Origin: Patescibacteria group bacterium | GTDB taxonomy: Bacteria > Patescibacteriota > Patescibacteriia > PEXW01 | Direction: 5' to 3' | Assembly (NCBI GenBank): GCA_041671325.1 | Contig: JBAZBR010000001.1 | Coordinates: 153,771 to 217,770 of the forward strand | Length of the DNA stretch: 64,000 nucleotides | Shown: positions 1 to 64,000 of the stretch, in pieces | Position numbering within the stretch: the stretch's first letter is position 1 | How the letters are laid out: each line of letters begins with the position of its first letter | The notes under the pieces: generated by a model | Database searches by the model: none | What the model saw: the letters and a program-made list of their open reading frames with translations, nothing else | Told to the model about the DNA's origin: nothing | Program-made: the position numbers and the translations under genes

Positions 1-926
1 TTGAAGCCAAAGAATTAGATCGGGAAAGGGGCGTTATAATCGAAGAAATCAACATGTATGAAGACAACCCCATGGCGCACATTGAGGATGTTTTCGAAAA
101 TGGTTTGTATGGCGACACGCCTTTGGGCTGGAATATTGCCGGAAAAAAAGAGGGGATTACTAAAATGTCCAGGGAAAAAATGCTGGCTTACAAAAATAAA
201 TATTATATCGGCAGGAATATGTGGCTGGTCATTGCCGGTAAAGTGCCGGAGAATTTAAATCAATTGATCAAAAAATATTTCAACTTGATTCCTGGGAAAA
301 GCAATGTGCCAAAGTATGTGGGGCAAAAGGGATATTCAAAAAATAAAATCCACTTGCAATACAAAGAGACAGAACAATCACATTTGATAATTGGCGGGCC
401 TGGGCTGAAATATTCTGCTAAGGAGCTAAACGCGGTTTCATTATTAGCAATTATGCTAGGCGGAAATATGAGTTCCAGGCTATTCATTGAAATTCGGGAA
501 AGAATGGGCTTGTGTTATTTTATCCGCGCAGGCTTGAGTCCCTATGAAGACATTGGGCATTTTCAAGTCCAAGCTGGGTTGGATAAAACCAGGATAAAAG
601 AAGCCATCCCCGCAATTCTGCAGGAAATTTCTAAAATGCAGAAAGGCGATTTTAGCCCCGAAGAATTAAGGCGGGCAAAGGAATTTATTAAAGGCAAATT
701 TATTTTGGAACTGGAAGATTCAGAAAATATTGCCGGCTGGATGGGCAAACAGGCCTTATTCATGAAAAAAATCAAGACTGCCAAGGAAAGGATTGCAGAA
801 GTTGAGGCGGTAAAAATAAACGAAGTTAAAAAAATCGCTAAACAAGTTTTAGATATAAAGAATTTCCATCTGGCCATCATCGGACCTTATAAGGACCAAA
901 AGGTTTTTGAAAAATTCATTAACTAG
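1..926 (+). CDS. M16-family (pitrilysin/insulinase-like) peptidase, C-terminal part; the reading frame continues upstream of the window
   Basis: The frame is open from base 3 (EAKELDRERGVIIEEINMYED...). The domain architecture and length are typical of the inactive C-terminal half of M16 peptidases. There is no stop until 926. Confidence 0.55.
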   Translation, partial: EAKELDRERGVIIEEINMYEDNPMAHIEDVFENGLYGDTPLGWNIAGKKEGITKMSREKMLAYKNKYYIGRNMWLVIAGKVPENLNQLIKKYFNLIPGKSNVPKYVGQKGYSKNKIHLQYKETEQSHLIIGGPGLKYSAKELNAVSLLAIMLGGNMSSRLFIEIRERMGLCYFIRAGLSPYEDIGHFQVQAGLDKTRIKEAIPAILQEISKMQKGDFSPEELRRAKEFIKGKFILELEDSENIAGWMGKQALFMKKIKTAKERIAEVEAVKINEVKKIAKQVLDIKNFHLAIIGPYKDQKVFEKFIN

Positions 927-928
927 AC

Positions 929-1735
929 GTGCGAGTCCAAACTTTCATCAAGAAAGGCTCGGGTAAAATTTTGGAGGATGCTTTGATTGTTAAGCCTCCA
1001 GTTTTTGGGGTTTTTGACGGGGCCACAGGTTTAGACGAATTTGCTAATAACAAAGGCTTGACAGGCGGTTATTTGGCGGCGAGTCTGGCAAAAAAGATTT
1101 TTGCTAATTCTAAAATGACATTAGCAAAATCTGCCGTGAGTTTGAACAATAAACTGCGAATTACCATGCAGAAAGAGGGGATAAACATAAACGAGAAGTT
1201 CCGGCGTTGGGCCCTAGCTTTAGCAGCAATTAAAATCTATGATAAATATTTTGAATGGATACAAATTACCGATTGTTCAATTTTGGTTATTTATAAAACT
1301 GGCAAATGCAGGCTTTTAGTAGAAAATTATGAAATTGATAGAGATCTGTTACTATTATGGCAAAAATATTCAATGTTAAAAATCAAAGATATTTTTACTA
1401 TAATTAAACCAATTATTCGTGAAAAGAGAAATGATGCCAACAAAAAATATGGCCTAATTGATGGGGGTTTAAAGATGGAAAAATTTTTACGATTAGGCAA
1501 AGTAAATTTAGAAGGGATCAAACATGTAATTCTTTTTACTGACGGCTTCCTTCCGCCAAAAAAAGATCCTCGAAAAAAAGATGATTTTTCGAATTTTGTA
1601 AGATTGTTTGAAAAGGGCGGTTTAAAATTAGTTGCCAAAACTCATTGGCAAATTCAAAGCGCTGATCCTTGGGGCTGGAAATATATCCGCTTGAAAAAAC
1701 ATGATGATATGGCGGCCATAGCCTTGAGTTTTTAA
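929..1735 (+). CDS. PP2C/PPM-like phosphatase-fold protein (degenerate)
   Basis: It has a GTG start. The motifs VFGVFDGATG and ILFTDGF resemble PPM motifs 1 and 8. The assignment is weak. Confidence 0.35.
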   Translation: MRVQTFIKKGSGKILEDALIVKPPVFGVFDGATGLDEFANNKGLTGGYLAASLAKKIFANSKMTLAKSAVSLNNKLRITMQKEGININEKFRRWALALAAIKIYDKYFEWIQITDCSILVIYKTGKCRLLVENYEIDRDLLLLWQKYSMLKIKDIFTIIKPIIREKRNDANKKYGLIDGGLKMEKFLRLGKVNLEGIKHVILFTDGFLPPKKDPRKKDDFSNFVRLFEKGGLKLVAKTHWQIQSADPWGWKYIRLKKHDDMAAIALSF

Positions 1736-1774
1736 GTTTTTGCCCTAAAAACCAAATACCGATATAATTATCCC

Positions 1775-2839
1775 ATGGCAGATACTATTAATAACCCAGG
1801 AAGTTTTTCCATAAACATATCAACCTCAACTATGTTGAGGGTGGTTTTAATCATAATTTTATTGGCTTTTGCCTATGCTATTAGGGAAGTCTTTGTTTTA
1901 TTCATCGTTGCTTTGGTTTTAGCTACGGCCTTAGACCCGATGGTGGATAAAATGGCTACCCGAAGGATCCCCAGAACTTTAAGCGTAATCATGCTTTACA
2001 TTGTACTTTTTGGCACCATAGCTTTGATTTTAGCCTTAATAATTCCGGCTTTAGTTAACCAGGTTAATGAATTATCCTCAAGTTTCCCAAGTTTATACCA
2101 AAAATTTGTTGATGAATTTACTGCATTACGCGATATTTCCGCCAATGCCGGGTTCCAAAATAGCATTAGTAATTTCTTGCAATCTTTGCAGATGAATGTT
2201 GGCAAGGCGGGAACCAGCATCTTTGGCGCCATTACCAGTTTTTTTGGCGGCTTGATTGCTTTTATCGCCATTCTGATCATGACTTATTACATGCTGAGTG
2301 AAGAAAATGGCATGAAAAAGTTCTTTACTAATATTGCCCCAGTAAAATACCAACCGTTCATTAACCAACTTTTAATCAAAGTCCAATTCAAGCTCGGCGG
2401 CTGGTTAAGGGGACAGCTATTGATCATGTTGATTGTGGCAGTTACAGATTTTATCGGCATGTCTATTATTGGCGTAAAATACGCGCTGGTCCTGGCATTG
2501 TTTGCCGGGCTTCTGGAAATCGTGCCTTTGGTCGGTTCGACCATCGCGGCAATACCGGCAGTTTTTGTGGCCTTTACTTTAAGCCCGCTTAAAGGCATTT
2601 TAACTCTCATTCTATTCTTTGTGGTTCAGCAAATCCAGAATAATTTCATATCCCCAAAAGTCATGAAAAGCAATACTGGCCTGCATTCGGTAGTGACCAT
2701 CGTAGTCTTGTTAATTGGCGGGAAAATCGCTGGCTTGTTGGGCATCCTTTTAGCAATTCCAGTCACTTTAATCATTATGACAATTTATTCCGAAATTTGG
2801 GGCAAGCGTCGGGCAGAAGAAATGACCTTGGAACAATAG
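1775..2839 (+). CDS. AI-2E family transporter (PerM/UPF0118)
   Basis: It is a multi-TM protein with the characteristic LEIVPLVGSTIAAIPAV segment. Confidence 0.7.
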   Translation: MADTINNPGSFSINISTSTMLRVVLIIILLAFAYAIREVFVLFIVALVLATALDPMVDKMATRRIPRTLSVIMLYIVLFGTIALILALIIPALVNQVNELSSSFPSLYQKFVDEFTALRDISANAGFQNSISNFLQSLQMNVGKAGTSIFGAITSFFGGLIAFIAILIMTYYMLSEENGMKKFFTNIAPVKYQPFINQLLIKVQFKLGGWLRGQLLIMLIVAVTDFIGMSIIGVKYALVLALFAGLLEIVPLVGSTIAAIPAVFVAFTLSPLKGILTLILFFVVQQIQNNFISPKVMKSNTGLHSVVTIVVLLIGGKIAGLLGILLAIPVTLIIMTIYSEIWGKRRAEEMTLEQ

Positions 2840-2845
2840 GATAAT

Positions 2846-4309
2846 ATGAAAAAAAATCTGGTACCCTTATTAATTACCACGCCTATTTATTATGCCAATG
2901 CGGCGCCGCATGTGGGCTCGGCTTATACGACTATTGCCACGGATGTGTTAGCCAGGTTTTGGCGTAGCCAAGGCAGAAAAGTTTTTTTTCTGACTGGAAC
3001 TGATGAACATGGCTCAAAAGTGGCTGAGGCGGCCAATAAAGCAGGGGTAGATCCCCAGGCTTTTGTTGACCAGCAAGCAAAAGTTTTCAAAGCCGCTTTT
3101 GAAGAGCTGAATATCAGTTTTAACCGTTTTATCCGGACAACCGAATCAGACCATGTTTTAGGCGTTGAGGTATTTTTGGACAAATTAAAAAAAGCCCAGA
3201 CCCCCCTGGGCAATCCCGCAATTTATGAAGGCGAGTATAAAGGTCTATATTGCCAAGGCTGTGAAAAATTCATAACCGAAAAAGAACTGGTTGACGGTAA
3301 ATGCCCATTGCATCTCACGGTGCCGCAGCATTTGGTTGAAAACAATTATTTTTTCAGGCTTTCAGACTATTTACCGGATTTAAAAAAAGCCATTGTTAAA
3401 AACAAGATTAGCATTTTCCCTAAAACTGCACGGGAAGAAGTTTTGGGATATTTTAAACAAGGCCTGAATGATTTTTCCATTTCCCGGCAAAATGTGAAGT
3501 GGGGGATCCCACTGCCATTTGACAAGTCCCAGACGGCTTATGTTTGGGTGGATGCTTTGCCGAATTATTTGACTGGCATTGGTTTTGGCAAGAATACTTC
3601 ATACCGCAATTGGTGGCGAAGCGAAGTTATCCATTTCATGGCCAGGGATATTTTGAAATTCCATGCCATATATTGGCCAGCCTTGTTAATGGCCATTAAA
3701 GAACCCATTCCTGAAACTATCATTGCCCATGGCTATTTCACAATCGCGGGCAAGAAAATGAGCAAGTCTTTGGGTAATGTCATTTTGCCCTCGGAAATGA
3801 TTGCCAAATATGGGGTTGATGGCACGCGTTACCTTTTGCTGTCCGCTTTCCCGTTTGGCCAGGATGGGGATTTGCCAGTCGATAAGTTTGCTGAAAAATA
3901 TAATGCAGATTTGGCTAATGGCTTGGGCAACCTGGTTTCCAGGACTACCAACATGGTTGAAAGGTTTTTAGCTGGGAAGATTAAACCGGTTAAACCGCCA
4001 AAATCACTGGACAAGGCCCTGGGTTATATTGCCAAATACCAATTCAGCCAGGCTTTGAATGAGATCTGGAAAACTATCGCTTGGGCAAACCAGCAGATTG
4101 ATAATGCCAAGCCTTGGGAGCTTGCCAAAAATCAAGTAAAAGCTGATACTTTAAAATTAGAGGGGCTGTTGAATGGTTTAGTGGCGCAATTGCTAGAAAT
4201 TGCCAAAGTCCTTAAGTCTTTTATGCCTGAATCGTGCGAAAAAATTGAAAAAATTTTGAAAGCCAAAAAGATTCTAAAAAATTTACCCTTATTCATGCGG
4301 GTTGTATGA
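2846..4309 (+). CDS. metG: methionyl-tRNA synthetase
   Basis: It has a HIGH-like class I motif (AAPHVGSAY), a KMSKS motif, a CxxC...C zinc knuckle and a TDEHG motif. Confidence 0.85.
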   Translation: MKKNLVPLLITTPIYYANAAPHVGSAYTTIATDVLARFWRSQGRKVFFLTGTDEHGSKVAEAANKAGVDPQAFVDQQAKVFKAAFEELNISFNRFIRTTESDHVLGVEVFLDKLKKAQTPLGNPAIYEGEYKGLYCQGCEKFITEKELVDGKCPLHLTVPQHLVENNYFFRLSDYLPDLKKAIVKNKISIFPKTAREEVLGYFKQGLNDFSISRQNVKWGIPLPFDKSQTAYVWVDALPNYLTGIGFGKNTSYRNWWRSEVIHFMARDILKFHAIYWPALLMAIKEPIPETIIAHGYFTIAGKKMSKSLGNVILPSEMIAKYGVDGTRYLLLSAFPFGQDGDLPVDKFAEKYNADLANGLGNLVSRTTNMVERFLAGKIKPVKPPKSLDKALGYIAKYQFSQALNEIWKTIAWANQQIDNAKPWELAKNQVKADTLKLEGLLNGLVAQLLEIAKVLKSFMPESCEKIEKILKAKKILKNLPLFMRVV

Positions 4310-4821
4310 ACACCACAGATATAATTTTGTTAATACTTTTATTCGGTTTTACCTGGGCAGGTTTTTGGTATGGCTTGATCCAAACTCTGGGCGGTATTGT
4401 CGGGGTGGTAGCCGGGGCGATTATTGCCAGCCGCACTTATTCGGTTGCCGCCGGCTGGGTTGGCGGGGTTGGCACCCGGGCCGGTTTATCAGAATGGCTG
4501 GCTTTTTCGGTAATATTCGTGGTGGTAAACCGAGCTATGGCAATTGCCACGGGCTCAGTAGGAAAAATTTTAAACGTGGTAAAAGTTGTGCCTTTTGTCG
4601 GCACCATCAACCGGTTGGGCGGGGCTGTTGTTGGCTTGGCTGAAGGCGCCTTAGTCATAGGCTTGATAATTGCCATGGCCCAGAGGTTTGAATTAAGCCC
4701 GCAATTAGTAACCATGTTGGATAATTCAAGGGTCGCGAATATTCTGGGGGCTTTTGGTTCAAGCCTAATGCCTTTGATGCCTAGCGCCATCCGCGGGACA
4801 AAAGCTCTTTTAGGCGTTTAA
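4306..4821 (+). CDS. cvpA: CvpA-family membrane protein
   Basis: It is a small 4-TM protein of Gly/Ala-rich helices. Its start overlaps the metG stop (ATGA). Confidence 0.55.
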   Translation: MNTTDIILLILLFGFTWAGFWYGLIQTLGGIVGVVAGAIIASRTYSVAAGWVGGVGTRAGLSEWLAFSVIFVVVNRAMAIATGSVGKILNVVKVVPFVGTINRLGGAVVGLAEGALVIGLIIAMAQRFELSPQLVTMLDNSRVANILGAFGSSLMPLMPSAIRGTKALLGV

Positions 4822-5499
4822 ATGTCCGGCATACTTTACATTGTTGCCACGCCAATCGGGAATTTGTCAGACCTTTCGGTTCGGGCGAAAGAAGTTTTAG
4901 CGCATGTCAACGCGGTTTTGTCCGAAGACACGCGGGAGGCGGCAAAATTGTTGGCCCATATTGGCGCGGAAAAAACCGTCATCCGTTATGATGAGCATAC
5001 CCGTGGCGCAAGAGAAGACACGATTTTGAATAAATTAAAAAGCGGTGAAAGTTTAGCCTTGATTGCGGATAGGGGAACGCCGAATATTGCGGACCCAGGC
5101 GGTAGATTAGTGGAAAGGGTTTATAGAGAATGTCCGGGGGTAAAAGTCGTGCCCATACCCGGTCCTTCAGCCATGAGCGCGGCTTTGTCAGTCTGCGGTT
5201 TTCCTTTACAACAATTTTGCGGTTATGGCTTTTTGCCTTTGAAAAACAAAAGGCAAGCAATTTTAAGACAGATGGCTGAAGATCCTCGGCCAGCCGTATT
5301 TTTTGAATCACCGCATCGGATTGAAAAAGTCCTGACTTTTTTTATCGAAACTTGTCCGGACAGGGAAGTGTTTATCGGCCGGGAATTAACCAAGACTTTT
5401 GAACATCTTTATCGCGGCAAACCCGAAGAAGTTCTTAAAGCATTGCGAGCTGATGCAGTGAAGGGGGAGTTTGTGGTGGTTTTGGGACCGGGAAAGTAA
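4822..5499 (+). CDS. rsmI: 16S rRNA (cytidine1402-2'-O)-methyltransferase RsmI
   Basis: The N-terminus ILYIVATPIGNLSDLS is the tetrapyrrole-methylase-fold RsmI signature. Confidence 0.8.
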   Translation: MSGILYIVATPIGNLSDLSVRAKEVLAHVNAVLSEDTREAAKLLAHIGAEKTVIRYDEHTRGAREDTILNKLKSGESLALIADRGTPNIADPGGRLVERVYRECPGVKVVPIPGPSAMSAALSVCGFPLQQFCGYGFLPLKNKRQAILRQMAEDPRPAVFFESPHRIEKVLTFFIETCPDREVFIGRELTKTFEHLYRGKPEEVLKALRADAVKGEFVVVLGPGK

Positions 5500-5620
5500 A
5501 AAATGTTTGGTCTTGACCGCGCACCACTTTCTAAACAAATATCAATTTTATTAATTAATATGTTAGTTCGATAAATATCCTAATAATTCGAGTGTAGTTA
5601 TTATAGAAAGTGGTGCGGGG

Positions 5621-5649
5621 TTGACAGAATCATTAATCCATGATACTAT
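5621..5649 (+). promoter_or_regulatory. sigma70-like promoter (TTGACA, 17 nt spacer, TACTAT) upstream of the DGR target gene. An inverted repeat at 5508-5527 and 5601-5620 precedes it.
   Basis: The hexamers and spacing were read directly. The inverted repeat is ttgaccgcgcaccactttct / agaaagtggtgcgggg. Confidence 0.4.
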
Positions 5650-5850
5650 ACTTTGTTATTTAGTACCTTGAAAATCTACCCGCCCGCCACGGCTACGCCG
5701 TAGGCGTATCGGGCAGGCCTGCGAAACAACGTAGTCATAGCCAAAAGGTACTGATTATTTGGTACTTCCTGGCTACGACTACCAAGGTGGCGGTCCGCTG
5801 GCAATAAACCAAAATTGGCGAAACCCTAATTACAGAAAGGAAAAAACGCC

Positions 5851-6462
5851 ATGGATAAGCAAACAGGAAAACTGGTTGCTAGAATCTCCGAGAATCTTCC
5901 GGACATGGATCCTCGCCAGATGCAAATCTGGATCGACGATCCTAAAAGACTTCAAGTAGCTCTTGCAAACGCGCTCTGTCCGGTCAGAATGGTTGACGTT
6001 ACGACCAATGGTCGCGGCGGTGAGGAGTGGATTACCCACCTCGAAGAAAAACGCTACCGTGTTGGTGACTGGGCGAAGCAGCTACTCCGCAACAAGAAGT
6101 TTGTTGCCACGAACGGCAAAACCTACACTCTCGCCATCATCATGGGCGACGAGTTCAAGGATAATGAACGCACCAACAAGAACATCAGAGAAACTGCTCA
6201 CGCTCGTGGGTACCTTGATCCGTCTGTCGAACTTGGCCCCTACCTTCGCGAGATGTTCTCTGATGAAGATCTCAAGAAAATGGGCCTTTGGGCACTCATT
6301 CTCATGCATGAGCCCATTGCCGATTCGGTTGGTGACCTGTACATGCTTGGTGTCGACCGCTTCGATGTTGGTCGTTGGCTGAACACCTACCACGGTAACC
6401 CTGACGATGGGTGGAGTCGTGAGGTCGGGTTCATGTTCTTGGTTCCCGTAAGTAGCAATTAG
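5851..6462 (+). CDS. DGR target protein; its C-terminal 43 residues are the variable region (C-type-lectin-like VR, inferred)
   Basis: The 3' end of the gene is a 129-bp near-copy of the template repeat downstream, differing only at template adenines. There is no signal peptide or TM segment. Confidence 0.8.
   Translation: MDKQTGKLVARISENLPDMDPRQMQIWIDDPKRLQVALANALCPVRMVDVTTNGRGGEEWITHLEEKRYRVGDWAKQLLRNKKFVATNGKTYTLAIIMGDEFKDNERTNKNIRETAHARGYLDPSVELGPYLREMFSDEDLKKMGLWALILMHEPIADSVGDLYMLGVDRFDVGRWLNTYHGNPDDGWSREVGFMFLVPVSSN
6320..6448 (+). repeat. DGR variable region (VR)
   Basis: It aligns base-for-base with 6879-7007 and has 12 mismatches. Every mismatch has A in the TR copy and T, G or C in the VR copy. 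Confidence 0.9.
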
Positions 6463-6500
6463 TCCTTTGGACTTCTAACCTTTGGTCTTTTGGACCCTTG

Positions 6501-6532
6501 CCCGCCTCGACTCGACGTCTCGGCGAGGCGGG
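6501..6532 (+). promoter_or_regulatory. GC-rich hairpin downstream of VR (cccgcctcg ... cgaggcggg, 9-bp stem)
   Basis: It is a perfect inverted repeat 52 nt after the VR end. It resembles the hairpin/cruciform element required for DGR target recognition in characterised systems. Confidence 0.65.
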
Positions 6533-6878
6533 GCTTTAGCCCTTGGACAAACGTACAAACCCCGCATCTTGATTTCGTAACACACGAATGATGGATGTGG
6601 GGTTTATTTATTTCTGTTAAAATAAAGATGGTAGTAGGTGAATAGGTGGATGGCTACGGCTTTCCGCTACCGAATCCAGTGAACATATAACTCAGAATAT
6701 CTTCGGGTACGCCTTAAGATAGCGCAGTGTATGTGAACTTAAAAAAATGAAGCTACTTGGTATAGCGTCCTAGGGCATTTTATATGCCGGATTCGATTCA
6801 GCCTTGAGAGTATCCCGTTGCGACTTGCGCAGCGAGGCGAGTCAAGAGGCAGTGGCATGGGCGGTACGTTATACAAAT

Positions 6879-7007
6879 CCGATTCGGATGGTGACCTGAA
6901 CATGCTTGGTGTCAACCGCAACGATAATGGTCGTTGGCTGAACACCTACAACGGTAACCCTGACAATAGGTGGAATCGTGAGATCGGGTTCATGTTCTTG
7001 GTTCCCG
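6879..7007 (+). repeat. DGR template repeat (TR). It is non-coding, and the 6818..7069 ORF is an artefact of VR homology.
   Basis: Its codons corresponding to varied VR positions are AAC/AAT (N). It is followed by a small hairpin (ctctccc/gggagag) at 7024-7044. Confidence 0.9.
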
Positions 7008-7120
7008 CAACTCGCTTCGTCACTCTCCCTATTTATGGGGAGAGTTTTGTTTCCCCGTTAGAGGTGTAATATTAACAGTATCACTCTTGGACGACATTTT
7101 TTACTTAAACGTAAGAACCT

Positions 7121-7459
7121 CTAACGGGGTTTTGTCAGTTGGCCGTTCCACCCGCCCAACATTTTTCCGATTTCATCTATTTTCATGGACAACGCGATAT
7201 ACTTTTTGTTATCCAGCGATTTTGTTTCCCACAAGATCATTAAAAGTATTTTTAGCGTGTCTGTTTTTTGAATGGCGCGACGAACATAGGGCAATTTTTC
7301 AGTTCGTCCTAAAAAGCTTGCGGTAGCAATCGCTTCTATTGTTTCGATGAAGAGGGTATCAATGCGTTGACCTAATGTGTGCCTGTGTGTTTTTGGTATT
7401 GTTTGAAAATATCCGTACCAAAGCAAATACGCACTTTTTACCTTTTGCAGGACTGGCAA
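7121..7459 (-). CDS. avd: Avd-like accessory variability determinant (four-helix-bundle protein)
   Basis: It is about 112 aa with an IPKTHRH segment. Its C-terminal EIGKMLGGW segment parallels the Bordetella phage bAvd EVGRILGSW region. It lies between TR and RT on the opposite strand. Confidence 0.6.
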   Translation of the reverse strand: MPVLQKVKSAYLLWYGYFQTIPKTHRHTLGQRIDTLFIETIEAIATASFLGRTEKLPYVRRAIQKTDTLKILLMILWETKSLDNKKYIALSMKIDEIGKMLGGWNGQLTKPR

Positions 7460-8481
7460 AAGTCGGGGGGGGTAGGATTAAGAGTATGAGTAGGATGCAA
7501 CTCATTCATAGTTATCAGCATATCATTTCCATAGAAAATTTACTTGAGGCATGGCGAGAATTCTTGGTAGGAAAACGATCTCGTTTGGATGTGCAGGCAT
7601 TTGAGATTAACTTAATGAGTAATATCATATCGTTACATAATGATCTTGCTACCAAAAAGTATCAGCATTCGTCGTATGAAGCTTTTAATATTTCCGATCC
7701 AAAACCTCGCAACATTCATAAAGCCAAGGTGCGAGACAGGTTATTACATCACGCCCTATACCGTGTTTTGTATCCATTTTTTGATAAGACATTTGTTGCC
7801 GATTCGTATTCGTGCAGGATTGGGAAAGGGACACATAAAGCAATGGAGAGGTTTCGAGGATTCGCGAATAAGACATCTCGCAATAACACAAAAACATTGT
7901 GGGTGCTAAAGTGCGATGTCAAGAAATTTTTTGCATCCATTGACCAAACTTTGCTCATGGAAATTTTGAGTGAGTACATTCCGGATAACAATGTCAGATG
8001 GCTTATGGGTCAGATTATTGGCAGTTTTTATTCAACCGAAAAAGGCAAAGGGTTACCACTTGGCAACCTAACCTCGCAACTGTTCGTTAATATGTATATG
8101 AATGAATTTGATCAATTCGTAAAGCATAAACTTAAAGCCAAGTATTACATTCGCTATGCGGATGATTTTGTTTTCATGTCGGATAGTAAGGCGTGGTTAG
8201 AATCACTGGTTCCGTTGATTAGAGATTTTTTAGCAGTCAGACTTCGCCTCACCTTACATCCACAAAAATTATTTCTTAAAACCTTGGCTTCAGGCGTTGA
8301 CTTTCTGGGATGGGTGAATTTTCCCGATCATCGCGTGTTACGCACGACAGCCCGACGGCGGATGGAAAGTCGCATCATAGAGCATCCAACGAGTGAAACG
8401 ATCCAGTCTTATTTAGGCTTACTTAAACACGGGAATACTGAGAAAATTAAAGCACAAATGTTAGGTGGTCAATTTTTGTAG
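7375..8481 (+). CDS. DGR-type reverse transcriptase (the real start is probably ATG at 7486, MSRMQLIHSY)
   Basis: It has RT motifs including LGNLTSQ (the DGR-specific [ILV]GxxxSQ in place of QGxxxSP) and YADDFVF. The size of about 330 aa is typical of DGR RTs. An AGGA-like ribosome-binding site precedes 7486. Confidence 0.85.
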   Translation: MCACVFLVLFENIRTKANTHFLPFAGLAKVGGGRIKSMSRMQLIHSYQHIISIENLLEAWREFLVGKRSRLDVQAFEINLMSNIISLHNDLATKKYQHSSYEAFNISDPKPRNIHKAKVRDRLLHHALYRVLYPFFDKTFVADSYSCRIGKGTHKAMERFRGFANKTSRNNTKTLWVLKCDVKKFFASIDQTLLMEILSEYIPDNNVRWLMGQIIGSFYSTEKGKGLPLGNLTSQLFVNMYMNEFDQFVKHKLKAKYYIRYADDFVFMSDSKAWLESLVPLIRDFLAVRLRLTLHPQKLFLKTLASGVDFLGWVNFPDHRVLRTTARRRMESRIIEHPTSETIQSYLGLLKHGNTEKIKAQMLGGQFL

Positions 8482-8514
8482 CTGGATTAATCCAAGATTT
8501 TAAAAATTAACCGC

Positions 8515-8542
8515 TTGACTTTTTGCTGAAAATTACTACAAT
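8515..8542 (+). promoter_or_regulatory. sigma70-like promoter (TTGACT, 16 nt spacer, TACAAT) for the atp operon leader
   Basis: The hexamers were read directly. It is followed by a leader of about 230 nt with alternative pairings (atcctcc/ggaggat; cctccttcg/cgaaggagg). Confidence 0.4.
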
Positions 8543-8780
8543 ATTGGTGCTTGTTGAGCCCGACTGTTTTTTTAGCCTTAGTCGTACATATGGGTTTTAC
8601 CGGGCGAAACCCTCCGAAGCGCATCCTCCTTCGTCCCACTGTCGCGTGACTACGGAGGATATCCTCGTATTAAAACCTTTATCGATAGGTTTTCTCTAAT
8701 CGTTGATGGAAGCGAAGGAGGGTAATAATGTGCAAAATCCCCCGGAAAATCGGGGAATCGTCTGTTTTAAATATAAGTAA

Positions 8781-9056
8781 ATGGAAAATCGTGAAAAATC
8801 CGGCTTTTGGCAAGCCTTGGGGATTGCCTGGGAACTCGGTTATGTTATTGCTATCCCCATTGTCGTTTTTGGCCTCTTAGGCAGGTTTTTAGACAAGAAA
8901 TTCCAGACTTCGCCTTGGCTTTTATTGGCCGGCATAATCATTTCAATTGCAATTTCTTCGTTCGGCCTGGTTTCCAAATTTAAAAAAATGCTGAAAAAAA
9001 TTGAAGACACCACAAAAACCCCACCTTCTTCAAATCCTAACCAAGAATCAAAATAA
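8781..9056 (+). CDS. atpZ: AtpZ/AtpI-like small membrane protein of the ATP synthase operon
   Basis: It is a 91-aa 2-TM protein immediately upstream of atpB, the typical position and size. Confidence 0.55.
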   Translation: MENREKSGFWQALGIAWELGYVIAIPIVVFGLLGRFLDKKFQTSPWLLLAGIIISIAISSFGLVSKFKKMLKKIEDTTKTPPSSNPNQESK

Positions 9057-9805
9057 TGGCATCTGAAGTTTCCTTAGCTGCAGAAAAAGTATTCCATCTT
9101 GGGCCTTTGCCCATAACCAACAGCCTTTTGGCTACTTGGGTGGTTATGGCGATTTTGGTTATTGGTGCCATTATTTTAAACCGAAAAATAAAGAAAGACC
9201 GGCCAGGTGGTTACCAAAATTTAGTGGAAATGATTTTTGAAGGCGCTTTGGGTTTGATGGACTCGGTCACACAAGATCGCAAGCAATCCATGAAATTTTT
9301 TCCTTTTGTTTTCACCTTTTTCATTTTAATAATTTGTGGCAACTGGTTTGGGCTATTGCCTGGTGTAGGAACCGTGGGCTTCCATGAAATCCATGATGGT
9401 AAGGAATTGTTCGTGCCTTTGTTAAGAGGCTCGGCCGCAGATTTGAATTTTACTTTGGCCTTAGCTGCCATTTCGGTAGTAGCTACCCAAATAATCGCTG
9501 TCGTCACTTTGGGTTTTTTCAAGCATGCAAAGAAATATATAAACTTTAAAAATCCGATTATGGGTTTTGTCGGCGCCTTAGAAGTCATTTCCGAATTCGC
9601 CAAAATCTTATCCTTTTCCTTCCGGTTATTCGGGAATATTTTTGCCGGGGAAGTCTTGTTGATTGTCATAGGATTAATAATTCCATATCTTGTACCAATC
9701 CCATTTTTATTCCTGGAATTATTTGTTGGCTTTATCCAGGCTTTTATTTTCTCGGTATTGACCTTAGTTTTCTTGAAAATTGCCACTACGGCCACCGAGC
9801 ATTAG
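9056..9805 (+). CDS. atpB: F0 ATP synthase subunit a
   Basis: It carries RLFGNIFAGE, the conserved Arg-containing helix. Confidence 0.9.
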   Translation: MASEVSLAAEKVFHLGPLPITNSLLATWVVMAILVIGAIILNRKIKKDRPGGYQNLVEMIFEGALGLMDSVTQDRKQSMKFFPFVFTFFILIICGNWFGLLPGVGTVGFHEIHDGKELFVPLLRGSAADLNFTLALAAISVVATQIIAVVTLGFFKHAKKYINFKNPIMGFVGALEVISEFAKILSFSFRLFGNIFAGEVLLIVIGLIIPYLVPIPFLFLELFVGFIQAFIFSVLTLVFLKIATTATEH

Positions 9806-9915
9806 TAATCAGGCCTTTGGATTTTAGTTATAAAATTCAAATGTTTCATTATTAATTAACAGCATTTTAACTTCGACTTTAAAAATCCAAAAAACAGTCG
9901 GAAGGAAAAATGTGA

Positions 9916-10155
<240 letters not shown>

Positions 10156-10217
10156 TTTTCAATTAGCCTTGTCTTGCTCCGCAACTGCGGGGCTGGACAG
10201 GCTAGTGGATAATTCTA

Positions 10218-10323
10218 TTGTCATTTCGAGCGGAGCAAAGCGAAGTCGAGAAATCTCGCCTTTACTAGACTAGATTCCTCCACTCCGTTCAGCCAAATGG
10301 CTGAACTTCGGTCGGAATGACAA
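10218..10323. repeat. Foldback MITE-like element, copy A (terminal inverted repeats TTGTCATTTCGAGCG / CGGTCGGAATGACAA)
   Basis: The terminal inverted repeats and internal hairpins (cgagaaatctcg; gttcagcc/ggctgaac) were read directly. It is related to copies at 13661 and 15606. Confidence 0.7.
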
Positions 10324-10354
10324 GTTTGTAAATTAACTAATAAATTACTTAAAT

Positions 10355-10858
10355 ATGGGAGATTTAATAAAACAATTCGGCATAGAACCCAGCCTCTTGA
10401 TTGCGCAAATAATTAATTTTGGCATTGTCCTGTTTGTCTTGTGGAAGTTTGCCTATAAACCAGTCCTAAAAGTATTGCGTGAAAGGCAAGCTAAAGTCAA
10501 AAAAAGTCTGGAAGATGCCAAAGCGGTGGAAATGAAACTGCAGGAAGCGGAAAAGATGAAACAGGAAAAGATTTTGGAAGCCAGGGGTGAAGCCGAGGCA
10601 ATTTTGGAGAATGCCTCTAAAGAAAGCGAAAGATACCGCCAACAGAGATTGGCGGAAGTCCAGTCCGAAATTGACGGCATGAAAGTCCATGCTCAGGCTG
10701 AAATTGTTGCCCAAAAAGCCCAAGCTTTGAATCAAGCCAAGGCCGAGATGGTGGATTTGGTAATTAGCGCAACCGGGAAAGTCGTGGGTAAATCCGGCAT
10801 TGAAAAAGTTAATAAAGCTTTAGTGGAAGAAGCGGTGGAGGAAACCAAGAATGTCTAA
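10355..10858 (+). CDS. atpF: F0 ATP synthase subunit b
   Basis: It has an N-terminal TM segment followed by a long charged coiled coil. Confidence 0.8.
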   Translation: MGDLIKQFGIEPSLLIAQIINFGIVLFVLWKFAYKPVLKVLRERQAKVKKSLEDAKAVEMKLQEAEKMKQEKILEARGEAEAILENASKESERYRQQRLAEVQSEIDGMKVHAQAEIVAQKAQALNQAKAEMVDLVISATGKVVGKSGIEKVNKALVEEAVEETKNV

Positions 10859-11258
10859 ATTTACAGTTAACCAATATGCGGCTGCTTATCAGGCTGCAGT
10901 CAAAGATAAAGCAGGGAAAGAGCGGGAAGTTATTGCCCATAATTTGGTAAAGACCTTGGCTTACCGCCGGCAAATAAAATTATTGCCAAGGATAATGACA
11001 GCTTTGGAAAGATTGATTGCGGAAGCTGGCGGGCCGATTGTGGTTAAAATTAAGGCCACCAGTAAACCAGATGAACAGACTTGCGGAATATTAAAACAAC
11101 AATTGGAAAAAGCCTTGGGCCGGGAAGTAAAAGTCCGCTGCCAAGTTGACCCGAAAATTTTGGCCGGCATCAAAATCCAGATAGGGGACCAATTAATCGA
11201 CAATTCCCTAGCTTCCAGGTTATTTAATTTAAAAAAACAACTTTTAACTAATTCCTAA
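10851..11258 (+). CDS. atpH: F1 ATP synthase subunit delta (OSCP), short form
   Basis: Its position between atpF and atpA and its C-terminal LAGIKIQIGDQLIDNSL segment support the call. Confidence 0.7.
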   Translation: MSKFTVNQYAAAYQAAVKDKAGKEREVIAHNLVKTLAYRRQIKLLPRIMTALERLIAEAGGPIVVKIKATSKPDEQTCGILKQQLEKALGREVKVRCQVDPKILAGIKIQIGDQLIDNSLASRLFNLKKQLLTNS

Positions 11259-11261
11259 ATT

Positions 11262-12764
11262 ATGCCCCACACTATCGTTGAAGTCCTTAAAACCCAACTC
11301 CAAAATTTTCAAGCCCAAGTCGCCAAAACCACAGTCGGCCATGTCATCGAAGTCGGCGATGGCATTGCCCGGGTTGAAGGCTTGTCCGATATCCGTTCAA
11401 GCGAAAAAGTAGTTTTTGCCTCTGGCGCCCAGGGCGTAGCTCAGAATTTGGAAGAAGACACGGTTGGCATCATGATCATGAAAGGTGCGGTAGAAGTTAA
11501 AGAGGGTGAAGAAGTTCGGGGTACGGGAGAAATACTGTCTGTTCCCGTGGGCCAGGAAATGGTTGGTCGGGTAGTAAACCCTTTGGGTGAAGCTATTGAT
11601 GGCAAGGGCGCTATTCAAACTAAAACGACTTATCCCGTAGAAAGGATCGCGCCCGGGGTAATTACCCGGGAATCAGTTAAACAGCCCTTACAAACCGGTA
11701 TAAAAGCTATTGATGCGCTTATCCCAATTGGCCGAGGTCAAAGAGAATTAATTATCGGTGATAGACAAACTGGCAAGACTGCGATCGTCATTGACACCAT
11801 TATCAATCAAAAAGGCACGGGTGTAACTTGCATTTATGTAGCCATTGGCCAAAAAGCCTCAAAGATCGCGCGTATTGTGGCAGAACTTGAAAAGCACGGA
11901 GCTATGGAGCACACTATCGTGGTTTTAGCCAACGCCTCAGATCCGGCAGCTTTATCTTTCCTGGCACCCTATGCTGGCTGTGCCATGGGTGAATATTTCA
12001 TGGATCAAGGCAAGGATGCTTTGGTAATTTATGATGACCTCTCCAAACACGCTTGGGCTTACCGCCAAATTTCCTTGCTTTTGCGCCGTCCCCCAGGCCG
12101 GGAAGCCTACCCAGGTGACATTTTTTACTTGCATTCCAGGTTGTTGGAACGCGCTGCGAAATTAAACAAGGATATGAAAGGCGGTAGCTTGACGGCTTTG
12201 CCGATTATTGAAACCCAAGCTGGGGATGTTTCGGCTTACATCCCGACTAACGTGATTTCCATTACTGATGGCCAAATTTATTTGGAATCAGATTTGTTTT
12301 ACCAAGGCCAAAGGCCGGCTTTGAACATCGGCTTGTCAGTATCCCGCGTAGGTTCAGCCGCGCAAAATAAAGCCATGAAAAAAGTAGCAGGCAAATTAAG
12401 GTTAGACATGGCCCAATACCGGGAATTAGCGGCTTTTGCCCAATTCGGTTCAGATTTAGACGCAGCCACTAAAGCGCAGTTGGAAAGAGGCAAGCGGACA
12501 GCAGAATTATTGAAGCAGGGCTTACTTAAGCCAATACCCGTTACCCAACAAATTTCAGTTTTGTATGCAGTCACCCAAGGTTTGCTAGATGAAGTTGCCG
12601 TTGAAGATATCCAGGCCTGGGAAAAAGCTTTTTTACACGCGCTTTCAACCCAGCAAAACAAGTTTTTGGAAAAATTGGCCAAATCGGCCGAGTTGACTCC
12701 GGAAATCGAGAAAGAACTCAAGGAGATAATCGTGAATTTTAACGCTTTAAGGAAAAATAAATAA
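11262..12764 (+). CDS. atpA: F1 ATP synthase subunit alpha
   Basis: It has the Walker A motif GDRQTGKTA and full alpha-subunit length. Confidence 0.95.
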
Positions 12765-13660
12765 TGCCCAGCACCCGCGACATCAAACGTCGGATCAAAT
12801 CCATTGGTAATACCCGCAAGATTACCAAAGCCATGGAATTGGTTTCGGCCGCGAAAATGCGCAAAGCCGTGAGTCAAGCTTTAGCTACCCGGGCGTATGC
12901 GCATGCGGCCTGGGAGGTTTTAACCAATGTTTCCGAAGTCACTAATCGGGAAAGCCATCCTTTGTTAATTCAGAGGACTGTAAAAAAAGTTGCCGTGATT
13001 GTCATCAGCTCTGACCGCGGTTTGGCCGGAGGCTTTAATGCCAACGTGGTTAGGCAGGCTTTGGAAGTAATCGCCCTGGAAAACCAAGTACCGGTGGATA
13101 TCATTGCTTTGGGAAATAAAGGTGCGGATGGTTTGCGCCGGGCAGGTACGAATTTAGTTGCAGCTTTTTCCAATCCCCACACCAAACCCACTATTGAAGA
13201 TTTGACGCCAATTACCAAGATTGCCATTGATGATTTTGTATCAGGGGTTTATGACAAGATTTATACGGTGTACACGGATTTTGTTTCTACCTTAACTCAA
13301 AAAGCCAGGTCAAGAATAATTTTGCCAATCCAAAAAGAAACCCTCCGCCAAGTCTTGGATGATGTAGCGCCGGAAATTGAAACAATGAAAGTTGATGCCA
13401 ATAATCCCTACCTGTTTGAGCCAAACCCGGATGAAGTTTTGGAAAAAATGTTGCGGGCTTTGGTCCAGTCCCAAGTTTACCAGGTGGTTTTGGAATCTTT
13501 AGCTTCAGAACACGCCGCCCGCATGGTCGCCATGCGCAATGCCAATGATGCGGCTGAAGAATTGACTGATGATTTGACTTTAACTTACAACCAAGCTCGC
13601 CAGGCTGGCATTACCCGGGAGATCGCGGAAATATCCGCTGGCCGTGCGGCGTTGGAGTGA
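12764..13660 (+). CDS. atpG: F1 ATP synthase subunit gamma
   Basis: The N-terminus RDIKRRIKSIGNTRKITKAMELVSAAKMRKA is the gamma signature. Confidence 0.9.
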   Translation: MPSTRDIKRRIKSIGNTRKITKAMELVSAAKMRKAVSQALATRAYAHAAWEVLTNVSEVTNRESHPLLIQRTVKKVAVIVISSDRGLAGGFNANVVRQALEVIALENQVPVDIIALGNKGADGLRRAGTNLVAAFSNPHTKPTIEDLTPITKIAIDDFVSGVYDKIYTVYTDFVSTLTQKARSRIILPIQKETLRQVLDDVAPEIETMKVDANNPYLFEPNPDEVLEKMLRALVQSQVYQVVLESLASEHAARMVAMRNANDAAEELTDDLTLTYNQARQAGITREIAEISAGRAALE

Positions 13661-13763
13661 TGTCATCCCGAGCGAAGTCGAGGGATCTCGTTAACCTAAA
13701 TATTTAAGAAATCGAGATTCCTCCGCTTCACCCCGCAATGCGGGGTTACGGTCGGAATGACAA
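13661..13763. repeat. Foldback MITE-like element, copy B. It starts immediately after the atpG stop codon. A partial extra copy with a CCCCGCGGCCGCGGGG palindrome lies at 13795-13836.
   Basis: The left end is TGTCATCCCGAGCGAAGTCGAGGGATCTCG. The right end is GATTCCTCC...CGGTCGGAATGACAA. Confidence 0.7.
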
Positions 13764-14199
13764 ATAAAAAACGTACATTACAAAATCTGATTACCCTCAT
13801 CCGGCCCCGCGGCCGCGGGGTCGCTCGCAATGACAGATAAAAAGTGTTCCTTACAAAACGAAAAAGCGCCTTGAAGTTATCGCAGCGCTTTAGTAAAGAT
13901 AATTCAATTACAGAGGTTTTCTGGACACTACGGTAAAAAATCCGTCAATGTAAAGAATCTGGAAGAGTTCAAATTTTTTAATACACAGGCCATTAAGGTA
14001 ACCCTTAAGTTCTGTGGGTGTAACCACTTCAACATGGTAATCATAAGCAATAACCACTTTTTTACCCCTTTCCTTTTGTGTTTATACAGGCTAATTTAAT
14101 TAGATATGTTAACAAAAGTATGAATATTTGTCAAGCCATTTATGAAATGAAAGTTTTAATTTCTAAATAACATTAGGAATTAAAATTTCTAGTTCATAA

Positions 14200-15600
<1,401 letters not shown>

Positions 15601-15605
15601 ATTAC

Positions 15606-15743
15606 TTGTCACCCTGAGCCTGAGTATTATGAAGGCGAAGGGTCTCCACAAGTGTAAATAATATTTATAAAGATTCTCCCGCCTGCCTCGCCAGTGCGAG
15701 TACGGTGGGCAGGTCCCCCGCAGTCGCGGGGTCAGAATGACAA
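15606..15743. repeat. Foldback MITE-like element, copy C. It contains the inner palindrome cccgcctgcc...gtacggtgggcagg, which is also inserted in a pseudo-tRNA at 39116-39152.
   Basis: The terminal inverted repeats are TTGTCACCCTGAGCC / GGGGTCAGAATGACAA. It begins 6 nt after the atpD stop. Confidence 0.7.
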
Positions 15744-15750
15744 AAACCTT

Positions 15751-16170
15751 ATGCTAAAAGTTTTAAACCTCACTATTACCACGCCTGAAAAAATCGTTTA
15801 CCAAGACACGGTTGATGAGATTGTTTTACCAACCTTGCAAGGCGAGATTGGCATACTGCCGAATCATATCCCTTTAGTTTCAATTTTAGCTGCTGGTGAA
15901 ATCAGGATAAAAAAACAAGGTGAAATAACCCTCATGGCAGTCTCCGCCGGCTTTATTGAGGTGAAAAATAATAATATAACGATTTTGGCTGACACTGCGG
16001 AAAAGGCCGAAGAGATTGACGAGCAAAGGGCGCAAGCGGGCAGGGAACGGGCTTTGAAATTAATGCAGGAAAGGGCGACTGATGATGTTGGTCTGGCTAG
16101 CGCCCAAGCGGCCTTGGCCAAAGAACTAGCCAGGTTAAAAGTCGCCAGGAAACACCGGAAACGAGTTTAA
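15751..16170 (+). CDS. atpC: F1 ATP synthase subunit epsilon
   Basis: The ATG at 15751 (MLKVLNLTITTPEKIVYQD...) is the likely start. The longer ORF-track start at 15694 would read through repeat copy C. Confidence 0.8.
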   Translation: MLKVLNLTITTPEKIVYQDTVDEIVLPTLQGEIGILPNHIPLVSILAAGEIRIKKQGEITLMAVSAGFIEVKNNNITILADTAEKAEEIDEQRAQAGRERALKLMQERATDDVGLASAQAALAKELARLKVARKHRKRV

Positions 16171-16207
16171 TATTAATAAGTGAAATATTGACAATCCACC
16201 CTTAAAG

Positions 16208-16732
16208 ATGGATAGTTTTAGCGTAGAATTATTGAAAAAGCCTATGACTCGAATTACCACGATATTAGGCGATATTACTCAACAGAAAGTTGACGCTATT
16301 GTTAATGCTGCCAACCCGCGTTTATCCGGAGGCGGGGGAGTTGATGGGGCGATCCATAAAGCCGCCGGCCCAGGTTTGTTAAAGGAATGTCAAACTTTAG
16401 GTGGTTGTAAAGTGGGGGAAGCGAAAATTACCAAAGGCTATAATTTGCCAGTGAAATTTGTCATTCATACTGTGGGTCCGGTATACAGGGGTTTGGCCCA
16501 AGACGCTGAATTGTTAGCTTTATGCTATCGGAATTCATTAGATTTGGCGTTAAAAAATAAAGTTCGCACTATTGCTTTTCCGGCAATATCCACAGGCGCC
16601 TATGGCTACCCTAAAGAAGAAGCGGAAAAAATTGCTTTGCATACAGTTAAAGAATGGGTTCTAGCCCACCCTGAGACTTTAGATGAAGTTAGGCTTGTCT
16701 TATTTGCTACGCGGGATATAGGCGGTGTTTAA
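16208..16732 (+). CDS. Macro-domain protein (O-acetyl-ADP-ribose deacetylase-like)
   Basis: It has [16 protein letters not shown] and [14 protein letters not shown] motifs. Confidence 0.8.
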
Positions 16733-16836
16733 GTCAAATTTAATTATTAAAATGAGGTTTTTCTAATCACCTTGATTTTTAGGAAGGTTTTGGATTATCA
16801 TTTAAATAGTACACTCAAAGCCGAAAGGAGGCCGGT

Positions 16837-17028
16837 ATGGCCAAATTGCCCAAAGGTGGAATGATTGACCTATCAACCAGAAAATCAGGCGCCGTAGTTC
16901 CTTCTACCGGTACCCCGTCAATTGGAACACCAAGGCCGCAAGATCATGCATGGATGTCAACATCTGACATTGATCATTGCAATCCACCATTTCCAAAAGG
17001 GAAGCCAAGAAACAATCGCAAGGAGTAA
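16837..17028 (+). CDS. small hypothetical protein
   Basis: A strong Shine-Dalgarno AAAGGAGG precedes the ATG. An intrinsic terminator hairpin (agagagg/cctctct plus a T-run) lies at about 17055-17085. Confidence 0.5.
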   Translation: MAKLPKGGMIDLSTRKSGAVVPSTGTPSIGTPRPQDHAWMSTSDIDHCNPPFPKGKPRNNRKE

Positions 17029-17117
17029 CACTACTTTTCATGCGATTCCAGATCCTTAAAAGAGAGGCATTAACCTCTCTTTTTTAAATTAATAATGGGT
17101 ATATACTAAACTCTAGT

Positions 17118-17297
17118 ATGGGTTCAAAAATTTTAATTTATATGGGCTTGTTTATCGGTTCAACGGTTGGAAGTTTAGTCCCTTCGCTTTGGCACCAAAG
17201 CGTTTTTTCAGGTCAGTCCTGGCTTGGCAGTTTAATTGGCGGAATTGTAGGAATTTGGGCGGGTTTTAAAATTAACCAGAAAATTACTGGAGGTTAA
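17118..17297 (+). CDS. small 2-TM glycine-zipper membrane protein (YeaQ/YmgE-like, 59 aa). It is not in the supplied ORF track because it is 59 aa.
   Basis: The ORF was read directly as MGSKILIYMGLFIGSTVGSLVP...GGIVGIWAGF. Confidence 0.4.
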   Translation: MGSKILIYMGLFIGSTVGSLVPSLWHQSVFSGQSWLGSLIGGIVGIWAGFKINQKITGG

Positions 17298-17301
17298 AAC
17301 T

Positions 17302-17592
17302 ATGTTTCATATCACCCCGCCAAAACCTACAAAAGCTAAGCATATTATTTATTTGATCAGTACTACGATTTTGGGCATTCTCTTGAGTTTGTTAGCTCAC
17401 GTGGGTTTGGAGTCATGGTATTTACATTGGGCTCAAGACAATAATCATTTAGTGGTTTGGTATGGCGGCTGTGCCTTGCCCTGGGAAGTCCAAGTAGCGC
17501 TACCAATTTTAGGAGCTTTGTTTGGTTTTTGGCTGGGCAGGATTTGGTGGCGAATTGTTTATGTTGAACAAAAGTGGCTGAAGAAAAAGTAA
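17302..17592 (+). CDS. hypothetical membrane protein
   Basis: It has two predicted TM helices. A bidirectional terminator hairpin follows at about 17597-17625. Confidence 0.45.
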   Translation: MFHITPPKPTKAKHIIYLISTTILGILLSLLAHVGLESWYLHWAQDNNHLVVWYGGCALPWEVQVALPILGALFGFWLGRIWWRIVYVEQKWLKKK

Positions 17593-17632
17593 TAAAAAAA
17601 CGCCCGGTAAGCCAGGCGTTTTTAATGTTCAG

Positions 17633-18022
17633 CTATTCATAGACGATGTTGTAGTCAGGGTCTGATAAGCGTTTCAAAACCAAGAAGGTATTAAGCGTCT
17701 CGCCGTTGGAACAGGGGACAAACCCGCCCTCACCTTTAGGGCAAAGTGCCCTGAGTATTGGTATAAAAACAGGAAGATGACTTGGGGTAGTTCCCAACCA
17801 GACTTCACCACCGTGGGTGATTATAACCATGATACCATTATTGGTCGACCATTTACCCATTTTGGCGTCCGTGAGTCTTTCACCAATGTATTCGCCTGCG
17901 TGGTTACCATAAGCTTCGAGACCAGTCACGTGGACGAATCCAAATCGCCTTAATGCGTCTCTCTCCTGTTGATTTGTTTTCGCTCCTTGTAAATGAACTA
18001 CACGATCGACAGAGATTTTCAT
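17633..18022 (-). CDS. hypothetical protein
   Basis: It has a minus-strand Shine-Dalgarno AGGAGGA and a TTGACA-17-TATACT promoter upstream (plus coordinates about 18060-18125). Confidence 0.5.
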   Translation of the reverse strand: MKISVDRVVHLQGAKTNQQERDALRRFGFVHVTGLEAYGNHAGEYIGERLTDAKMGKWSTNNGIMVIITHGGEVWLGTTPSHLPVFIPILRALCPKGEGGFVPCSNGETLNTFLVLKRLSDPDYNIVYE

Positions 18023-18136
18023 ACTTTTCCTCCTTTCTCTGTCTTTTTACATACATACCATACAGCGTGATTGCTGTATTTTTAACCTAAGAGTATAGGG
18101 TATTTTTGGTTTATTGTCAAGGCTAATTTTTGGAAT

Positions 18137-18268
18137 TAAAAAATAGGCTGGAGTCTTACCCAAGACTCCAGCCCCTTAACGATCCCTCAAGGAGGCCTTA
18201 GAAAAGGCCGTTACTAGCCCTGCTACCAAGAGCTCTTGTCTTGCCGCCGCTCAAGAGCGCCTAGCAGC
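18137..18268 (-). ncRNA. candidate small RNA of about 130 nt. It has a consensus promoter (TTGACA at 18303-18298, TATACT at 18280-18275) and an intrinsic terminator (12-bp stem at 18146-18173 plus a U-run).
   Basis: The promoter hexamers with a 17-nt spacer and a perfect hairpin followed by TATTTTTT on the minus strand were read directly. No ORF with a ribosome-binding site is present. The identity is unknown. Confidence 0.4.
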
Positions 18269-18404
18269 AAAACCAGTATAAAATAAAAAACGCAGTTGTC
18301 AAATATGATTATAGTAAAAGCTTTAATTTTAAAGGAGGTTTTAAATTTGCTTTTTAACGCATTTTAAGTAAAAATTAAGTTATCTACTATTAATCATCAA
18401 GAAT

Positions 18405-18965
18405 ATGACCAGAAAAACATATTACTTATTAATGCCAGCACTTTTATTGGCTATGGTTTTTGGGCTTTCAGCCTGTAAAAGCACCAGCCAAAAAGCTGCC
18501 GAATCAATTATTGAAAAATCCACCAATGGCCAAGCTGACGTGGATTTAACCAATAATAGCATCAAGGTAAATACAAACGGGTCTTCTTGGGAAACTGGCG
18601 ATAAAGTCAGCTTGCCAACGGATTTCCCATCAGATATTTATGTGCCAGAAGGAACCATTAAGACAGCGCTCAAGACTGATGCAAACAGCAGCTTTACGGT
18701 TAGTTTGGAATCCACAACTTCCATGGCAGACATCAAATCCGCTTATGAAAGCCATTTTCAATCCCAAAGCTGGACTATTACTTCTTCAGGCGCAATCCAA
18801 AATTCTTTTTCTTACCTGGCCCAAAAGGGCAATCGGGATTTGACCGTGGGCATTTCAGATTCTGACGGCAAGAGAATCGTTTCGATTACTACTTATACCA
18901 ATTCAACGACAACACAGGTTCCTGATAATAATACCAATTCAGACGAAGCCGCAACCAATAATTAG
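18405..18965 (+). CDS. secreted lipoprotein (hypothetical)
   Basis: It has a signal peptide with the lipobox LSAC. Confidence 0.5.
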   Translation: MTRKTYYLLMPALLLAMVFGLSACKSTSQKAAESIIEKSTNGQADVDLTNNSIKVNTNGSSWETGDKVSLPTDFPSDIYVPEGTIKTALKTDANSSFTVSLESTTSMADIKSAYESHFQSQSWTITSSGAIQNSFSYLAQKGNRDLTVGISDSDGKRIVSITTYTNSTTTQVPDNNTNSDEAATNN

Positions 18966-18992
18966 ATAGTTTTTCATTAAAAATAAACAAAT

Positions 18993-19781
18993 ATGGGAAA
19001 ATTTATTATTCTACCGACTGAGCAAAAGTTTATAAAAATCAGGAATTTCAATGTTGTAATGGGTTTCTTACATTTGATCCAGGCCATTGCCATGCTTTTT
19101 ATTAGTTCGGATTTTAGCTTGCCAGTAAATTCCTCTTTTGTTCAATTCAATGTGGCCAGCGGGAAATTAGAACCGGTATTGAATACGCTTTTTAGCTTGC
19201 GCATTGGGCCTTTGGTTGCCGGGTTCTTATTCCTTTCTGCTTTAGCGCATTTCGCCATTTCTTCCGGCCGGATTTACGAATGGTATATCAAGAATTTGAA
19301 AAAAGGCCTAAACCTTGCACGCTGGATTGAATATGCCCTAAGTTCATCTTTAATGATCGTGATAATTGCCATGCTGGTTGGCATGTATGATGGGGTCAGC
19401 CTGATGTTGATGTTCTTCTTAAACATGATGATGATTTTCTTTGGTTGGCTTATGGAACTGCATAACCAATCAATTTCAAAAACTAACTGGACATCCTACG
19501 TTTTTGGTTGTATTGCCGGCGCCATTCCTTGGTTAGCCGTGGCGTTTTATCTTTTTGGTTCGGGCGGTCCAACCGGCCATGCGCCGACCTTTGTCTACTG
19601 GATTTTCTTTTCAATTTTCATTTTCTTCGATATTTTTGCGGTCAATATGATTTTGCAATACAAGAAAGTCGGCAAGTGGAAAGATTACTTATATGGCGAA
19701 AGGGCGTATATAATCTTGAGTTTGGTAGCTAAGTCACTTTTAGCTTGGCAAGTCTTTTTCGGGACTTTAAGGCCGGTTTAA
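18993..19781 (+). CDS. heliorhodopsin
   Basis: It is a 7-TM protein. Its C-terminal segment GERAYIILSLVAKSLLAWQVFFGTL is nearly identical in pattern to heliorhodopsin 48C12 (ERAYIVLSLVAKSALAWQIFSGTL) and includes the retinal-binding Lys. Shared WIEYALSSSLMIV, FGWL and GCIAGAIPW segments support the call. Confidence 0.8.
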   Translation: MGKFIILPTEQKFIKIRNFNVVMGFLHLIQAIAMLFISSDFSLPVNSSFVQFNVASGKLEPVLNTLFSLRIGPLVAGFLFLSALAHFAISSGRIYEWYIKNLKKGLNLARWIEYALSSSLMIVIIAMLVGMYDGVSLMLMFFLNMMMIFFGWLMELHNQSISKTNWTSYVFGCIAGAIPWLAVAFYLFGSGGPTGHAPTFVYWIFFSIFIFFDIFAVNMILQYKKVGKWKDYLYGERAYIILSLVAKSLLAWQVFFGTLRPV

Positions 19782-19875
19782 TCTAGTTTGACAAAAATAT
19801 TTATAATTTCTATTATTAAGTTGCCTGCGGTTGCTTTATCCTTGCCTAAGCAGCCCGCAGCATTTGTAGAGTGCC

Positions 19876-19915
19876 CCTTTTGAAAGCCATCTCTCTGCCC
19901 CCCGCAGGAGATGGC
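19876..19915 (+). terminator. rho-independent terminator after heliorhodopsin (agccatctc ... gagatggct plus a T-run)
   Basis: A perfect 9-bp stem followed by TTTTTTT was read directly. Confidence 0.6.
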
Positions 19916-19961
19916 TATTTTTTTAAATGACTAGAGCCTAAACCAAAAATATTTTATCTAT

Positions 19962-20330
19962 ATGAAAAAGATTTTAATGATTGAGGATAATCAGGCTTTG
20001 CTGGAATTAATGAAATCAAAATATCAAGCTCTGGATTTGGAATTTCTAAGTTTAACTTACCCGCCAAAAAATTTAATTGAAGTCATTACGAATTTTCTAC
20101 CAGACATTATTTCTATGGACGTAACTATGCCGAATATGGATGGTTTTACCGCAACAAAAATTATAAAAACTAACTCAGAAACCAAAAACATCCCCATATT
20201 CTTTTATACGAACATGGGCAGAAAGCAAGACGTGGCCTTAGGCAGAGCATTAGGCGCAATCGGATACTTTATCAAGACTGAAAACTCTCCCGATGAAGTT
20301 GTTAATTGGGTAAAAAGCTTTTTGGGTTAA
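19962..20330 (+). CDS. stand-alone response-regulator receiver (CheY-like REC) domain protein
   Basis: It has an acidic pocket IEDN, a phospho-acceptor context DIISMDVTMPNMDG and a conserved Thr/Lys region FFYTNMGRK. Confidence 0.6.
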   Translation: MKKILMIEDNQALLELMKSKYQALDLEFLSLTYPPKNLIEVITNFLPDIISMDVTMPNMDGFTATKIIKTNSETKNIPIFFYTNMGRKQDVALGRALGAIGYFIKTENSPDEVVNWVKSFLG

Positions 20331-20974
20331 ATTGGTTTAAGGATGTCAACCGTGTCAATTGTTGGCGCGTTGACTGTCTTGGAAATCGGGTAGACTTGAA
20401 GCAAATCATCCGGAAAAACAGCCAAGCATTTCTTTAAGCTTTCAATTGGGCTTGTCAAATCCAACCATGTTTTTTCAGTTTCGGGATTTAAAATTACTGG
20501 CATGCGGTCATGTATTTTACTAATCAGCGAATTGGGTTCAGTCGTGATGATGGTGAAAGAGGGGAGGGTTTCATCCTTAAAAACATATGGCTCCCAAAGA
20601 CCGGCAAAAGCAAAGGGTTGGTTTGACTTTAAGGCAATCCGAAATGGCTGGCTGCCAGTCTTTAACCTTTGCCATTCAAAGAAGCCATCGCAAATCACCA
20701 AGCACCTTTGTTTTTGGAAGGCGTGTTTGAAAGTCGGCTTTTCTGCCACTGATTCAGCCCGGGCATTGATCAGACCTTCGGGTCTGTCCTTCAGCCATTT
20801 CAGTCTTAAACCCCAAATCCCAGGTTGGATAGCTTGAGGTTTTTCGTTGGTGATAACTGGCAAAATCTGTGAAGGCGCGGCATTATAGTGCTTAAAAATC
20901 TTGCCTTGGACTTTTGCGCCAAAGCGTTTTTCCAGGATTTCATCCGGTGAGAATATTGAATAACGGCCACACAT
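20327..20974 (-). CDS. SOS-response-associated peptidase (SRAP/YedK, abasic-site processing)
   Basis: It has the N-terminal MCGR with the catalytic Cys2, and typical family length. Confidence 0.8.
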   Translation of the reverse strand: MCGRYSIFSPDEILEKRFGAKVQGKIFKHYNAAPSQILPVITNEKPQAIQPGIWGLRLKWLKDRPEGLINARAESVAEKPTFKHAFQKQRCLVICDGFFEWQRLKTGSQPFRIALKSNQPFAFAGLWEPYVFKDETLPSFTIITTEPNSLISKIHDRMPVILNPETEKTWLDLTSPIESLKKCLAVFPDDLLQVYPISKTVNAPTIDTVDILKPI

Positions 20975-21037
20975 AGATAAAAACAGTATATCTTGAGGCA
21001 GGAAAGCCGTAAAACTGATATAATATACCCATAAAAT

Positions 21038-21562
21038 ATGCCAAATCCAGTACCCACGCCAAAATCAATAAATCCAGAAGAAGAACCCGAGGATATTTTT
21101 GAATTTGTCGAAAAAACTCCTGAAAAACCAGTGGAAGTGAAGATTGAGAAAGTCCGGGAAGCCTTAGAACAGCACGGCGAGAGGTTTGAACCTAAAGCCG
21201 CCCAGCAAACCGAAACCCGTGAATTGCCAGCCCAAGCGCCTGTTTCAAGCCAACCGACCATGCCTCTGCCCATCGCTGAGGAAGAAAAACGGGTTCAAGA
21301 GGTGGAGCAAATATTAGCTGATGGCTTGCAGGATTTGTACATGTCTTTGCCTCCGGTAGAACAACAAAAATTTAAAATTGAAGGCGAAAAAGCTGCCCGG
21401 GAAGTCGTTGGTCTTTTAGGCCAAGTTAAAGTAAAAATTGATTTGATAATAAGCGTCATCCGCAGGTGGTTATCTATTATTCCAGGCGTGAATAAGTTTT
21501 TTATCGAGCAGGAATCAAAAATTAAAGCCCAAAAACTCCTACTCTTAAAACAAAGAAAATAA
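21038..21562 (+). CDS. hypothetical protein (acidic and Pro-rich N-terminal region)
   Basis: It has an ORF and is adjacent to the following ATPase. There is no recognisable domain. Confidence 0.4.
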   Translation: MPNPVPTPKSINPEEEPEDIFEFVEKTPEKPVEVKIEKVREALEQHGERFEPKAAQQTETRELPAQAPVSSQPTMPLPIAEEEKRVQEVEQILADGLQDLYMSLPPVEQQKFKIEGEKAAREVVGLLGQVKVKIDLIISVIRRWLSIIPGVNKFFIEQESKIKAQKLLLLKQRK

Positions 21563-21565
21563 AAT

Positions 21566-24115
21566 ATGTTAGGAATTTGGCCAAGTCCAGCCTTTGCCCA
21601 AGACCTGGAAACCGAAACCGCAATCCAGACTCCGTCTAATTACATTTTATACGGCGTAATTGCTTTGACCATAATTTTCATCATCTTGTTTTTCATTTGG
21701 TTAAGGCAACGGCGGAAGAAAAATGCGCCCGAAGGCCTGCAAAGAATCTGCCTAATGATTACCTTGCCAAAAGAACAGCAGGAAGAGGAAGGCAGCAAAG
21801 GCCCTTCTCGGATCCAGCACATGCAAGAACAGATAAGCGTAGGGGAATCATTCCTTTCGTTTTTGGGCAATATGCGTTCCCAACGCTGGTTTAACACTTT
21901 GGGCCGAGGCCGGAGCGACCATTTTAGCTTGGAAATCGTCGCGGATAGGGGCGATATCCGTTTTTATGCCGTCATTCCGCAGATGATGCAGGAATTCATG
22001 GAGCAGCAAATTCACGCCCAATATCCCAGCGCAGAAGTGGTTGTCCAACCAGAATATAATCCTTTTCGGCCGAAATCTTTTATCGTCGGCGCCATGCTGG
22101 CCCAGAAAAAAAATAAAGTTTTGCCGATGCTCACCTTTCGCCGGATGGATGTTGATCCTTTATCTGGTTTGACAAATGCCTTGAGCAAATTGGAAAAAGA
22201 CGAATCAGCGGTTATCCAATTTGTTTGTCGGTCTTCACACCCGCGCTGGCATATCCGCGCAAATTTGGTCATCAGGCAATTACGGGACGGAAAAAGGTCA
22301 GTGCTGTACAATCGGTACTGGGTATTTATGGCAAAAAGCATTATTTCCGGAATTTTTTCAACCTTTTTTTCCAAAAAATCCAAGCAAGACGAGCTTAGCT
22401 TGCAAAAGCAGCTGACTCCGGGTGATGAAGAAATTCTCCAGAAAGTTCAGGAAAAAAATGCCAAAGCCGGTTTAGACGTAAACATTCGGGTTATTGTATC
22501 ATGCCCAAATTTAAGCGCGGCTGACTTGCGTTTAAAAAACATTTTGGATTCTTTTGGTCAATATAATGCTTTTAATACTGGCAATACCTTAATAAGAAGA
22601 AATCCATGGAAAAAGGATGAACTAATCCATGATTTTATTTACCGTTCATTTGATAGATGGCGATTTTCAATTTTGAATGTGGAAGAGCTGGCCAGCATGT
22701 GGCATCTGCCTATTCCCTCAACGGAAACCCCGAACATTCGCTGGATCCTTTATCGGACCGCGCCACCGCCGATAAATATTCCGCCGACTGGAGTAATTTT
22801 AGGCTCCAGCCATTTCCGGGGTGAAGAAAAAATAATCAAGATTGCCCGGGAAGACCGGCGGCGTCATGTCTACATTATTGGTAAATCTGGCGTGGGTAAA
22901 TCCGTGCTCATGACGCAAATGGCCCTGCAGGATATTGCCAATGGCGATGGGGTTTGCGTGGTAGATCCGCATGGGGATTTAATCATGGATATCCTAGCCA
23001 GACTGCCGATACACCGCCGGAATGACGTCATCCATTTTAATCCTTCGGATGTTGAAAATCCTGTGGGTTTGAATATGCTGGACGCCAAGACGCCTGAAAC
23101 TCAGGATTTTGCCGTGCAGGAAATGATTGCGATTTTCATGAAATTGTTCCCGCCGGAAGTCATTGGCCCGATGTTTGAGCATAATATGCGCAATGTCATG
23201 TTAACCCTGATGGCTGACCGCGAACACCCAGGCACGATCGTGGAAATCCCACGGATGTTTACCGACCCGGTTTTCCAAAAAGCCAAAGTTTCCAAAGTTA
23301 CGGATCCGATCGTCAGGTCTTTTTGGGAAAAAGAAATGGCCAAGACTTCGGATTTCCACAAAAGCGAAATGCTGGGTTATCTGATTTCCAAAGTCGGCAG
23401 GTTTGTGGAAAACAGCATGATGCGCAATGTCATTGGCCAGTCGGAAAGCGGTTTTGATTTTGAAAAGATCATGAATGAAGGCAAAATTCTCTTAGTCAAC
23501 CTTTCCAAAGGCACGACCGGCGAAGTCAATGCCAACTTGCTTGGCTTGATAATTGTTTCCAAATTGCAAATGGCTGCCTTGCGCCGGGCCAGTCTGCCCC
23601 AAGAGCAAAGGAAAGATTTTTTCCTGTATATTGACGAGTTCCAAAATTTCATCACGGATTCCATCGCCACCATTTTGTCCGAAGCTAGAAAATACCGCTT
23701 GAACCTGACGATTGCCCACCAGTACGTCGGCCAGTTGGTGGAAAAGCAAGATACCCGCATTCGTGATGCGGTCTTCGGCAATGTTGGCACTATTGTGGCT
23801 TTCCGGGTTGGAGTCGAAGACGCGGAAATTTTTTCCCAAGCCTTTGCCCCAATCTTCAACCAGTTTGACGTGACTAATATGGAAAAATACACAGCCATCG
23901 TCAAACTGCTTATTGATAATGCTTCTTCCAAGCCATTTACCATGAACACTTTGCCGCCCAGTCAGCCAATTCCAGGCCAGGCCGAACAAATAGTCGCCTT
24001 ATCCAGGCAACTTTATGGGCGACCTCGGGCGCAAATCGAAGCCGAAATTATGGAAAGGTCGCAATTAGGCGCCAGTGCCGCCCCACCGCCCATGGTGGCG
24101 GAAAAAAAGGCGTAA
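21566..24115 (+). CDS. membrane-anchored P-loop ATPase, VirD4/TraG/TrwB-like coupling-protein or HerA/FtsK-like
   Basis: It has N-terminal TM helices, a Walker A motif IGKSGVGKS, a Walker B motif FFLYIDEFQNF, and a size of about 850 aa. Confidence 0.55.
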   Translation: MLGIWPSPAFAQDLETETAIQTPSNYILYGVIALTIIFIILFFIWLRQRRKKNAPEGLQRICLMITLPKEQQEEEGSKGPSRIQHMQEQISVGESFLSFLGNMRSQRWFNTLGRGRSDHFSLEIVADRGDIRFYAVIPQMMQEFMEQQIHAQYPSAEVVVQPEYNPFRPKSFIVGAMLAQKKNKVLPMLTFRRMDVDPLSGLTNALSKLEKDESAVIQFVCRSSHPRWHIRANLVIRQLRDGKRSVLYNRYWVFMAKSIISGIFSTFFSKKSKQDELSLQKQLTPGDEEILQKVQEKNAKAGLDVNIRVIVSCPNLSAADLRLKNILDSFGQYNAFNTGNTLIRRNPWKKDELIHDFIYRSFDRWRFSILNVEELASMWHLPIPSTETPNIRWILYRTAPPPINIPPTGVILGSSHFRGEEKIIKIAREDRRRHVYIIGKSGVGKSVLMTQMALQDIANGDGVCVVDPHGDLIMDILARLPIHRRNDVIHFNPSDVENPVGLNMLDAKTPETQDFAVQEMIAIFMKLFPPEVIGPMFEHNMRNVMLTLMADREHPGTIVEIPRMFTDPVFQKAKVSKVTDPIVRSFWEKEMAKTSDFHKSEMLGYLISKVGRFVENSMMRNVIGQSESGFDFEKIMNEGKILLVNLSKGTTGEVNANLLGLIIVSKLQMAALRRASLPQEQRKDFFLYIDEFQNFITDSIATILSEARKYRLNLTIAHQYVGQLVEKQDTRIRDAVFGNVGTIVAFRVGVEDAEIFSQAFAPIFNQFDVTNMEKYTAIVKLLIDNASSKPFTMNTLPPSQPIPGQAEQIVALSRQLYGRPRAQIEAEIMERSQLGASAAPPPMVAEKKA

Positions 24116-24133
24116 ATTTTATTTTAATTTGCT

Positions 24134-24535
24134 ATGAAAACTATACCCGATTCACGGACTGAAGAAATTTCCAATAAGCAGATTGTGATATTAAAACAAT
24201 CTTGGCTGTTAATATTGATTATCGCGTTAGCAATGTTAATAGCCGGAGGAATGTATTATTGGTCGCAGGTACGTCCTGTTTATATCCGGCGTGAATGTCA
24301 GGTCATGGTAGACCATGTTCTTGCTGAAAAGCTAGCAAAAAATGGTTTTTATTATAATAATGAAAGTCGATGGGTAAGGACTGAAACAAAAGATTGTAGT
24401 TATCTAGATGAACTACTAGAAAATAAAGAATGTGGCAGACCGGTCATCAAGGAACTTGATCCAGAGGACTTAGTAGAAAATCAAGAAGTCGCCAACAAGT
24501 CTTATACCCCGTGTTTACGGAGGCATGGGCTGTAA
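24134..24535 (+). CDS. hypothetical membrane-anchored protein
   Basis: It is an ORF with one TM helix. Confidence 0.4.
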   Translation: MKTIPDSRTEEISNKQIVILKQSWLLILIIALAMLIAGGMYYWSQVRPVYIRRECQVMVDHVLAEKLAKNGFYYNNESRWVRTETKDCSYLDELLENKECGRPVIKELDPEDLVENQEVANKSYTPCLRRHGL

Positions 24536-24587
24536 TACCAGTTAAACAAAATTCGTTTTTGGCCTAAACAATAAATAACCAAACATT

Positions 24588-25031
24588 ATGATTGTCATTC
24601 ACGTTTTAATATCAATAATATTCTACTTTATCTTAATGTATCTAAGTATAAATCTGTTAGGGCTGCTCATAAGAGGTCTCTTTACTTATCCAGAAATTGA
24701 TAAAATAAAAGCCGAAACAAAGAATGATTTTATTAAAAAAGAAATTGGAAAATCTGAACGCGCTGATAAATGGATTAATCTCATCGCGTTTTTAGGTATT
24801 ATCGGTTATATTTATGCCACATTTCATTTTTGGAATATAGGGGTTTCTGCTATTGCAATAGTATTGATGTTGGTCAGGCTTCCTTATTTACTATGGGAAA
24901 TTAAAACAGGACAAGAACTTAACCGTGTTGCCTCAGTCTTTTCTATGCCCAAAAACGCTTTGCAATATATTGCTACTTTTTTAACCTTAGCTGCCCTACC
25001 AGCTTTATATTATTTTTTGTATCACTTTTAA
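24588..25031 (+). CDS. hypothetical multi-TM membrane protein
   Basis: It is an ORF with 4 predicted TM helices. Confidence 0.4.
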   Translation: MIVIHVLISIIFYFILMYLSINLLGLLIRGLFTYPEIDKIKAETKNDFIKKEIGKSERADKWINLIAFLGIIGYIYATFHFWNIGVSAIAIVLMLVRLPYLLWEIKTGQELNRVASVFSMPKNALQYIATFLTLAALPALYYFLYHF

Positions 25032-25147
25032 AAACGTCTTAAGTAAATAAGCACTTAAATTTTAAGAATCACAGGCAAAAAATTAATTTCATCTAACATG
25101 GGTTAGTTGGCTAGATGGCTAAATAAAACTACCTTAATAAATATGTC

Positions 25148-25384
25148 ATGAAAAAAGTTATTGATTTACTCACTGTAAATAAATATTACCGAATGAGCGA
25201 TGGTGATTTAGAAAGAGAGGCAGCAAAATGGAAAATTGGAGAATATTTTGATGGACGTTTAATCTCAAGAAGACTAGTAATTGAACAGTTAATTGAGCGC
25301 CAAAAAGCAAACAATTCAAGAATTGCGATTTTCATATCATTTATTGCTTTGCTAATAAGCCTTGTCGCATTACTCATACCTTGA
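25148..25384 (+). CDS. hypothetical small protein with a C-terminal TM anchor
   Basis: It is an ORF only. Confidence 0.3.
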   Translation: MKKVIDLLTVNKYYRMSDGDLEREAAKWKIGEYFDGRLISRRLVIEQLIERQKANNSRIAIFISFIALLISLVALLIP

Positions 25385-25528
25385 ATCTGGTAACAAAAAA
25401 ACTGCGCCCACTCACCCAAATTGCTTGTTCACTTACGCGGTCGGCTCCGCCGGAATGATACCGCGACGCTCTATCGCAACTTCGGCTAGCCCGAAACGTC
25501 AGGCGCCATTAGGCAGATATTTATATCT

Positions 25529-25825
25529 ATGAAAGTATTTACAAGGGAAGAGTGGATAAAATTACTAAAAAGAGATCTTTCGCCGTTACCTTCAAATGAT
25601 AGTCCAGTTCATCAATACGCGGTCCCGGAGAATCTAATTGTAACAGTGACTACAAAGAATAAGGTCAGGAGAAATTATACATTCGGTGGGCCAATCTGGT
25701 GCGGTATATTAGATTTTTCTAATGAGAGTGTATTAAAGCTGACATATTTAAGCCCATTGAAAAAACCTCATAATATCAAGTGGAATAAAATTAAAGAAAT
25801 TACACTACATTACATATCTACCTGA
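25529..25825 (+). CDS. hypothetical protein
   Basis: It is an ORF preceded by repeat-containing intergenic sequence. Confidence 0.35.
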   Translation: MKVFTREEWIKLLKRDLSPLPSNDSPVHQYAVPENLIVTVTTKNKVRRNYTFGGPIWCGILDFSNESVLKLTYLSPLKKPHNIKWNKIKEITLHYIST

Positions 25826-25863
25826 CATCACTTAACACAGGCTAGTCGGTTCGTGAGAAAAAA

Positions 25864-26145
25864 ATGAGACTAACCAATATTTTTCAAAGTAAAATAATAA
25901 TACTAGCTTTGTTTATTATTTTAATACTCATATTACATGGTTGTGCTTTATCTGAACCAAATGAAACCTCATCGTCTACTTCCGATTGTCATCCTAGCTA
26001 TTCGGAATGTCTAAAAGCAGATGCTAGTGATTATGATTGTGCCGGTGGTTCCGGGAATGGTCCATTCTATACAGGGAGAGTGAAAGTCACGGGTCCAGAT
26101 GAATTTGATCTAGATCGTGATAACGATGGTTGGGGGTGTGAATAA
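25864..26145 (+). CDS. lipoprotein with a C-terminal Excalibur calcium-binding domain
   Basis: It has the lipobox LHGCAL and a DRDNDGWGCE motif (DxDxDGxxCE). Confidence 0.6.
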   Translation: MRLTNIFQSKIIILALFIILILILHGCALSEPNETSSSTSDCHPSYSECLKADASDYDCAGGSGNGPFYTGRVKVTGPDEFDLDRDNDGWGCE

Positions 26146-26254
26146 TATAATTTTACCTCACCCATATCTCTCAGCTTCGCTCGGGTCATTGGCTAACCCG
26201 AAACGTTTTATTTTACGGCTTATTCAATTCGCGAGCTACACACTAATTTGATCT

Positions 26255-26752
26255 ATGAGTTACTACATTATTATCCGAGGACCACTCGGCTGCGGGAAAT
26301 CAACTATCTCAGAGCGATTAGCAATGGCGTTCAACGCAGAGCACATTTCTGTTGATCGCGTTCTAGATGATCACGGATTGACAGATGACAAAGAGGATGG
26401 ATATATCTCTCAAGCCAGCTTCAAACGTGCTAATGAAATCATTACCCCGAAAGCTAAAGAGTTTTTGGATAACGGTAAAACCATTGTCTTTGATGGAAAC
26501 TTCTACTGGAAGTCCCAACTGGATGATCTCATCCAAAGATTAGATTATCCTCATTACGTATTTACCCTTAAAGTTCCTCTGGAGCTCTGTATTGTACGCG
26601 ATCACAAAAGAGATAAAACACATGGAAAAGACGCAGCCGAGGCGGTTTATGCAAAATCAACGTCATTTGAGTACGGCATGCCGATTGATGCCACTGGAAC
26701 GATTGATGAAACAATCAACAAAATCTGTTCTTTTATTCCAGCATTAAATTAG
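26255..26752 (+). CDS. P-loop NTPase / small-molecule kinase-like (AAA_33-type)
   Basis: It has the N-terminal Walker A motif GPLGCGKST and is about 165 aa. Confidence 0.5.
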   Translation: MSYYIIIRGPLGCGKSTISERLAMAFNAEHISVDRVLDDHGLTDDKEDGYISQASFKRANEIITPKAKEFLDNGKTIVFDGNFYWKSQLDDLIQRLDYPHYVFTLKVPLELCIVRDHKRDKTHGKDAAEAVYAKSTSFEYGMPIDATGTIDETINKICSFIPALN

Positions 26753-26857
26753 TATGTAACTTGTTCACCTAAATTGCTTGTCCGCTTAGGCGGTTGGCAT
26801 GCCGGCCAATTATACCGCCCCGCCGCCTATGGTGGCAGAGAAGAAGGCTTAAAAATA

Positions 26858-27859
26858 CTAAGATTTTTTTGAAGCGGCTTCTTCGAACGCTTTATCAATA
26901 AGTTCGGCAATTTTATTAACAACCGCTTCTGGATCGGCTTTTTCATCGAAAAAAATGTTATGGTAGTTTTCGGCTTTAAAACCCATGCTGTTAAGCATGG
27001 ACCAAACTCGGTCTTGTTGGGCTTTAAAATGATTAGGTAAGATGACCAAGTGCGCAATTTTCCGGTTTTCGGCATCTAAAAACGCTGAAGCATCCAATGC
27101 TTCGCACATCCAACGGCCTTGCTTTGACCTTAACACAAAACTTTCAGAACCATTATTAAACCTGATGGTCTTATCCTTAACCTCTTCGCCAGATACTATT
27201 TCTTTTAAACCCTCGCCCTCCAATAAGCCGGGGTTATTTTGGTATAAAGCCCTTATTAATTCAGGAGCTTTTTCAGTCTTACTGCTTTCAGACACTAATA
27301 AATAATTTTCATTTTCTTGGTCTTCATTTTTTATGACCCCTTGCTCCTGTAAAAATTGCTTTATGCTGGCCTTAAAATTTTCCTTGACTTCATCTGAAAG
27401 CGCAATTTGTTTAGTCTCACCCTGACCTCCGGCTTTTTCAAAATTTTTTGCTAAGGGGTCAACCGGTACACCGCTTGGGCCTGTGGTATCTGGCAGATCA
27501 GTATTATATTCATCATAAAGTGAGATCATCCGAGCTTTTTTAAATTTTTCCCTTAGGTATCTGCCAATAGCTACGCCTATCTTGTCGATATTCGGCAGGT
27601 TTTCTTTTAAAATATCCCCAGTGGCTAAATTATGGTCAGAAAGGTAAGGACTATAAGATTCCCATTCTAATTGCGTACCCTGTAAATAAGCTTTAATAAT
27701 CTGATCTATTTGGCATTTTTCAAAATCCACAATTTCCCGGGAAACTTCCTGGTTTTCTGGTTGAGAGATAACTTCAGTTCTTTTCAAGGCTTGTTCTTGA
27801 TTAAATTGTGCTGCCGCTGCTTTTTCTTCAGTTGACCGAAAACCGATGGCTTCAGACAT
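26858..27859 (-). CDS. hypothetical protein
   Basis: It is a 333-aa ORF with no recognised domain. Confidence 0.45.
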   Translation of the reverse strand: MSEAIGFRSTEEKAAAAQFNQEQALKRTEVISQPENQEVSREIVDFEKCQIDQIIKAYLQGTQLEWESYSPYLSDHNLATGDILKENLPNIDKIGVAIGRYLREKFKKARMISLYDEYNTDLPDTTGPSGVPVDPLAKNFEKAGGQGETKQIALSDEVKENFKASIKQFLQEQGVIKNEDQENENYLLVSESSKTEKAPELIRALYQNNPGLLEGEGLKEIVSGEEVKDKTIRFNNGSESFVLRSKQGRWMCEALDASAFLDAENRKIAHLVILPNHFKAQQDRVWSMLNSMGFKAENYHNIFFDEKADPEAVVNKIAELIDKAFEEAASKKS

Positions 27860-27987
27860 ATATACTTAATTAATTTTGTACGTTTTCATTTTAATCTAAT
27901 TTGGTCTTAAGTCAAATATTTGACTTCTGCTTTGAATTGGTTTAAGTTTGAATGAAAATAAAGAACCTTTAAAAAGAAGGGTTAAAA

Positions 27988-28614
27988 ATGAGGCGCCAGA
28001 GAATTGGCTATACTCGGAAAGTTTTTACCAAGCAATTTATTGAAAAGTTAATTTTATCAAAATTCAACTCTGACGAAATCAGGTTGATTATGTTGGCTTG
28101 GCTATTTTCCGAAGTGGGGCATAAAGGGCAGACCCGAAAAGATGGTATCACTCCTTACGCTTATCATCCGCTCAGAGTTGTTTTGATCTTGATGTTGGAA
28201 TGCGGAGTTTTCCTGACAAGAACGTGTATTTTGGGCTTTATTCATGACTTGCGTGAAGATTCAGAAATCCTGACCGATGAACTAGTAAGACTGCTTTTCG
28301 GTGAAGCCGTGCTTGCAGATTGGCTGACGATTTCCAAATTTCCGGGTAAAAATTATTTTGCCGAGTTTGAAAAAGCCTCTTGGCTGGCAATCCTGGTCAA
28401 ACTGGCTGATCGGCTTGATAATTTACGCGATTTTAAAGCCCCAGAGTCTTTTCGGCGCGAATACATTGCTGAAACCGAAGCTAATTACTTTGCGCTGATT
28501 AGGATTTTTGAGAGAAAAGCTCCCAAAAGATATAAGCACTTAGCGAATTACTTCAGGCTTGAGCTTAATTACGCCCTAGCCAAAGTCCGCCGGTCTTTAA
28601 AAAAAGCAACTTGA
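27988..28614 (+). CDS. HD-domain (p)ppGpp hydrolase-like (small alarmone hydrolase, RelA/SpoT HD family)
   Basis: It has YAYHPLRV, GFIHDLREDS and VKLADRLDNLRD motifs. A bidirectional terminator lies at 28621-28648. Confidence 0.65.
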   Translation: MRRQRIGYTRKVFTKQFIEKLILSKFNSDEIRLIMLAWLFSEVGHKGQTRKDGITPYAYHPLRVVLILMLECGVFLTRTCILGFIHDLREDSEILTDELVRLLFGEAVLADWLTISKFPGKNYFAEFEKASWLAILVKLADRLDNLRDFKAPESFRREYIAETEANYFALIRIFERKAPKRYKHLANYFRLELNYALAKVRRSLKKAT

Positions 28615-28630
28615 TTAAAGCGCGTCAGCC

Positions 28631-29509
28631 TTATGGCGCGCTTTTTGTAATAATCAGGAATCTGGTTTTTTGACTTAAATCCTTTTGGAATTCAAATTTA
28701 TAATTATTATAATCCCGCATTTTGGTTTCCAGCCAAGGCTCTTGGGCGGGAGAGATTTCCAAAATCGCCTGGGGGATTTGCTTGTCAATAATTTCCTCAA
28801 TCAGTTGGTAAATTAAGTCTAAACCTTGCCGGCCGCCATCAAGGGCAAGTTTTGGCTCAAAGGGGACATTCTGGAGTTCTGTCTGAGTCAAATAGGGAAG
28901 ATTACTAATAACCAAATCCAAACGGGCAAATTTATTTATGGGCTGGAGGTATTTGCCTTTTAAGAATTTAACTTTGGCATTTTGGCCATGAAGTTTGGCA
29001 TTAGTCCTGGCAACCGCTAAGGCTTTTTCCGATGGGTCAAGCGCCAGGATTTCCGCTAAGGGAAAGTATTTTGCCAAGGTAATAGCCAAACAGCCTGAAC
29101 CAGTGCCGACATCCGCAATCGTCAGCCGGATATCGCGTTTATAATTCTGCAAAACCCAATCAACTATTTGTTCGGTTTCCGGGCGGGGGATTAAGACGTT
29201 TTCGTCAACCTTAAAATCCAAACCATAAAAACCCTTGCTGCCAGTCAAATAAGCCATTGGCCAGCCTTTAATCCTTTTTTTCAATAAGCTATAAAATATT
29301 TTGGATTGGCTGGCTGTAATTTTGTAATCCGGGTGGGCTACTAAATAACTGACCGGTTGTTTCAAGACAAGACTCAAAATATCCCGGGCTTCATTTAAAG
29401 TTACGGGAGTTAAATTAATTATTTTTTGGGCTTGGAGCAATATTTCTTCAATCGAAAGGGTTTTTGCCCGCATATTAGCTGTTTTCTCGGCGCATTTTTT
29501 GCAGGGCAA
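28631..29509 (-). CDS. prmC: release-factor glutamine N5-methyltransferase
   Basis: It has the SAM-binding motif [10 protein letters not shown] and an NLPY (NPPY-type) motif. It lies immediately downstream of prfA. Confidence 0.8.
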
Positions 29510-30548
29510 CAGTTATTTTTTCAATATCGCCATCCATAATGCTGTTAATATTATGAAAGTTTTCATTCAAACGGTGATCGGTTATACGGTCTTGGGGGAA
29601 ATTATAGGTCCGGATTTTTTCACTGCGGTCGCCACTGCCGACTTGGCTTTTCCTGATGCGGGAATCTTCGATGCGTTTTTTTTCTTGTTGCATGTCAAAA
29701 ACCCTGGCCCGCAAGACTTCCATGGCTTTCTCCCTATTTTGTTTTTGCGACCTTTCGTCTTGGCATTTGACTACAATGCCAGTAGGAATATGGGTCATCC
29801 TGACAGCGGAGTAGGTAGTGTTAACAGATTGGCCGCCATGCCCAGAAGAAGTCGTTACTTCAAGTTTTACTTCCTCGGGTTTGATTTGGACATCACCTTC
29901 TTCCACAACTGGAAGGACAGCTACTGTTGAGGTGGAAGTGTGGACCCGACCGCTTTTTTCTGTAGCTGGCACCCTTTGCACGCGATGCACGCCTGATTCT
30001 GTTCTTAGTATGCCATAAGCATCCAAACCGTTTACTTCAAAAATAATTTCTTTATATCCGCCAATGCCTGTCCGGTTAGTATCTAAAATGTGGGTTGACC
30101 AGCCTTGCCTTTCGGCAAAACGGATATACATGCGGGAAAGTTCAGCCGCAAATAAGCCTGACTCATCCCCGCCAGCACCGGCGCGAATTTCAATTATGAC
30201 ATTATGGGAATCCAGCGGGTCTTTTGGTTTTTCAAAATCCAATATTTTTTGGCTTACTTCCTTAAGTTCTTCAACAATTCTCTTTTCTTCATCAGAGCCT
30301 AAACTTACTAACTCCAGATCAGCATCCATTTGCGCGGATTTGGCGTCGACTAGCTGTTTTTCAAGCAAATTTTTTTGAGTTAGCAAGTTTAAACTTTCCA
30401 AAACCTCTTTAAGTTCGCGAGAAAATTTTTGTAAACTTAAAGCGTCACCAGAACTGGCGGCGTTCTGGATTTTTGTTTCTAATTCCTCGCGTTTTTTTAA
30501 TAAGTCAATTTTGTCCATAAATATTTGCTTGCACTGAACGATAGCCAA
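29475..30548 (-). CDS. prfA: peptide chain release factor 1
   Basis: It has a GGQ motif (SGHGGQSVN) and a PAT tripeptide characteristic of RF1. Confidence 0.85.
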
Positions 30549-30587
30549 AAAGCCCCAATAAAAAAATTGAGACTAAGTTTGCCAGGG

Positions 30588-30842
30588 TTATTTTTTTGAC
30601 TTGGTTTTTTTTTGCGCTAATCTCGAAGTTACTTTAGCGGTTGATTTCTCTTTCAAACGCTTAAACCTCTCAACCCGGCCTTGGGTATCAACAACCTTTT
30701 GTTTGCCCGTAAAAAGCGGATGGCAATTGGAACAAACTTCCACGTGAAGCTCTTTTTGGGTGGAACCCGTAGTAAAGCTATGGCCGCAACCGCAAATAAC
30801 CTTGGCGTCAGTATGGTATTCTGGGTGGATTTTTTTCTTCAT
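30588..30842 (-). CDS. rpmE: 50S ribosomal protein L31
   Basis: It has the zinc-ribbon CGCGH...CSNCH and MKKKIHPEY. Confidence 0.85.
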
Positions 30843-30982
30843 AAGTTCGTCAAATATAACACATTCCTAATATCCGTCAAGTCTGGGTTGGATAAGCAAA
30901 GAGTTTGATTTTGTTGCTGCGCTATTGTAGTATATTTTGAAGTGCAGTTCTTTTAAAAAACAGTTATATTAAGGCGGAGACA

Positions 30983-31837
30983 ATGAAAATAGAGAAAGCT
31001 ATTGAATCAGCGAGGTTGTACTTAAATGCGCAAGTAAATGATGGTTTTTGTTTAGAGTTTCATCAACTCCGGAACGGCCCAAGTATTGCATGGACAACTG
31101 CTTGAGTAGGTTCCACACTTTCTGAATTTCATGCTATTCCTCAAGGAATGCTTGAGGCGGTATTGTCTTTACAACAAAAGGATTGTGGCGGTTGGTCATA
31201 TAATCAGCACGTTGTACCTGACGCTGACACTACATTAAGGGTTCTTCAATTTCTGGGTAAGGCAGGATTCAATAACGAAGTTATAATTAACAGAGCTGAA
31301 CAATTCGTTATTGCTCATCAACAAGCCGATGGGGGTATAGCAACCTACTTGCCCGATATGGTTACAGCCATGGGTTACCCCGAAGGCGGATGGACGGTCT
31401 CACACCCTTGCGTTACCGCCCTGGCCAGTCGTATTTTGCGAAATGAACAAGCGAAGCAAAAAGCACGTCAATACTTAGATATACGACTTGCCAATGGTGA
31501 TACCCGAGCGTATTGGTGGAAAACACCATGGTATGTCAGATATGAATCTGGGTTTATTAACGGGGAAAGTTTCAGTAATGATCCAGTCGAACTTTCATTA
31601 GTGCTTCTTTTAAAGGCACGCTATAGCTTAGCCGACAGAAAGCTACTCGTGAGCTTGAAGAATTTACAGCTTGATGATGGTAGCTGGCCGGCTAGTCGAC
31701 AGTTTCGAATTCCTCGGCCTAATCAGTTTCTTGAAGATATCAACGAAGGAACTGAGTTAGTTGAAGATCGGACAAGAATTTTTTCAACCGCAGCCGCAGT
31801 AGTAGCAATCTCTCGCCAAAAGGCACTTCTTAATTGA
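30983..31837 (+). pseudogene. prenyltransferase/terpene-cyclase-like alpha/alpha-toroid repeat protein, interrupted by an in-frame TGA at 31103-31105. The downstream 31148..31837 ORF may be expressed alone.
   Basis: QxxDGGW-type repeats are present (QQKDCGGWSY, HQQADGGIATY, LQLDDGSWPAS). The upstream 40-codon ORF with the ribosome-binding site AAGGCGGA is in the same frame. Confidence 0.5.
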
Positions 31838-32032
31838 GGCGCCTTTTTATATGTGTTAAATTTATTAAGTGAGCCCTTGCCAGAAATTAAGCTTTATGTT
31901 AAAGTCTAGCAAGTTATTATTAATATCTCTCATACGCCCCCTCTAGCAAGAGTTTAATTGTTTCCTGCCTTAAATCATTAAGGTTAACAATTAAGAAAGG
32001 CGTAGCGGAAATTTAAAGAAAGGATTATTTTT

Positions 32033-32731
32033 ATGCATGAGGTCACTCTCCTCGAAATGCTCCAAAAGGGCGTGCATTTTGGACATCAAGAATCAAGATG
32101 GAGCCCAAAAATGAAGCCATTCATTTTTACGTCCCGTAATGGCATTCATATCATTAATTTGGAAGCAACGCGGGATAGAATGAAAGTCGCGGCTGAATTT
32201 GCTGCCTCGATTGCCAAATCAGGCGGCAAGATTTTATTTGTCGGCACTAAAAGACAGGCCAAAGCCATAATCAAGAAATACGCTGAAACATGCGGCATGC
32301 CTTTTATGGTTGAAAGGTGGGTTGGTGGGGCGTTAACAAACTTTTCGACAATCCACGAATTGATAAAGAAATTAAAGCGGCTTAAAAGCGAGCAGATTGC
32401 TGGGTTATTGGATAAATACACCAAGAAAGAGCAATTGAACATAAACAAGGAAATTGTGAAATTACAGAACGAAATTGGCGGCATGGAAATGCTTGACCAG
32501 GTTCCCCAAGCGATATTCATAGTTGATTCTACTAAAGAAAGGACGGCCTTGCGTGAAGCTAGAAAAATGAAAATTCCAGTTATCGCAATTTGCGATACAA
32601 ATAGCAATCCAGATATAATTGATTTTCCAATACCTGCTAATGATGACGCCACAAAATCAATTGATTTTATAGCTGGTTATATCTGTGAAGCAATTCAAGA
32701 AGGCAAGTCAAATCAGGCTCAAACCGTCTAA
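32033..32731 (+). CDS. rpsB: 30S ribosomal protein S2
   Basis: The N-terminal LLEMLQKGVHFGHQESRWSPKM segment matches S2. Confidence 0.9.
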   Translation: MHEVTLLEMLQKGVHFGHQESRWSPKMKPFIFTSRNGIHIINLEATRDRMKVAAEFAASIAKSGGKILFVGTKRQAKAIIKKYAETCGMPFMVERWVGGALTNFSTIHELIKKLKRLKSEQIAGLLDKYTKKEQLNINKEIVKLQNEIGGMEMLDQVPQAIFIVDSTKERTALREARKMKIPVIAICDTNSNPDIIDFPIPANDDATKSIDFIAGYICEAIQEGKSNQAQTV

Positions 32732-32743
32732 GTTTATAAAAAA

Positions 32744-33335
32744 TATGACAAATATTTCAATTAATAATGTCCAACAATTAAGAGAAAAAACTGGAGTGGG
32801 CGTGATGGCCGCCAAAAAAGCCCTGGAAGAAAGCGGGGGAGATGTTGAGAAAGCAGTGACGGTTTTGCGCAAAGCCGGGCAAAAAATTGCTGAAAAAAAG
32901 CAAAATCGCCAGACTCATGAAGGCGTGGTTGGAACGTACTTGCATTCCAACAAAAAACTTTTAGCTGCAGTGGCGGTGGCTTGCGAAACGGATTTTGTTG
33001 CGCTGACCGACCCCTTTCAAGAATTAGCCCATGATTTAGCCATGCACGTGGCGGCTATGAACCCGGAATATTTAGGCCCAGAAAATGTACCCGCTGACTT
33101 GGTTAATAAAGAAAAAGAAATTGCTAAAGCCCAAGCAATCAGCGAAGGCAAATCCGTAAAAATCATTGAGAATATCGTTAGCGGCAAGCTTAATAAATTT
33201 TTTGAAGAGAAGTGTTTACTGAAGCAAAAGTTTTTTAAAGACGATGAAAAGACCATCGAACAGGTAATCCAAGAAGCAATTCAGAAGTTAGGTGAAAACA
33301 TCAAAATAAAAGAATTTATCCGTTTTACTATTTAA
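32744..33335 (+). CDS. tsf: elongation factor Ts (short form)
   Basis: The N-terminus ISINNVQQLREKTGVGVMAAKKALEESGGDVEKAV carries the UBA-like domain. The likely start is the ATG at 32744. Confidence 0.85.
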
Positions 33336-33340
33336 TTTTT

Positions 33341-34231
33341 ATGTTAATTGACTGGATTGCGCTTGCTATTTTTGGGCTTTGTATGGTAATCTGCGCGGTT
33401 ATTATTTGGCGCAAGCTTCCAACTTTAGCCAGTATAAAAACCGAAGCAATTCCTAAACATCAGCAAGCTGCCCAAAAGAAGGCGCTCTTAGATAAGAGAT
33501 TACAAGATAAACTAGGCAGTTTTGAAACCGCAGTAATAAAAGTCTTTAAATTAATTTACCTGAATTTACAGAAATTCTTTAGAAATTTACTTAAATATCT
33601 GAAAGTTCGGGAAAGTGAATATCGCCGCAAAGTAATCACTCAAAAGGCAATTGAAAATCCCGATGCCTTAAGGGCAAAAATTGTAACTGCCCTGAATGAG
33701 GCTCAAATAAATTTAAAACAGAATGATCTGGAAAAAGCCGAGCAAATATTTGTTGATGTGATAAGTATGGATGCAAAAAATATAGACGCTTATTTGGGTT
33801 TATCTGATGTGGCAATGTCAAAAAAAGATTATGCAAATGCCAAGGAAGCTTTAAATTTTGTTTTAAAACTGCATCAAGATAATGAAGCGGCTTATAGCCG
33901 GCTTGGCAGGATTGCTTCGGATGAAGGAAACTTCAATGAAGCTGAAGCTGATTATTTAAAATCAATATCCCTGAATGCTTCCATGGCCAATGCGCAATTT
34001 GAATTGGGGAGTGTTGAAGAAAAACTTGGCAATTACGAGAAAGCAGAACAGGCTTTTTCTGAATCAGTAAAATTAGAGCCTGCCAACCCAAAATATTTAG
34101 ATGGATTAATACAGTTTGCCATTAGACAAAAAAATAAAAATTTAGCCAAAGAAACCTTGAAAAAATTAAAAGAAGCTAATCCAGAAAATGAAAAAATTGA
34201 TGAGTTATCAGAAAACATTAAAACAATTTAA
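33341..34231 (+). CDS. TPR-repeat protein with an N-terminal TM anchor
   Basis: It has a TM helix followed by several 34-residue A/Y/L-pattern repeats. Confidence 0.55.
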   Translation: MLIDWIALAIFGLCMVICAVIIWRKLPTLASIKTEAIPKHQQAAQKKALLDKRLQDKLGSFETAVIKVFKLIYLNLQKFFRNLLKYLKVRESEYRRKVITQKAIENPDALRAKIVTALNEAQINLKQNDLEKAEQIFVDVISMDAKNIDAYLGLSDVAMSKKDYANAKEALNFVLKLHQDNEAAYSRLGRIASDEGNFNEAEADYLKSISLNASMANAQFELGSVEEKLGNYEKAEQAFSESVKLEPANPKYLDGLIQFAIRQKNKNLAKETLKKLKEANPENEKIDELSENIKTI

Positions 34232-34257
34232 ATAATTTGTTTTCTCCCGCCACCTCT

Positions 34258-34333
34258 GCCGTTGTAGCTCAGCTGGTAGAGCAACTCCATGGTAAGGAGT
34301 AGGTCGCCGGTTCAATTCCGGCCAACGGCTCCA
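34258..34333 (+). tRNA. tRNA-Thr (anticodon GGT)
   Basis: The cloverleaf was folded by hand, with acceptor stem gccgttg/caacggc and anticodon loop aTGGTaa. A CCA end is encoded. It is enclosed by a 17-bp inverted repeat (34241-34257 / 34333-34349). Confidence 0.85.
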
Positions 34334-34444
34334 GAGGTGGCGGGAGAAATTACGCAACGGTTTTGTCCCGCACATTATAAATTCAATAGTTGTAAACGGG
34401 ATCTTCGAAATTGCATCAAAATTTGCCAGCGTAGCTCAGCTGGT

Positions 34445-34688
34445 ACCCCGCACAACTCACTACGTTCGTTTGCGGGGCAGGGAGCAACGGTTTTGTCTCC
34501 CTTCGGGAGATGTCCCGTAGGGACATAAACCTTGAAAAATAATTAGTTTTAAACCCGAGCCGCCCTAGCTCAGTGGTAGAGCAACTGTTTTGTAAACAGT
34601 AGGTCGTCAGTTCGACTCTGACGGGCGGCTCCAAACCCGGCGGGCAGAAACCGTAGGTCGTCCCGCGGCCGCGGGACCGCTGGCTCCA
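34445..34688 (+). pseudogene. degenerate tRNA-Thr(TGT)-like gene with hairpin insertions in the D-loop, anticodon loop and T-loop. The intact tRNA-Thr(TGT) is nested inside its anticodon-loop insertion.
   Basis: The 5' half gccagcgtagctcagctggta...gagcaacggttttgt and the 3' half aaaccgtaggtcgtc[ccgcggccgcgggac]cgctggctcca pair as acceptor and anticodon stems. Confidence 0.55.
34559..34633 (+). tRNA. tRNA-Thr (anticodon TGT)
   Basis: The cloverleaf was folded by hand, with anticodon loop ttTGTaa. A CCA end is encoded. Confidence 0.85.
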
Positions 34689-34830
34689 CGCGTCATCGCT
34701 TGTTCCACCCTTCGTGTACTCGAATTGTCGAGTCCACTGCGGGTTCCACAAGCGTGCCGCTTTCCCCAAATTTTTCTTTGAAAAATTTGGGGCTCCAATT
34801 CATTAATTTCAATAATTCAATTATTATCCT

Positions 34831-34986
34831 ATGTCACAAGAAAATCTTATCAAGTTAGAATGTACGGTTTGCAAGCACGTGAATTATCATTCAAAAAAGA
34901 ACAAAAAAACTTTGAAAAAACGTTTGGAATTGAAGAAACACTGTTCATGGTGCGAAAAGCATACTTTACACAAGGAAACTAAATAA
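34831..34986 (+). CDS. rpmG: 50S ribosomal protein L33 (zinc-ribbon form, 51 aa). It is not in the ORF track because it is under 60 aa.
   Basis: The ORF was read directly as [51 protein letters not shown], with CxxC...CxxC and a KKRLELKK segment. Confidence 0.7.
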
Positions 34987-34992
34987 TTGGAT

Positions 34993-35083
34993 GGGGGAAT
35001 AGTTCAGCGGTAGAACAGCGGTCTCCCCGCCTTCCACGCCCGACGTACCAGACGCACTCTGGCGGGGACGGGTCGGAGTACGG
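34993..35083 (+). pseudogene. degenerate tRNA 5' fragment (tRNA-Trp-like) with a GC-rich hairpin insertion after the anticodon
   Basis: gggggaatagttcagcggtagaacagcggtctcc parallels the intact tRNA-Trp 5' half. It is followed by the insert ccgcc...ggcgg and has no T-arm or acceptor 3' strand. Confidence 0.5.
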
Positions 35084-35108
35084 AAATTATATTATATTGC
35101 TAGTTGAT

Positions 35109-35182
35109 GGGGGCGTAGTTCAACAGTAGAACTTCGGTCTCCAAAACCGGTAACGAGGGTGCGACACCTTCCGCCCCCGCCA
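35109..35182 (+). tRNA. tRNA-Trp (anticodon CCA)
   Basis: The cloverleaf was folded by hand, with anticodon loop ctCCAaa. A CCA end is encoded. The T-loop tgcgaca is non-canonical. Confidence 0.75.
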
Positions 35183-35238
35183 ACTAGCGGTATACATGAT
35201 ATTATTCCTATTTTTTCTATATTTTTTAACAAAAATTA

Positions 35239-36609
35239 ATGCAACTTACAATATTATTTTTCATACTGTATATTGCCGTTGTAGTAATAATCGGTGTAAT
35301 ATCTTCACGAAAAGAGACTGAAGACGGTTTTATGATCGCAGAAAGGAAGGTGTCTGGTATCCAGGTTGCTGCCACAATGAGCGCTGGTTTTTTTGACGGT
35401 GCAACACTCGCGGTATATCTTGCGTATATTTACCTATACGGAATGTCGGCGGCATGGCTCTTTGTTGGTTTAGCCATTGGCTTTATTCTTTTGCGCCGTC
35501 GATATGCGCTGATAATAAAGAAAAGGGCGGATGAAATGCATGTGTACTCTATGCCTGAATATTTTTATAAAATTTTTGGGAAAAGAACTGGTTTAATGTT
35601 CACATTTTTACTAGTTCTGCAGTATTTTCTTCTGCTAATAGTAAACTTCATAATCGCTGGCAAAGTATTGTCATTAATTTTCCCTGTATCTTATTTCATT
35701 TCGGTAATGATCGGAGGTGCTGTAATCCTTACTTATCTTTTACTCGCCGGTTTTAAAGCCGTTATTAAAACAGACTTTTTTCAGTTAATAATAATGTTTA
35801 TAATGAGTTTAACAGTAGCAATATTCTTGTTTGGTAAAACCAATATACCAATTTCTGATTTTAGACCTTTTACTTTAGGAGTTGGCAATTTAGTAGGATT
35901 TTTACTGTTAGGATGTGTAGGAATAATGGTCGCACCCGACCTTTGGCAACGTATTTTCGCTACCAAAGATGAAATTAACCTCAAACGAGGATTGGGTTAT
36001 TCCGCAATCATCTTGCCATTACTTGCTATCATTATTAGTATTGTTGGTCTTGCAACTAAACAATTCTTTCCAAATATTGTCCCTGAAAATGCACTTATTA
36101 CAGGGTTCTCTGAGTTATTACCCTTTGGGCTTAAGGAGTTTGGCATTGTCCTGTTATATGCCGTCGCCCTTTCGTCGTCGGACACTATCACTTTCTTAGT
36201 ATCATCAATCTTTACCAGAGATTTGAAAAATTACACTAAACGGTTTGGCGAAGAATCAATGAAAAAACTTACTCGATTTTTCATGATAGTATTCGTATTA
36301 GTTGCCGTTCTTATTGCTATATTCTATCAAAACATTGTTGCCCTCGGTCTATCATTGGGCAGTTTAAGTTTGGCCTTATTCCCTGTCATTCTCGGCACCT
36401 TTTATTGGAAGCTAAACGAACGTGCGGTTTATTGGAGCTTGTTGATAGCTTTTCTGAGCGTTGTCGCAGTATTTTTAGCTGATGCTGTGAATCCGCAAAA
36501 TGTGGCAATTTCTCTACCTGTTGCGGTCATTAGTCTGTTTATCCTTAACAAAATTTTTAAGAAAAAAGAAAGAATAACCTCTGCGCCTAAAGTTACAATG
36601 ACTTTGTAG
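35239..36609 (+). CDS. sodium:solute symporter (SSS) family transporter
   Basis: It is a roughly 13-TM protein of 456 aa with an SSS-like N-terminal region. It lies between tRNA-Trp and a 29-nt repeat of the tRNA 3' part. Confidence 0.5.
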   Translation: MQLTILFFILYIAVVVIIGVISSRKETEDGFMIAERKVSGIQVAATMSAGFFDGATLAVYLAYIYLYGMSAAWLFVGLAIGFILLRRRYALIIKKRADEMHVYSMPEYFYKIFGKRTGLMFTFLLVLQYFLLLIVNFIIAGKVLSLIFPVSYFISVMIGGAVILTYLLLAGFKAVIKTDFFQLIIMFIMSLTVAIFLFGKTNIPISDFRPFTLGVGNLVGFLLLGCVGIMVAPDLWQRIFATKDEINLKRGLGYSAIILPLLAIIISIVGLATKQFFPNIVPENALITGFSELLPFGLKEFGIVLLYAVALSSSDTITFLVSSIFTRDLKNYTKRFGEESMKKLTRFFMIVFVLVAVLIAIFYQNIVALGLSLGSLSLALFPVILGTFYWKLNERAVYWSLLIAFLSVVAVFLADAVNPQNVAISLPVAVISLFILNKIFKKKERITSAPKVTMTL

Positions 36610-36661
36610 AAAACGTGGGCATTATCCAATATCACGGTACTATATCTGCCAAGCGGGCATG

Positions 36662-36690
36662 CAAAACCGGTAACGAGGGTGCGACACCTT
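36662..36690 (+). repeat. 29-nt perfect direct repeat of the tRNA-Trp 3' part (caaaaccggtaacgagggtgcgacacctt), equal to 35142-35170. It looks like an att-site scar.
   Basis: The exact match was read directly. Confidence 0.8.
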
Positions 36691-36721
36691 TTGCTCCTGT
36701 TGCATAACTATATCGAAATTT

Positions 36722-37318
36722 ATGTTACCAAAAATAATTCTTTTTGATGTCGGCAATGTGGTTATCGATGCCGATCAAGCAATTACTCATAAACTTCTTC
36801 AAAGTTTGGGTGTTCCAAAGGAACAGTCCGAATTATTTTATAAGAATAAGGAATACTTTGAGTTTAGCCGCGGTAATATTTGCGGGCAGGATTTTTATAA
36901 ATCCTTAATTAATGAGTATTTAAAAATTCCGCTCTCTTACGAGCAGGTGGTAAACGCCCACAACCAACATATTTATGGAGTTAATGAAAACGTTATTCAA
37001 ACCATTAAGGGCTTATCAAAGTACACAATTTTATTTGCGACAGATACCAACGAGTGGCAAACCGCCAGAGAGAAGGAGTTAATAAACTTGAAATTATATA
37101 GCCAACATATTTTTAGATCTCACGAATTACATAAGTTAAAAGTGGATGATGGATTCTTTGAGGGTATTCTTGAATTTCTTAACATTAATTCAGCCGAGGT
37201 TCTTTTTATCGATGATGATCCGCAAAAGTTAAATATGGCGATAAGACAGGGTTTGGAAGGGTTAATTTTTGAAAATAATCTTCAATTGAAACAATCTTTA
37301 AGCAATTTGGGTATTTAA
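36722..37318 (+). CDS. HAD-superfamily hydrolase
   Basis: It has motif I ILFDVGNVVID, motif II ILFATDTN and motif IV LFIDDD. Confidence 0.55.
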   Translation: MLPKIILFDVGNVVIDADQAITHKLLQSLGVPKEQSELFYKNKEYFEFSRGNICGQDFYKSLINEYLKIPLSYEQVVNAHNQHIYGVNENVIQTIKGLSKYTILFATDTNEWQTAREKELINLKLYSQHIFRSHELHKLKVDDGFFEGILEFLNINSAEVLFIDDDPQKLNMAIRQGLEGLIFENNLQLKQSLSNLGI

Positions 37319-37448
37319 GGCTTATTTAGAAATGAATTTAAAATAACCTGTTTGTCAATTAATACCGCCAAGAAAGCGGTTTTTTTGTTAGTGTTGACGG
37401 AATTTCATTATTGTGTGAAAATAAAAAAGCTACAATGCTTACCTTAAG

Positions 37449-37859
37449 ATGCGAAATCAACATCAAAAACAATTCCTAAAGCGGGTTTTAACCTCAAGAG
37501 GTATAATTGTTTTTGAGGTTTTAATTATAGCTTTTTTACTTATTGGCATTTCTAAGGAAATTATCAGGCGAGTTTCATTAAGGCAGGAAATAACGACCCT
37601 AGAAAAGCAAATTACCGAACTTGAATCGCAAAACCGAAGCTTGGGAGAATATGTAGCCTCGATAAATACCGAAAGTTTTAAAGAAAAAGAGGCGCGGAAG
37701 CGCTTAAACCTTCAAAAACCCGGAGAATCTTTACTAATCTTGCCGGAAACCAAGAGTTTATCAAATGAAACACCAGAAAATTCAATTTCAAACTCCATTG
37801 GAAAAGGAAAGTCGAACCCGCTTCGATGGTGGCGATATTTCTTTACTTCTTCAACTTAA
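37449..37859 (+). CDS. FtsB/DivIC-like septum formation initiator (TM plus coiled coil)
   Basis: It has an N-terminal TM helix and a leucine-zipper coiled coil LRQEITTLEKQITELESQNRSL. Confidence 0.55.
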   Translation: MRNQHQKQFLKRVLTSRGIIVFEVLIIAFLLIGISKEIIRRVSLRQEITTLEKQITELESQNRSLGEYVASINTESFKEKEARKRLNLQKPGESLLILPETKSLSNETPENSISNSIGKGKSNPLRWWRYFFTSST

Positions 37860-37866
37860 TTAATTT

Positions 37867-38955
37867 ATGACCGAAATTCATCCTGATCATGAGGCGGTTC
37901 GAGCAGAGATTGCGGAAGCAAAATTACCCGATCCAGAGCATCATGATTTAAAAAAATTACCTCCTCCGCACATCCATTGGCTTAGAAGGATAGCTATCTG
38001 GCTGGGCGGCTTGGTTGTTTTATTAATCCTGGTTTTTGCCGTAGGCTATTTGCGGTTCAGCTGGCAGAACAAAATATTATTATGGCCAGCCAAAGTTTTG
38101 CCCTATCCAGTCTCAATTGTGGGAGGTGAATGGCTTTCATATTATGATTATCAAGCTGATGTGCCAAATATAACCCAATACGTTGAAAGAAATTCCCCAC
38201 CAGATGCCGAGGTTACCAGAAATATGTCTTTAGACGTTTATTCCCGCAAGATAATCTTGAATAAGATGATTGGCGAGGAAATTATCAATAAAATTGGTCT
38301 AGCCAAAAAATTAACCGTCACCCAGGCTGATATTGATAAAACTTATCAAAATTACGTCACCCAGGCTGGCAGTACTGAAGCAGAAATTTCTGATACTATT
38401 AAAACTTTGTACAACTGGTCGGTGGATGAATTCAAACAAAAATTAATCAGTTCTCAGGTTATCCAGGAAAAATTGGCTGAATCATATTTTGCTGAAGTAA
38501 AAAATCAAGTTGAACAGCTCCGAACGGAAATCCTGAAAGACCCCAAAACTTTTGGTGAAGTTGCAAAAACACAAAGCGATGATACCTCAGCTGCCAAAGG
38601 TGGATTAATTGAGCCTATGAATACTGCTGCCCTTAAGACAGCCTATAGCGATTCGGCCGCGCAGATTGAAAGCCTGAAGGTTGGCGAAATCTCAAACGTT
38701 CTGGAAACCAGCCGAGGTTATGAAATTGTGTATTTGGAAAAGAAGGAAGCGGCAAAAAAAACGGCTGATGGTAATATGTTTACTTTGAGGGTAATTTCCA
38801 AAATGCCGGATTATAATACCTGGATCCAGGATTTAGTTAATGCAGAAATAAAGAAAAGCCGAATTATTGTTTTTGAACCAAGATTCAGATGGGAAGCGGA
38901 CTGCGGTATCTTAACTAAAGCGGAGCCAAGCTGCAAAACTACGGCTAGTAATTAA
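37867..38955 (+). CDS. membrane-anchored PpiC/parvulin-type peptidyl-prolyl isomerase (PrsA/SurA-like foldase)
   Basis: It has a TM anchor and a C-terminal parvulin domain (GGLIEP...GEISNVLETSRGYEIVYL). Confidence 0.55.
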   Translation: MTEIHPDHEAVRAEIAEAKLPDPEHHDLKKLPPPHIHWLRRIAIWLGGLVVLLILVFAVGYLRFSWQNKILLWPAKVLPYPVSIVGGEWLSYYDYQADVPNITQYVERNSPPDAEVTRNMSLDVYSRKIILNKMIGEEIINKIGLAKKLTVTQADIDKTYQNYVTQAGSTEAEISDTIKTLYNWSVDEFKQKLISSQVIQEKLAESYFAEVKNQVEQLRTEILKDPKTFGEVAKTQSDDTSAAKGGLIEPMNTAALKTAYSDSAAQIESLKVGEISNVLETSRGYEIVYLEKKEAAKKTADGNMFTLRVISKMPDYNTWIQDLVNAEIKKSRIIVFEPRFRWEADCGILTKAEPSCKTTASN

Positions 38956-39070
38956 ATTAAGTTTGGATCCCCGCGCGGCGGAACTGGCGCGTGGGGAAGG
39001 CGAGGCTTCGTGCGGAGTCTGGAGTGAGCAAGCGTTAGCGTGCTTACGGAAGGCGAAGCACGAAACGAGC

Positions 39071-39270
39071 TGGAGCCAGCGGTCCCGCGGCCGCGGGACG
39101 ACCTCTGCTTTACCTGCCCACCGTACTTCGCTTGGCGAAGGCAGGCGGGCGAAAGCATTGCTCTTCCGGGGAGTTCGGATCCCGTAAGCGGGATAGCCTC
39201 ACTCCCGTCTTGGCTCTCGCAAACTCAAGCAGTTGAGTTTGCTCGTCGCCTCGACCCAACTGAGCTAGAT
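39071..39270 (-). pseudogene. degenerate tRNA-Thr(CGT)-like copy immediately downstream (minus strand) of the intact gene. It has a 95-nt D-loop insertion, a 37-nt anticodon-loop insertion and the same palindromic T-arm and tail as the 34445-34688 pseudo-tRNA.
   Basis: The minus-strand read is ctagctcagttgg[ins]gagcaatgctttcg[cccgcctgccttcgccaagcgaagtacggtgggcagg]taaagcagaggtcgtcccgcggccgcgggaccgctggctcca. The 34-nt tail is identical to 34655-34688. Confidence 0.55.
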
Positions 39271-39346
39271 TGGAGCCACCCGTCGGAGTCGAACCGACGA
39301 CCTCTGCTTTACGAAAGCATTGCTCTACCAACTGAGCTAGGGTGGC
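39271..39346 (-). tRNA. tRNA-Thr (anticodon CGT)
   Basis: The cloverleaf was folded by hand on the minus strand, with anticodon loop ttCGTaa. A CCA end is encoded. Confidence 0.8.
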
Positions 39347-39361
39347 ATAAGATATGACGCG

Positions 39362-39435
39362 TGGAGCGGGTAACGGGAATCGGACCCGTATCTCATCCTT
39401 GGGAAGGATATGTACTACCACTGTACTATACCCGC
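39362..39435 (-). tRNA. tRNA-Gly (anticodon CCC)
   Basis: The cloverleaf was folded by hand on the minus strand, with acceptor gcgggta/tacccgc and anticodon loop ttCCCaa. Confidence 0.75.
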
Positions 39436-39456
39436 CTGCAATCAGGATTTTAAACA

Positions 39457-41442
39457 ATGTATGGATATATGACAAGCTTAAAAAAACTTTCATTCGCCAT
39501 TTGCGCCTTTTTAGTGATTTTTTTGCCAATCAAAGTTTTTGCGGCTGAACCAACGATAATTGACGTTGAAAGCGATTTCGCAGTCCGCGGCAGGGAATAT
39601 AAAATTGGAGAAGAATTCACTTTAGGTTTAAGACCCGACCTTTTTTCCTCTCCAGCCAGGATTACCATCACCCCGGAAGCTACTTTACCATTAGCCCTGC
39701 CTCCTAGGTATGAAGAGGCTGGCAAGCGTTATGAGTTAGTAATTGACGCGGCAGATGAAGGTGTGATGGCGGCAGATGCCATGTGGTTAAAAGTTTTAAG
39801 CGCTCCAAAAGCTGGGACAGAAACAGTTTTATTAGGCTTTAATTTTTCCAAACAAATTTGGGAATTTTTGGGACGTGGTGCGGACGCTCAGAATTTTATT
39901 AAAGGATCAACAAAACAACTGCATACTGTAATTGTAGCGGCAGCAGATTTATTTACCGTTCCAGGGAATTTTGGCAGTGATTTAATTGTTAATTCAAAAA
40001 CACAAGTTATAGATTTATCATCCCAATCAGTATTAAATTTTAAATTTGAAAATCTGCAATTTACTTTACCGAGTTCAACTATCAGCCAGAATGCGAGTTT
40101 AATAGTAATTCCAAATGTCGTTAGTCCTTTAATTTTACCGAGTCGATTTAAGGCCCGAACTTCATATTATCAGATAGCTCTACGTCAGCCCGGTGGGATA
40201 AAAATCCGGCCAACCGCTCCAATTACAATTTCGCCGACTTTAGCCAAGAACGGTTTTTTTGAACAAAAAGTTTTAATTTATAATGCCACCCATAAAACCT
40301 GGGAAACAGCCATTAAAAACCGTGTACCCAATCCAGAATCAATTTTTTTAATTGTTGATGATTTGGGCGAAGAGCAGGGGATAGCCAGTTGGTATTCAAG
40401 CAAAAAGTATCCTGATGGCGTAGCTCATAATCGTTATCCCATGGGTACTAAGCTAAAAGTCACAAATATCGAAAATAACAAATCAACCATCGTTAAAGTC
40501 GTCTCACGGGGACCGTACATTCGCGGTCGGGTTATTGATATGGTTTATACGGCATTTAAAAAGATAAAAGGCAAAAATGGCGGGGTAGCCACGGTCAAGG
40601 TTGCGGTTGTCGATTTGAAAGTTTTAGGCGAAACCATTGCAAAAACTGAAACACAATTAAATCCGGTTCCCACAGATGTCAATTCCAAGGAGCCTATTAA
40701 GCTTCCAATTTCGAGTACTGCTGGTGCAGTTTATGATGTTGATAATAAGGTCTTTGTGGCAATAAAAAATTCAGATGAAGCCCATCCAATCGCCAGCCTG
40801 TCCAAATTAATGACAGCTTTAGTTTATCTTGATCGCAAACCAACCTTTAGGAATAAAGTCACTTATCAAAAATCAGATTCAGCAATATGCGCTTGTCTGT
40901 ATGTGTCACCAGGCGAAACTTTAACAACCAAAGATTTGTGGAATGCCATGCTGATCGGTTCGGCAAATAACGCAGTTAAAGCGTTAGTCAGGTCAACGAA
41001 ATTATCAGAAGCAGAGTTTGTAAAACTAATGAACGAGAAGGCAAAGGCCTTGGGCCTTAACACCCTAACTTTTGCCGATCCAACCGGCTTAGATCCAGCA
41101 AACCAGGGCTCAGCTGCGGATATGGCAAAACTTGCCGCCATTGCTTTTTCTCGCCCAGAAATTGCCAATACGACCATTAAAAAAAGCTATACTTTTTCAA
41201 CCCTTAATACCAAAAGAAGCCATACCATAACCAACCGTAACCAGATTTTAACCAGTGGCTGGCAAGTAACCGGGACAAAAACTGGATATATAGAAGAATC
41301 AGGTTTTTGCTTAATCGGCCAGGTAAAAGGCAAGACCACAAACCGGAATTTAGTCGTGGTCACTTTGGGGGCCCAATCAAAAGCCCTGCATTATACTGAA
41401 ATGGAAAATTCATTTAGCATTGGTTTTGCAAATATTCAATGA
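39457..41442 (+). CDS. secreted cell-wall enzyme with an RlpA-like double-psi beta-barrel domain and a D-alanyl-D-alanine carboxypeptidase (S11, PBP5-like) domain
   Basis: It has a signal peptide, a DPBB-like region WYSSKKYPDGVAHNRYPMGTKLKVTN, an SxxK motif IASLSKLMTA and a serine-carboxypeptidase region. Confidence 0.65.
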   Translation: MYGYMTSLKKLSFAICAFLVIFLPIKVFAAEPTIIDVESDFAVRGREYKIGEEFTLGLRPDLFSSPARITITPEATLPLALPPRYEEAGKRYELVIDAADEGVMAADAMWLKVLSAPKAGTETVLLGFNFSKQIWEFLGRGADAQNFIKGSTKQLHTVIVAAADLFTVPGNFGSDLIVNSKTQVIDLSSQSVLNFKFENLQFTLPSSTISQNASLIVIPNVVSPLILPSRFKARTSYYQIALRQPGGIKIRPTAPITISPTLAKNGFFEQKVLIYNATHKTWETAIKNRVPNPESIFLIVDDLGEEQGIASWYSSKKYPDGVAHNRYPMGTKLKVTNIENNKSTIVKVVSRGPYIRGRVIDMVYTAFKKIKGKNGGVATVKVAVVDLKVLGETIAKTETQLNPVPTDVNSKEPIKLPISSTAGAVYDVDNKVFVAIKNSDEAHPIASLSKLMTALVYLDRKPTFRNKVTYQKSDSAICACLYVSPGETLTTKDLWNAMLIGSANNAVKALVRSTKLSEAEFVKLMNEKAKALGLNTLTFADPTGLDPANQGSAADMAKLAAIAFSRPEIANTTIKKSYTFSTLNTKRSHTITNRNQILTSGWQVTGTKTGYIEESGFCLIGQVKGKTTNRNLVVVTLGAQSKALHYTEMENSFSIGFANIQ

Positions 41443-42119
41443 TTACTTTTGAAAAGGTTTCCAAAATTTACCCTCATAATGTCATTGCCCTAAAAGACAT
41501 AAACCTTACCATTGAACCCGGCGAGTTAGTTTCTATTGTTGGCCAATCCGGCACGGGCAAGACCACTTTAGCAAAAATGATCATTGCCGAAGAGCATGCT
41601 TCAGAAGGCCGGGTAATTATCGGTGATTGGGATATTACGAATATAAACACTAAGGACGTACCGCTTTTACGCCGGCAGATTGGTGTGGTGTTCCAGGATT
41701 TTAAGCTTTTGCCCCAGAAGACCTTATTTGAAAATGTAGCTTTTGCCTTGGAGGTATCCGGGGCTTCCCATAGCAAAATTCAGCAAATCGTTCCGCAAGT
41801 TTTAAAAATAGTCGGTCTGCAACAAAAGCAAGACCGTTTTCCAAGGGAGGTTTCTGGTGGCGAGCAGCAGCGCGTGGTTATTGCCCGAGCCTTGGTCCAT
41901 CGCCCAAAAATTTTAGTTGCGGATGAACCAACCGGCAATCTTGACGCGATTAATGCCCATGAGATTGTTGAATTACTGCTCAAAATCAATAGTTTTGGAA
42001 CAACCGTTGTTTTGGTAACCCACAATCGGGAAATCGTAAACGGCCTTCGAAAAAGAGTTATAACCCTTGATCACGGCCACTTGGTCTCAGATCAAGCTAC
42101 AGGGAAATATCGATTATGA
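41439..42119 (+). CDS. ftsE: cell-division ABC transporter ATP-binding protein FtsE
   Basis: It has a Walker A motif GQSGTGKTT, an ABC signature LSGGEQQR and a Walker B motif. It is followed by ftsX. Confidence 0.85.
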   Translation: MITFEKVSKIYPHNVIALKDINLTIEPGELVSIVGQSGTGKTTLAKMIIAEEHASEGRVIIGDWDITNINTKDVPLLRRQIGVVFQDFKLLPQKTLFENVAFALEVSGASHSKIQQIVPQVLKIVGLQQKQDRFPREVSGGEQQRVVIARALVHRPKILVADEPTGNLDAINAHEIVELLLKINSFGTTVVLVTHNREIVNGLRKRVITLDHGHLVSDQATGKYRL

Positions 42120-43042
42120 TAGCCTTACAAACCAGTCGTGCCATCAAATTTGCCATTCAGAATTTCCGCAGGAACCTTTGGCTTTCCATTGTAACCATAA
42201 TTATCGTCGCGGTTGCGGTTTTTTCAATAAGTTTAGTATCGGCTTTAAATGTTTTGGGCGGGCGGGCTTTGCAGACCGTTGAAAAGAAAGTTGATGTCAC
42301 CTTGGAATTAAAAACTGATGTCACTGAAGATCAAGCGCTTGCTTTTAAGGGAAGATTGGAAGCCCTACCCAACATCCAAAGTATTGTGTATCAAAGCAAA
42401 ACCCAAGCTTTTGAGAATTTCAAGCAAATCCATAAAGACGATCCAAACATTCAAGCTTTATTGGCTGAACTTACGGAAAACCCCTTGCCTGCAAACATAA
42501 TCATTAAGGCAAAAAAAATCACCGACTTTGAGCAAATCATGAAGTTTGTGGACATTGATGAAAATATTAAATTAATTGCGGATAAAGACAGGGATTTTCA
42601 GGATAGCCAGACTGTCATAACAAAATTGACCCAAATTACCGATCGCATCAGGGAAATCGGGATTTTAGTTAGCGGGGTATTTGCCCTGCTGTCTTTAATT
42701 GTTTTATTCAATACTATCCGAATTGCCATTTACACCCATCGGGAAGAGATTGGGATAATGAGATTGGTTGGCGCTTCGAATGGTTTTATCCGTTCACCGT
42801 TTATAATTGAAAGCATTATTTATAGCATCATTGGCGCAGGCATTGCTTTGGCAGTAATTATCGTTCTTTGGCAAAGCGCGGCGCCGGCGGTATACAGGTT
42901 TTTCTTTGTTGGAACAGACGTGAGTGTCAGCAATATTTTAAAACAGGAATTTTGGGCAATTCTTGGCTGGGAGTTTATTGGCGCAATAATCTTGAGCACT
43001 TTAAGCGCTTGGATTGCCGCTCGGAGGTACTTGAAAGTCTGA
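42116..43042 (+). CDS. ftsX: cell-division permease FtsX
   Basis: It has 4 TM helices with a large first periplasmic loop, overlaps ftsE, and has the typical FtsX length. Confidence 0.8.
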   Translation: MIALQTSRAIKFAIQNFRRNLWLSIVTIIIVAVAVFSISLVSALNVLGGRALQTVEKKVDVTLELKTDVTEDQALAFKGRLEALPNIQSIVYQSKTQAFENFKQIHKDDPNIQALLAELTENPLPANIIIKAKKITDFEQIMKFVDIDENIKLIADKDRDFQDSQTVITKLTQITDRIREIGILVSGVFALLSLIVLFNTIRIAIYTHREEIGIMRLVGASNGFIRSPFIIESIIYSIIGAGIALAVIIVLWQSAAPAVYRFFFVGTDVSVSNILKQEFWAILGWEFIGAIILSTLSAWIAARRYLKV

Positions 43043-43069
43043 GAAAATTAATTTAATCTAGTGAATCAT

Positions 43070-43161
43070 TCCGGGATCGTCTTCCGCCAGAGGCGGATTA
43101 AGAAAATGGTAGGACAGCGGCCTTTTCCGCCCTAGGCGGACTCGCCTCCGGCGAGGAAGCC
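43070..43161 (+). pseudogene. degenerate tRNA-Gln 5' half with a hairpin insertion in the D-loop and two hairpins after the anticodon position. It lies upstream of a GIY-YIG gene.
   Basis: tccgggatcgtc[ttccgccagaggcggattaagaaaa]tggtaggacagcggcctttt[ccgccctaggcgg actcgcctccggcgagg]aagcc parallels intact tRNA-Gln positions 1-38. Confidence 0.55.
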
Positions 43162-43173
43162 AAGATATAATTT

Positions 43174-43371
43174 ATGTATTACGTTTACGTATTACTAAGT
43201 CATAAAGATAGAACAAGATATATTGGTTATTCTTCAAAAGAACCACATATTCGTCTCGCTGAACATAATAGTAGCAAAGGAATGTTTACACGTGGTCATC
43301 AACCCTGGATACTGACTTATTATGAAGAATTTGAACAGATAAAGACTGCTCGTGAGCGTGAGTTATTCTAA
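43174..43371 (+). CDS. GIY-YIG nuclease family protein (65 aa)
   Basis: It has an YVYVLLS...RTRYIGYS GIY-YIG core. Confidence 0.65.
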   Translation: MYYVYVLLSHKDRTRYIGYSSKEPHIRLAEHNSSKGMFTRGHQPWILTYYEEFEQIKTARERELF

Positions 43372-43425
43372 AAAAAGCGGCCAGGGCAGGAAATGGCTTG
43401 ACGACAAGTTTAAAAAATAATTTAT

Positions 43426-43499
43426 TCCGGGATCGTCTAATGGTAGGACAGCGGCCTTTGAAGCCGTTTATCTTGGTTCGAATCCAGGTCCCGGAGCCA
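43426..43499 (+). tRNA. tRNA-Gln (anticodon TTG)
   Basis: The cloverleaf was folded by hand, with acceptor tccggga/tcccgga, anticodon loop ctTTGaa and T-loop ttcgaat. Confidence 0.8.
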
Positions 43500-45080
43500 A
43501 TGTGCACGAAGCGACCGCTCTGGGTCGTTTTGTGCTGTAGTTGCAAAGGATTTCTTTGGTTCTAACATAGTCATTACTCGCTCTGCATTCTGATCAAGAT
43601 TTTTCACCGCAAACAGGAGAATGTCCAATGAAAGGTGGAGCTTTCCGTCCTTTAAAGAAAAGTTCGAACCTAGCGTTGTAAAAATCTCTTTTTTCACCTC
43701 AAGGCTTCCCGTAGCGAATACGCGCCGTGCTTTCTCTGCAAAGTTGATGCCCCGCTCGGCAATCCCCAGCCAATTTTCAATCCGCTTGTCCGTATCTTTC
43801 AAGAATTCCTGCATACGGTCTTTCTCTTTTAGTAAGGCAACCTTCCTGCCTCGAAACTCCACCTCATCAATCTCACTGTTTGCCCGCATGTCAATGAGGT
43901 TATCAAGCTTCTTCACGCACGATTCGTACTCTCGACGTTGGTTGCCGTAAACACGTTCCCGGTCCACTACTTCAAGCTTGTGCATTTCCCGGAGCCTCGC
44001 AATAGCCCAGTCTCGAAAATCCTCTTTGATTTCTAATTTACCAAGTTCAGTGGCAATCTGCTTTTCCACTTCACCTTCCTCAAGGGACTTTTGGGTGCAG
44101 TTCGGGTACTTCCGCTTCGTGCAGTGGTAGTAAATGTAGTGTTGGACGGTTCCATCAGCGAGGCGTTTCGTTTTCTCTTCAGCCGTGACCATTGCACCGC
44201 ACTCGCCACAGCGGATTGGGCCACGGTAAGGAAAGTCATGCGTCTTTGAGCGCTGGGGTGACGGGCGGCCAAGGAGTTCCTGAATGCGTTCAAACTCCTC
44301 TCGGTTAATCATTGCTTTGTGAATACCTTTATGCCAGTTGCCGCTACCCTTGGGATACTCGAACTCCCCATAGTAGAACGTATTTGTGAAAATGTTGTAG
44401 ATGGAGCTTCGACAAATTGGGGTGCCATAAGTGCCCCTAAGTTTCCACTCATCAGCCGCAATTTGCTGGATGCGTGGCGGAGAGTAGTTACCCGTAAGCA
44501 TGAGATCAAACATCTTTCGCACCAGGCCAAAGCGCTCCGGGTCGGGTGTAATAGTTTTCATGCCTTTGGTCATGTACATTTCGTTTTTATAACCCAGGGG
44601 TGCGGGAGCGGGCAGTACTCCCATTTGTGCTTTTTGAACCAAACCACGCTTCACATCCCTGCCTTTCTTGGCGCTCTCATACTGCGACTGCGAAAGCGCC
44701 AGTTGTAGCATCCAGATACCTTCAGGCGAGTTATTCTCAAAGTGGTAGGTGGCCAGCTTGAGGTCTTTGATGATGCCCTCACGTAACATGTAGGTAATAC
44801 TACTCGCGTCAACTTCATTGCGAGAAAGACGATCTGGATGCCACGCGAGTAAGCCCTGGCGTTCGCCCTTCCGAATACGTTCCAACATCTTGGTAAAAGC
44901 AGGGCGATTATACGGGTGAAAGGCACTGGCCTTGTCCTCAACGAATTCAATATCGAGGTCAGCAAAGACCTCAGTGAGCTTATTCTTTTGCGCAGGGATA
45001 GATAACGCCTGTCGCTCTTTTCCTTCAGAGGACTTACGTACGTAAGCGAAGTATTTAGTTGTTTTGCCGTGTGGATCCAT
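43437..45080 (-). CDS. large serine recombinase (resolvase N-terminal domain, recombinase domain and zinc ribbon). Its 3' end overlaps tRNA-Gln.
   Basis: It has an N-terminal YVRKSS...RQ.LSI catalytic Ser region, a YYHCTKRK...NCTQ zinc-ribbon region and a length of about 547 aa. It is a paralog of 58183..59859. Confidence 0.8.
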   Translation of the reverse strand: MDPHGKTTKYFAYVRKSSEGKERQALSIPAQKNKLTEVFADLDIEFVEDKASAFHPYNRPAFTKMLERIRKGERQGLLAWHPDRLSRNEVDASSITYMLREGIIKDLKLATYHFENNSPEGIWMLQLALSQSQYESAKKGRDVKRGLVQKAQMGVLPAPAPLGYKNEMYMTKGMKTITPDPERFGLVRKMFDLMLTGNYSPPRIQQIAADEWKLRGTYGTPICRSSIYNIFTNTFYYGEFEYPKGSGNWHKGIHKAMINREEFERIQELLGRPSPQRSKTHDFPYRGPIRCGECGAMVTAEEKTKRLADGTVQHYIYYHCTKRKYPNCTQKSLEEGEVEKQIATELGKLEIKEDFRDWAIARLREMHKLEVVDRERVYGNQRREYESCVKKLDNLIDMRANSEIDEVEFRGRKVALLKEKDRMQEFLKDTDKRIENWLGIAERGINFAEKARRVFATGSLEVKKEIFTTLGSNFSLKDGKLHLSLDILLFAVKNLDQNAERVMTMLEPKKSFATTAQNDPERSLRAHWLRDLDSNQDKRLQRPLSYH

Positions 45081-45121
45081 AAACCTTTTAATAGGATAGC
45101 TTAGTTGCGTTATAGCACTTT

Positions 45122-45751
45122 TTATATTTCAAGGTTAGTATAGCTTCTAGACGCCTGTTCGTAGAGCCTATACAGACGTTGTTGTTTTTTTGTGGGCTTT
45201 CCGGCGTAGTATGGGTTTTTTATTTTCTCCTGAAGTTCATACATTTTCTTGTGCATCATAAGAGTATTGAAGAGCGAAAAGTATTTACTACGTCGGTTTT
45301 CATTTCTGGAACTGTAGGTGAGATTGTAACAATGCCGGCAGGCGAAAAAAGTGCCAATTTGGTAGAGAACCCCCACCCGTCGACCGCAGTAATGACCATT
45401 GGAGAAGAATGGGCAACGAAACCAATATCGTTTACCCCCGTATCGGCATACCGTGGTAGTAAGAGGTACCCGACAGTCAAAAGCCTTCTCATCGCCATTG
45501 GGGTCGGTCTGTGCATAGGTTAAAAGTATATAAGCATTTTCACCAAGTGCCGAGACAGCGAGGTGGGTACTACTTTCCTCACCAGTGTAACCGTTGGTCC
45601 AGGTCATGGTCGCTGTTCTCCCGCTGGAAAGAAGGCCATTATGTTTGAGCACGTTAATAGATAGCTTCTTTAACCGATCTGCCTCGATTTTGCGTAAAAT
45701 CGTTATCCTATAATTACCGAAATCATTTGAGATTGGGGTCGGTTGCGGCAT
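45122..45751 (-). CDS. hypothetical Cys-rich (zinc-ribbon-like) protein
   Basis: It is an ORF with CRYGGKRYWFRCP...CRHC and lies between the recombinase and the primase. Confidence 0.45.
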   Translation of the reverse strand: MPQPTPISNDFGNYRITILRKIEADRLKKLSINVLKHNGLLSSGRTATMTWTNGYTGEESSTHLAVSALGENAYILLTYAQTDPNGDEKAFDCRVPLTTTVCRYGGKRYWFRCPFFSNGHYCGRRVGVLYQIGTFFACRHCYNLTYSSRNENRRSKYFSLFNTLMMHKKMYELQEKIKNPYYAGKPTKKQQRLYRLYEQASRSYTNLEI

Positions 45752-47940
45752 TAAAGTAATTTTTCAGTTACATTTACCCCACCCTTCGTCTCACTATTAT
45801 TGCCAGGAGGATTAGCCGTCAAATCGTTGGCGTCTTTACTACCATCAGAATTTTGAAAGTGGGAGGATGGGAAAATCAAGATTTTCCGTTTATCATCGGG
45901 ATCTTGCTCCTGGATGATAAGCCCGGCCGTCTCCAACATTGGCAGTATTTGCTGACGGAGCTGATGCGTGTCCAGCATCCGTCCGTAGACGGCGAAGTGT
46001 TTACTTAGCACCTCTTGGCGGGTAACTCCGACTGTACCTACGACTTTCTCTATTCCGTCTTGCCCTACATTTTTTTCCTCCCAAGCAGGAAAAATTATGT
46101 CTTTATAGAGGTCGTAAATGTAGGGTGGCAAATTGAGTTCCTGGCTTACAGAGATTTTATCCCAGAGCATGAAGGCCGCATCAATATCTTCATTATTAGC
46201 CATGATGGTTGAGTCTGTCTGTTCCCGCCACCAGATATTAAGGAGGGCAAACGCTTTAATAAGGGAGAGAAGTCGTTTGATGTCCCGTTGGTGACGCGGT
46301 TTGAGGAACTGATGATCGCCAAGGAAGCGTTTCTCTATCCTCTCCGGTGATACGATATTTATTTCCTTTGCATTCTCCAGCTTGATGGCACGGATGCGTT
46401 CTTTGAGCAAGATGCGTCCTGGATCCGCCTCTAGCCAGCTCGTGAAGCTTTCGCTGTTTGCTTCTTTGCGAATAACGGCGCTAATACCCTCGTGAATTTT
46501 TTCCTGATTAACCTCTGGCGAGAGTAGAAGAAAGCGGGTTGCTTCTTGCTCATCTATACGGAGTCCCGCGGTACAAAAGATGACTGACGGAAAACCTTTA
46601 ATAATTACAGTCTTGGTTCGGTTGCCACCTTTTTCATTTTTGTCGGTTATTTTGGATTGCATCTCTTTTTCGTCATGGGACAAAAGAGATCGTAATCGCT
46701 CTAGAAGATCGGCATGAGGTTGATCTAGAAAAATGATTATTTTCCTCGATAAATCCACTACGATTGTATTCGTATCCTTGTCAAACTCACCTTGCTCGTG
46801 AAAAAAAGCGTTGGGTGAGCAGTTGCCCAATTTCATAACATCTTGATTTGGAAACAAATTGGAGATTTCCAGTGGGATGTAGCTTTTCCCCGTTGAGGAT
46901 GGTGCGTTGTAACTGATGTTGAATTGGGCGTTTTCGGTGTATGCAGACAATTCACATAAGAACGTGGCGAGCTTGTTTTCTGCGTCGTGTTTAATGGTCA
47001 ACCCAAGCGTTGCAAGGAGCTGATTGACTGTGAGCGGCGTGAACTTGCTAGTATCAATCCGTTCGGGATACGGTTTCGCGTACTTGGAGAATAGGTCCTC
47101 AACCGTGCCATTCAGCTTAGTGAAGTAATCAGTTACATCCCCCCCATCGCCGACCTCCGGCGGAAGGGTGATGATGAATGTTTCTACTTTTCCGCCATCT
47201 TCAACCATTTTTGCGGTTCGCTCTGCGCCCTTTCGACCAGCATTATCGTTGTCGAAGCATACATAAACCTCCTTGAGGTTTTGGATACGTTCTGCCCATT
47301 CTTTATTGAACGTCATTGCCCCATGAGTCGAAGTAACAGCTAAAACACCTTTGGAGATGAGTAAGAGTCTGTCTAGTTCTCCCTCACACACCACCAGAGG
47401 GCTATCTGAAGTTTCTAGAGCTCCCCAGTCATACAGTTGGGCTTCCACCCCACTGGGGTAGGTCATTTTGTCATTCCCAAATGCTGGATCCTGTCGGAGC
47501 TTAAAAAAGACGTAATTCCCGTAGGTATCCTTGATGGGTATGGTAATCCACTGCTTACGGTAGAATTGCCCGTAGCCGAGCTTGTAGGCGTCAATTACAG
47601 CGTCTGTAAGCCCCCGCTCGTGTAGGTATTCACGAATATGAATTGGGAGTGCCTGGTGGTACTTCTCAACCTTGTCTGTAACAGAGTTGATCGTCCGGCG
47701 AGGGCGTGACTCCTCGTCGCCCAGATGTTTGCGGAGGGTTTGGAGATTACCTTGTGCGCCACACTTCTTGCAGTCGTACTGCCCGGTTTCGGTATTGAAG
47801 TACAAGTGCGCCTCTCCGTTCCTGCTATCCTTGTCGCACTCGTTTAATAGGCATTTCGTGATGAGTTCGTTGCCACTCTCGCGGAATGCGATACCCTTCT
47901 GGGCTAGGTACTCGCGGATGGTAATTGTCTGTAGGGTCAT
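45751..47940 (-). CDS. phage/plasmid-type DNA primase-helicase (zinc finger, Toprim and P-loop region)
   Basis: It has an N-terminal CxxC...CxxC zinc finger, a Toprim-like EGELDRLLL...TSTHG region and a Walker-A-like PSSTGKSY motif. It is 729 aa. Confidence 0.6.
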   Translation of the reverse strand: MTLQTITIREYLAQKGIAFRESGNELITKCLLNECDKDSRNGEAHLYFNTETGQYDCKKCGAQGNLQTLRKHLGDEESRPRRTINSVTDKVEKYHQALPIHIREYLHERGLTDAVIDAYKLGYGQFYRKQWITIPIKDTYGNYVFFKLRQDPAFGNDKMTYPSGVEAQLYDWGALETSDSPLVVCEGELDRLLLISKGVLAVTSTHGAMTFNKEWAERIQNLKEVYVCFDNDNAGRKGAERTAKMVEDGGKVETFIITLPPEVGDGGDVTDYFTKLNGTVEDLFSKYAKPYPERIDTSKFTPLTVNQLLATLGLTIKHDAENKLATFLCELSAYTENAQFNISYNAPSSTGKSYIPLEISNLFPNQDVMKLGNCSPNAFFHEQGEFDKDTNTIVVDLSRKIIIFLDQPHADLLERLRSLLSHDEKEMQSKITDKNEKGGNRTKTVIIKGFPSVIFCTAGLRIDEQEATRFLLLSPEVNQEKIHEGISAVIRKEANSESFTSWLEADPGRILLKERIRAIKLENAKEINIVSPERIEKRFLGDHQFLKPRHQRDIKRLLSLIKAFALLNIWWREQTDSTIMANNEDIDAAFMLWDKISVSQELNLPPYIYDLYKDIIFPAWEEKNVGQDGIEKVVGTVGVTRQEVLSKHFAVYGRMLDTHQLRQQILPMLETAGLIIQEQDPDDKRKILIFPSSHFQNSDGSKDANDLTANPPGNNSETKGGVNVTEKLL

Positions 47941-48125
47941 AGTGGGTAATGTTTAGTGAGTGAGGGGTTGGGGAAAGTTCTTTGCGCTTTCTTTCAGGAC
48001 AACCTCCATTAGGCGGATGAGTCGTAGTCCCTTCTCCAGTGCTTCCTCCTTGGTGAGGTCCACACCAAAGTGCTTGCGGTAGAGCATTTGGAACTCGGTA
48101 AGGTGGTCGTCCGTGAGCTGCATGG

Positions 48126-48419
48126 CTATTCGGAGTAGAGCCGATTTTTTAGCATTTTGAGGGTGTCGAAGTACTGTAATGCAGAGATTTTGAGTTCACC
48201 CGCCCAATATTTATTTATAGCCTCGTCGATTCCTTCCTTACGTTTGAAGACAAAAAGTGCCTTCCGTGGGTTCGTTTTATCGAGCGTTACAAGTTCAAAA
48301 CCTGAACAGAGGAGCGCGGAACAAGCGCCCATGTCAAAGGACCTTAGAAGATGCTCTTGGTTGTCAAGCGGAATGTGGCGGATCTCTTCCGGGGGTATGC
48401 TCTTCTGTCCTTGAGTCAT
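48126..48419 (-). CDS. hypothetical protein
   Basis: It is an ORF in the mobile region. Confidence 0.35.
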   Translation of the reverse strand: MTQGQKSIPPEEIRHIPLDNQEHLLRSFDMGACSALLCSGFELVTLDKTNPRKALFVFKRKEGIDEAINKYWAGELKISALQYFDTLKMLKNRLYSE

Positions 48420-48518
48420 AAATATTTAGGTAATAAAAAAATAGCGTAATCTACTTTAAAGTTACGCGTTAGCTGTTTTGTTGTCGTTGTAGGCTTATTG
48501 GGTCATATCATTTCTGAC

Positions 48519-49337
48519 TTAATCTGTATGTTTCCACTCCGGTAAACCTTTAAGAAATGAATTGATGATTTCTTCGTTAATATTTAGACTTCGTAAGTTC
48601 TGCGTATCTATTTTTGTACGAAATTCTACACCGGCGCTTGATATACCCGGAAAGAAGAGTTTTTTAAGTTCCTTAGTAAAACCTAAATCATCAATGATTT
48701 GGTGAAGCGACTTTTTGAGAGTTGTTCTCATTCCCGACTCGATATCCTTTTTCGTATGCTTTTGATCAGGATGAGCAAAAACATACTCACAAAATTTATC
48801 ATTTTCGCTGTCAAAGTTAGGCCTACTAAGAATGCGGTCGTTAATAATCAGCTCACGGGTTTTGGGACGAAAAATAGAGTAAATGGAGCGGGGATCAATA
48901 CTATTATGTGAATAGACAATAGATTGTTTCTTCTTACTTCCAGCTTTCAACTTTTGAAAAGAAGGTTCGACATCTTCATATTCGTCTGCGACCCATTTTA
49001 AGTAGTTTTCAAAAGCAACATTATCAATAATTTGTATAGAAAAATGATCTAAGGGAGCGACATGATCGGTTAGGGTAATCCACCTGTACCGAATACCACC
49101 ACCCTCAAGTGAAGCTTTTTTTAGAATGCTTTCAACTTCGGATTGATTTTTTACAAGTCCTCGGCCGGCTTCGAAGAAGTCAGTCCATTTGATATTAAAA
49201 TTAACCTGATCACGTGGCGCTATCTCTTTTCGTTGCCGTATATAAAGTAATATCCTCTTTATCTTCAGAAGGCCGTCTCTCTTGAGTTGTAATTGATTCT
49301 TATCTTGTTGATCCATAGTAATAATATACTTGCACAA
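48519..49337 (-). CDS. hypothetical protein (low GC, about 35%)
   Basis: It is an ORF with no recognised domain. A nested perfect hairpin lies upstream at 49426-49497. Confidence 0.4.
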   Translation of the reverse strand: MCKYIITMDQQDKNQLQLKRDGLLKIKRILLYIRQRKEIAPRDQVNFNIKWTDFFEAGRGLVKNQSEVESILKKASLEGGGIRYRWITLTDHVAPLDHFSIQIIDNVAFENYLKWVADEYEDVEPSFQKLKAGSKKKQSIVYSHNSIDPRSIYSIFRPKTRELIINDRILSRPNFDSENDKFCEYVFAHPDQKHTKKDIESGMRTTLKKSLHQIIDDLGFTKELKKLFFPGISSAGVEFRTKIDTQNLRSLNINEEIINSFLKGLPEWKHTD

Positions 49338-49585
49338 TGTCCTGCTTTTCAGTATGATTTTATCAGCTTCAAGACTTTTTTCAAGAGCAAATGCGTTAGC
49401 AGAATAGACAATTTTCGAGCCTAAACCTCACTTCGTGAGGCATGGTACCAAACCCCTTAGTAGATACTGAACCCCGTGTTCAGCGACTCTACTAAGGGTC
49501 ACATTCCGAAAGGGATGTGGGTGGCCGAAAGGTCGCTAGCTGGCGCGGGGTTTTGTGTTTTTACTCTCTTATCAAATCATAAACT

Positions 49586-49885
49586 ATGGAAAGTTCTGCA
49601 GAAAAAATTATCAAAGTGCAACAAAAAAGATACTACCATTGTGAAAAGTGTGGTTCCTATACAAGAGCGCCAATTGAAGAGCCAAACTTCTTTTTCCTGT
49701 TGTTGGGAGGTTTTCTGATAGCACTTATTCGTCAATGGGTAAAATCTAAGCCGCCTAAAGTATGCGTGAAATGCGGTAGTAGTATTACATCAAAAGAAAT
49801 ATTTTTAAGAACAGAGATGGGTAAAAGCCGAAAGGAAATTGCATTTTATTTACCCTCAGGTGATAGAGTTCAATCGCAAACTTAA
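49586..49885 (+). CDS. hypothetical zinc-ribbon membrane protein
   Basis: It has CEKCG...CVKCG flanking one TM helix. Confidence 0.35.
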   Translation: MESSAEKIIKVQQKRYYHCEKCGSYTRAPIEEPNFFFLLLGGFLIALIRQWVKSKPPKVCVKCGSSITSKEIFLRTEMGKSRKEIAFYLPSGDRVQSQT

Positions 49886-50437
49886 TATATGAAAATTGTT
49901 AAAGCTAAACAGTCTTTTATTATTCTTGCCGTACTGTGGTTTATGATGTTGATCCCGATTATTGTGGACGCTCATTTGAGTCGTGTTGGGGCACTGATTT
50001 TCTGGCTGCCCTTTTGCTTTATGATTTTCTACTTGTATCGTATTTTAACCCCATGACCTCACGTCTCGAAAAAGTACTCATTGTAAGTATGGGTTTTAAT
50101 TGTCATCCAATGTCCCGCCGCTGATGGTGGTGTAGCGGATGACGTGGTCAATCTTATGCAACAGTCAAATTCAACCCATATAGTTATTGGTATCAGTGCT
50201 TTCATTGCCAGTTTTTTCTTCTATTTCATATTGCTTCCACGAAGTATCACGGTGAGTTATGCTTATGAAGATACCTTAAGCTTGAGTACTCTGTGGCTAG
50301 TTCTTGGTACTTTATGTTTTTGGATCGCTTTTTTGTGTGTGTATGGTTATTTCAAAAAATAATAGAACATTATTATCTCGGCATGTCGATATAAAGAGAC
50401 TTTGTTCTACTGGATATAATGCTTTATCGAAATAGCA

Positions 50438-51283
50438 ATGTATAAAATTTTTATCTTTGAGGACGATCATTTTCTACGTGAGATGTATGTTGGGATGCTT
50501 AAGACAGAAGGTTTTGAGGTTTTTGAATTTGAATATCCGCCAATTAACGTGGTGGATATTATCGCTCAAGCAAAACCCGACGTGATAATATTTGGTATAC
50601 TGCCGAACCTTTCGGGTCCTGAAACTATTAAGCAGTTGCAAGTTGACCCAAGAACCAAGAATATCCCTTGTCTTGACCTTGGTAACATCAATAAACCTAT
50701 TGATAAAAAATCTCATAAATGGAGCGGCGCGGATGACTATAAAATGATGGCTGACATGATGCCTTCTGCTGTTATCAACCGCGCGAAGGCGTTGATCGGT
50801 TTGCCTCCAACTAAATATAAATCAGTATACAAACAGAAACCTTTAGAAACATTACAACCACCAGCTACGCCAACTAAAGTTGCAAATCCACAATACAACT
50901 TTAAAATAATGATGTTTGAAGATGATCTGTTTATGCAGGGAATGTATGAACTAAAATACCAAGCGCATGGTATTACAGTAGTTGCATTTGAATACCCACC
51001 AGTAAATGTTGCTGATGTAGTTGCAAAAGAAAAACCAGATGTAATATCTATGGGAGTAATTATGCCACACATGGATGGTTTTGAGGCAGCGGCTATTCTT
51101 CATAAAGATCCACGAACAAAAGCCATTCCACTTTTCTTTTTTACAAACATGGGGAGGAAAAAAGACATTGAAAAAGGCGTGTCTTTAGGAGCGGTAGATT
51201 ACATAATTAAAACTAATTGTCCTCCCCAGGCAGTTCTTGAAAGGGTAGTAACGATTGTACAAAAATCAAATGCTAACCATTAA
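50438..51283 (+). CDS. tandem receiver-like (REC-REC) protein, a paralog of the REC protein at 19962. The first domain lacks the phospho-acceptor Asp.
   Basis: Its second half (DVISMGVIMPHMDGF...FFFTNMGRKKDIEKGVSLGAVDYIIKT) is clearly similar to 19962..20330. Its first half has FGILPNLSG in place of the acceptor Asp. Confidence 0.55.
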   Translation: MYKIFIFEDDHFLREMYVGMLKTEGFEVFEFEYPPINVVDIIAQAKPDVIIFGILPNLSGPETIKQLQVDPRTKNIPCLDLGNINKPIDKKSHKWSGADDYKMMADMMPSAVINRAKALIGLPPTKYKSVYKQKPLETLQPPATPTKVANPQYNFKIMMFEDDLFMQGMYELKYQAHGITVVAFEYPPVNVADVVAKEKPDVISMGVIMPHMDGFEAAAILHKDPRTKAIPLFFFTNMGRKKDIEKGVSLGAVDYIIKTNCPPQAVLERVVTIVQKSNANH

Positions 51284-51614
51284 CCACGCTAGAAAGCTAA
51301 TTGGCGACAGTGCGCTTACTGATGATGAAGTTCAGGATATTATGGATAGACTTTACCAACTGGCAGCAACTGGGTTAGATCATTACGTTGCTTATCGTAA
51401 AAACGGAAAGGAGGAAAGTGATGTAGCGCCATTTTTTATAAAAAGGGGAAACGTGTAGTAGGTTAAAAGATTTAGAGCAGCCCTTTCTGCAGAAGGTATG
51501 GCGGTTAGTACGGATTTTTTACGTTTTAAAGTAGTAAGTAACAGGGTGGGGACGCTTGACGACCTGAGCAAATTACGAGAGGATTAAGCCATCAAATTTT
51601 AACCATATACACCT

Positions 51615-52544
51615 ATGGACAACCAACCTCAACCAACAACATCAACTAATAAAGCTCTGTGGATCGTGCTTATTATTGTAGTCCTCGCAATTGCCGGGTA
51701 TGGGATATATACGCTTGTTTCTAATCAAGACAATGAAAATACTAACAATGCCAATACCGCCGTAAACCAGAATACGAATGTGGTTGCTAATTCAAACATT
51801 GCTCTGAATCAGAACACGAATAGCGCCATAAACGGAAATGCGAATCTGAATGTGAATGCCGAGAATACAAATGGTTCGGTTAGCGCTAACCAGAATAGTA
51901 ATACATCCATAGTCAGTTTTACAAAAGGGTCATATGATTATACTGACCAACTGAAGAATTCATTTACCAACGCTACCTATTACATTCGTAAAGCGACCGG
52001 TGAACAGTTTTGTGGTGTAAATGGATCTGGGGTATGTGAATTGGTTCGAGCAGAAACCAATGAGTCGTTCATGGTTGTGGCGAACCTCTTTTTTAAAGAA
52101 ACTCCAAAGACATCTGGTGCGCTCCAGGGTGCATCGCTCCTTACGTTCTCTGATGCTAACACGCTTATCATTAAGTATGCTTCGGGTGACCATGGTGGCA
52201 GCAGTAGTAGCGTATACGCCTATAATCTTAAGACTAAGAATTTGCAACAAAAAATTGTTTTTATTCAAGCGGAATCCAGCACTTCTGGCACATACGGTGT
52301 TGATTACTACCAGATTGAAAAAGATGGAAAGAAGCTAGTTTTTGTGAACAACTCTACATCTACGTATACAACGGTAGGTATATTTACTGTCTCAGGCTCT
52401 ACAGTCACGCCCCTCTCTTCATCTATCACAACGCCTTTTACGGTGGTGTTTGATGTAGCAAAAAATTACCAGAATAATAGAATTTCATTGCTAGTTAATA
52501 ATACTACTCTCACATTTGATTTTTTAACCCTCAGATTCGAGTAG
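51615..52544 (+). CDS. membrane-anchored Asn/Thr-rich low-complexity secreted protein
   Basis: It has an N-terminal TM helix followed by NQNTN-type repeats. Confidence 0.4.
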   Translation: MDNQPQPTTSTNKALWIVLIIVVLAIAGYGIYTLVSNQDNENTNNANTAVNQNTNVVANSNIALNQNTNSAINGNANLNVNAENTNGSVSANQNSNTSIVSFTKGSYDYTDQLKNSFTNATYYIRKATGEQFCGVNGSGVCELVRAETNESFMVVANLFFKETPKTSGALQGASLLTFSDANTLIIKYASGDHGGSSSSVYAYNLKTKNLQQKIVFIQAESSTSGTYGVDYYQIEKDGKKLVFVNNSTSTYTTVGIFTVSGSTVTPLSSSITTPFTVVFDVAKNYQNNRISLLVNNTTLTFDFLTLRFE

Positions 52545-52608
52545 TTACAAATCCAATAACGGACATTCACAACTTAATACTTAACTAAAACCCAAACACA
52601 GGAGGTCA

Positions 52609-55332
52609 GTGATGAAACTGACAAAAGTAATGTGGCTAGTAGTAGTCACAGTTGTTCTCTGGACTGCTGGACTTTCTCTAGCTGCAGAAGGACCGGCGAT
52701 GTTACCGATCTTTGGTAACCACGCAAGGGGCGCCTCAGCAGGTTGGAAGTTCACGGAGTACGCATGTGGGTATCCAAATGGGTGTGTTTATCACCCTGGG
52801 TGGGACTTTAATTTGTCCAATCCAAACGATGCCCATCAGAATGTTTACGCCATTGCGGACGGCACGGTGGTTAGCGCGGCGCCCCATTACCCAACCACAT
52901 GGGGATCCGTAATTATTGAGCATAACATCAATGGACAGCACTTTTACTCACAGTATGGTCACTGTGAAGAAGTATTTGTTATTGCTAACCAGCAAGTGCA
53001 TAAGGGGAATCGAATTGCAAAGGTTGGCGACATTGGCGCACAAGGTGCGTACCATTTGCACTGGGAGATAAGAACAACCTCTCATGAGAACCCGGCTCTT
53101 CTGGATTACTGGACTGATAATCTAAAGAATCAAGCAACGGTTGAATCTTGGTACCGTAATCCTGAACGCATGATTGTCCGTCTGGACATTGATGCCGAAC
53201 GACAATCACAAGGCGAAGGGAACTATGGCAGTCTGGTGCAGGACAACGACTGGTTTATTCCCCTGAACGCCGATGCTCCGTACAACGGTGACAACACCCC
53301 GAAGACTTGTTACGTCCAAAGATGGTCGGGTGGCACGTTCGGCCCCTGTGGCGTTATCTATGATGCTCTCGGTGGAACTCGTACCGCCTATACAGTTCGT
53401 AACGGTTTCTGGGGTACGTGGAACGGTGCGGGTGGCCCCTCGAGCTCCATTGGCATACCCATAACCAATGAGTACAACAATGGCGGCTCAACTGCCAGAC
53501 AGGATTTTCAGAAAGGATACCTGTATTGGAACGGTAGTTCAGTGTCAGTCAATTACTATCCAAACTGTTCGCCTGGTTGGACCTCATCAGGCTGGAACAA
53601 CCAGTACTCGTATCTCTTCGCTCGGGCGTATGAACGCAACGGTGCGCGAAATGCGCTCGGTGAGGCAATTGGGCAGGTAAATGGCTGGAACGGTTTCTTT
53701 CGTCAGAATTTCACTGACGGTCGCTGTGTAATATACGACCCGAACAACGCTGTGGACAATTCTGCAGCGACGAACGAGGCGTACTACCTCACTGGCAACT
53801 TCTACACCGTGTATTTCCAAGAGTACCCGAGCGCCTGGCAAACCATCGGCCCCCCGACGCGCGATCGCGAGGGAAATGTGCAGTACTTTAAGACTGGCCG
53901 GATGGTGGAAGAGGCGAACGGCGTAATCCGCGTGTACAACGCGAGTGGCCAGCAAGTGTGGACGAACTACGTTGGGGGTGCTGGTGGCGGAGGAGACCCG
54001 TACGTCGACCTCGCCGTTCTGTACGATTACGGCGGGTGCCAGACGCGAGCCCATACGTTCCTGTCTACGGGTAGTACGTTCAACTACCAAGGTAACGAAG
54101 GCTGGGCGATCCTGAACAACTATTGCTTGCAGTATGTTGTGCGGAGCGTATCTGGCGACTTCGACGGTAATGGCGTTGCCGATGTGGCCATGCTTTACCA
54201 ATACGGCGAGTGTAGCGTCGGCATCCACGTGCTCCTCTCTACGGGTGCAAGCTTCACATACCAACCATACTGGTGGCAGTCGAGTGGGTTCTGTCCATAC
54301 GCCATCAGGGGTATGGTTGCCGGTGACTTCAATGGCGATGGTAAGGATGATATTGCCACGGTCTACGACTTCGGGAACAACCAAATCCGCATCTTCGTCT
54401 TGCTCTCTACAGGCAGTGGCTTCGCGTACCAGCCAGGAAACGAAGCCTGGTTGATTAACTACAGCTACGATGGGAGTGCGGTGAAGTTCGTGAACGCTGG
54501 TGATTTGAACGCCGACGGTAAAGACGACATTGTCATGGCCTACCGTTACGGCCCCTCAAGTACAGCGTTGCACGTCTTCCTTTCCACGGGTTCCAGCTTC
54601 ACATATCAGTCCTTCTGGTTCTGGGCTGATGGCTGGTTCGCCCTGGACGCCATGAAGTTCATGGAGATGGGTGACCTGAATGGCGATGGGAAGTGCGACG
54701 TGGTTATGGCCTGTCGGTACGGGTCGAATGAAATGGCTCTGCTCACATTCCTCTCCACCGGTACTGGCTTTAACTACCAGGGCTGGTGGTACCACAACGT
54801 CTCCTACAGCCTAGATGCTGTGAAATACATGGCGGTTGGGGATATCACTGGTGATGGCCTGGCCGACGTAGCTATGTCTTACCTCTATAGTGAGTATTCC
54901 GGTGCCATCCACTGTTTTACTTCCAGTGGTTCGGGCTTCAACTACTCGCCGTGGTGGTGGCAGAGTACGAGCTACGGCTGGGACCATACGAACGGTTTCT
55001 TCCTTGGGAAGTTCGACGGCAGCGGTACGCCAAAAGTGCTGGCAGGTGATCAGGAATGTTCACTCCCGCTGATGTTCCAGCTTAACCAGAATTACCCGAA
55101 CCCATTTAACCCGGCAACAGTAATTGCCTATACGTTACCAAGCGCCACGCACGTAACCCTAGAGGTGTACAACGTCTTGGGTCAGCGTGTTACGACTTTG
55201 GTAGATGAACAGCAAACAGCAGGTGAGCATACCGCTACTTGGGATGCTAACCCCTACTCTTCCGGCGTGTACTTCTATCGTCTCCGAGCTGGAGAAGCCA
55301 CGGAGACGAAAAAGATGCTCTTGCTGAAATGA
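52609..55332 (+). CDS. secreted M23-family peptidase fused to FG-GAP/VCBS-type repeats and a T9SS-type C-terminal sorting domain (Por_Secre_tail-like). It has high GC (about 52%).
   Basis: It has a signal peptide and M23 motifs (HPGWDF...D, HLHWE). Repeated GDFDGNGVADV / GDFNGDGKDDI / GDLNADGKDDI motifs are present. The C-terminal NYPNPFNPAT...GVYFYRL beta-sandwich tail is typical of T9SS cargo. Confidence 0.65.
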   Translation: MMKLTKVMWLVVVTVVLWTAGLSLAAEGPAMLPIFGNHARGASAGWKFTEYACGYPNGCVYHPGWDFNLSNPNDAHQNVYAIADGTVVSAAPHYPTTWGSVIIEHNINGQHFYSQYGHCEEVFVIANQQVHKGNRIAKVGDIGAQGAYHLHWEIRTTSHENPALLDYWTDNLKNQATVESWYRNPERMIVRLDIDAERQSQGEGNYGSLVQDNDWFIPLNADAPYNGDNTPKTCYVQRWSGGTFGPCGVIYDALGGTRTAYTVRNGFWGTWNGAGGPSSSIGIPITNEYNNGGSTARQDFQKGYLYWNGSSVSVNYYPNCSPGWTSSGWNNQYSYLFARAYERNGARNALGEAIGQVNGWNGFFRQNFTDGRCVIYDPNNAVDNSAATNEAYYLTGNFYTVYFQEYPSAWQTIGPPTRDREGNVQYFKTGRMVEEANGVIRVYNASGQQVWTNYVGGAGGGGDPYVDLAVLYDYGGCQTRAHTFLSTGSTFNYQGNEGWAILNNYCLQYVVRSVSGDFDGNGVADVAMLYQYGECSVGIHVLLSTGASFTYQPYWWQSSGFCPYAIRGMVAGDFNGDGKDDIATVYDFGNNQIRIFVLLSTGSGFAYQPGNEAWLINYSYDGSAVKFVNAGDLNADGKDDIVMAYRYGPSSTALHVFLSTGSSFTYQSFWFWADGWFALDAMKFMEMGDLNGDGKCDVVMACRYGSNEMALLTFLSTGTGFNYQGWWYHNVSYSLDAVKYMAVGDITGDGLADVAMSYLYSEYSGAIHCFTSSGSGFNYSPWWWQSTSYGWDHTNGFFLGKFDGSGTPKVLAGDQECSLPLMFQLNQNYPNPFNPATVIAYTLPSATHVTLEVYNVLGQRVTTLVDEQQTAGEHTATWDANPYSSGVYFYRLRAGEATETKKMLLLK

Positions 55333-55499
55333 TCTTAACCTTAAACATCAACACGCCCTGCGGACTATCCGTGGGGCGTTTTTCAATTCAGAAATTTAAA
55401 ATTAGCAATAGTGAGTTGCGGTAATCACGAAAATTTTTTATAGTAAAGACTATTTTTAATGGATCTTGCCTCCCAAATATAACTCATTAGGTGTAAGAT

Positions 55500-56432
55500 T
55501 TGATCATGCGAAAGCCCCTAGAAAAACTTAGAAAAATTGGCCTAAAGCATGCTCTTAGCACGCGTCTTTACGGAATCGTTGGTGTTTTTATTGTATTATC
55601 CTTCGCCATCCCCCAGTTATCACTAGCGTCAACAATTACCGCTCGTTCTTTGGCACTCAAGCTTACCGTACACGCAGAGGATGGAGCCGGGTATGTTCGT
55701 TCTGCATTTAAGCTATGGATTGATGCTGACCATGACGGTTGTGATACGCGACAGGAGGTATTGATTGTTGAATCAAAGGTTAAACCTAAGCTTGGAGCCA
55801 AATGTAAAATTATCTCGGGCAAGTGGATATCCTGGTATGACAACAAAACCTGGACGAAACCTGCTGACGTTGCTATTGATCATGTTGTCCCTCTTAAGGA
55901 AGCCTGGGATTCTGGGGCAAAATTTTGGACAGCCGCAACCCGCGAGCGTTATGCAAACGATTTAAGTTTCAGTTGGGGACTTGATGCCATAACTAGCAAA
56001 GTTAACTCCAGTAAGGGTGACAAAGACCCCGCTCAGTGGCTCCCTCCACTCACTTCCGCACGGTGTACCTATGCTATCCATTGGGTTGCAATTAAATACC
56101 GATGGAAGCTTACCGTTGACTCTGCTGAGCAAAAAAAGTTACTATCCATCCTCTCTGGTACCTGTGGCTCACGTACACTTACAGTACCAACTGTAATTGC
56201 TACAAGTACCACGATAAATCAAAATACCAATGCAAACACTAATACAATCAACACCAGTGCGCCTATTATTGCCCCGGTCCAGACGCCCGCACCAACACCA
56301 GTAGTTGTTACTCCAGTACCTAACACGAGTTCCTGTTGCAAAGTTTGTACAAGCGGGCAAGCTTGTGGCGATAGCTGTATTTCTTGGTCTTACACATGCC
56401 ATAAGGGCGTAGGCTGCGCCTGCCAAGGATAA
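55500..56432 (+). CDS. secreted HNH-like nuclease-fold protein (GmrSD C-terminal / DUF1524-like) with a Cys-rich C-terminus
   Basis: It has a signal/TM anchor, IDHVVPLKEAW...N...SKGDKDP (a His-Me finger-like motif) and a C-terminal CCKVCTSGQACGDSC. Confidence 0.45.
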   Translation: MIMRKPLEKLRKIGLKHALSTRLYGIVGVFIVLSFAIPQLSLASTITARSLALKLTVHAEDGAGYVRSAFKLWIDADHDGCDTRQEVLIVESKVKPKLGAKCKIISGKWISWYDNKTWTKPADVAIDHVVPLKEAWDSGAKFWTAATRERYANDLSFSWGLDAITSKVNSSKGDKDPAQWLPPLTSARCTYAIHWVAIKYRWKLTVDSAEQKKLLSILSGTCGSRTLTVPTVIATSTTINQNTNANTNTINTSAPIIAPVQTPAPTPVVVTPVPNTSSCCKVCTSGQACGDSCISWSYTCHKGVGCACQG

Positions 56433-56441
56433 ATCATTCCA

Positions 56442-56990
56442 ATGTCAATGAAATGGAACAAAGCTAGTACCCTAGTGGTTTTACTTTTTCTTGTAACAGT
56501 AACTCTAAATTTTTATTATGGTTCTGTTTTATATTCAAAAGTATTAGGGAAGCAGTACCAATTCACTATTGGCAAGGAATGTTTTAAATCACGTCCTGAT
56601 TGCGAAGCAAAGTATTTTCAAGGTTATTTAGATAAAATTGGTTCTCTTACCAATGAGAGCAGAACCTATTTTTCAAACATCATTATTCAAAACAACCAAA
56701 AAGGATATACAGGAAATTGTCCTTGTCCTTACGATAGTGATAGTGCGGGGAATAGTTGTGGAGGGAGATCTAGTTACTCAAAAAATGGACGAATATCATT
56801 TTGCTATGACTCCGATGTACCAGCTGAACAGATTGTGGACTTAAAGAGCTCGATGATTGCTCAGGAAAGAAAAAATCTTGATGATGCTATACAAAAAGAT
56901 ATTAACATTTATCACGAACAGTACACATTGCTTATAGTAGTAATTATATATAGTGTGATATTTTTCTACTTTAAAAATAAAAAATATTGA
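56442..56990 (+). CDS. hypothetical membrane protein with a Cys-rich central region
   Basis: It is an ORF with N- and C-terminal TM helices. Confidence 0.35.
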   Translation: MSMKWNKASTLVVLLFLVTVTLNFYYGSVLYSKVLGKQYQFTIGKECFKSRPDCEAKYFQGYLDKIGSLTNESRTYFSNIIIQNNQKGYTGNCPCPYDSDSAGNSCGGRSSYSKNGRISFCYDSDVPAEQIVDLKSSMIAQERKNLDDAIQKDINIYHEQYTLLIVVIIYSVIFFYFKNKKY

Positions 56991-57179
56991 AGGAATCTCC
57001 CTAGACACTGACACTTTAACGTTAAATAGAATTTAGCCATGATGTTGCTTTAAAAATTTTTTATTTTTTTCTAACAAACGAGGCGTATACTAGAGAAAAA
57101 TTTGGAGACGGCTCTTTATTTCAGGTGGGTAGGGGGGGGCGGTAATAAAACTTCACAAAATGAGTAGTATTGAGTATAC

Positions 57180-57716
57180 TTGAGTTGCTTTATGAATATC
57201 GCAATAACGGGCAATAGAAGAATATCCGAGACAATTCTTTACTTGCTCAAACGAGCTGATGAGAGAGGGGTACACAACCTCTCGAAATTTCAAATTATGA
57301 AACTTCTATACCTAATTGAGGTAGAGTATAGGAGATATCTTGGGAAAGGATTCTTTGAGACGCCAACATTTACAAGATTTGATCGAGGACCAATTCTTAA
57401 TGAAGCATATCCAATTATTGATACATTAATTTCAAGTGGTAAGGTCAAACTAACAATTCAAAGAAACCCAGGGTATGGACACGATAGGCATAGCCATTCT
57501 TTAAACAATCCAGATATTAAGGTGAGCCTTAGAGATGGAGAAAAAATATTCTTGAATAGTATTATTGATAGCTACATTGAATTAACACAAGCAAAATTGA
57601 GTAAAATTGCATACTCAACCGAACCAATGAAGAAAGTTCTGGCTAAAGAAAAAGGGGGAGAAATTTCTAAAGAAGCATTAGACATGGGACTAGTAAAAAA
57701 ACAAAGCTTTGGCTAA
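57180..57716 (+). CDS. Panacea-domain (DUF4065 / SocA-like) protein, a candidate antitoxin-associated protein
   Basis: It has the Panacea-like core KLLYLIEVEYRRYLGKGFFETPTFTRFDRGPI. Confidence 0.5.
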   Translation: MSCFMNIAITGNRRISETILYLLKRADERGVHNLSKFQIMKLLYLIEVEYRRYLGKGFFETPTFTRFDRGPILNEAYPIIDTLISSGKVKLTIQRNPGYGHDRHSHSLNNPDIKVSLRDGEKIFLNSIIDSYIELTQAKLSKIAYSTEPMKKVLAKEKGGEISKEALDMGLVKKQSFG

Positions 57717-58134
57717 TCCACCGGGATCAATACTTCATTTTACTAAGTACGTTTTCCTGGATAATAATGAGGCCAGGAACCATTTCGCTTTGCTTCTTAT
57801 CCCAGAGGACAAGACTAGTTTTACTAGAAGCGTTTGGTGTTGCGTCATTTCGTCAAACATTGATTACACCACTGGAATGAAAAAGTATTGTGTAAGGTTG
57901 GGAGAACGCTACCCATGTTTTTTACACCGTACTTACGTACACACTCACAAAATTGATTTACAGGAGAAAATTAATCTTCATAGAAACAACCCACGTGGGC
58001 TATTACGTGGAAGTGATCTCCGTCTTGTATTTCGAAAACTTCAAAGTTATATCTCTTCAAAAACATCATTAGAACCTGAAATCAAAGCCACCATATTCAG
58101 AGAGTGGCAGTTGCATTATGGGACCCTGCTTTGA
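57709..58134 (+). CDS. hypothetical protein (a possible partner of the Panacea-domain protein)
   Basis: It is an ORF overlapping the previous gene by 8 nt. Confidence 0.35.
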   Translation: MANPPGSILHFTKYVFLDNNEARNHFALLLIPEDKTSFTRSVWCCVISSNIDYTTGMKKYCVRLGERYPCFLHRTYVHTHKIDLQEKINLHRNNPRGLLRGSDLRLVFRKLQSYISSKTSLEPEIKATIFREWQLHYGTLL

Positions 58135-58182
58135 AGATGAGTTTTGTCCTGATTAAATAGTGAGTACTGGGGTGGGGTAAAT

Positions 58183-59859
58183 TTACAAAGTAATTGTTTG
58201 GTAGCAAAAGTTTGATTTTCCGCTTAAAGCTGCGTTTCTAACGTCGTCCAACAATCGGAGCCAGTTAGAAATGCCGCTCCCGACAGGGGAGGTTTTTGCT
58301 TTAGCGTAGCTCAAGAATTGGGGTTCGAACCGCAATGTTTTGACCAATGACATCTGCACGGCAGTTTGAATATCCCTCAGTGGTTTTTGCGGCTTTATTT
58401 GCAGAATTCCATTAAGAAGAACGAGGTTCGAACCTGTATAACACAGTATTGCCCGTTTGTCCTCAAGGGTGCCATTGTCGAACTGACCTTTCGCGGTATG
58501 AGCAAAGTCAAAGGCATCTTCGCAGGCCTTTAATACATGTTCGAAGCGAGCATCACTATCATTGAGAAGTTCCTTCAGTCGGAATTGTTCTTGCTCAAGG
58601 TCGGACTTCTTCGCTAGGTATTCATCATCATTGAGAAGACCACGCAAGCGCATGTTAACCAATTCTCCAAGTTCCTTTCTGCCTGCCTCAAAACGTCGAT
58701 GCAAAGAATTAAGAGTGGCACTGTCGGCCTTGCGTTCGTCATCATGAAGTTCTTTTAGGATTTCAATAGTCCAATCTCGAATTTCTCGGCTGATCGTGAG
58801 ACTGCCCAAGAAATCGGATATCTGTATTTCCAATGCGGCACGCTCAATTACGCGTTGGGTGCAGTTGACCGAACGCTTTCGTTTTGTACAATGATAGTAA
58901 ATGTACGTACGTCCGTTGCGGTTCGTTTTATGCTCGGCCGTGATAGCAGCGCCGCATTCCCCGCACTTTATCATTCCAGTGAATGCAAAATTATGTTGTT
59001 TCGGTCGAGGCCGGCTTGAAAGCCCCAGTATTTCCTGCACACGGTCGTATTCAGATTTAGAAATCATTGGTTGATGAGAACCAGTGAAGAGTTCGTTGTT
59101 GTAGAGAATAGCTCCATAGTAAAACGGATTTGTAAATATCCGGTAGATTGTCGAATATTGCACTGGACCGCCGCCCATTCGGACAAATTTGCGGGTACGA
59201 AGTGCAAGTTGATCTGTGGCAATCTGAAGCACTTTCCTTGGGGTAAAGCTTCCAGTTATCATCATATCCCACATCTTGCGAACTAAAGGAAACCGGACCG
59301 GATCTTTGATCACCGTATGTGTATTGCGGTCATTTAGATAACCCAAAGGCGGCATTCCTGGCATCCAACCTTGGGCGATTTTCGCCCGGAGGCCGCGTTT
59401 GACGTTGTCAGAGAGATCATCGACGTACTTTTTGGCCATGCCGAATTCAAGTTGCATCCAAAATTTGTCATTACCCGTATTCAGAAATGAACGCTGAGGA
59501 GTGTGGATGACTTTTAGCTTTTGTTCTTCCATCGCCCAGATGACGGCACCGCCATCAACCGGATTTCTGGCCAGGCGGTCAAGCTTCCAGCAGACAACCT
59601 GGTCGATTATTCCCTTTTGGACCAAGGCGAATAGTTGATTAAAGATCGGTCGGCCCGGAGATTTGGCCGATCGGGATTCCGTGAAGACTTTTTCAATGAC
59701 AAGTCCATCGTTTTCTGCAAAGGCCTTCAATTCGCGGACCTGAGATTCAATAGACAATATCTGTCGATCCTCAGATTCGCTCGATTTTCTAGCATAGATA
59801 ATAGTTTTGGACATATGGCTAATGTGGTTCATTATTAACCCTACTCCGAACTGCCCCAT
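58183..59859 (-). CDS. large serine recombinase (second paralog)
   Basis: It has IIYARKSSESEDRQ.LSIESQ with the catalytic Ser, the same architecture and zinc ribbon (YYHCTKRKRSVNCTQ) as 43437..45080. The likely start is MSKTIIY. Confidence 0.8.
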   Translation of the reverse strand: MGQFGVGLIMNHISHMSKTIIYARKSSESEDRQILSIESQVRELKAFAENDGLVIEKVFTESRSAKSPGRPIFNQLFALVQKGIIDQVVCWKLDRLARNPVDGGAVIWAMEEQKLKVIHTPQRSFLNTGNDKFWMQLEFGMAKKYVDDLSDNVKRGLRAKIAQGWMPGMPPLGYLNDRNTHTVIKDPVRFPLVRKMWDMMITGSFTPRKVLQIATDQLALRTRKFVRMGGGPVQYSTIYRIFTNPFYYGAILYNNELFTGSHQPMISKSEYDRVQEILGLSSRPRPKQHNFAFTGMIKCGECGAAITAEHKTNRNGRTYIYYHCTKRKRSVNCTQRVIERAALEIQISDFLGSLTISREIRDWTIEILKELHDDERKADSATLNSLHRRFEAGRKELGELVNMRLRGLLNDDEYLAKKSDLEQEQFRLKELLNDSDARFEHVLKACEDAFDFAHTAKGQFDNGTLEDKRAILCYTGSNLVLLNGILQIKPQKPLRDIQTAVQMSLVKTLRFEPQFLSYAKAKTSPVGSGISNWLRLLDDVRNAALSGKSNFCYQTITL

Positions 59860-59889
59860 AGGGGCAACCGAGAAAACGTTCGAACCCGT

Positions 59890-60123
59890 TTAATCGATAT
59901 CAGCATCTGATTTCATCAAGGTTTTAAAAAGATTGGTGAGTCTATTTGCTATCTCCCAGGCTTCCTTATCAGAGAGCTTATGACCAAATTCATCTTCATA
60001 GATGGCCTTAAGTTCTTCAATCGATTTCTGCGCTAATGGCATAAGCCCTAACCATAACAATCCCGTTAAGTCTGAACAGAGAGGAAATATTGCCTCTACG
60101 AGCAAACCAACCCAAAATGTCAA
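59890..60123 (-). CDS. hypothetical small protein
   Basis: It is an ORF. Confidence 0.3.
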   Translation of the reverse strand: MTFWVGLLVEAIFPLCSDLTGLLWLGLMPLAQKSIEELKAIYEDEFGHKLSDKEAWEIANRLTNLFKTLMKSDADID

Positions 60124-60184
60124 TTCCTTGGGTCATCCTTGTTTTTATCCACAGCGGGTTGCCTAGAGTGGCAATTGCAGGCAT

Positions 60185-60532
60185 TTGCATCCCTGCCCTA
60201 ATCTTGCTGTTACTGCTAGTTTAGTAATCAGGAGGGTATATTTTATGTCAAAAATCGCTCTTTCCCCGCGATTCCCAAATGATATCCGGCGGATTCGAAG
60301 ATCACGGCATCTAAGATTGAAGGATGTGGCCATTCTTATGGGTCAAAAATCAGTGGCACATATCTCGCACTGGGAAAAAGGTCGGAAGATTCCGTCTTTA
60401 ACAAATCTTTTCAAACTCGCGGCAATTCTGGGTATTCAGCCGGAATTCCTATTCCTCGAACTATACAGGCAGATTCGAAAAGATGTGCATGAACTCAACC
60501 AGAACCATAATATTTTCGAAAGGTATGACTGA
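60185..60532 (+). CDS. XRE-family helix-turn-helix transcriptional regulator
   Basis: It has the HTH region LRLKDVAILMGQKSVAHISHWEKGRKIPSLTNLFKLAAILGI. The likely start is the ATG at about 60245. Confidence 0.6.
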   Translation: MHPCPNLAVTASLVIRRVYFMSKIALSPRFPNDIRRIRRSRHLRLKDVAILMGQKSVAHISHWEKGRKIPSLTNLFKLAAILGIQPEFLFLELYRQIRKDVHELNQNHNIFERYD

Positions 60533-60797
60533 CCTTTGAAACGGATTCTCATATTGCATATCATGTTCCTCTATGTCAGCCGCATGATTGCCGGCACAAC
60601 TAATTCATTGGAATACAAGTGATTGTGCCTATTTTATGGGCACGACGCTGAGGCCATCGAGAGATCAGGTTGGGGCAAGATAATGCCTTGGGGAAAATCT
60701 TAGATTTCTACCGACAAATGGATAGGCGATTTTATGCGAAACATAAATGGGGACGAAACAGTATAGTGCCCCCACTTGGCAACTTTATGACACATCG

Positions 60798-61847
60798 TTA
60801 TCGCTTGATAATCTGTCGATATAGCAACAATTCATTTCCCTTAAAGGCGAACTTGCCATTGTCCTCAATGTCATATCGGATCAATGGGTGAACTGAAGTG
60901 TAAAGCCGAGTTGCGATTATACGTCCCCATTCGCAAAGAAATATCGAGACTCCGGAATCATCGACCAATTCAAAGAAATTTTCTTCCCAGGTCGTTTTCA
61001 ACCACTCTGGAGGCGACTCTGAGGCCCTATACGGAGTTGAATAGGCAATAGTGCCGAGCTCTCCAGATTCAATCCACTCAACAAGCCACGGATTTCCAAG
61101 CTTTGCTAATCGATCTCTATCTTTGGACGTTAGCGCCGCGCCGCCAAGAATTACTATGTTTGTTTCGTAATTCGAAAACAGTTCTTTTCCCTTCTCGAGG
61201 GCAGGCATAAATATTTCTCGCAGTACATTTGGTGATGTGGCCAAGATTTGGGGTTTCGTAATGACCAACGCCTTAAACAAGCGGTCCTTTTCAAGTAGTG
61301 CCTCTTTGTCCGATATCTTATACGCAAGAAACCTGAGACCAGTACAATATGTTGTCAACCCGAATTGAATCGCTGCCGACTTGAATATCTTTCCGGATAC
61401 ATGATCGCTCCTATAATTTCCAGATTCCGGTTCCGATTCTATCTGAATTCCAAAATCGTAAGGATATGGATCTGTACCGGGAAAGGTGATAAGAATCTTC
61501 TCTTCATGAAGCTTCAATTCACGAAACAGTTTACTGATTGGCTTCTGCATAATCAAGAATTCATCAGGACTCAAGTAGCTTATGAGTGGCGATCTAAATG
61601 GTTTGCCACCAGTGCTGACTTTCACAAATGAATCGGTAGGTCTTTGCGTCAACAGTTCTTCCACAAAACCATGATCATATAGGTTTGCGAGTTCTGACCT
61701 ATTGACAATCGGGATATTTCTAAAATCATTAATGGTGCATATCTCACGAATATGAATTCTGTTTCTCCAAAATATTGATTTATGACAATTCTCGACGACC
61801 TCCTTCAATTTTGGCAGGCTTGATAATATGTATTCATTTTCAGTCAT
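60798..61847 (-). CDS. adenylate-forming enzyme-like (PaaK / F390-synthetase / CapK family, tentative)
   Basis: The VSTGGKPFRSP segment resembles the family AMP-binding motif SSGTTGKP. The assignment is weak. Confidence 0.35.
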   Translation of the reverse strand: MTENEYILSSLPKLKEVVENCHKSIFWRNRIHIREICTINDFRNIPIVNRSELANLYDHGFVEELLTQRPTDSFVKVSTGGKPFRSPLISYLSPDEFLIMQKPISKLFRELKLHEEKILITFPGTDPYPYDFGIQIESEPESGNYRSDHVSGKIFKSAAIQFGLTTYCTGLRFLAYKISDKEALLEKDRLFKALVITKPQILATSPNVLREIFMPALEKGKELFSNYETNIVILGGAALTSKDRDRLAKLGNPWLVEWIESGELGTIAYSTPYRASESPPEWLKTTWEENFFELVDDSGVSIFLCEWGRIIATRLYTSVHPLIRYDIEDNGKFAFKGNELLLYRQIIKR

Positions 61848-61856
61848 ACGGTCATA

Positions 61857-62615
61857 TTATACCATGTTATATCGACAGTCATACAAATCGATGTCCAAAA
61901 GAGGGAAATATTCATTGAGTAGTCTAAACAACATAAGTACCGCTGGGCGTTCTAATGCATAATCATCGCAATTAATAGTGCAAAGCCCAAGATCCCTTGC
62001 GTATCGAATCGCGAAATCATCGGGATCGCCACTTAAGTAGCATTGGACTCCAATGTCACTCATAAAATCAATATCTTGAAGTGACATGGCCGAGCCAGCT
62101 ACGATACCGACCCGCTCAATAATATTCATTGGATCACCAGCGACAACAATATATTCAGGGTTTAATCTGGAATTGACATACACGGCGAATTCGCTCAGTG
62201 TCGTGGAGGGCATGGTTGTTACCACGTATTCGCCTGTTTGTGAAACAACCCGCAACTCAAGATTTGCGGCTAGTTGATACCCGGTGCCATGACTGGCCCT
62301 ATCAAGGTTATCATGAAGACTGTAAATCGCAATATTTGAACGATTTAAAAGATCGGTAATTTTACCCCACCATTTTTCGGGAGGAGGCCCAAACTTGGAT
62401 TGGAGAAGGAGGGGCCTATGAGTTATCAAGAGATCACACCTAGTATTGATACAATAACTGATCACATCGAGTGTTTTCTCATAGGAGACCACCACTCGCT
62501 TAACACCTATTCGATCTGATCCCCATTGAAGTCCGCTGGTATCCTGGGGGCCCTGTAAAGAGAGTGGAAAACGGGCCTCGAGGTAATCGATAATGGTTTT
62601 AGCATTCATTATCAC
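61857..62615 (-). CDS. Nif3-family (YqfO-like) dinuclear-metal protein
   Basis: It has an N-terminal LEARFPLSLQ...SGLQWG...VKRVVVSYEKTLDVISYCINTRCDLLITHRPLL pattern. Confidence 0.55.
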   Translation of the reverse strand: MIMNAKTIIDYLEARFPLSLQGPQDTSGLQWGSDRIGVKRVVVSYEKTLDVISYCINTRCDLLITHRPLLLQSKFGPPPEKWWGKITDLLNRSNIAIYSLHDNLDRASHGTGYQLAANLELRVVSQTGEYVVTTMPSTTLSEFAVYVNSRLNPEYIVVAGDPMNIIERVGIVAGSAMSLQDIDFMSDIGVQCYLSGDPDDFAIRYARDLGLCTINCDDYALERPAVLMLFRLLNEYFPLLDIDLYDCRYNMV

Positions 62616-63294
62616 AATATCGAATTGCTAGCCTTATTGCGAGTTTAGCCGCCAAGCGTTTAGCGAGCCGGCATTGGGTGAGAAGAGTTGGAATTCCCCG
62701 TACAACCTTAAGGCTCTGACCAAGGATCAAGTTATCGGAAACGTATAGAACCGCGATTGCTTGCACACCTCGAAAGCTACATTCATACATAAGCTCTGCC
62801 GCTTCTTGATCGATTACGGATACATAATTGCGCATGTCAAGTGGCACATTCCGCATTGCACTGACCAGATAGTTGACCGAACCACAACTTGCCACTCGCA
62901 CGGGAACATTTGATAATGCCGCTAATGAAAGAGCGTCCTTTATTAGCTTCGGGTCTAAGATCGTAACCTTTCCATCCAAAGTGGTAGTATAATTCGGTAT
63001 CACCAGGGTACCTATATTAATATGGGGATCGATACTTGCGCAAGCACCGCAGGATACGATTAACCGGAGAGCAGGAGGAAATGCATGCACGCATTTATGA
63101 GCTTCAATTCTTCCTTGGACAAAGTAGACGGATAGATAGATTGATCCGACGGTGAGGAATACATTATTGGATACTTTTTGGGCTGTAACAATAGGCGCTG
63201 CAGTCGCCATAAACCATTTCTGTTTCCATGCATAACCGTAGTGAGGAATTCTATTGCCACACATCACCAAGGATGATAACGCAGGGCTATTCAT
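62599..63294 (-). CDS. PNP_UDP_1 family nucleosidase/phosphorylase (MTA/5'-deoxyadenosine nucleosidase Pfs-like)
   Basis: It has VSCGACASIDPHINIGTLVI and EAAELMYECSFRGVQAIAVLYVSD family patterns. Confidence 0.5.
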   Translation of the reverse strand: MNSPALSSLVMCGNRIPHYGYAWKQKWFMATAAPIVTAQKVSNNVFLTVGSIYLSVYFVQGRIEAHKCVHAFPPALRLIVSCGACASIDPHINIGTLVIPNYTTTLDGKVTILDPKLIKDALSLAALSNVPVRVASCGSVNYLVSAMRNVPLDMRNYVSVIDQEAAELMYECSFRGVQAIAVLYVSDNLILGQSLKVVRGIPTLLTQCRLAKRLAAKLAIRLAIRYCDNEC

Positions 63295-64000
63295 GAGGTG
63301 TCCCCCAGTCGAATCTTAGCGGAATTTCCTTTTCTCGAAATACAATCCAATCCTCATCGATAAGGCGATATATCCTTTCAACCGTACCATAGTGTTTTAG
63401 GAGGGCAATCTGCGGTCGCGGATTAGCCTCTGCGCACATCATCATTACATTGTTAATACTTGGTTCGATAAGGCCAGCGTTTAGAAAATCACGTACCGGC
63501 TGAAACTGAACCGCGACATTACTCGGAAAGCCGGTTGCGGATTTGACATCGCGAAGAATTGCCTCAATATCGTCTTTTGTCGTATGCTCATGAATAATTA
63601 TTTTAAACTCAACGTTTGTGAATCTGGAAGCGTTGGACAAGGATTCCATCACCAAATCATAGGCGTCTTGCCCCGATGTATCACGGTATTTCCCTCGCGT
63701 ATCCTTTATATCAATTTTCACCGCATCGGCGTATTGACACATTGCAGTAACTCGGTCAGGAAATAATCCGTTAGTGGAAAATAATGTGGTAATTCCTTCG
63801 GCTTGTAGTGCATTCATAATTGAAATAGCGGCTTTGAAGTGGAGGGTGATTTCGCCACCAGTAACTACGACGGTATTGTAATATTCAAGCTCCCTTAATC
63901 TGATAAGAATTTCATTTACGGGCACGTCGGGGAATCTTTTTTCTAGAAAGTCGCGCCGGTGACAATAGTAACAGCGACAATTGCATGGGCCGGCTAATAT
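63287..64000 (-). CDS. radical SAM protein (NrdG/QueE-like small activase type). It is partial, and its N-terminus lies beyond the window end.
   Basis: The minus-strand read near the window end gives ...ILAGPCNCRCYYCHRRDF... with a CxxxCxxC motif, followed by VVVTGGEITL...STNG. Confidence 0.6.
   Translation of the reverse strand: MLAGPCNCRCYYCHRRDFLEKRFPDVPVNEILIRLRELEYYNTVVVTGGEITLHFKAAISIMNALQAEGITTLFSTNGLFPDRVTAMCQYADAVKIDIKDTRGKYRDTSGQDAYDLVMESLSNASRFTNVEFKIIIHEHTTKDDIEAILRDVKSATGFPSNVAVQFQPVRDFLNAGLIEPSINNVMMMCAEANPRPQIALLKHYGTVERIYRLIDEDWIVFREKEIPLRFDWGTPHE

Follow-up and report, generated by a model that had tools for sequence, protein, structure and literature searches.

The analysed window is a 64-kb stretch of DNA from a tiny-genome Patescibacteria bacterium, and all coordinates given here are positions within it. 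Downstream of a gene for FtsX, it carries an interrupted partial copy of tRNA-Gln, a gene for a minimal GIY-YIG nuclease, an intact tRNA-Gln(UUG) and, on the opposite strand, a large serine recombinase (LSR) gene that reads into the tRNA (Table 1). The intact tRNA was placed at 43426-43499 by both ARAGORN and Rfam (62.8 bits in Rfam). The first-pass annotation had read 43070-43161 as a copy of tRNA-Gln positions 1-38 with three GC-hairpin insertions. Formal alignment (13/13, 21/21, then GAAGCC, which is positions 35-40) upheld an exact, collinear copy and extended it to positions 1-40 in linear numbering (13 + 21 + 6 nt); the hairpins do number three, all of them present in the minimum-energy and centroid DNA folds, but they lie in two inserts, at 43083-43104 and 43126-43155. 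Since a 21-mer is repeated within 64 kb, a chance origin is impossible and the upstream copy is real. The second insert (TCCGCC-CTA-GGCGGA followed by CTCGCC-TCC-GGCGAG) splits the anticodon between standard nucleotides 35 and 36.

Table 1. Features of the tRNA-Gln locus, the adjoining recombinase element and the tRNA-Thr remnant (window coordinates)
Feature	Position	Strand	Basis or remark
tRNA-Thr(UGU)-like fragment with nuclease-less second family member	34425..34531	+	
5' spacer	43042..43069	+	After FtsX stop codon; holds ~15-nt AT-rich AAAATTAATTTAAT
Copy of tRNA-Gln positions 1-13 (resident 5' remnant)	43070..43082	+	13/13 identity
D-stem/D-loop junction insert, 22 nt	43083..43104	+	Hairpin TCCGCC-AGA-GGCGGA then TTAAGAA
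Copy of tRNA-Gln positions 14-34	43105..43125	+	21/21 identity
Double hairpin, 30 nt	43126..43155	.	Two units, each a 6-bp stem + 3-nt loop
Copy of tRNA-Gln positions 35-40 (GAAGCC), short inner arm	43156..43161	+	
AT-rich spacer AAGATATAATTT before nuclease start codon	43162..43173	+	Conserved in L088, L122, L010
Slx1-like/UPF0213 minimal GIY-YIG nuclease gene, 1-nt insertion	43174..43420	+	Pfam PF01541, homologues, HMM
Intact tRNA-Gln(UUG), functional copy kept or supplied by cassette	43426..43499	+	ARAGORN; Rfam
LSR gene	43437..45080	-	Last 21 codons are tRNA antisense
Rest of LSR element	45122..51283	mainly -	Domain searches; module order as in L168
209-aa ORF	within 45122..51283	-	LSR element
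Toprim primase-helicase-like gene	45751-47940	-	LSR element
DUF5659 gene	48126-48419	-	LSR element
272-aa ORF	within 45122..51283	-	LSR element
Zinc-ribbon ORF	49586-49885	+	LSR element
Response-regulator gene	50438-51283	+	LSR element

The fragment starts 27 nt past the FtsX stop codon, and in two cassette-free relatives (L091 and L093) the intact tRNA starts 28-31 nt past it; by position, the fragment occupies the place of the tRNA in those relatives. The AT-rich AAAATTAATTTAAT is repeated at 43411-43425, directly upstream of the intact tRNA, and its presence before both fragment and tRNA indicates that some of the upstream flank was part of the duplication. L004, L088 and L122 have this very insert at the identical D-stem/loop site, and the 22-nt insert of the window is probably a scar left by an older insertion. 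In every comparable locus the tRNA sequence continues for 5-15 nt past the hairpins. The whole window unit comprises 356 nt and includes no integrase; a promoter and terminator scan gave no enrichment. The nuclease gene had been described as wedged between tRNA halves, whereas it actually has a 5' fragment on one flank and a complete tRNA on the other.

The order of a 65-aa GIY-YIG ORF followed by the intact tRNA, as first reported, was confirmed; the gene itself is disrupted. The uninterrupted ORF (43174-43371, 65 aa) was recognised as GIY-YIG by Pfam (E=7e-12), and PF01541 scored 45.9 bits over residues 1-70 against a gathering cut-off of 22.6. Past TTC-TAA, the +1 frame reads KKSGQGRKWLDDKFKK and a stop as far as 43420; two frame pieces were recovered by the HMM, with the last 16 codons in the +1 frame at 43370-43420. 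The reconstructed nuclease has 81 aa, its homologues 79-81 aa, and by this comparison the 65-aa ORF is a truncated, frameshifted gene. The frameshifted sequence was identical in two independent SRA assemblies, which rules out an assembly error; its simplest cause is the insertion of one T. Programmed frameshifting or transcriptional slippage at the A7 run was rejected because an in-frame TAA (43369-43371) stands at the start of the run, where slippage cannot bypass it.

The catalytic set was checked (Tyr of GIY, Tyr and Gly of YIG, Arg, His and Glu); Y3, Y5, Y16, G18, R27, H31 and E63 are invariant in the homologue alignment and are all kept in the window ORF. The sole PDB match of the reconstructed nuclease was 1YWL (UPF0213 EF2693, E=1.8e-5), and NCBIfam gave it no name. 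A DNA-binding extension, proposed as a check at first pass, is absent: the protein is a catalytic domain only, with a frameshift, ending ~10 residues beyond that domain and having no further Pfam or NCBIfam domain. Through the frameshift, the window nuclease has lost its integrity, and the window copy would now be a passenger.

A second remnant lies 27 nt upstream of an intact tRNA-Thr(TGT). It comprises a 5' fragment (34425-34445), a 36-nt hairpin insert, a further stretch (34482-34495), a double hairpin (34496-34525) and TAAACC, with the double hairpin again at tRNA position 35|36. These are the only two double hairpins in the 64-kb window, both inside tRNA fragments, and none occurred in 20 shuffles of the window. 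REP/RAYT- or MITE-type repeats were considered and rejected: there are two copies only, they are not dispersed, and no Y1 or DDE transposase was noticed among the ORFs scanned.

The comparison with related genomes suggested at first pass showed the orthologous FtsX-tRNA-Gln locus to be empty, occupied or otherwise invaded, depending on the relative. It is empty in L091 and L093, carries the window-type cassette in L088/L089 (FtsX 80% identical) and L122 (41%), and is invaded at different sites by other GIY-YIG subfamilies in L090, L096 and L140. This presence/absence polymorphism was seen among relatives of 41-80% FtsX identity; none was found among near-identical genomes, the relatives compared having 64-80% FtsX identity. 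Extra tRNA-Gln fragments were present in 23 of the 44 FtsX-tRNA-Gln loci and a nuclease gene in only 5, an excess of fragments that would fit a cycle of gain, decay and loss.

The survey covered 80 loci encoding related 80-aa Slx1-like GIY-YIG proteins. A co-oriented tRNA lay within 150 nt of the nuclease in 45/80 loci and an antisense tRNA in none; our own estimate from tRNA density, not a computed control, would predict co-oriented linkage at ~1-2%. Among the remaining loci with room to judge, 12/33 lay inside 16S or 23S genes. The other flank of the nuclease was usually a piece of the same tRNA, split in a loop by the 30-nt double hairpin that is the hallmark junction element of the family. 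Across 22 cases, with insert limits set solely by the boundaries of the tRNA matches, 14 inserts were double hairpins of exactly 30 nt and 6 were palindromes of 20-21 nt (Bacteroidota). A 20-nt palindrome marks the Bacteroidota tRNA-Arg(TCG) cassette of the L019 and L022 types. The double hairpins covary: all cells were paired (144/144), 9 of 12 pairs showed compensatory changes, and 0/500 shuffles matched this. By hand classification, ~18 of 20 independent insertion sites fell in the D-, anticodon- or T-loop or their junctions, and in most loci 7-36 nt separated the hairpin from the nuclease start codon. The protein tree grouped by target RNA with occasional target switches, a grouping confounded with host taxonomy.

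Across several phyla, 45 tRNA loci had this architecture with a nuclease and no recombinase. The early suggestion of a GIY-YIG homing-type cassette was borne out. The 5' half copy, originally linked to the recombinase, is part of that cassette, which is found at many tRNAs where no LSR is present. In L004, the inner intact tRNA-Gln and the split outer tRNA-Gln differ in the acceptor stem, and in L096 the D-loop of an outer tRNA-Gln holds a nuclease gene and a tRNA bounded by an 11-bp inverted repeat; this difference and this nested unit indicate that the cassette can bring its own tRNA. Among relatives there are empty sites, invasions that arose independently and forms with one tRNA nested in another. 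Where the relatives are embedded in rRNA genes, plain inverted repeats, like those bounding the rRNA insert of L081, stand in place of the fragment/double-hairpin arrangement. The tRNA-seated, minimal-nuclease kind of cassette is apparently widespread and undescribed so far: within a literature coverage that is incomplete and leaves novelty unproven, we found no description of bacterial GIY-YIG cassettes with tRNA fragments or double hairpins, and what has been published is only GIY-YIG ORFs in CPR rRNA insertions.

On the other side of the tRNA, the LSR ORF overlaps tRNA-Gln by 63 nt, in agreement with the ~60 nt noted at first pass, and its TAG stop codon is the antisense of CTA in the tRNA-Gln D-loop. 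The Resolvase (PF00239), Recombinase (PF07508) and zinc ribbon (PF13408) domains all scored above their cut-offs, and NCBIfam gave sub-threshold similarity to XisF and Ccr. Many LSR homologues end in ...LRDLDSNQDxxLQRxxSYH and a stop, which is the antisense translation of tRNA-Gln(UUG). In a PHROGs search of the element the primase alone received a name, and a related element (L168) has the same module order. The initial reading of an element integrated at tRNA-Gln, with the recombinase gene abutting the att site, is supported by the antisense-tRNA tails of the homologues and by this conserved gene order.

Homology to L088 ends at 43500, and this is also the exact point of divergence of those LSR variants that lack the tRNA-Gln tail; both place the att crossover at the tRNA 3' end, and attL is assigned to that end, at about 43495-43500. 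Within the interval 43437-43500 suggested for an att core, the extreme 3' end thus stands and 43437-43490 does not. The right boundary of the element lies between about 49.9 and 52.6 kb, and synteny with L093 resumes at a 907-aa ORF. Neither an attR nor a tRNA-Gln 3' remnant or repeat was found to the right of the LSR when the whole window was searched with 11-mers and by local alignment, nor was an attR found through the terminator motif that follows the tRNA in relatives or through comparison with L168. We rejected L088 as an LSR-empty site, its downstream sequence too encoding an LSR C-terminus. Two Logan contigs that end in the tRNA (43453 and 43455), considered as a population breakpoint, were dropped as uninformative because contigs often break in tRNA sequence common to several species. 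Another LSR homologue (P0060) overlaps tRNA-Asn by 13 nt, and the tRNA adjoining the LSR homologue in L168 carries a group I intron (58 bits). Judging from these sequences, the LSR elements of this CPR lineage appear to integrate habitually at tRNA 3' ends (Gln, Asn and an intron-bearing tRNA), and integration there would give the LSR ORF its tRNA-antisense tail.

We consider it probable that two unrelated mobile elements, a GIY-YIG cassette and an LSR-primase element, have used one tRNA-Gln gene. On this joint reading, 43070-43499 would be a selfish cassette in decay, of a type that colonises tRNA-gene loops, and 43500 to about 51 kb an LSR and primase element at the extreme tRNA 3' end, making a single tRNA gene the battleground of two different mobile elements simultaneously. 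The cassette would have three parts: a double hairpin of 30 nt where it is inserted, a gene for a minimal GIY-YIG nuclease, and a full or partial replacement tRNA. This replacement would allow the host to retain a working tRNA, and the invaded original would survive merely as a hairpin-interrupted fragment.

Movement of the cassette probably involves a nuclease-triggered break in a tRNA gene and repair from a cassette-bearing copy. The nuclease would break a tRNA gene that is still uninterrupted, at a loop or loop-stem junction that is exposed. What it recognises would be the structure of the DNA or short motifs conserved in the loops, not a long sequence, and repair would copy the cassette into the break, a form of homing. 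In the spare fragment the target would be interrupted by the hairpin. Recombination between the repeated tRNA parts could trim the cassette to the one-sided forms of most loci, and the hairpin scars, the D-loop insert at 43083-43104 among them, would result from repeated rounds. If the nuclease cuts intact tRNA at the insertion site, the tRNA of the cassette is also a target, and sister-copy repair or another form of immunity would be needed. Simple homing also fails to explain the 5-15-nt inner arm and the host-flank duplication (L122, L069 and the window). Models of target-site duplication by staggered cuts were rejected, as they disagree with the order of the parts.

The mobile unit could instead be the double hairpin itself, a very small, palindromic element of MITE/REP-like character that a structure-specific GIY-YIG protein mobilises in trans; it would insert in the hairpin loops of tRNA DNA, the tRNA duplications would be secondary rescue, and the nuclease gene would not home. 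We regard this as unlikely, although nuclease-less double hairpins are found in tandem units (L105, L122, L069 and L068), at 34496-34525 in the window and, in one case (L137), at a site unrelated to any tRNA; double hairpins are nested in one another in L010 and L105, and copies are identical within a genome and show compensatory differences between genomes. Set against these observations, the two in 64 kb are confined to tRNA fragments, undispersed unlike REP or MITE repeats, and in most loci the hairpin stands 7-36 nt from the nuclease start codon. A lone insertion would moreover kill a single-copy tRNA, whereas an intact copy is regularly present, which favours a coupled event.

The inner arm that simple homing does not explain would find a use in RNA-guided targeting, which we nevertheless think very unlikely. 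A transcript of the tRNA 5' part, the double hairpin and the next 5-15 nt would serve as a guide, as in OMEGA/TnpB-type homing, with the hairpins as a protein-binding scaffold and the tRNA arms pairing to either side of the cut in the tRNA gene. Consistent with this, exact target sequence stands on both sides of the hairpin in every locus, the protein has no DNA-binding domain, and some loci leave no room for a nuclease promoter, so that the gene is probably co-transcribed with the fragment. However, we know of no GIY-YIG nuclease that uses a guide RNA, 80 aa is very small for the task, the rRNA-embedded relatives have plain inverted repeats instead, and the intact tRNA of the cassette would be targeted too.

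Very little credence is given to the view that the tRNA fragments are att-site scars of integrase-driven islands, with the hairpins as terminators and the GIY-YIG gene as incidental cargo. Transfer RNA genes are classic integration sites, an LSR element does lie at this tRNA-Gln, and some tRNA-Gln 3' fragments in relatives could have such an origin. The window fragment, however, copies the 5' part of the tRNA and lies on the flank opposite the recombinase, the unit as a whole is short and integrase-free, the same architecture recurs with the nuclease in several phyla at loci that have no recombinase, and the hairpins sit within tRNA sequence at loop positions and lack a T-run. A degenerate group I intron with a homing endonuclease gene can be dismissed almost outright, as it had been at first pass: such introns do occur in tRNAs of these bacteria (L168), but Rfam Intron_gpI gave no match in 42800-43800 at E<=1 with a method that detects the L168 intron, the intact tRNA is uninterrupted, no 3' exon is present to partner the fragment, and there is no room for a catalytic core.

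Beyond this locus, we tentatively propose, as a serious possibility, that minimal Slx1-like GIY-YIG proteins are in large part the nucleases of an unrecognised class of selfish cassettes. In Patescibacteria, Bacteroidota and further phyla, these would colonise the loops of tRNA genes and, as a simpler variant, rRNA genes. They would reach their targets by DNA structure or short loop motifs and not by means of a DNA-binding domain, overcome the difficulty of entering an indispensable 75-nt gene by supplying or regenerating an intact tRNA copy, and use the covarying 30-nt double hairpin as a junction or recombination element. If true, a minimal nuclease family that has had no role since it was first catalogued would be one of selfish elements targeting RNA genes, and homing-type elements would have a third way, beside introns and inteins, of residing in an essential gene, namely to duplicate or replace the host gene rather than splice out. 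It would also account for many of the incomplete tRNA genes that mislead tRNA annotation in bacteria with small genomes. An ~80-aa nuclease with a defined hairpin partner offers a targeting rule that is open to direct test.

The closest published parallel is that of CPR rRNA genes, where GIY-YIG ORFs occur in insertion sequences that are not introns (Tsurumaki et al. 2024, PMC11270868). The same minimal GIY-YIG family is involved, with 16S and 23S clades falling within the same tree, and the sites there are likewise at the tips or bases of stem-loops of RNA genes. The host here is a tRNA, which is intolerant of insertion, and for this reason the cassette would bring a duplicated or replacement tRNA together with the 30-nt junction double hairpin. 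Bacterial stand-alone Slx1-like GIY-YIG proteins (UPF0213) have been described as vertically inherited and of unknown role, with the question raised whether some of them might be molecular parasites (Dunin-Horkawicz et al. 2006, PMC1564403). The window nuclease shares the minimal domain architecture and sequence family of UPF0213/1YWL; unlike in that view, a large share of the genes surveyed here lie in or beside tRNA and rRNA genes and bear hallmarks of mobile elements.

In phage T4, the free-standing GIY-YIG homing endonuclease SegB is encoded in a tRNA gene cluster and is preferentially inherited by cutting the tRNA region of genomes without SegB (PMC2330249). Both cases place a GIY-YIG gene beside tRNA genes, and the spread by homing in T4 resembles that proposed here. 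SegB, of the Seg/I-TevI family, is much larger and has a C-terminal DNA-binding domain. The cassette nuclease differs from I-TevI and the Seg proteins in having no sequence-specific domain of this kind, and the T4 arrangement differs from the cassette in having no tRNA fragment, hairpin junction or target duplication.

Integrative elements that enter tRNA genes carry a copy of the segment they displace and thereby restore the gene, and an arrangement of tRNA-Thr fragment, element and tRNA is known from the archaeal Caldiarchaeum (PMC3293823). As in the cassette, a fragment lies on one side and an intact, partly element-supplied tRNA on the other; those elements, however, use integrases and span kilobases, whereas the cassette has ~350 nt, a nuclease and a palindromic hairpin in a loop. 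In fungal mitochondria, mobile endonuclease ORFs reportedly duplicate the displaced end of their host gene, and Allomyces mtDNA has "double-hairpin elements" that are said to be short, GC-rich and apparently mobile. Free-standing endonucleases, duplication of the target terminus and short GC-rich double hairpins would thus be common to both, although the fungal cases are organellar, with protein-coding hosts and larger endonucleases. Finally, the LSR element resembles known elements of its kind (phage integrases, SCCmec Ccr and XisF) in its Resolvase, Recombinase and zinc-ribbon domains and in the position of the gene beside the att site, and would differ from them in its habitual integration at tRNA 3' ends and in the tRNA-antisense tail of the ORF when integrated.

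The window is part of a Patescibacteria (CPR) genome. The GIY-YIG unit at its tRNA-Gln locus represents a cassette that recurs at many loci and is composed of a double hairpin, a minimal nuclease gene and a copy of a tRNA gene. Its 5' tRNA-Gln copy begins 27 nt past the ftsX stop codon and is exact and collinear with the intact gene over positions 1-13, 14-34 and 35-40, thus reaching position 40 and not ending at position 38 as the first-pass annotation had it. The arrangement described there was confirmed, including its three hairpins, all of which are present in both the minimum-energy and the centroid fold predictions. The nuclease ORF is shortened relative to its homologues, which are 79-81 aa long and end in ...RE.FLKSGQGRKWLD...; the window encodes this ending in the +1 frame relative to the ORF, up to 43420. 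Because the sequence is identical in two independent SRA assemblies, this 1-nt frameshift is real. Two Logan contigs from independent assemblies of the window strain (L001 and L002) both break inside tRNA-Gln, at 43455 and 43453, probably at a graph branch created by tRNA sequence common to other community members; strain-level variation at tRNA-Gln could also be the cause.

Features of the tRNA-Gln locus, the tRNA-Thr remnant and the second recombinase gene (window positions; LSR, large serine recombinase)
Feature	Positions	Strand	Remarks
tRNA-Thr(UGU)-like 5' fragment with inserts	34425-34531		nuclease-less
ftsE and ftsX	41439-43042		upstream of tRNA-Gln
Copy of tRNA-Gln positions 1-13	43070-43082
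22-nt insert in copy	43083-43104		one 6-bp/3-nt hairpin and TTAAGAA; D-stem/loop junction
Copy of tRNA-Gln positions 14-34	43105-43125
30-nt insert in copy	43126-43155		two adjacent 6-bp/3-nt hairpins; inside anticodon
Copy of tRNA-Gln positions 35-40	43156-43161
GIY-YIG domain ORF	43174-43371		65 aa
Intact tRNA-Gln(UUG)	43426-43499		ARAGORN and Rfam calls
LSR ORF	43437-45080	minus	547 aa; terminates 63 nt inside tRNA-Gln
Second LSR	58183-59859	minus	tail ...LLDDVRNAALSGKS, resembling the non-tRNA tails of homologues P0028 and P0098

A family scan with the protein alignment as query and one genome per species yielded 80 loci, whose hosts include Patescibacteria, Bacteroidota, Ignavibacteria and Bacillota among other groups. 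The first reading of a homing-type cassette was right in kind. A co-oriented tRNA lay within 150 nt of the nuclease gene at 45 of the 80 loci (29 downstream, 14 upstream, 2 overlapping), an antisense tRNA within this distance at none of the 80, and most tRNA-linked loci carried pieces of the same tRNA on the opposite flank of the gene. The cassettes take two forms that are mirror images. One, as in the window, runs from tRNA position 1 to a break point x, followed by the hairpins, the next 5-15 nt of the tRNA (the inner arm), 7-36 nt, the nuclease gene, a short spacer and the intact tRNA; the other consists of the intact tRNA, the nuclease gene, a short piece ending at x, the hairpins and the tRNA from x+1 to its 3' end. 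With positions classified by hand, x fell within one of the three loops (D, anticodon or T) or where a loop meets its stem for about 18 of 20 independent cases, and GA stood directly 3' of the break at many sites.

When insert limits were set solely by where the tRNA match breaks off and restarts, 14 of 22 inserts were exactly 30 nt long and formed a double hairpin, and 6 of 22, all from Bacteroidota, were perfect palindromes of 20-21 nt. Across 12 boundary-defined double hairpins, standard pairs filled 144 of 144 cells, with compensatory changes in 9 of the 12 pairs; neither shuffled nor slid controls approached this pairing. The strict double-hairpin pattern occurred twice in the window versus zero times in 20 shuffles of it. 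Such an arrangement was already evident at L003 and L004, which encode two of the closest homologues. At locus L003, tRNA-Cys precedes the nuclease gene and a tRNA-Cys 3' fragment follows, split in its T-loop by two hairpins, one of which (CTCGCC-TCT-GGCGAG) is almost identical to that of the window. At L004, a tRNA-Gln with the D-loop insert and anticodon split position of the window comes after the nuclease gene, and the splitting segment holds a second, complete tRNA-Gln. The acceptor stems of these inner and outer tRNAs differ, so the cassette itself supplies the intact tRNA in some cases at least. The sole clear non-tRNA case seen was an intergenic double hairpin (L137, 2219-2248) with AAGGATT repeats on either side.

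The tRNA-Thr-like fragment is a second cassette remnant in the window. Its D-loop contains a hairpin insert of 36 nt, and a double hairpin interrupts it at anticodon position 35/36, as at tRNA-Gln; 6 nt of tRNA (TAAACC) come next, and an intact tRNA-Thr(TGT) lies 27 nt downstream. More degenerate pieces, GCAACGGTTTTG and then TCCCGC, occur at 34353-34372.

Comparison with related tRNA-Gln loci, proposed in the first-pass annotation and retrieved here via FtsX, revealed empty, occupied and independently invaded sites. In L091 and L093 (FtsX 64-65% identical) the cassette is absent and tRNA-Gln starts 28-31 nt after the ftsX stop, in the place taken by the fragment in the window. L088 and L089 (FtsX 80%) share the D-loop insert, CTCGCC hairpin, GAAGCC and spacer of the window cassette, with a full-length nuclease ORF and a fragment starting to diverge from the intact tRNA. 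L122 (FtsX 41%) has a window-type cassette with an upstream 5' fragment bearing a hairpin and, downstream, two units in tandem, each made up of CCTTT, a double hairpin, the tRNA part from GAAGCC to its 3' end and 23 nt of flank. L090, L096 and L140 show invasions of tRNA-Gln of the same locus at D-loop sites by other GIY-YIG subfamilies, independently of the window cassette; the unit inserted in L096, a nuclease gene and a complete tRNA-Gln, lies within a perfect 11-bp inverted repeat, whose stem and site recur as a collapsed hairpin in L107 and L117. L096 (3935-4330), L107, L117 and L004 (255-545) each hold a complete tRNA-Gln inside a split outer one that retains pairing between its 5' and 3' parts. 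Extra tRNA-Gln fragments occurred in 23 of 44 FtsX-linked loci, a nuclease gene in only 5. Identity to the window nuclease was 54% in L088, 69% in L004 and about 57% in L122 (by manual count for L122), and does not follow host relatedness. Together, these findings are what one would expect of a selfish element that is gained, decays and is lost over and over, with the hairpins as scars.

The half copy is part of the nuclease cassette, not of the recombinase element. The reading of an LSR element at tRNA-Gln is upheld by antisense-tRNA tails in homologues and by the gene order of L168, the locus of the closest homologue. The window LSR has the three standard domains and about 2,000 homologues, for the most part from CPR; its ORF overlaps the tRNA as first described. 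Many homologues end in ...NPxMLRDLDSNQDxxLQRxxSYH*, the antisense translation of tRNA-Gln(UUG), with the Q codon CAA antisense to the anticodon and the stop antisense to the D-loop CTA, while homologue P0060 runs 13 nt into tRNA-Asn and P0012, the L168 protein, into a tRNA bearing a group I intron. That tRNA (L168 11590-11957, minus strand) is split in the anticodon loop by the intron of about 300 nt (Rfam Intron_gpI, 58 bits) and was not called by ARAGORN. Since tail-less variants diverge exactly at the tRNA 3' end and homology between the window and L088 ends at 43500, the crossover expected near 43437-43500 is placed at the acceptor-stem tip, not deep in the tRNA. Integration produces the antisense tail as a side effect. 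The window and L168 share the order response regulator, zinc ribbon, unknown ORF, DUF5659, primase, LSR and tRNA, and synteny with a relative resumes at a 907-aa ORF, which together delimit the element from 43500 to about 49.9-52.6 kb; a search for its attR found none.

A GC-rich inverted repeat (GCACGAAGCGACC...GGGTCGTTTTGTGC) at 43503-43534, right after the tRNA 3' end, lies in the LSR C-terminal coding region, where the protein leaves the ...IYARNPVM motif of its homologues at unchanged length. Between two divergent ORFs of the element, a 119-nt non-coding stretch (49440-49558) is 84% identical to L168 5937-6050; being far more conserved than the genes on either side, it may act as an origin or in regulation, or may encode a small RNA. 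A possible second island (55500-60532) encodes a GmrSD-like endonuclease domain protein, a SocA/Panacea antitoxin-domain protein, the second LSR and an HTH protein.

Structural RNA genes other than tRNA are also occupied. Of the 33 loci that lacked a neighbouring tRNA and had enough flanking sequence for a judgement, 12 lay inside 16S or 23S rRNA genes. Together with the tRNA-linked loci, about 70% of the family members sampled are thus located at loops within or next to structural RNA genes. In the isolate Lagierella massiliensis (L081, 1463-1773), a 310-nt insert closed by a 14-nt inverted repeat replaces a 4-nt loop at a 23S helix tip and carries a GIY-YIG ORF of 84 aa that has a Shine-Dalgarno sequence. 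L039, L040 and L056, three rRNA operons from a single Bacillota MAG, likewise hold a GIY-YIG ORF in rRNA. The neighbour-joining protein tree groups by target (Ser, Cys/Ile, Arg, Met, Gln, 23S and 16S clades), a grouping partly confounded with host taxonomy, with a few switches between tRNAs with common local sequence around x.

The anatomy, its recurrence, covariation, loop preference, empty and occupied sites and cassette-borne tRNA were observed directly; the mechanism is inferred. A DNA-binding extension, raised on first reading, is absent: the protein is a bare catalytic domain of Slx1/UPF0213 type, too small for a sequence-reading domain (cf. PMC1564403), and for this reason we propose that the nuclease would recognise structural features of tRNA and rRNA genes or short motifs in their loops. 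It would break an uninterrupted gene at such a loop site, and repair off a cassette-bearing copy would install the cassette. One full form would comprise hairpins, nuclease gene, tRNA and hairpins between what is left of the resident tRNA on either side, a form to which L122 comes near; recombination among the repeated tRNA parts would then yield the one-sided forms of the window and most loci, and nuclease-less tandem units (L105, L069, L068). The hairpin may be a recombination or recognition site, or a stabiliser of mRNA ends. Several loci leave the nuclease gene no space for its own promoter, suggesting that it is read from the tRNA promoter. This scheme has weak points: the cassette's own tRNA would likewise be a target, and neither the inner arm nor the duplication of host flank is explained by it. 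Rival readings would have the hairpin itself as the true mobile unit or the fragment acting as an RNA guide, or would take the fragments for ordinary integrase scars or for a defunct group I intron.

A published study describes GIY-YIG ORFs within CPR rRNA genes, in insertions that are not introns, and mentions neither tRNA genes nor hairpins nor duplications (PMC11270868). Our literature search on the tRNA-gene cassette family found nothing, which is not proof of novelty. The insert of L. massiliensis looks like an RNase III-type intervening sequence, here in a cultured isolate, and the cassette family appears to be a variation on the homing-element theme that lives in tRNA genes and has not been described before.

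What the first reader, a model, noticed from the sequence alone, without database searches (positions are those of the whole stretch)
43426..60532. Composite accessory region with two paralogous large serine recombinases about 13 kb apart and a primase-helicase
The two recombinases (43437..45080 and 58183..59859, both on the minus strand) share architecture and several conserved blocks (YxRxSS, LGYxN, YYHCTKRK...NCTQ) but are clearly diverged. Between them lie a zinc-ribbon protein, a P4-type primase-helicase, several ORFans, a tandem-REC protein, a high-GC secreted-protein block, a Panacea-domain gene and an XRE regulator. The GC content swings from about 35% to about 52% across the region. 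This looks like two adjacent or nested integrative elements, or one element carrying a foreign cargo block, anchored at tRNA-Gln. No structural phage genes are visible, so it is more plasmid or ICE-like than prophage-like.
Basis: partly seen in the sequence, partly recalled or inferred. Interest (0 to 1): 0.55.

Follow-up and report, generated by a model that had tools for sequence, protein, structure and literature searches.

The report
Two stacked tRNA-Gln-anchored mobile elements
About 17 kb of this small Patescibacteria genome is two mobile DNA elements inserted one behind the other at the end of a tRNA-Gln gene by large serine recombinases; the island is an ordinary kind of thing, but the recombinases carry their insertion site inside the end of their own gene, where it imitates part of a tRNA, and this design appears to be little described.

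Summary
Two full-length large serine recombinases, LSR1 (43437-45080) and LSR2 (58183-59859), are 36% identical. They bracket a DnaG-type primase, small unknown ORFs, a double-REC protein, a GC-rich secreted M23/FG-GAP protein, a Panacea gene and an XRE gene. The reading "adjacent integrative elements at tRNA-Gln" is supported and can be made sharper.

- **tRNA overlap.** LSR1's last 20 codons are antisense to tRNA-Gln. In 56 of 90 related loci the LSR stop also overlaps an antisense tRNA.
- **Orphan tails.** Unfused relatives end in "..LRxLD[DE]VRT..". Orphan copies of that tail lie 7-11 kb upstream of nine tRNA-fused LSRs.
- **Site geometry.** The tail DNA carries T[AC]GAACC exactly 5 bp further from the core than TCGAACC in the tRNA. 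That is the canonical attP versus attB offset for serine integrases. The inferred crossover is at tRNA positions 71-72.
- **Tandem structure.** LSR2's body belongs to another clade, but its tail is of the LSR1-clade type. I therefore read the island as a 14,764-bp element B (43495-58258) inserted next to a roughly 2.3-kb remnant, element A (LSR2, a 77-aa ORF and XRE).
- **Other content.** Element B also carries a LOOT RNA. There are no phage structural or conjugation genes.

No empty site, circular form or right-hand att site was found.

The parts
43426..43499 (+). tRNA-Gln(ttg) with encoded CCA. It is the B arm of the integration site (attL of element B). The inferred crossover dinucleotide GA is at 43494-43495 (tRNA positions 71-72).
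   Evidence: ARAGORN and Rfam tRNA at 62.8 bits.
43437..45080 (-). LSR1, the large serine recombinase of element B. Its last 20 codons (WLRDLDSNQDKRLQRPLSYH) are the reverse complement of tRNA-Gln, so its original C-terminal tail was swapped on integration.
   Evidence: Pfam Resolvase, Recombinase and Zn_ribbon_recom. PHROG integrase. Sequence read. Family pattern.
45122..45751 (-). Conserved Cys-rich 209-aa protein lying between the primase and the recombinase. Its function is unknown; a recombination directionality or replication accessory factor is a guess.
   Evidence: No Pfam, PHROG or PADLOC hit. A protein of similar size sits at the same position in L003.
45751..47940 (-). DnaG/T7-gp4-type zinc-finger and Toprim primase fused to an unassigned C-terminal half that has a Walker-A-like motif. 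It is the presumed replication protein of element B.
   Evidence: Pfam Toprim_2/3/4. PHROG primase and primase/helicase. PDB primases. No hit for the C-terminal half.
45769..45798 (.). A 30-nt motif (..AGTGAGACGAAGGGTGGGGTAAAT..) at the 3' end of the primase gene. It is the inverted partner of 58156-58185.
   Evidence: Inverted repeat I2, 80% complementary. The same pair is present in L003, at the primase 3' end and just after the LSR stop.
48126..48419 (-). DUF5659 protein, part of the conserved core module.
   Evidence: Pfam PF18903, E = 3e-12. Also present in L003-L007.
48519..49337 (-). 272-aa protein of unknown function. It is the first gene of the core module (272aa, DUF5659, primase, 209aa, LSR).
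   Evidence: ORF list. An unannotated protein of comparable size sits at the same position in L003 and L004.
49418..49537 (+). LOOT RNA (Rfam RF03000). It is transcribed away from the core module, at the boundary between core and cargo.
   Evidence: cmscan 84.1 bits against a gathering score of 46.4, full-length match. Found at the same relative place and strand in L004, L010, L014 and L064, and by nhmmer in L016, L034, L041, L058, L089 and L095, with L059 carrying it on the opposite strand.
49586..58134 (+). Cargo of element B:
- 49586-49885: 99-aa zinc-ribbon-like protein.
- 50438-51283: double-REC protein.
- 51615-52544: Asn-rich membrane or secreted protein.
- 52609-55332: M23 peptidase / FG-GAP / Por_Secre_tail protein, GC 0.53.
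- 55500-56432: protein with a GmrSD_C nuclease domain.
- 56442-56990: 182-aa protein.
- 57180-57716: Panacea-domain protein, overlapping a 141-aa ORF at 57709-58134. This pair may be a toxin-antitoxin system.
   Evidence: Pfam, PHROGs, no PADLOC hits, composition.
58156..58257 (-). P arm of element B's attachment site. It codes the tail ..LRLLDDVRNAALSGKSNFCYQTITL*, now fused to the LSR2 body. It holds TTAGAAAC, the match to the family's TT[AC]GAACC zinc-ribbon-domain motif (one mismatch in its last three bases), 5 bp further from the core than TTCGAACC lies in the tRNA. The inverted motif at 58156-58185 belongs to it.
58256..58263 (+). CGGAGCCA, a second copy of the tRNA-Gln 3' end. It marks the junction between element B and element A. 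The inferred crossover GA is at 58258-58259, 14,764 bp from the copy at 43492-43499.
58183..59859 (-). LSR2, the large serine recombinase of the older element A. Its body belongs to a clade whose nearest member is from Zixibacteria (72% identity), but its C-terminal tail is of the LSR1-clade type.
   Evidence: Pfam, homologues and their tails, anchored tail scores.
59890..60532 (.). The rest of the element A remnant: a 77-aa ORF (59890-60123, minus strand) and an XRE/HTH_3 regulator (60185-60532, plus strand) divergent from LSR2.
   Evidence: Pfam. The same divergent HTH_3/LSR arrangement occurs in the LSR2-clade locus L107.
60533..60797 (.). Zone that contains the right-hand boundary of the island. 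No recognisable att site is left here.
   Evidence: The 349-aa gene and its operon are conserved in relatives, with different neighbours beyond them. A Logan contig from another sample starts at 60610. No P-arm or tRNA remnant was found.

Best explanation
The region is a tandem pair of integrative elements at the 3' end of tRNA-Gln(ttg) in a Patescibacteria (CPR) chromosome.

**How this recombinase family integrates.**
- The attP site lies inside the last codons of the recombinase gene itself.
- The P' arm is the end of the recombinase body.
- The P arm codes the C-terminal tail "..L-R-x-L-D-[DE]-V-R-T..". Here GTT AGA ACC (V-R-T) is a copy of the tRNA T-loop/T-stem heptamer, placed 5 bp further from the core than in a tRNA.
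- The attB site is the acceptor/T-arm end of a tRNA gene plus its 3' flank.
- The inferred crossover is at tRNA positions 71-72. The tRNA therefore stays intact, and the recombinase ORF now runs antisense into it.

**Inferred order of events.**
1. Element A, carrying LSR2 with XRE, integrated first and has since decayed to about 2.3 kb.
2. Element B (14,764 bp) then integrated into the same tRNA. It carries LSR1, a 209-aa protein, the primase, DUF5659, a 272-aa protein, a LOOT RNA and about 8.8 kb of mixed cargo.
3. That second insertion separated LSR2 from the tRNA and gave LSR2 the tail of element B.

**Status of each step.**
- Shown by comparison: the site architecture, the two tail forms and the element content.
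- Inferred: the order of events, the exact dinucleotide, replication by the primase, and whether element B is still mobile.
For: 1. The LSR1 stop region is the exact antisense of tRNA-Gln. In 56 of 90 related loci the LSR stop overlaps an antisense tRNA: Asn 23, Gln 25, Ser 3, Asp 2, Trp 2, Gly 1. Three further loci have tRNAs interrupted by group I introns.
2. Fourteen loci, and most of the LSR2 clade, carry the alternative tail ..VRT.. with no tRNA. P0189 and P0201 share ..KNPLQKVSFCANL and then diverge, one into tRNA-Gln antisense and the other into ..DVRTF.
3. Orphan tail-coding P arms lie 7.3-11.2 kb upstream of nine tRNA-fused LSRs. Each attL/attR pair shares only a 3-12 nt core around the Leu codon that is antisense to tRNA positions 71-73.
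4. TCGAACC starts at +15 in 54 of 55 B arms, and T[AC]GAACC starts at +20 in 18 of the 19 genuine P arms listed (L069's attR arm is the exception). GGA sits at +11..13 in both arms, with a mirrored TCC at -10..-8 in P'. The 5-bp shift matches the published attP/attB rule (PMC3783163).
5. LSR2's body end (..SPVGSGISNW) fits its own clade. Its tail scores 30-34 against LSR1-clade tails (GKSxFxY), against a maximum of 17 and a mean of -7 over 74 tails of the LSR2 clade.
6. The only P arm in the window is the one at 58.2 kb. It is followed by a motif whose inverted partner is in the element B primase gene, as in L003.
7. LSR1's P' arm mirrors P arms at 8-10 of 21 positions, LSR2's at only 1-5 of 21.
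8. The core gene order recurs in L003-L007, and the LOOT RNA recurs in relatives.
9. Composition is heterogeneous, and the right flank is conserved host DNA.
Against: - No related genome with an empty tRNA-Gln site was found, because the nearest relatives share only 41-46% protein identity.
- No att site or P-arm remnant marks the right end of element A.
- None of the fetched loci is a circular contig.
- The predicted excised-form LSR1 protein and the pre-B form of LSR2 are absent from a collection of 15 billion proteins.
- By the canonical rules, a serine integrase recombines attP only with attB. Insertion of B next to A requires LSR1 to treat "tRNA plus the end of the LSR2 gene" as an attB. 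That is plausible only because the B' flanks look unconserved.
- Two loci (L062, L064) also show 16-18 nt tRNA-end repeats that would suggest a crossover nearer the T-loop.
- The mirror test does not separate cognate from non-cognate arm pairs.
- Many LSR2-clade genes sit in large chromosomal contigs with unfused tails, which the model does not explain.
Confidence: 0.7

Rival explanations
1. This is one composite element. LSR2 keeps its own native unrecombined attP and rides as a passenger, or as a second recombinase, inside a single 17-kb island integrated by LSR1. The real right-hand att site of that island has been lost.
For: LSR2 is full length with an intact ..VRN.. tail, like most of its clade. 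No att site is seen at 60.5-60.8 kb under either model. Canonical serine integrases do not insert into attL.
Against: LSR2's tail beyond VRN matches LSR1-clade tails (score 30-34) and not its own clade (maximum 17 over 74 tails). Its P' arm does not mirror the adjacent P arm, at 4 of 21 positions. The motif after its stop pairs with the element B primase gene. This model leaves element B with no P arm at all.
Confidence: 0.13
2. The tandem structure is the same but the order is reversed. Element B integrated first, and element A then inserted into B's right-hand junction (attR).
For: This gives the same final arrangement of arms (reasoning).
Against: attR of B would offer LSR2 a P-type arm with the +5 spacing in place of the tRNA B arm that the family recognises. 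The more decayed element (A) is expected to be the older one.
Confidence: 0.08
3. The junctions are assembly artefacts. On this view a metagenome assembler joined unrelated contigs at conserved tRNA or recombinase sequence, which would explain the foreign GC block.
For: The source is a MEGAHIT metagenome contig. Short Logan contigs break inside the tRNA and at 60610.
Against: The primase and LSR2 are deposited in two NCBI MAGs, with protein accessions 12 apart in both. Contigs of 618 kb and 496 kb both carry the genes. Host genes flank the island on both sides.
Confidence: 0.04
4. The overlap between the tRNA and the recombinase ORF is coincidental, and the block is a stable accessory region that no longer has, or never had, recombinase-mediated mobility.
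For: No circular form or empty site was found.
Against: The overlap recurs in 56 of 90 loci across six amino-acid specificities (eight anticodons), with a fixed motif register in 54 of 55. Orphan P arms occur at the far ends of nine related elements.
Confidence: 0.05

Closest known systems
Phage and ICE large serine integrases (Listeria A118/LI, Bxb1, phiC31, SPbeta)
   Same: The domain set is the same: Resolvase, Recombinase and a zinc ribbon, with an RKSS catalytic motif. The sites are short. The attP half-site carries the zinc-ribbon-domain motif 5 bp further out than attB does (PMC3783163). The central dinucleotide is non-palindromic.
   Different: The target is the extreme 3' end of tRNA genes rather than a protein-coding gene. 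The attP site sits inside the recombinase's own last codons, so integration changes the protein's C-terminus. The B' flank looks unconserved. The carrier has no phage or conjugation genes.
Tycheposons and related cryptic elements of Prochlorococcus (bioRxiv 10.1101/2020.12.28.424599)
   Same: These are tRNA-anchored elements with a site-specific integrase, primase or helicase replication genes and variable cargo. A minority of them (27 of 937) use a large serine recombinase.
   Different: The host phylum is different and no sequence relationship was tested. Most tycheposons use tyrosine recombinases and leave partial tRNA repeats. Neither a LOOT RNA nor a tail-embedded attP was noted in the parts of that paper I read.
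SSV1-type archaeal integrases
   Same: The attP site lies within the integrase gene and the target is a tRNA gene, so integration alters the integrase ORF.
   Different: Those are tyrosine recombinases, and their gene is split into two parts. Here only the last 20-30 codons are exchanged and the catalytic body stays intact.
Tandem arrays of genomic islands at tRNA genes (from my own knowledge of tyrosine-integrase islands)
   Same: Successive elements use one tRNA, the newest one sits next to the tRNA, and the older ones decay.
   Different: Here the mechanism is serine recombination with a core of only a few bases. The inner recombinase gene also acquires the outer element's tail.
P4-like and PICI-like satellites (integrase plus primase)
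   Same: They have an integrase and a primase module with cargo and no capsid genes.
   Different: No packaging-redirection genes, terminase small subunit or cos/pac features were found. The primase C-terminal half is not recognisably a P4/D5 helicase.

Membership tests
Large serine recombinase (serine integrase) | An N-terminal resolvase catalytic domain with the Arg-x-Ser nucleophile motif. | tested here: met
   PF00239 at E = 3e-20 for LSR1 and 5e-22 for LSR2. YVRKSS and YARKSS are aligned, and R15/K16/S17 are nearly invariant across 33 sequences.
Large serine recombinase (serine integrase) | A recombinase domain followed by a zinc-ribbon domain with four Cys residues. | tested here: met
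   PF07508 and PF13408 are present in both proteins. C291, C294 and C328 are invariant and C320 is nearly so (at least 90% of sequences).
Large serine recombinase (serine integrase) | The attP half-site carries the zinc-ribbon-domain motif 5 bp further from the crossover than the attB half-site does. | tested here: met
   TCGAACC starts at +15 in 54 of 55 tRNA arms. T[AC]GAACC starts at +20 in 18 of 19 P arms (17 were used for the consensus). The rule itself is from PMC3783163.
Large serine recombinase (serine integrase) | The element is flanked by hybrid attL and attR sites that share only a short core. | tested here: met
   Nine related loci have attL/attR pairs with cores of 3-12 nt. In the window, CGGAGCCA occurs at 43492 and at 58256. 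Element A has no right-hand site.
Large serine recombinase (serine integrase) | Catalysis of attP x attB recombination, with reversal by a directionality factor. | not testable with these tools
   This needs an in vitro or in vivo assay. No directionality factor was identified.
Integrative and conjugative element (ICE) | A relaxase, a coupling protein and type IV secretion genes. | tested here: not met
   No such Pfam or PHROG hits on any island ORF.
Prophage | Capsid, portal, terminase and tail genes. | tested here: not met
   PHROGs gave only integrase, primase, regulator and M23-peptidase hits. The family is rare in IMG/VR, with 6 loci.
Tycheposon-like tRNA-anchored replicative element | A site-specific integrase at a tRNA, a replication gene and cargo. 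| tested here: met
   This is a functional resemblance only. Homology to tycheposon genes was not tested.
LOOT RNA (Rfam RF03000) | A match to the covariance model above its gathering score over the full length. | tested here: met
   84.1 bits against 46.4, covering model positions 1-121 of 121.
Panacea (PanA) toxin-antitoxin pair | A Panacea-domain antitoxin next to a toxin gene in one operon. | tested here: inconclusive
   PF13274 at E = 1e-6 on 57180-57716. The overlapping 141-aa ORF has no family hit.
P4-type primase-helicase | A primase domain fused to a D5/SF3 helicase and an origin-binding domain. | tested here: inconclusive
   The primase half is met. The C-terminal half has no Pfam or PDB hit, and the structure model had pLDDT 33.6.

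The most novel reading that the evidence does not exclude
This Patescibacteria-centred recombinase family may be a distinct class of tRNA-targeting serine integrases with three linked properties.
- The zinc-ribbon domain would read the universal T-arm sequence GGTTCGAA. That would explain how one family colonises tRNAs of six amino-acid specificities (Gln, Asn, Asp, Trp, Ser and Gly).
- The attP site is written into the integrase's own C-terminal codons, with V-R-T encoded by GTT AGA ACC. Integration then swaps the protein's tail and could act as a built-in switch between the integrated and free states.
- The LOOT RNA, whose function is unknown as far as I could find, would be a dedicated component of these elements. 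Replication control or cargo expression are possible roles.
Probability: 0.3. Interest if true: 0.7.

Novelty: new variant of a known kind. Interest (0 to 1): 0.55.

Why it matters
- **For this genome.** About 17 kb of a roughly 0.6-Mb Patescibacteria genome is recently acquired mobile DNA. It includes a compositionally foreign secreted peptidase and a recombinase whose nearest relative is from Zixibacteria. This bears on how such reduced genomes gain genes.
- **For recombinase biology.** The comparison yields predicted attP/attB pairs for many natural serine integrases. They follow a simple rule: the tRNA acceptor/T-arm serves as attB and a +5-shifted mimic serves as attP. These are testable 40-50-bp sites at targets present in every cell.
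- **For annotation.** Tails such as "DSNQD..SYH" on recombinases mark integration junctions and can be used to map element ends.
- **For the LOOT RNA.** It gives an RNA of unknown function a genomic home.

Tried and rejected
1. **Crossover in the anticodon loop.** This was suggested by L013, where only a 3' half tRNA follows the LSR, and by the 5' pseudo-tRNA in the window. I rejected it: L013, L010 and L087 have group I introns in the tRNA, and the pseudo-tRNA belongs to a separate GIY-YIG feature.
2. **Crossover in the T-loop.** This came from the 16-18 nt repeats in L062 and L064. It was superseded when the true P arms were found further in and the dyad centre was located.
3. **Search for a second copy of the tRNA-Gln 3' part or any other tail remnant in the window.** None was found.
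4. **Search for an empty site or alternative junctions.** Exact-protein look-ups returned only short contigs that break in the tRNA and at 60610. Relatives of the right flank are too distant.
5. **Search for circular or excised forms.** No locus has a terminal overlap. The predicted junction proteins are not in the collection.
6. **IMG/VR scan.** Only 6 relatives were found.
7. **PADLOC on the cargo.** Nothing significant.
8. **Helicase assignment for the primase C-terminal half.** Pfam, PDB and a single-sequence AlphaFold model (pLDDT 33.6) were all uninformative.
9. **Dyad-symmetry test as proof of which P' belongs to the P arm.** It cannot separate cognate from non-cognate pairs across loci. 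It is only weakly informative for LSR1 versus LSR2.
10. **Literature searches for serine integrases that target tRNAs, or for DUF5659 or LOOT function.** Nothing specific turned up.

Full report
**Observation.** Both have the Resolvase, Recombinase and zinc-ribbon domains. They align over their full length at 36% identity, E = 9e-107. tRNA-Gln(ttg) is at 43426-43499. GC in 1-kb windows ranges from 0.362 to 0.543 against a host mean of 0.418 +/- 0.029. The 53-55 kb block, which holds the M23/FG-GAP/Por_Secre_tail gene (GC 0.53), lies 8 SD from the host in tetranucleotide distance. No capsid, terminase, portal, tail, relaxase or type IV secretion gene was detected. The "primase-helicase" is a DnaG/T7-gp4-type zinc-finger and Toprim primase. 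Its C-terminal half could not be assigned.

**Source.** The window comes from a 618-kb metagenome contig of a Patescibacteria-group MAG. The primase and LSR2 are also deposited in two NCBI MAGs, with protein accessions 12 apart in each. This argues against a chimeric assembly.

**The recombinase gene runs into the tRNA.** The last 20 codons of LSR1 (WLRDLDSNQDKRLQRPLSYH*) are the exact reverse complement of tRNA-Gln. This is a property of the whole family.
- I fetched 90 related loci from genome, viral and metagenome collections.
- In 56 of them the LSR stop overlaps or abuts an antisense tRNA: Asn(gtt) 23, Gln(ctg) 15, Gln(ttg) 10, Ser 3, Asp 2, Trp 2, Gly 1.
- Three more loci have tRNAs that ARAGORN missed because they carry group I introns.
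- Fourteen loci, and most proteins of the LSR2 clade, instead end in a conserved non-tRNA tail, "..L-[RG]-x-[LV]-D-[DE]-V-R-T..".
- P0189 and P0201 share ..KNPLQKVSFCANL and then diverge, one into tRNA-Gln antisense and the other into ..DVRTF.

**The other end of the elements.** In nine loci whose LSR is fused to a tRNA, an orphan copy of the "..LRxLD[DE]VRT.." coding segment lies 7.3-11.2 kb upstream in the same orientation. In most of these it is not attached to a recombinase body. Each such pair, attL at the tRNA and attR at the orphan tail, shares only a 3-12 nt core around a Leu codon CT[CG]. That codon is antisense to the discriminator base and tRNA positions 72 and 71. The tail DNA is therefore the P arm of attP, and integration exchanges the recombinase's C-terminal codons for tRNA antisense. 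In integrated copies the new tail varies from 2 to more than 20 residues. I infer that conservation of the VRT tail reflects a constraint on the DNA site rather than on the protein.

**Site geometry.** Positions are counted from the first base of the Leu codon.
- The tRNA (B) arm has GGA at +11..13 and TCGAACC at +15..21 in 54 of 55 loci.
- The P arm has GGA at +11..13 and T[AC]GAACC at +20..26 in 18 of the 19 genuine P arms listed.
- The heptamer that codes V-R-T is thus a T-loop/T-stem mimic displaced by exactly 5 bp.
- This is the published hallmark distinguishing attP from attB half-sites of serine integrases. The zinc-ribbon-domain motif is shifted 5 bp toward the centre in attB (PMC3783163).
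- The P' arm, which is the end of the recombinase body, carries a mirrored TCC at -10..-8. That places the dyad centre at +1.5.
- The central dinucleotide is therefore bases 1-2 of the Leu codon, corresponding to tRNA positions 71-72.
- Every observed attL/attR core includes these two bases.
- In the window this is GA at 43494-43495.

**The window is a tandem.** The only P arm in the window is the one fused to LSR2.
- The end of LSR2's body (..SPVGSGISNW) is typical of its own clade, whose tails read W-x-x-L-V-x-D-V-R-T-F-[YF]...
- LSR2's actual tail, LRLLDDVRNAALSGKSNFCYQTITL, is of the LSR1-clade type. Compare ..LNEVRTIMLQGKSNFYY..LDEVRTVLLAGKSSFQY and ..LDDVRTILLGGKSGFAY.
- Anchored scores for the tail are 30-34 against those LSR1-clade tails. 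Against 74 LSR2-clade tails the maximum is 17 and the mean is -7.
- Just beyond the LSR2 stop lies a 30-nt motif whose inverted partner sits in the 3' end of the element B primase gene. The same arrangement occurs in the unfused relative L003.
- LSR1's P' arm mirrors P arms at 8-10 of 21 positions, while LSR2's does so at 1-5 of 21.

My reading is that element A (LSR2, a 77-aa ORF and a divergent XRE gene) integrated first. The divergent LSR/XRE arrangement also occurs in the LSR2-clade locus L107. Element B then integrated at the tRNA side. It treated the tRNA arm plus the end of the LSR2 gene as its attB, and it left its own P arm fused to the LSR2 body. Relics of similar stacking occur in L064 and L079.

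**Content of element B.** The core gene order (272aa, DUF5659, primase, 209aa, LSR) recurs in L003-L007.
- A LOOT RNA (RF03000) scoring 84 bits lies in the divergent gap between core and cargo.
- It is found at the same place and on the same relative strand in L004, L010, L014 and L064.
- nhmmer also finds it in seven further loci, one of them (L059) on the opposite strand.
- It was absent from seven loci with more distant recombinases.
- In the only paper in the library that mentions it, LOOT is cited as a strongly covarying bacterial RNA (PMC7657543), and I found no stated function.
- The cargo is heterogeneous and has no PADLOC match.
- The Panacea gene and its overlapping 141-aa partner may be a toxin-antitoxin pair. 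This is an inference.

**Boundaries.** The left boundary is the crossover at 43494/5. The right boundary lies between 60533 and 60797. The Mtase, 231-aa protein, radical-SAM, PNP, NIF3 and 349-aa operon is conserved in relatives at 41-46% identity, with different genes following it. A contig from another sample starts at 60610. No att remnant survives there.

**What is missing.**
- There is no empty-site relative.
- There is no circular form.
- The predicted excised-form proteins have no exact match in public data.
- No directionality factor was identified.
- There is no explanation for why many LSR2-clade genes sit unfused in large chromosomes.
- Insertion next to an existing element is not a canonical attP x attB event. 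It is plausible only because the B' flanks appear unconstrained.

**Comparison and novelty.** The island itself is an ordinary kind of thing: stacked integrative elements at a tRNA gene. In function it is closest to tRNA-anchored integrase-plus-primase cargo elements such as tycheposons, a minority of which use large serine recombinases. Three features appear little described:
- a large, mainly Patescibacteria, serine-integrase family that targets the extreme 3' end of tRNA genes;
- an attP embedded in the integrase's own last codons as a +5-shifted T-arm mimic;
- a resident LOOT RNA.

My literature searches found no description of these features, but the library is incomplete. I rate the finding as a new variant of a known kind, with interest 0.55.

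Noticed in passing
window 43071-43425 (also L039, L056, L069, L100): Just upstream of the intact tRNA-Gln lies a pseudo-copy of its 5' part (positions 1-41). It is interrupted by GC-rich hairpins of the form TCCGCC-NNN-GGCGGA. That pattern occurs only here in the 64 kb, against 0.04 expected. A small GIY-YIG ORF follows at 43174-43371 and appears frameshifted at an A-run near 43366. The same layout recurs at tRNA-Gln in L039 and at tRNA-Asn in L056, where the promoter flank is also duplicated: a pseudo-5'-tRNA with hairpins, then GIY-YIG, then the intact tRNA. L069 and L100 show the hairpin-interrupted pseudo-copy without a GIY-YIG ORF. All five GIY-YIG homologues seen lie within 60 nt of a tRNA gene. 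This may be a free-standing homing-endonuclease cassette that targets tRNA genes. The mechanism is unexplained.
   Followed up: partly
L010 11631-11929, L013 11615-11938, L087 11630-11915: Group I introns (Rfam RF00028, 58-85 bits) interrupt the tRNA genes that abut the recombinase in three loci, two of them Patescibacteria-affiliated MAGs (L010 is from an unclassified bacterial MAG, L013 from an Adlerbacteria MAG; L087 is an unclassified metagenome contig). ARAGORN misses these tRNAs, and the recombinase is fused to the 3' exon.
   Followed up: partly
window 45769-45798 and 58156-58185; L003 4651-4690 and 7845-7885: A conserved ~30-nt motif (..AGTGA.ACG.AGGGTGGGGT..) occurs once inside the primase gene's last codons and once, inverted, just after the recombinase stop in the attP form. 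It could be an origin, a primase recognition site or a regulatory site. It was not found in the more distant relatives L062, L064 and L069.
   Followed up: partly
window 52609-55332: This 907-aa protein has an M23 peptidase domain, FG-GAP repeats and a type IX secretion C-terminal sorting domain (Por_Secre_tail). Its GC is 0.53 in a genome of GC 0.42. As far as I know, a type IX sorting signal is unexpected in Patescibacteria. A relative (L105) also encodes a Por_Secre_tail protein, so the domain may have another use in this lineage.
   Followed up: no
window 43500-43525 (end of the LSR1 body): Compared with its closest relatives (P0002 and P0003..SAHF-LDGSCAL-LRG..), LSR1 (..RAHW-LRD..) lacks seven residues just before the crossover core. 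Its W codon doubles as the encoded CCA of the tRNA. The P' arm still mirrors P arms, in a block of 7 of 9 positions.
   Followed up: partly
L064 1194-1470; L079 ~510-600: There are relics of earlier integrations at the far ends of related elements. L064 has an 18-nt tRNA-Asn end repeat about 170 nt outside the true P arm. L079 has a fragment of a recombinase body end (..LYAESPRM) still attached to its P arm. Stacking followed by decay therefore seems common in this family.
   Followed up: partly
LSR2 clade (P0135-P0253): LSR2's nearest relative (72% identity) is from a 3.5-Mb Zixibacteria contig. Most members of the clade sit in large chromosomal contigs with unfused ..DVRTF tails, and only four of the roughly 80 tails inspected are tRNA-fused. 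Either these elements integrate by another route or many are inner members of arrays.
   Followed up: no
window 60610; L009, L002, L001: Short Logan contigs from two other samples carry identical flanking genes. They stop inside tRNA-Gln (about 43455) and start at 60610. The first break may simply reflect k-mers shared between tRNAs. The second has no obvious cause and may mark strain variation at the right edge of the island.
   Followed up: partly

What the first reader, a model, noticed from the sequence alone, without database searches (positions are those of the whole stretch)
52609..56432. High-GC foreign block encoding an M23/FG-GAP protein with a T9SS-type C-terminal sorting domain inside a genome that otherwise looks CPR-like
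The 907-aa protein ends in an NPFNPAT...GVYFYRL beta-sandwich tail of about 80 aa, typical of Por/type IX secretion cargo. T9SS is a Bacteroidota/FCB-group outer-membrane system and would not be expected in a small-genome Patescibacteria-like organism. The gene and the following DUF1524-like nuclease are about 52% GC against roughly 38-40% elsewhere. Either this is a recent horizontal acquisition whose sorting signal is non-functional or repurposed, or the contig is chimeric.
Basis: partly seen in the sequence, partly recalled or inferred. Interest (0 to 1): 0.55.

Follow-up and report, generated by a model that had tools for sequence, protein, structure and literature searches.

The report
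Secretion-tagged wall hydrolase in ultra-small bacteria
A cell-wall-cutting enzyme in an ultra-small CPR (Patescibacteria) bacterium carries an intact, strongly conserved type IX secretion sorting tag, although these bacteria are thought to lack the outer membrane and machinery that read it, and the gene is swapped among CPR genomes as part of a mobile two-gene cassette.

Summary
ORF 52609-55332 (more likely ATG 52612, 906 aa) encodes a signal peptide, an M23 peptidase with a complete active site, an LGFP-like wall-binding module, an FG-GAP beta-propeller, a disordered linker and a type A T9SS C-terminal domain (TIGR04183 57.6 bits against cutoff 23; PF18962 43.8 against 27). Its GC (0.528; GC3 0.60) is the highest in the window. 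The DUF1524 gene is not part of the block: its GC3 is 0.40 and it lies in a separate insertion.

Chimerism is very unlikely. The identical gene is recovered on contigs of 494, 496 and 618 kb, the same genome holds a second CTD-bearing paralog, and about ten other Patescibacteria genomes carry the family next to core genes.

The gene forms a cassette with an upstream membrane-anchored, Asn-rich ORF. The cassette sits in serine-recombinase islands or next to tRNA genes and is reshuffled domain by domain among CPR lineages.

The tag is not decaying. dN/dS is about 0.06-0.09, and motifs B, D and E, thought to contact the T9SS, are conserved. "Non-functional" is therefore rejected and "repurposed" is the best reading, but what reads the tag in a monoderm is unknown. 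I found no paper discussing this.

The parts
51569..52599 (+). Recently exchanged tract holding the partner gene. ORF 51615-52544 (309 aa) has a short N-terminal tail, one TM helix (about res 14-35), an Asn-rich low-complexity linker and a beta-rich C-terminal domain. The tract also includes a 46-nt leader and the intergenic spacer.
   Evidence: An equivalent TM + Asn-rich ORF lies directly upstream of the peptidase in almost every related locus. It has no Pfam or PADLOC hit. It is 95% identical in amino acids, with pS 0.108, to L037, whose core genes are saturated (pS 0.84-0.98). The tract of about 96% nt identity has sharp edges at about 51570 and about 52600.
52600..52605 (+). Shine-Dalgarno sequence AGGAGG of the peptidase gene
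   Evidence: Read directly from the sequence. The spacing fits ATG 52612, not GTG 52609.
52609..55332 (+). Peptidase gene: 907 aa from GTG 52609, most likely 906 aa from ATG 52612
52609..52686 (+). Sec-type signal peptide (MMKLTKVMWLVVVTVVLWTAGLSLAA|EG)
   Evidence: Read directly from the sequence. Hydrophobic N-termini align across homologs and AF2 gives a helix at 2-20. The NCBI and JGI start calls (877 and 839 aa) cut it off.
52792..53082 (+). M23 (LytM/lysostaphin-type) metallopeptidase head with the full HxxxD (H62, D66), H118 and HxH (H149, H151) set
   Evidence: PF01551 scores 60.8 bits. PDB sequence hits include lytic endopeptidase 8s3m, LytM and ShyA, and Foldseek hits include LytM, EnvC and DipM. 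The residues were read from the sequence. H151 and D66 are nearly invariant in A3.
53164..53964 (+). Central conserved module (res about 186-452), LGFP-repeat-like and putatively cell-wall binding
   Evidence: This is the most conserved region of the family (invariant P284, Y289, R297, Q298, D299, F300 and others). Pfam LGFP scores 19.4 bits, below the cutoff of 22. Foldseek matches the C. glutamicum mycoloyltransferase A C-terminal LGFP domain, 6swz at E 3.8e-7 and 6sx4. pLDDT is mostly about 79-93.
54007..55008 (+). FG-GAP/VCBS beta-propeller (res 467-800), lectin-like
   Evidence: PF01839 and PF13517 score about 70 bits. AF2 gives repeated four-strand blades at pLDDT about 90. The best PDB match is UmbA4 of the Streptomyces umbrella toxin particle, solved bound to 'TUA' (9oee_A: phmmer 86 bits; Foldseek E 2.7e-20). 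Internal DNA repeats are listed (D1, D2).
55024..55092 (+). Disordered linker (res 806-828) that tethers the CTD
   Evidence: pLDDT is below 50 over 806-828.
55093..55329 (+). T9SS type A C-terminal domain (res 829-907): Ig-like beta-sandwich with motif B PNPF, motif D GVYFYR and motif E KKMLLLK
   Evidence: TIGR04183 57.6 bits against 23; PF18962 43.8 against 27. The AF2 model has pLDDT 92.8. Foldseek hits T9SS substrate CTDs 8glk_D, 8gl6_D and 8glj_D, plus the PorU, PorZ and mirolase CTDs. Motifs are conserved across 17 family members. dN/dS is 0.06-0.09.
55353..55389 (+). Intrinsic terminator (12-bp stem, 8 GC pairs, T-run) marking the right edge of the cassette
   Evidence: The sequence is conserved in L006 (86%) and L037.
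55395..58156 (+). Separate insertion that is not part of the high-GC block: secreted DUF1524/GmrSD_C nuclease 55500-56432, ORF 56442-56990, SocA/Panacea antitoxin-like gene 57180-57716 and overlapping ORF 57709-58134
   Evidence: Pfam. GC3 is 0.26-0.40. The segment is absent between the terminator and the recombinase remnant in L006 and absent in L037. There are no PADLOC hits.
58183..59859 (-). Large serine recombinase 2 (558 aa), the recombinase type that accompanies the cassette in other genomes
   Evidence: Resolvase + Recombinase + Zn_ribbon_recom. It is 60%, 51%, 40-45% and 36% identical to the recombinases adjacent to the cassette in L004, L003, L011 and L013. A remnant of its 3' end follows the cassette in L006.
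43426..47940 (-). Left part of the island: tRNA-Gln (43426-43499, + strand), large serine recombinase 1 (43437-45080, -; its 3' end overlaps the tRNA on the opposite strand), ORF 45122-45751 and a Toprim primase-like gene 45751-47940
   Evidence: In L006 the tRNA-Gln after FtsX is followed directly by the cassette.

Best explanation
This is a genuine, intact accessory gene of a Patescibacteria (CPR) genome, not an assembly artefact. SHOWN: it encodes a Sec-signal-bearing modular cell-wall hydrolase. The modules are an M23 endopeptidase head with a complete zinc site, an LGFP-like wall-binding module, an UmbA-like FG-GAP lectin propeller, a flexible linker and a canonical T9SS type A CTD. It forms a two-gene cassette with an upstream membrane-anchored, Asn-rich protein. 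The cassette sits in large-serine-recombinase islands or next to tRNA genes and occupies different sites in related genomes. It is rebuilt by recombination at domain boundaries: heads swap between M23 subtypes and CHAP, the propeller swaps with a second LGFP-like module, and the partner gene is exchanged on its own. The CTD is of the FCB-group class, but in CPR it is under purifying selection as strong as that on FtsE, including the surface motifs thought to contact T9SS subunits. INFERRED: the protein is exported by Sec across the single CPR membrane. It acts outside the cell on peptidoglycan, most likely that of a host or competitor cell recognised through the two glycan- or wall-binding modules. 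The CTD, derived from an FCB-group T9SS cargo, has been co-opted in CPR for a T9SS-independent role such as surface retention or binding. The upstream protein may serve as an anchor, inhibitor or immunity partner. The high GC is a property of the gene family and is sharpened here by a recombination breakpoint at about 52.6 kb. It does not mark a fresh import from Bacteroidota.
For: Architecture. Authenticity: the identical protein comes from assemblies with 494-, 496- and 618-kb contigs, and L036 reproduces island and flanks. Paralog P0004 lies on the same 618-kb contig and in an independent Logan assembly. Family members sit among core genes in other Patescibacteria: FtsEX, L10 and L12 in L006-8, and the dcw cluster in L009. 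In the GTDB species scan, 10 of 22 loci are labelled Patescibacteria and 5 more are unclassified, three of those on 0.57-0.88-Mb or smaller CPR-sized contigs. Mobility: homologous recombinases are adjacent in L003, L004/5, L011 and L013, with a remnant in L006, and there is a shared island backbone. The cassette follows tRNA-Trp in L037 but lies in the tRNA-Gln island here. Mosaicism: the nearest relative differs by domain, heads swap between M23 and CHAP, and the partner gene has dS 0.12 against saturated core genes, with sharp tract edges. Selection on the CTD: pN 0.086-0.087 against pS 0.55-0.64, with conserved PNPF, G.YFYR and K..LLK; the importance of these motifs is described in PMC10202324. 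GC as a family trait: the gene exceeds its flanks at 23 of 23 loci, and in 53%-GC L037 the outlier is the partner gene. CPR lack an outer membrane (proposed): 10.1101/2025.01.22.634366. No T9SS component was found in the window.
Against: Absence of T9SS and of an outer membrane was checked only in 64 kb plus a few 20-kb loci, not in the whole 618-kb genome. The conserved CTD residues are exactly those expected for T9SS recognition, which fits continued use as a signal at least as well as a generic structural role. Two full-length members are labelled Ignavibacteria and Zixibacteria and share island genes with CPR-type loci, so part of the selection on the CTD could act in diderm hosts. No expression, localisation or activity data exist. 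Synonymous sites are saturated for most comparisons, so dN/dS values are approximate. Taxon labels are MAG-based. The association between partner and head subtype is only partial, and the immunity or anchor role is speculative.
Confidence: 0.6

Rival explanations
1. Shuttle cassette. The island moves between diderm FCB-group bacteria (Ignavibacteria, Zixibacteria) and CPR bacteria. The CTD is kept intact by selection in the diderm hosts, where a T9SS exports the hydrolase, and in CPR cells it is a neutral passenger.
For: Full-length members occur in MAGs labelled Ignavibacteria (L011, 42%) and Zixibacteria (L013, 38%) with the same partner gene and recombinases. L013 and L004 share RM genes at 70-75% identity. 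The nearest non-family CTDs are all FCB-group. The T9SS-contact motifs are conserved.
Against: Most members, and all the closest ones, are in CPR-type contigs. Copies are fixed among core genes without a recombinase (L001, L006-8, L009, L037). One CPR genome holds two diverged paralogs, both with an intact CTD. CTD dN/dS is about 0.06-0.09 between CPR-resident copies. The FCB labels rest on MAG binning of island DNA, which is error-prone.
Confidence: 0.15
2. Recent one-off import from a Bacteroidota/FCB donor whose sorting tag is now dead weight.
For: GC and GC3 are the highest in the window. The CTD is of the FCB class. The gene lies in a recombinase island.
Against: The closest relatives are CPR. 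The CTD is under strong purifying selection. The family is GC-rich relative to its flanks at every locus, including the long-resident paralog. The domains have different nearest relatives, all within the CPR-associated family.
Confidence: 0.06
3. Housekeeping division hydrolase. The M23/CHAP protein is the peptidoglycan hydrolase controlled by FtsEX in these CPR bacteria, analogous to EnvC or PcsB, and the other modules only position it at the septum.
For: The cassette lies downstream of ftsE-ftsX in the window and in L006-8 and beside the dcw cluster in L009. FtsEX partners in other bacteria have M23-like or CHAP domains (established knowledge).
Against: A tRNA gene, and here an 8-kb mobile segment, separates it from ftsX. 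In L037 and L001 it lies elsewhere. The model shows no coiled-coil FtsX-binding region. Distribution is sporadic: 22 loci among 185,579 species genomes. It travels with recombinases, and its heads are swapped.
Confidence: 0.07
4. Chimeric contig or mis-binned fragment: the block belongs to another organism.
For: There is a compositional step at about 52.6 kb. A T9SS tag is unexpected in CPR.
Against: The same gene is on record from several assemblies of 0.49-0.62 Mb. The GC step coincides with a natural recombination breakpoint seen against L037. The terminator and recombinase-remnant junctions are conserved in L006. The family recurs in many CPR genomes and in independent assemblies.
Confidence: 0.03

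Closest known systems
T9SS type A CTD cargo proteins of Bacteroidota and the FCB group (for example gingipain RgpB, F. johnsoniae NucA, T9SS-dependent M36/M6-like metalloproteases)
   Same: It has an N-terminal Sec signal, an enzymatic or adhesive passenger, a flexible linker and a C-terminal 80-aa Ig-like domain that matches TIGR04183/PF18962 above threshold with motifs B, D and E. The fold matches CTDs solved in complex with the translocon.
   Different: The host is a Patescibacteria genome of about 0.6 Mb, for which no outer membrane or T9SS is expected, and none was seen in the DNA available. The passenger combines actinobacterial-type wall-binding modules (LGFP, UmbA-like propeller) with the FCB-type tag. 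The literature states that CTD distribution tracks T9SS presence (PMC10202324).
LytM/lysostaphin-type M23 peptidoglycan endopeptidases
   Same: PF01551 is present with the HxxxD, H and HxH catalytic set, so it is predicted active, unlike the degenerate EnvC/NlpD LytM domains.
   Different: It is far larger and carries three extra extracellular modules. In sister proteins the head is interchangeable with CHAP.
UmbA lectin subunits of Streptomyces umbrella toxin particles (PDB 9oee)
   Same: The FG-GAP propeller is the best sequence and fold match. In UmbA4 the propeller binds a cell-wall glycopolymer of the target cell, suggesting a target-recognition role here.
   Different: There is no Umb particle context (no UmbB or UmbC, no trypsin-like domain). 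Here the propeller is fused directly to the lytic enzyme.
LGFP-repeat C-terminal domain of Corynebacterium glutamicum mycoloyltransferase A (PS1/cMytA; PDB 6swz)
   Same: The central module has a fold-level match and a weak Pfam LGFP match. In cMytA this domain anchors the protein to the cell wall.
   Different: Sequence similarity is below the Pfam cutoff, and its binding specificity in CPR is unknown.
Polymorphic toxin / effector-immunity cassettes
   Same: It has a conserved delivery or binding scaffold with interchangeable catalytic heads, a small, variable, membrane-anchored partner gene next to it, a location in mobile islands and recombination at module boundaries.
   Different: The variable enzyme is N-terminal and the partner is upstream. 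No immunity function is shown, and the association between head and partner is only partial.
Large-serine-recombinase integrative islands
   Same: Recombinases of 547-558 aa with Resolvase, Recombinase and Zn-ribbon domains flank the island. A primase-like gene, toxin-antitoxin-like genes and nuclease cargo are present, and the island is next to a tRNA.
   Different: No att repeats were found. The two recombinases are only 36% identical, suggesting tandem or decayed elements.

Membership tests
T9SS type A CTD cargo | The C-terminal domain matches TIGR04183 / PF18962 above the curated cutoff | tested here: met
   TIGR04183 scores 57.6 bits against 23. PF18962 scores 43.8 bits against 27.
T9SS type A CTD cargo | Conserved motifs B, D and E, including the C-terminal lysines, at the extreme C-terminus | tested here: met
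   PNPF, GVYFYR and KKMLLLK-COOH are present. P830, N831, P832, G886, Y888 and K902 are invariant in A1. The motif definitions come from PMC10202324.
T9SS type A CTD cargo | Ig-like beta-sandwich fold of the CTD | tested here: met
   The AF2 model has pLDDT 92.8 with six long strands plus short N-terminal ones. Foldseek hits T9SS substrate CTDs (8glk_D at TMt 0.75), but E-values are only about 1e-3 and generic Ig domains score similarly.
T9SS type A CTD cargo | N-terminal Sec signal peptide | tested here: met
   The sequence begins MMKLTKVMWLVVVTVVLWTAGLSLAA|EG. It aligns with hydrophobic N-termini of homologs and is helical in the model. No dedicated signal-peptide predictor was available.
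T9SS type A CTD cargo | T9SS core and attachment machinery (SprA/Sov, PorV, PorU, PorZ, PorK-N) encoded in the same genome | tested here: inconclusive
   None was found among the ORFs of the 64-kb window that were scanned or among the genes listed for L001 and L036 on the same contig. About 530 kb of that contig could not be read.
T9SS type A CTD cargo | Diderm envelope with an outer membrane and A-LPS as the attachment substrate | not testable with these tools
   [quoted passage not shown] No envelope genes could be surveyed genome-wide.
T9SS type A CTD cargo | The CTD is recognised by the translocon and cleaved by PorU | not testable with these tools
   This needs proteomics or a heterologous secretion assay.
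M23 peptidase (active LytM-type) | PF01551 above cutoff, plus zinc ligands HxxxD and HxH and the catalytic histidines | tested here: met
   PF01551 scores 60.8 bits against 28.7. H62, D66, H118, H149 and H151 were read from the sequence. There are PDB hits to active M23 enzymes.
FG-GAP / VCBS beta-propeller | Repeated FG-GAP units that fold into a propeller | tested here: met
   PF01839 scores 69.9 bits and PF13517 69.8 bits. The model shows repeated blades over 467-800 at pLDDT about 90. There are matches to 9oee_A and to integrin alpha headpieces.
LGFP repeat domain | PF08310 above cutoff | tested here: not met
   It scores 19.4 bits against a cutoff of 22. Only fold-level similarity to 6swz and 6sx4 supports it (E about 3e-7). 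I describe it as LGFP-like, not as a member.
Large-serine-recombinase integrative element | Recombinase with Resolvase, Recombinase and Zn_ribbon_recom domains | tested here: met
Large-serine-recombinase integrative element | Identifiable att sites or flanking repeats that delimit the element | tested here: not met
   No convincing flanking repeat was found in 42800-61200. The only exact repeat is a 21-nt tRNA-Gln fragment 334 nt upstream of the tRNA.
Effector-immunity (polymorphic toxin) cassette | Interchangeable catalytic domain on a conserved scaffold, with an adjacent variable partner gene | tested here: met
   Heads are M23 subtypes or CHAP. A partner ORF is present in almost all loci and has variable C-terminal domains.
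Effector-immunity (polymorphic toxin) cassette | The partner type co-varies with the catalytic head type, and the partner neutralises the enzyme | tested here: inconclusive
   Three of 7 close-head pairs share partner C-terminal domains, against 2 of 164 other pairs. The window's partner differs from those of L011 and L012 despite 53-59% head identity, yet it is 95% identical in L037, where the head is 76% identical. Neutralisation cannot be tested here.

The most novel reading that the evidence does not exclude
The CTD is still a working recognition signal in CPR biology, read in one of two ways. Either a so-far unrecognised sorting or anchoring pathway of the monoderm CPR envelope reads it, or surface-exposed T9SS components (the PorV shuttle and PorU sortase) of a diderm FCB-group host read it. 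In the second case the epibiont would dock, or even covalently plant, its peptidoglycan hydrolase on the host surface. This would explain why exactly the T9SS-contact motifs B, D and E stay invariant in genomes that should have no T9SS.
Probability: 0.12. Interest if true: 0.85.

Novelty: new variant of a known kind. Interest (0 to 1): 0.55.

Why it matters
T9SS sorting domains are treated as diagnostic of a T9SS, and their distribution is said to track the machinery (PMC10202324). Here a canonical type A CTD is kept under strong purifying selection on a mobile cell-wall hydrolase in Patescibacteria, which are thought to be monoderm and have genomes of about 0.6 Mb. Three consequences follow.

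1. Automatic "T9SS cargo" annotations, and taxonomic or contamination filters built on them, can mislead in CPR genomes.
2. It is a concrete case of a secretion signal co-opted across envelope types, or still being read by something unknown.
3. It identifies a candidate host-attack or competition enzyme of CPR epibionts. The enzyme has recognisable targeting modules (LGFP-like, UmbA-like lectin propeller) and a partner gene that is exchanged on very recent timescales.

All of this can be tested with heterologous secretion, peptidoglycan digestion and binding assays. In the searchable literature I found no paper that links T9SS CTDs with CPR.

Tried and rejected
- **Exact look-ups.** The 907-aa, 877-aa (P0001) and 839-aa (P0075) versions were not on record. 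Only the 906-aa ENA call P0076 worked. It turned out to be the same sequence as the window (100% over 21,389 bp), so it is not independent evidence by itself.
- **att sites.** The repeat search over 42800-61200 found no convincing island-flanking repeats.
- **Effector-immunity co-variation.** The naive Fisher test was not significant because all M23 heads cross-hit. At a stricter head threshold there is an association, but it can be explained by shared ancestry, so I did not adopt it as evidence.
- **Phage or plasmid origin.** IMG/VR gave only CTD-only matches. PLSDB gave only FG-GAP matches in Streptomyces plasmids.
- **Defence annotation.** PADLOC found nothing meaningful for the partner gene or the inserted genes.
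- **CTD-only deep search.** It returned mostly short fragments. It is useful for the taxon labels of the nearest CTDs but not for counting CPR against FCB.
- **FtsEX-regulated hydrolase idea.** I considered and downgraded it; see the rival explanations.
- **GC as proof of a foreign donor.** Rejected, because the family is GC-rich relative to its flanks at 23 of 23 loci and the cassette is internally heterogeneous in GC in both a 42% and a 53% GC host.
- **Literature.** Searches for Patescibacteria/CPR with T9SS, type IX secretion, Por_Secre_tail or TIGR04183 found no relevant paper.

Full report
**1. The observation.** The Shine-Dalgarno AGGAGG at 52600-52605 is spaced for the ATG at 52612, and the ENA gene call of the same sequence is 906 aa, so 906 aa is the likelier product.
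- Pfam finds Peptidase_M23 (res 62-158, 60.8 bits), FG-GAP and FG-GAP_3 (about 70 bits) and Por_Secre_tail (res 829-903, 43.8 bits against a cutoff of 27).
- The compositional anomaly is real but narrower than claimed. The peptidase gene has GC 0.528 and GC3 0.602, the highest of 55 ORFs (z = 2.5 and 2.7). The DUF1524/GmrSD_C gene has GC 0.462 and a host-like GC3 of 0.399.
- The rest of the window looks like a Patescibacteria genome: F1Fo ATP synthase, MetRS, RF1/PrmC, S2/Tsf, DivIC, PBP, FtsEX, a VirD4-type coupling protein, a DGR and a heliorhodopsin. No T9SS component appears among the ORFs scanned.
- NCBI labels the identical protein 'Patescibacteria group bacterium'.

**2. Not a chimera.**
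- The identical protein is on record from two NCBI MAG accessions (longest contig 496,123 bp), a JGI contig of 494,396 bp and an ENA contig of 618,411 bp.
- The ENA locus L036 reproduces the whole island and both flanks and is 100% identical to window 42612-64000. It is therefore the same sequence rather than independent proof. The different contig lengths do indicate separate assemblies.
- The same 618-kb contig carries a second, 52%-identical paralog with the same architecture and an intact CTD (P0004). That paralog was also recovered in an independent Logan assembly from another run.
- Related genes lie among core genes in other Patescibacteria: after FtsEX and tRNA-Gln and before YceG, L10 and L12 in L006-L008 (three assemblies), and beside the dcw cluster in L009.
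- A scan of one genome per GTDB species found 22 loci. Ten are labelled Patescibacteria (Parcubacteria, Kerfeldbacteria, Saccharibacteria and unclassified), five are unclassified 'bacterium' (some on 0.57-0.88-Mb contigs), two are FCB-labelled (Ignavibacteria, Zixibacteria), two come from one 'Gammaproteobacteria' MAG, and the remainder match only the LGFP-like part.
- I could not check read pairs or coverage.

**3. Anatomy of the protein.** The full-length AlphaFold model (pLDDT 78.6) shows the following layout:

| Residues | Feature |
|---|---|
| 2-20 | N-terminal helix (signal peptide) |
| about 60-155 | M23 domain |
| 186-452 | well-folded central module |
| 467-800 | beta-propeller (pLDDT about 90) |
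| 806-828 | disordered linker |
| 836-905 | C-terminal beta-sandwich |

- The M23 head has the complete HxxxD (H62, D66), H118 and HxH (H149, H151) set. It matches active lytic endopeptidases in the PDB.
- The central module is the most conserved part of the family. It is LGFP-like: Pfam scores 19.4 bits, below the cutoff, and Foldseek matches the LGFP wall-anchoring domain of C. glutamicum mycoloyltransferase A, 6swz at E 3.8e-7.
- The propeller's best match, by both sequence (86 bits) and fold (E 2.7e-20), is UmbA4, the lectin subunit of Streptomyces umbrella toxin particles. That structure was solved bound to 'TUA', which I read as teichuronic acid, a target-cell wall polymer.
- The CTD modelled alone reaches pLDDT 92.8. 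It matches T9SS substrate CTDs caught in the translocon (8glk_D, 8gl6_D, 8glj_D) and the CTDs of PorU, PorZ and mirolase. E-values are only about 1e-3 and generic Ig domains score alike, so the fold is consistent but not diagnostic.

**4. A two-gene cassette.** In almost every locus the peptidase gene is preceded by a small ORF with the same layout: a short tail, one TM helix, an Asn-rich linker and a variable beta-rich C-terminal domain. In the window this is 51615-52544 (309 aa). A strong terminator at 55353-55379 closes the pair and is conserved in L006 and L037. Relative to those relatives, 55395-58156 (DUF1524 nuclease, an unknown ORF, and a SocA/Panacea-like pair) is an extra insertion.

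**5. Mobility.**
- The cassette lies in a roughly 16-kb island. FtsX is followed by a GIY-YIG ORF, tRNA-Gln, serine recombinase 1, a Toprim primase-like gene, a LOOT RNA, a double-REC regulator, the cassette, the insertion and serine recombinase 2. Core genes (NIF3, PNP) then resume.
- Recombinase 2 is 60%, 51%, 40-45% and 36% identical to recombinases immediately adjacent to the cassette in L004/5, L003, L011 and L013. L006 keeps a remnant of its 3' end right after the terminator.
- L003, L004, L011 and L013 also share a small tyrosine-recombinase-like gene, HaeII-type RM and Vsr genes (up to 70-75% identity) and Replic_Relax.
- In L037, a genome whose core genes are 59-72% identical to the window's in amino acids with saturated synonymous sites, the cassette sits 74 nt after tRNA-Trp with no recombinase.
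- I found no att repeats.

**6. Mosaic evolution and the GC step.**
- Each domain has a different nearest relative. The head is closest to L011/L012 (59-73%), the central module to L006/L003/L004 (66-69%), the propeller to L003/L004 (73-74%; L006 and L037 have a second LGFP-like module instead), and the CTD to L006/L037 (86-87%).
- Heads are M23 subtypes or CHAP.
- Against L037, the partner gene is 95% identical in amino acids with pS 0.108, while the adjoining peptidase has pS 0.77 and core genes 0.84-0.98. The tract of about 96% identity has sharp edges at about 51570 and about 52600.
- The peptidase is GC-richer than its flanks at all 23 loci examined (+0.02 to +0.20), including the long-resident paralog. 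In 53%-GC L037 the outlier is the 39%-GC partner gene.
- High GC is thus a trait of the gene family, not a marker of a recent Bacteroidota donor.

**7. The tag.**
- Outside the family, the nearest named CTDs (53-67% identity) are from Ignavibacteriales, Balneolaceae, Zixibacteria, Calditrichia and Bacteroidota. The tag is the FCB-group class and was presumably acquired from such a lineage.
- It is not decaying. Window against L006 gives 87% amino-acid identity with pN 0.086 and pS 0.64. Window against L037 gives 86% with pN 0.087 and pS 0.55. That is a dN/dS of about 0.06-0.09, comparable to FtsE.
- The invariant positions are motif B (PNPF), motif D (G.YFYR) and the motif E lysines (K..LLK). 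The T9SS effector review describes these as surface-exposed and likely contacts for T9SS subunits, with the last 13 residues required for secretion. It also states that T9SS is restricted to Bacteroidota and that CTD distribution tracks the core genes (PMC10202324).
- CPR are proposed to lack an outer membrane (10.1101/2025.01.22.634366).
- Additional CTD-bearing ORFs occur in CPR loci, for example L009 18846-20723. Only one occurs in this window.

**8. Interpretation.**
- Shown: this is an authentic CPR accessory gene for a secreted, modular, probably active peptidoglycan endopeptidase. It carries two wall- or glycan-binding modules and a conserved T9SS-type CTD, and it is part of a mobile, recombining two-gene cassette.
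- Inferred: it is exported by Sec across a single membrane and acts on peptidoglycan outside the cell. The target is most likely a host or competitor recognised by the LGFP-like and UmbA-like modules. Peptidase and lysozyme homologs are reported as essential for epibiotic growth of a cultured CPR bacterium.
- Inferred: the CTD has been co-opted for a T9SS-independent role such as surface retention or binding, and the upstream protein is an anchor, inhibitor or immunity partner.
- The main rival is that the cassette shuttles between diderm FCB bacteria and CPR, with the tag selected only in the former. The FCB-labelled members and the conserved contact motifs favour this rival. CPR-fixed copies, two paralogs in one CPR genome and the CPR majority argue against it.
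- A bolder reading I cannot exclude is that the tag is still read, either by an unknown CPR pathway or by PorV/PorU on the surface of an FCB host.

**9. Novelty.** I found no paper in the searchable library connecting T9SS CTDs with CPR or Patescibacteria, although automatic annotations such as 'T9SS C-terminal target domain-containing protein [Candidatus Parcubacteria bacterium]' exist. I rate it a new variant of a known kind: a canonical T9SS cargo tag maintained in a lineage without the expected machinery, on a mobile hydrolase cassette.

**10. Limits.**
- The whole genome was not scanned for T9SS or outer-membrane genes.
- No read-level check was possible.
- Taxon labels are MAG-based.
- dS is saturated in most comparisons.
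- No functional data exist.

Noticed in passing
window 5851-8481: A diversity-generating retroelement. The 3' end of ORF 5851-6462 (no Pfam hit, GC3 0.58) at 6320-6456 repeats at 6879-7015 (137 nt, 89% identity; a VR/TR pair). It is followed by an RVT_1 reverse transcriptase at 7375-8481.
   Followed up: partly
window 43069-43499: A partial duplicate of the 5' half of tRNA-Gln lies at 43069-43125, interrupted by a 22-nt hairpin. It includes an exact 21-nt repeat (43105-43125 = 43439-43459). A 65-aa GIY-YIG ORF (43174-43371, 44.8 bits) sits between it and the intact tRNA-Gln (43426-43499). The 3' end of serine recombinase 1 overlaps the tRNA on the opposite strand.
   Followed up: partly
window 49418-49537: A LOOT RNA motif (Rfam RF03000, 84.1 bits against a gathering score of 46.4) lies inside the island, between the Toprim-gene block and the response regulator.
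   Followed up: no
window 18993-19781: A heliorhodopsin gene (PF18761, 327 bits) in a CPR genome, next to a small single-REC gene at 19962-20330.
   Followed up: no
window 57180-58134: A SocA/Panacea-domain gene (57180-57716) overlaps by 8 nt a 141-aa ORF with no family hit (57709-58134). The layout is that of a Panacea-type toxin-antitoxin pair. There was no PADLOC hit.
   Followed up: partly
window 55500-56432: The DUF1524/GmrSD_C protein has an N-terminal signal or TM segment and a Cys-rich C-terminal tail (…CCKVCTSGQACGDSCISWSYTCHKGVGCACQG). It looks like a secreted nuclease rather than a cytoplasmic restriction enzyme.
   Followed up: no
window 50438-51283: A response regulator made of two receiver domains with no output domain lies immediately upstream of the cassette. 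It is also present in L036.
   Followed up: no
window 52609-52700 (public gene calls P0001, P0075): The NCBI (877 aa) and JGI (839 aa) gene calls for this protein start downstream and remove the signal peptide. Annotation-based secretome predictions would therefore miss it.
   Followed up: yes
L037 11001-13627: In the related genome the peptidase is split into 378-aa and 497-aa ORFs by a frameshift within the central module. This is either a pseudogene or an assembly error. The same first ORF is seen in a second assembly, L038.
   Followed up: partly
L001 10001-12730 (same 618-kb contig as the window, about 250 kb away): A second paralog (P0004, 52% identity) has its own upstream TM/Asn-rich ORF, no recombinase nearby and GC 0.49 against flanks of 0.40. 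The genome keeps two CTD-tagged hydrolase cassettes.
   Followed up: partly
L032-L035 (IMG/VR contigs): Four viral contigs encode proteins whose C-terminal 90-115 residues match this CTD at 46-51% identity. T9SS-type CTDs therefore also occur on predicted phage contigs.
   Followed up: no
window 21566-24115: A VirD4/TraG-like T4SS coupling protein (849 aa), typical of the CPR monoderm-type T4SS. Its ortholog in L037 is 72% identical.
   Followed up: no
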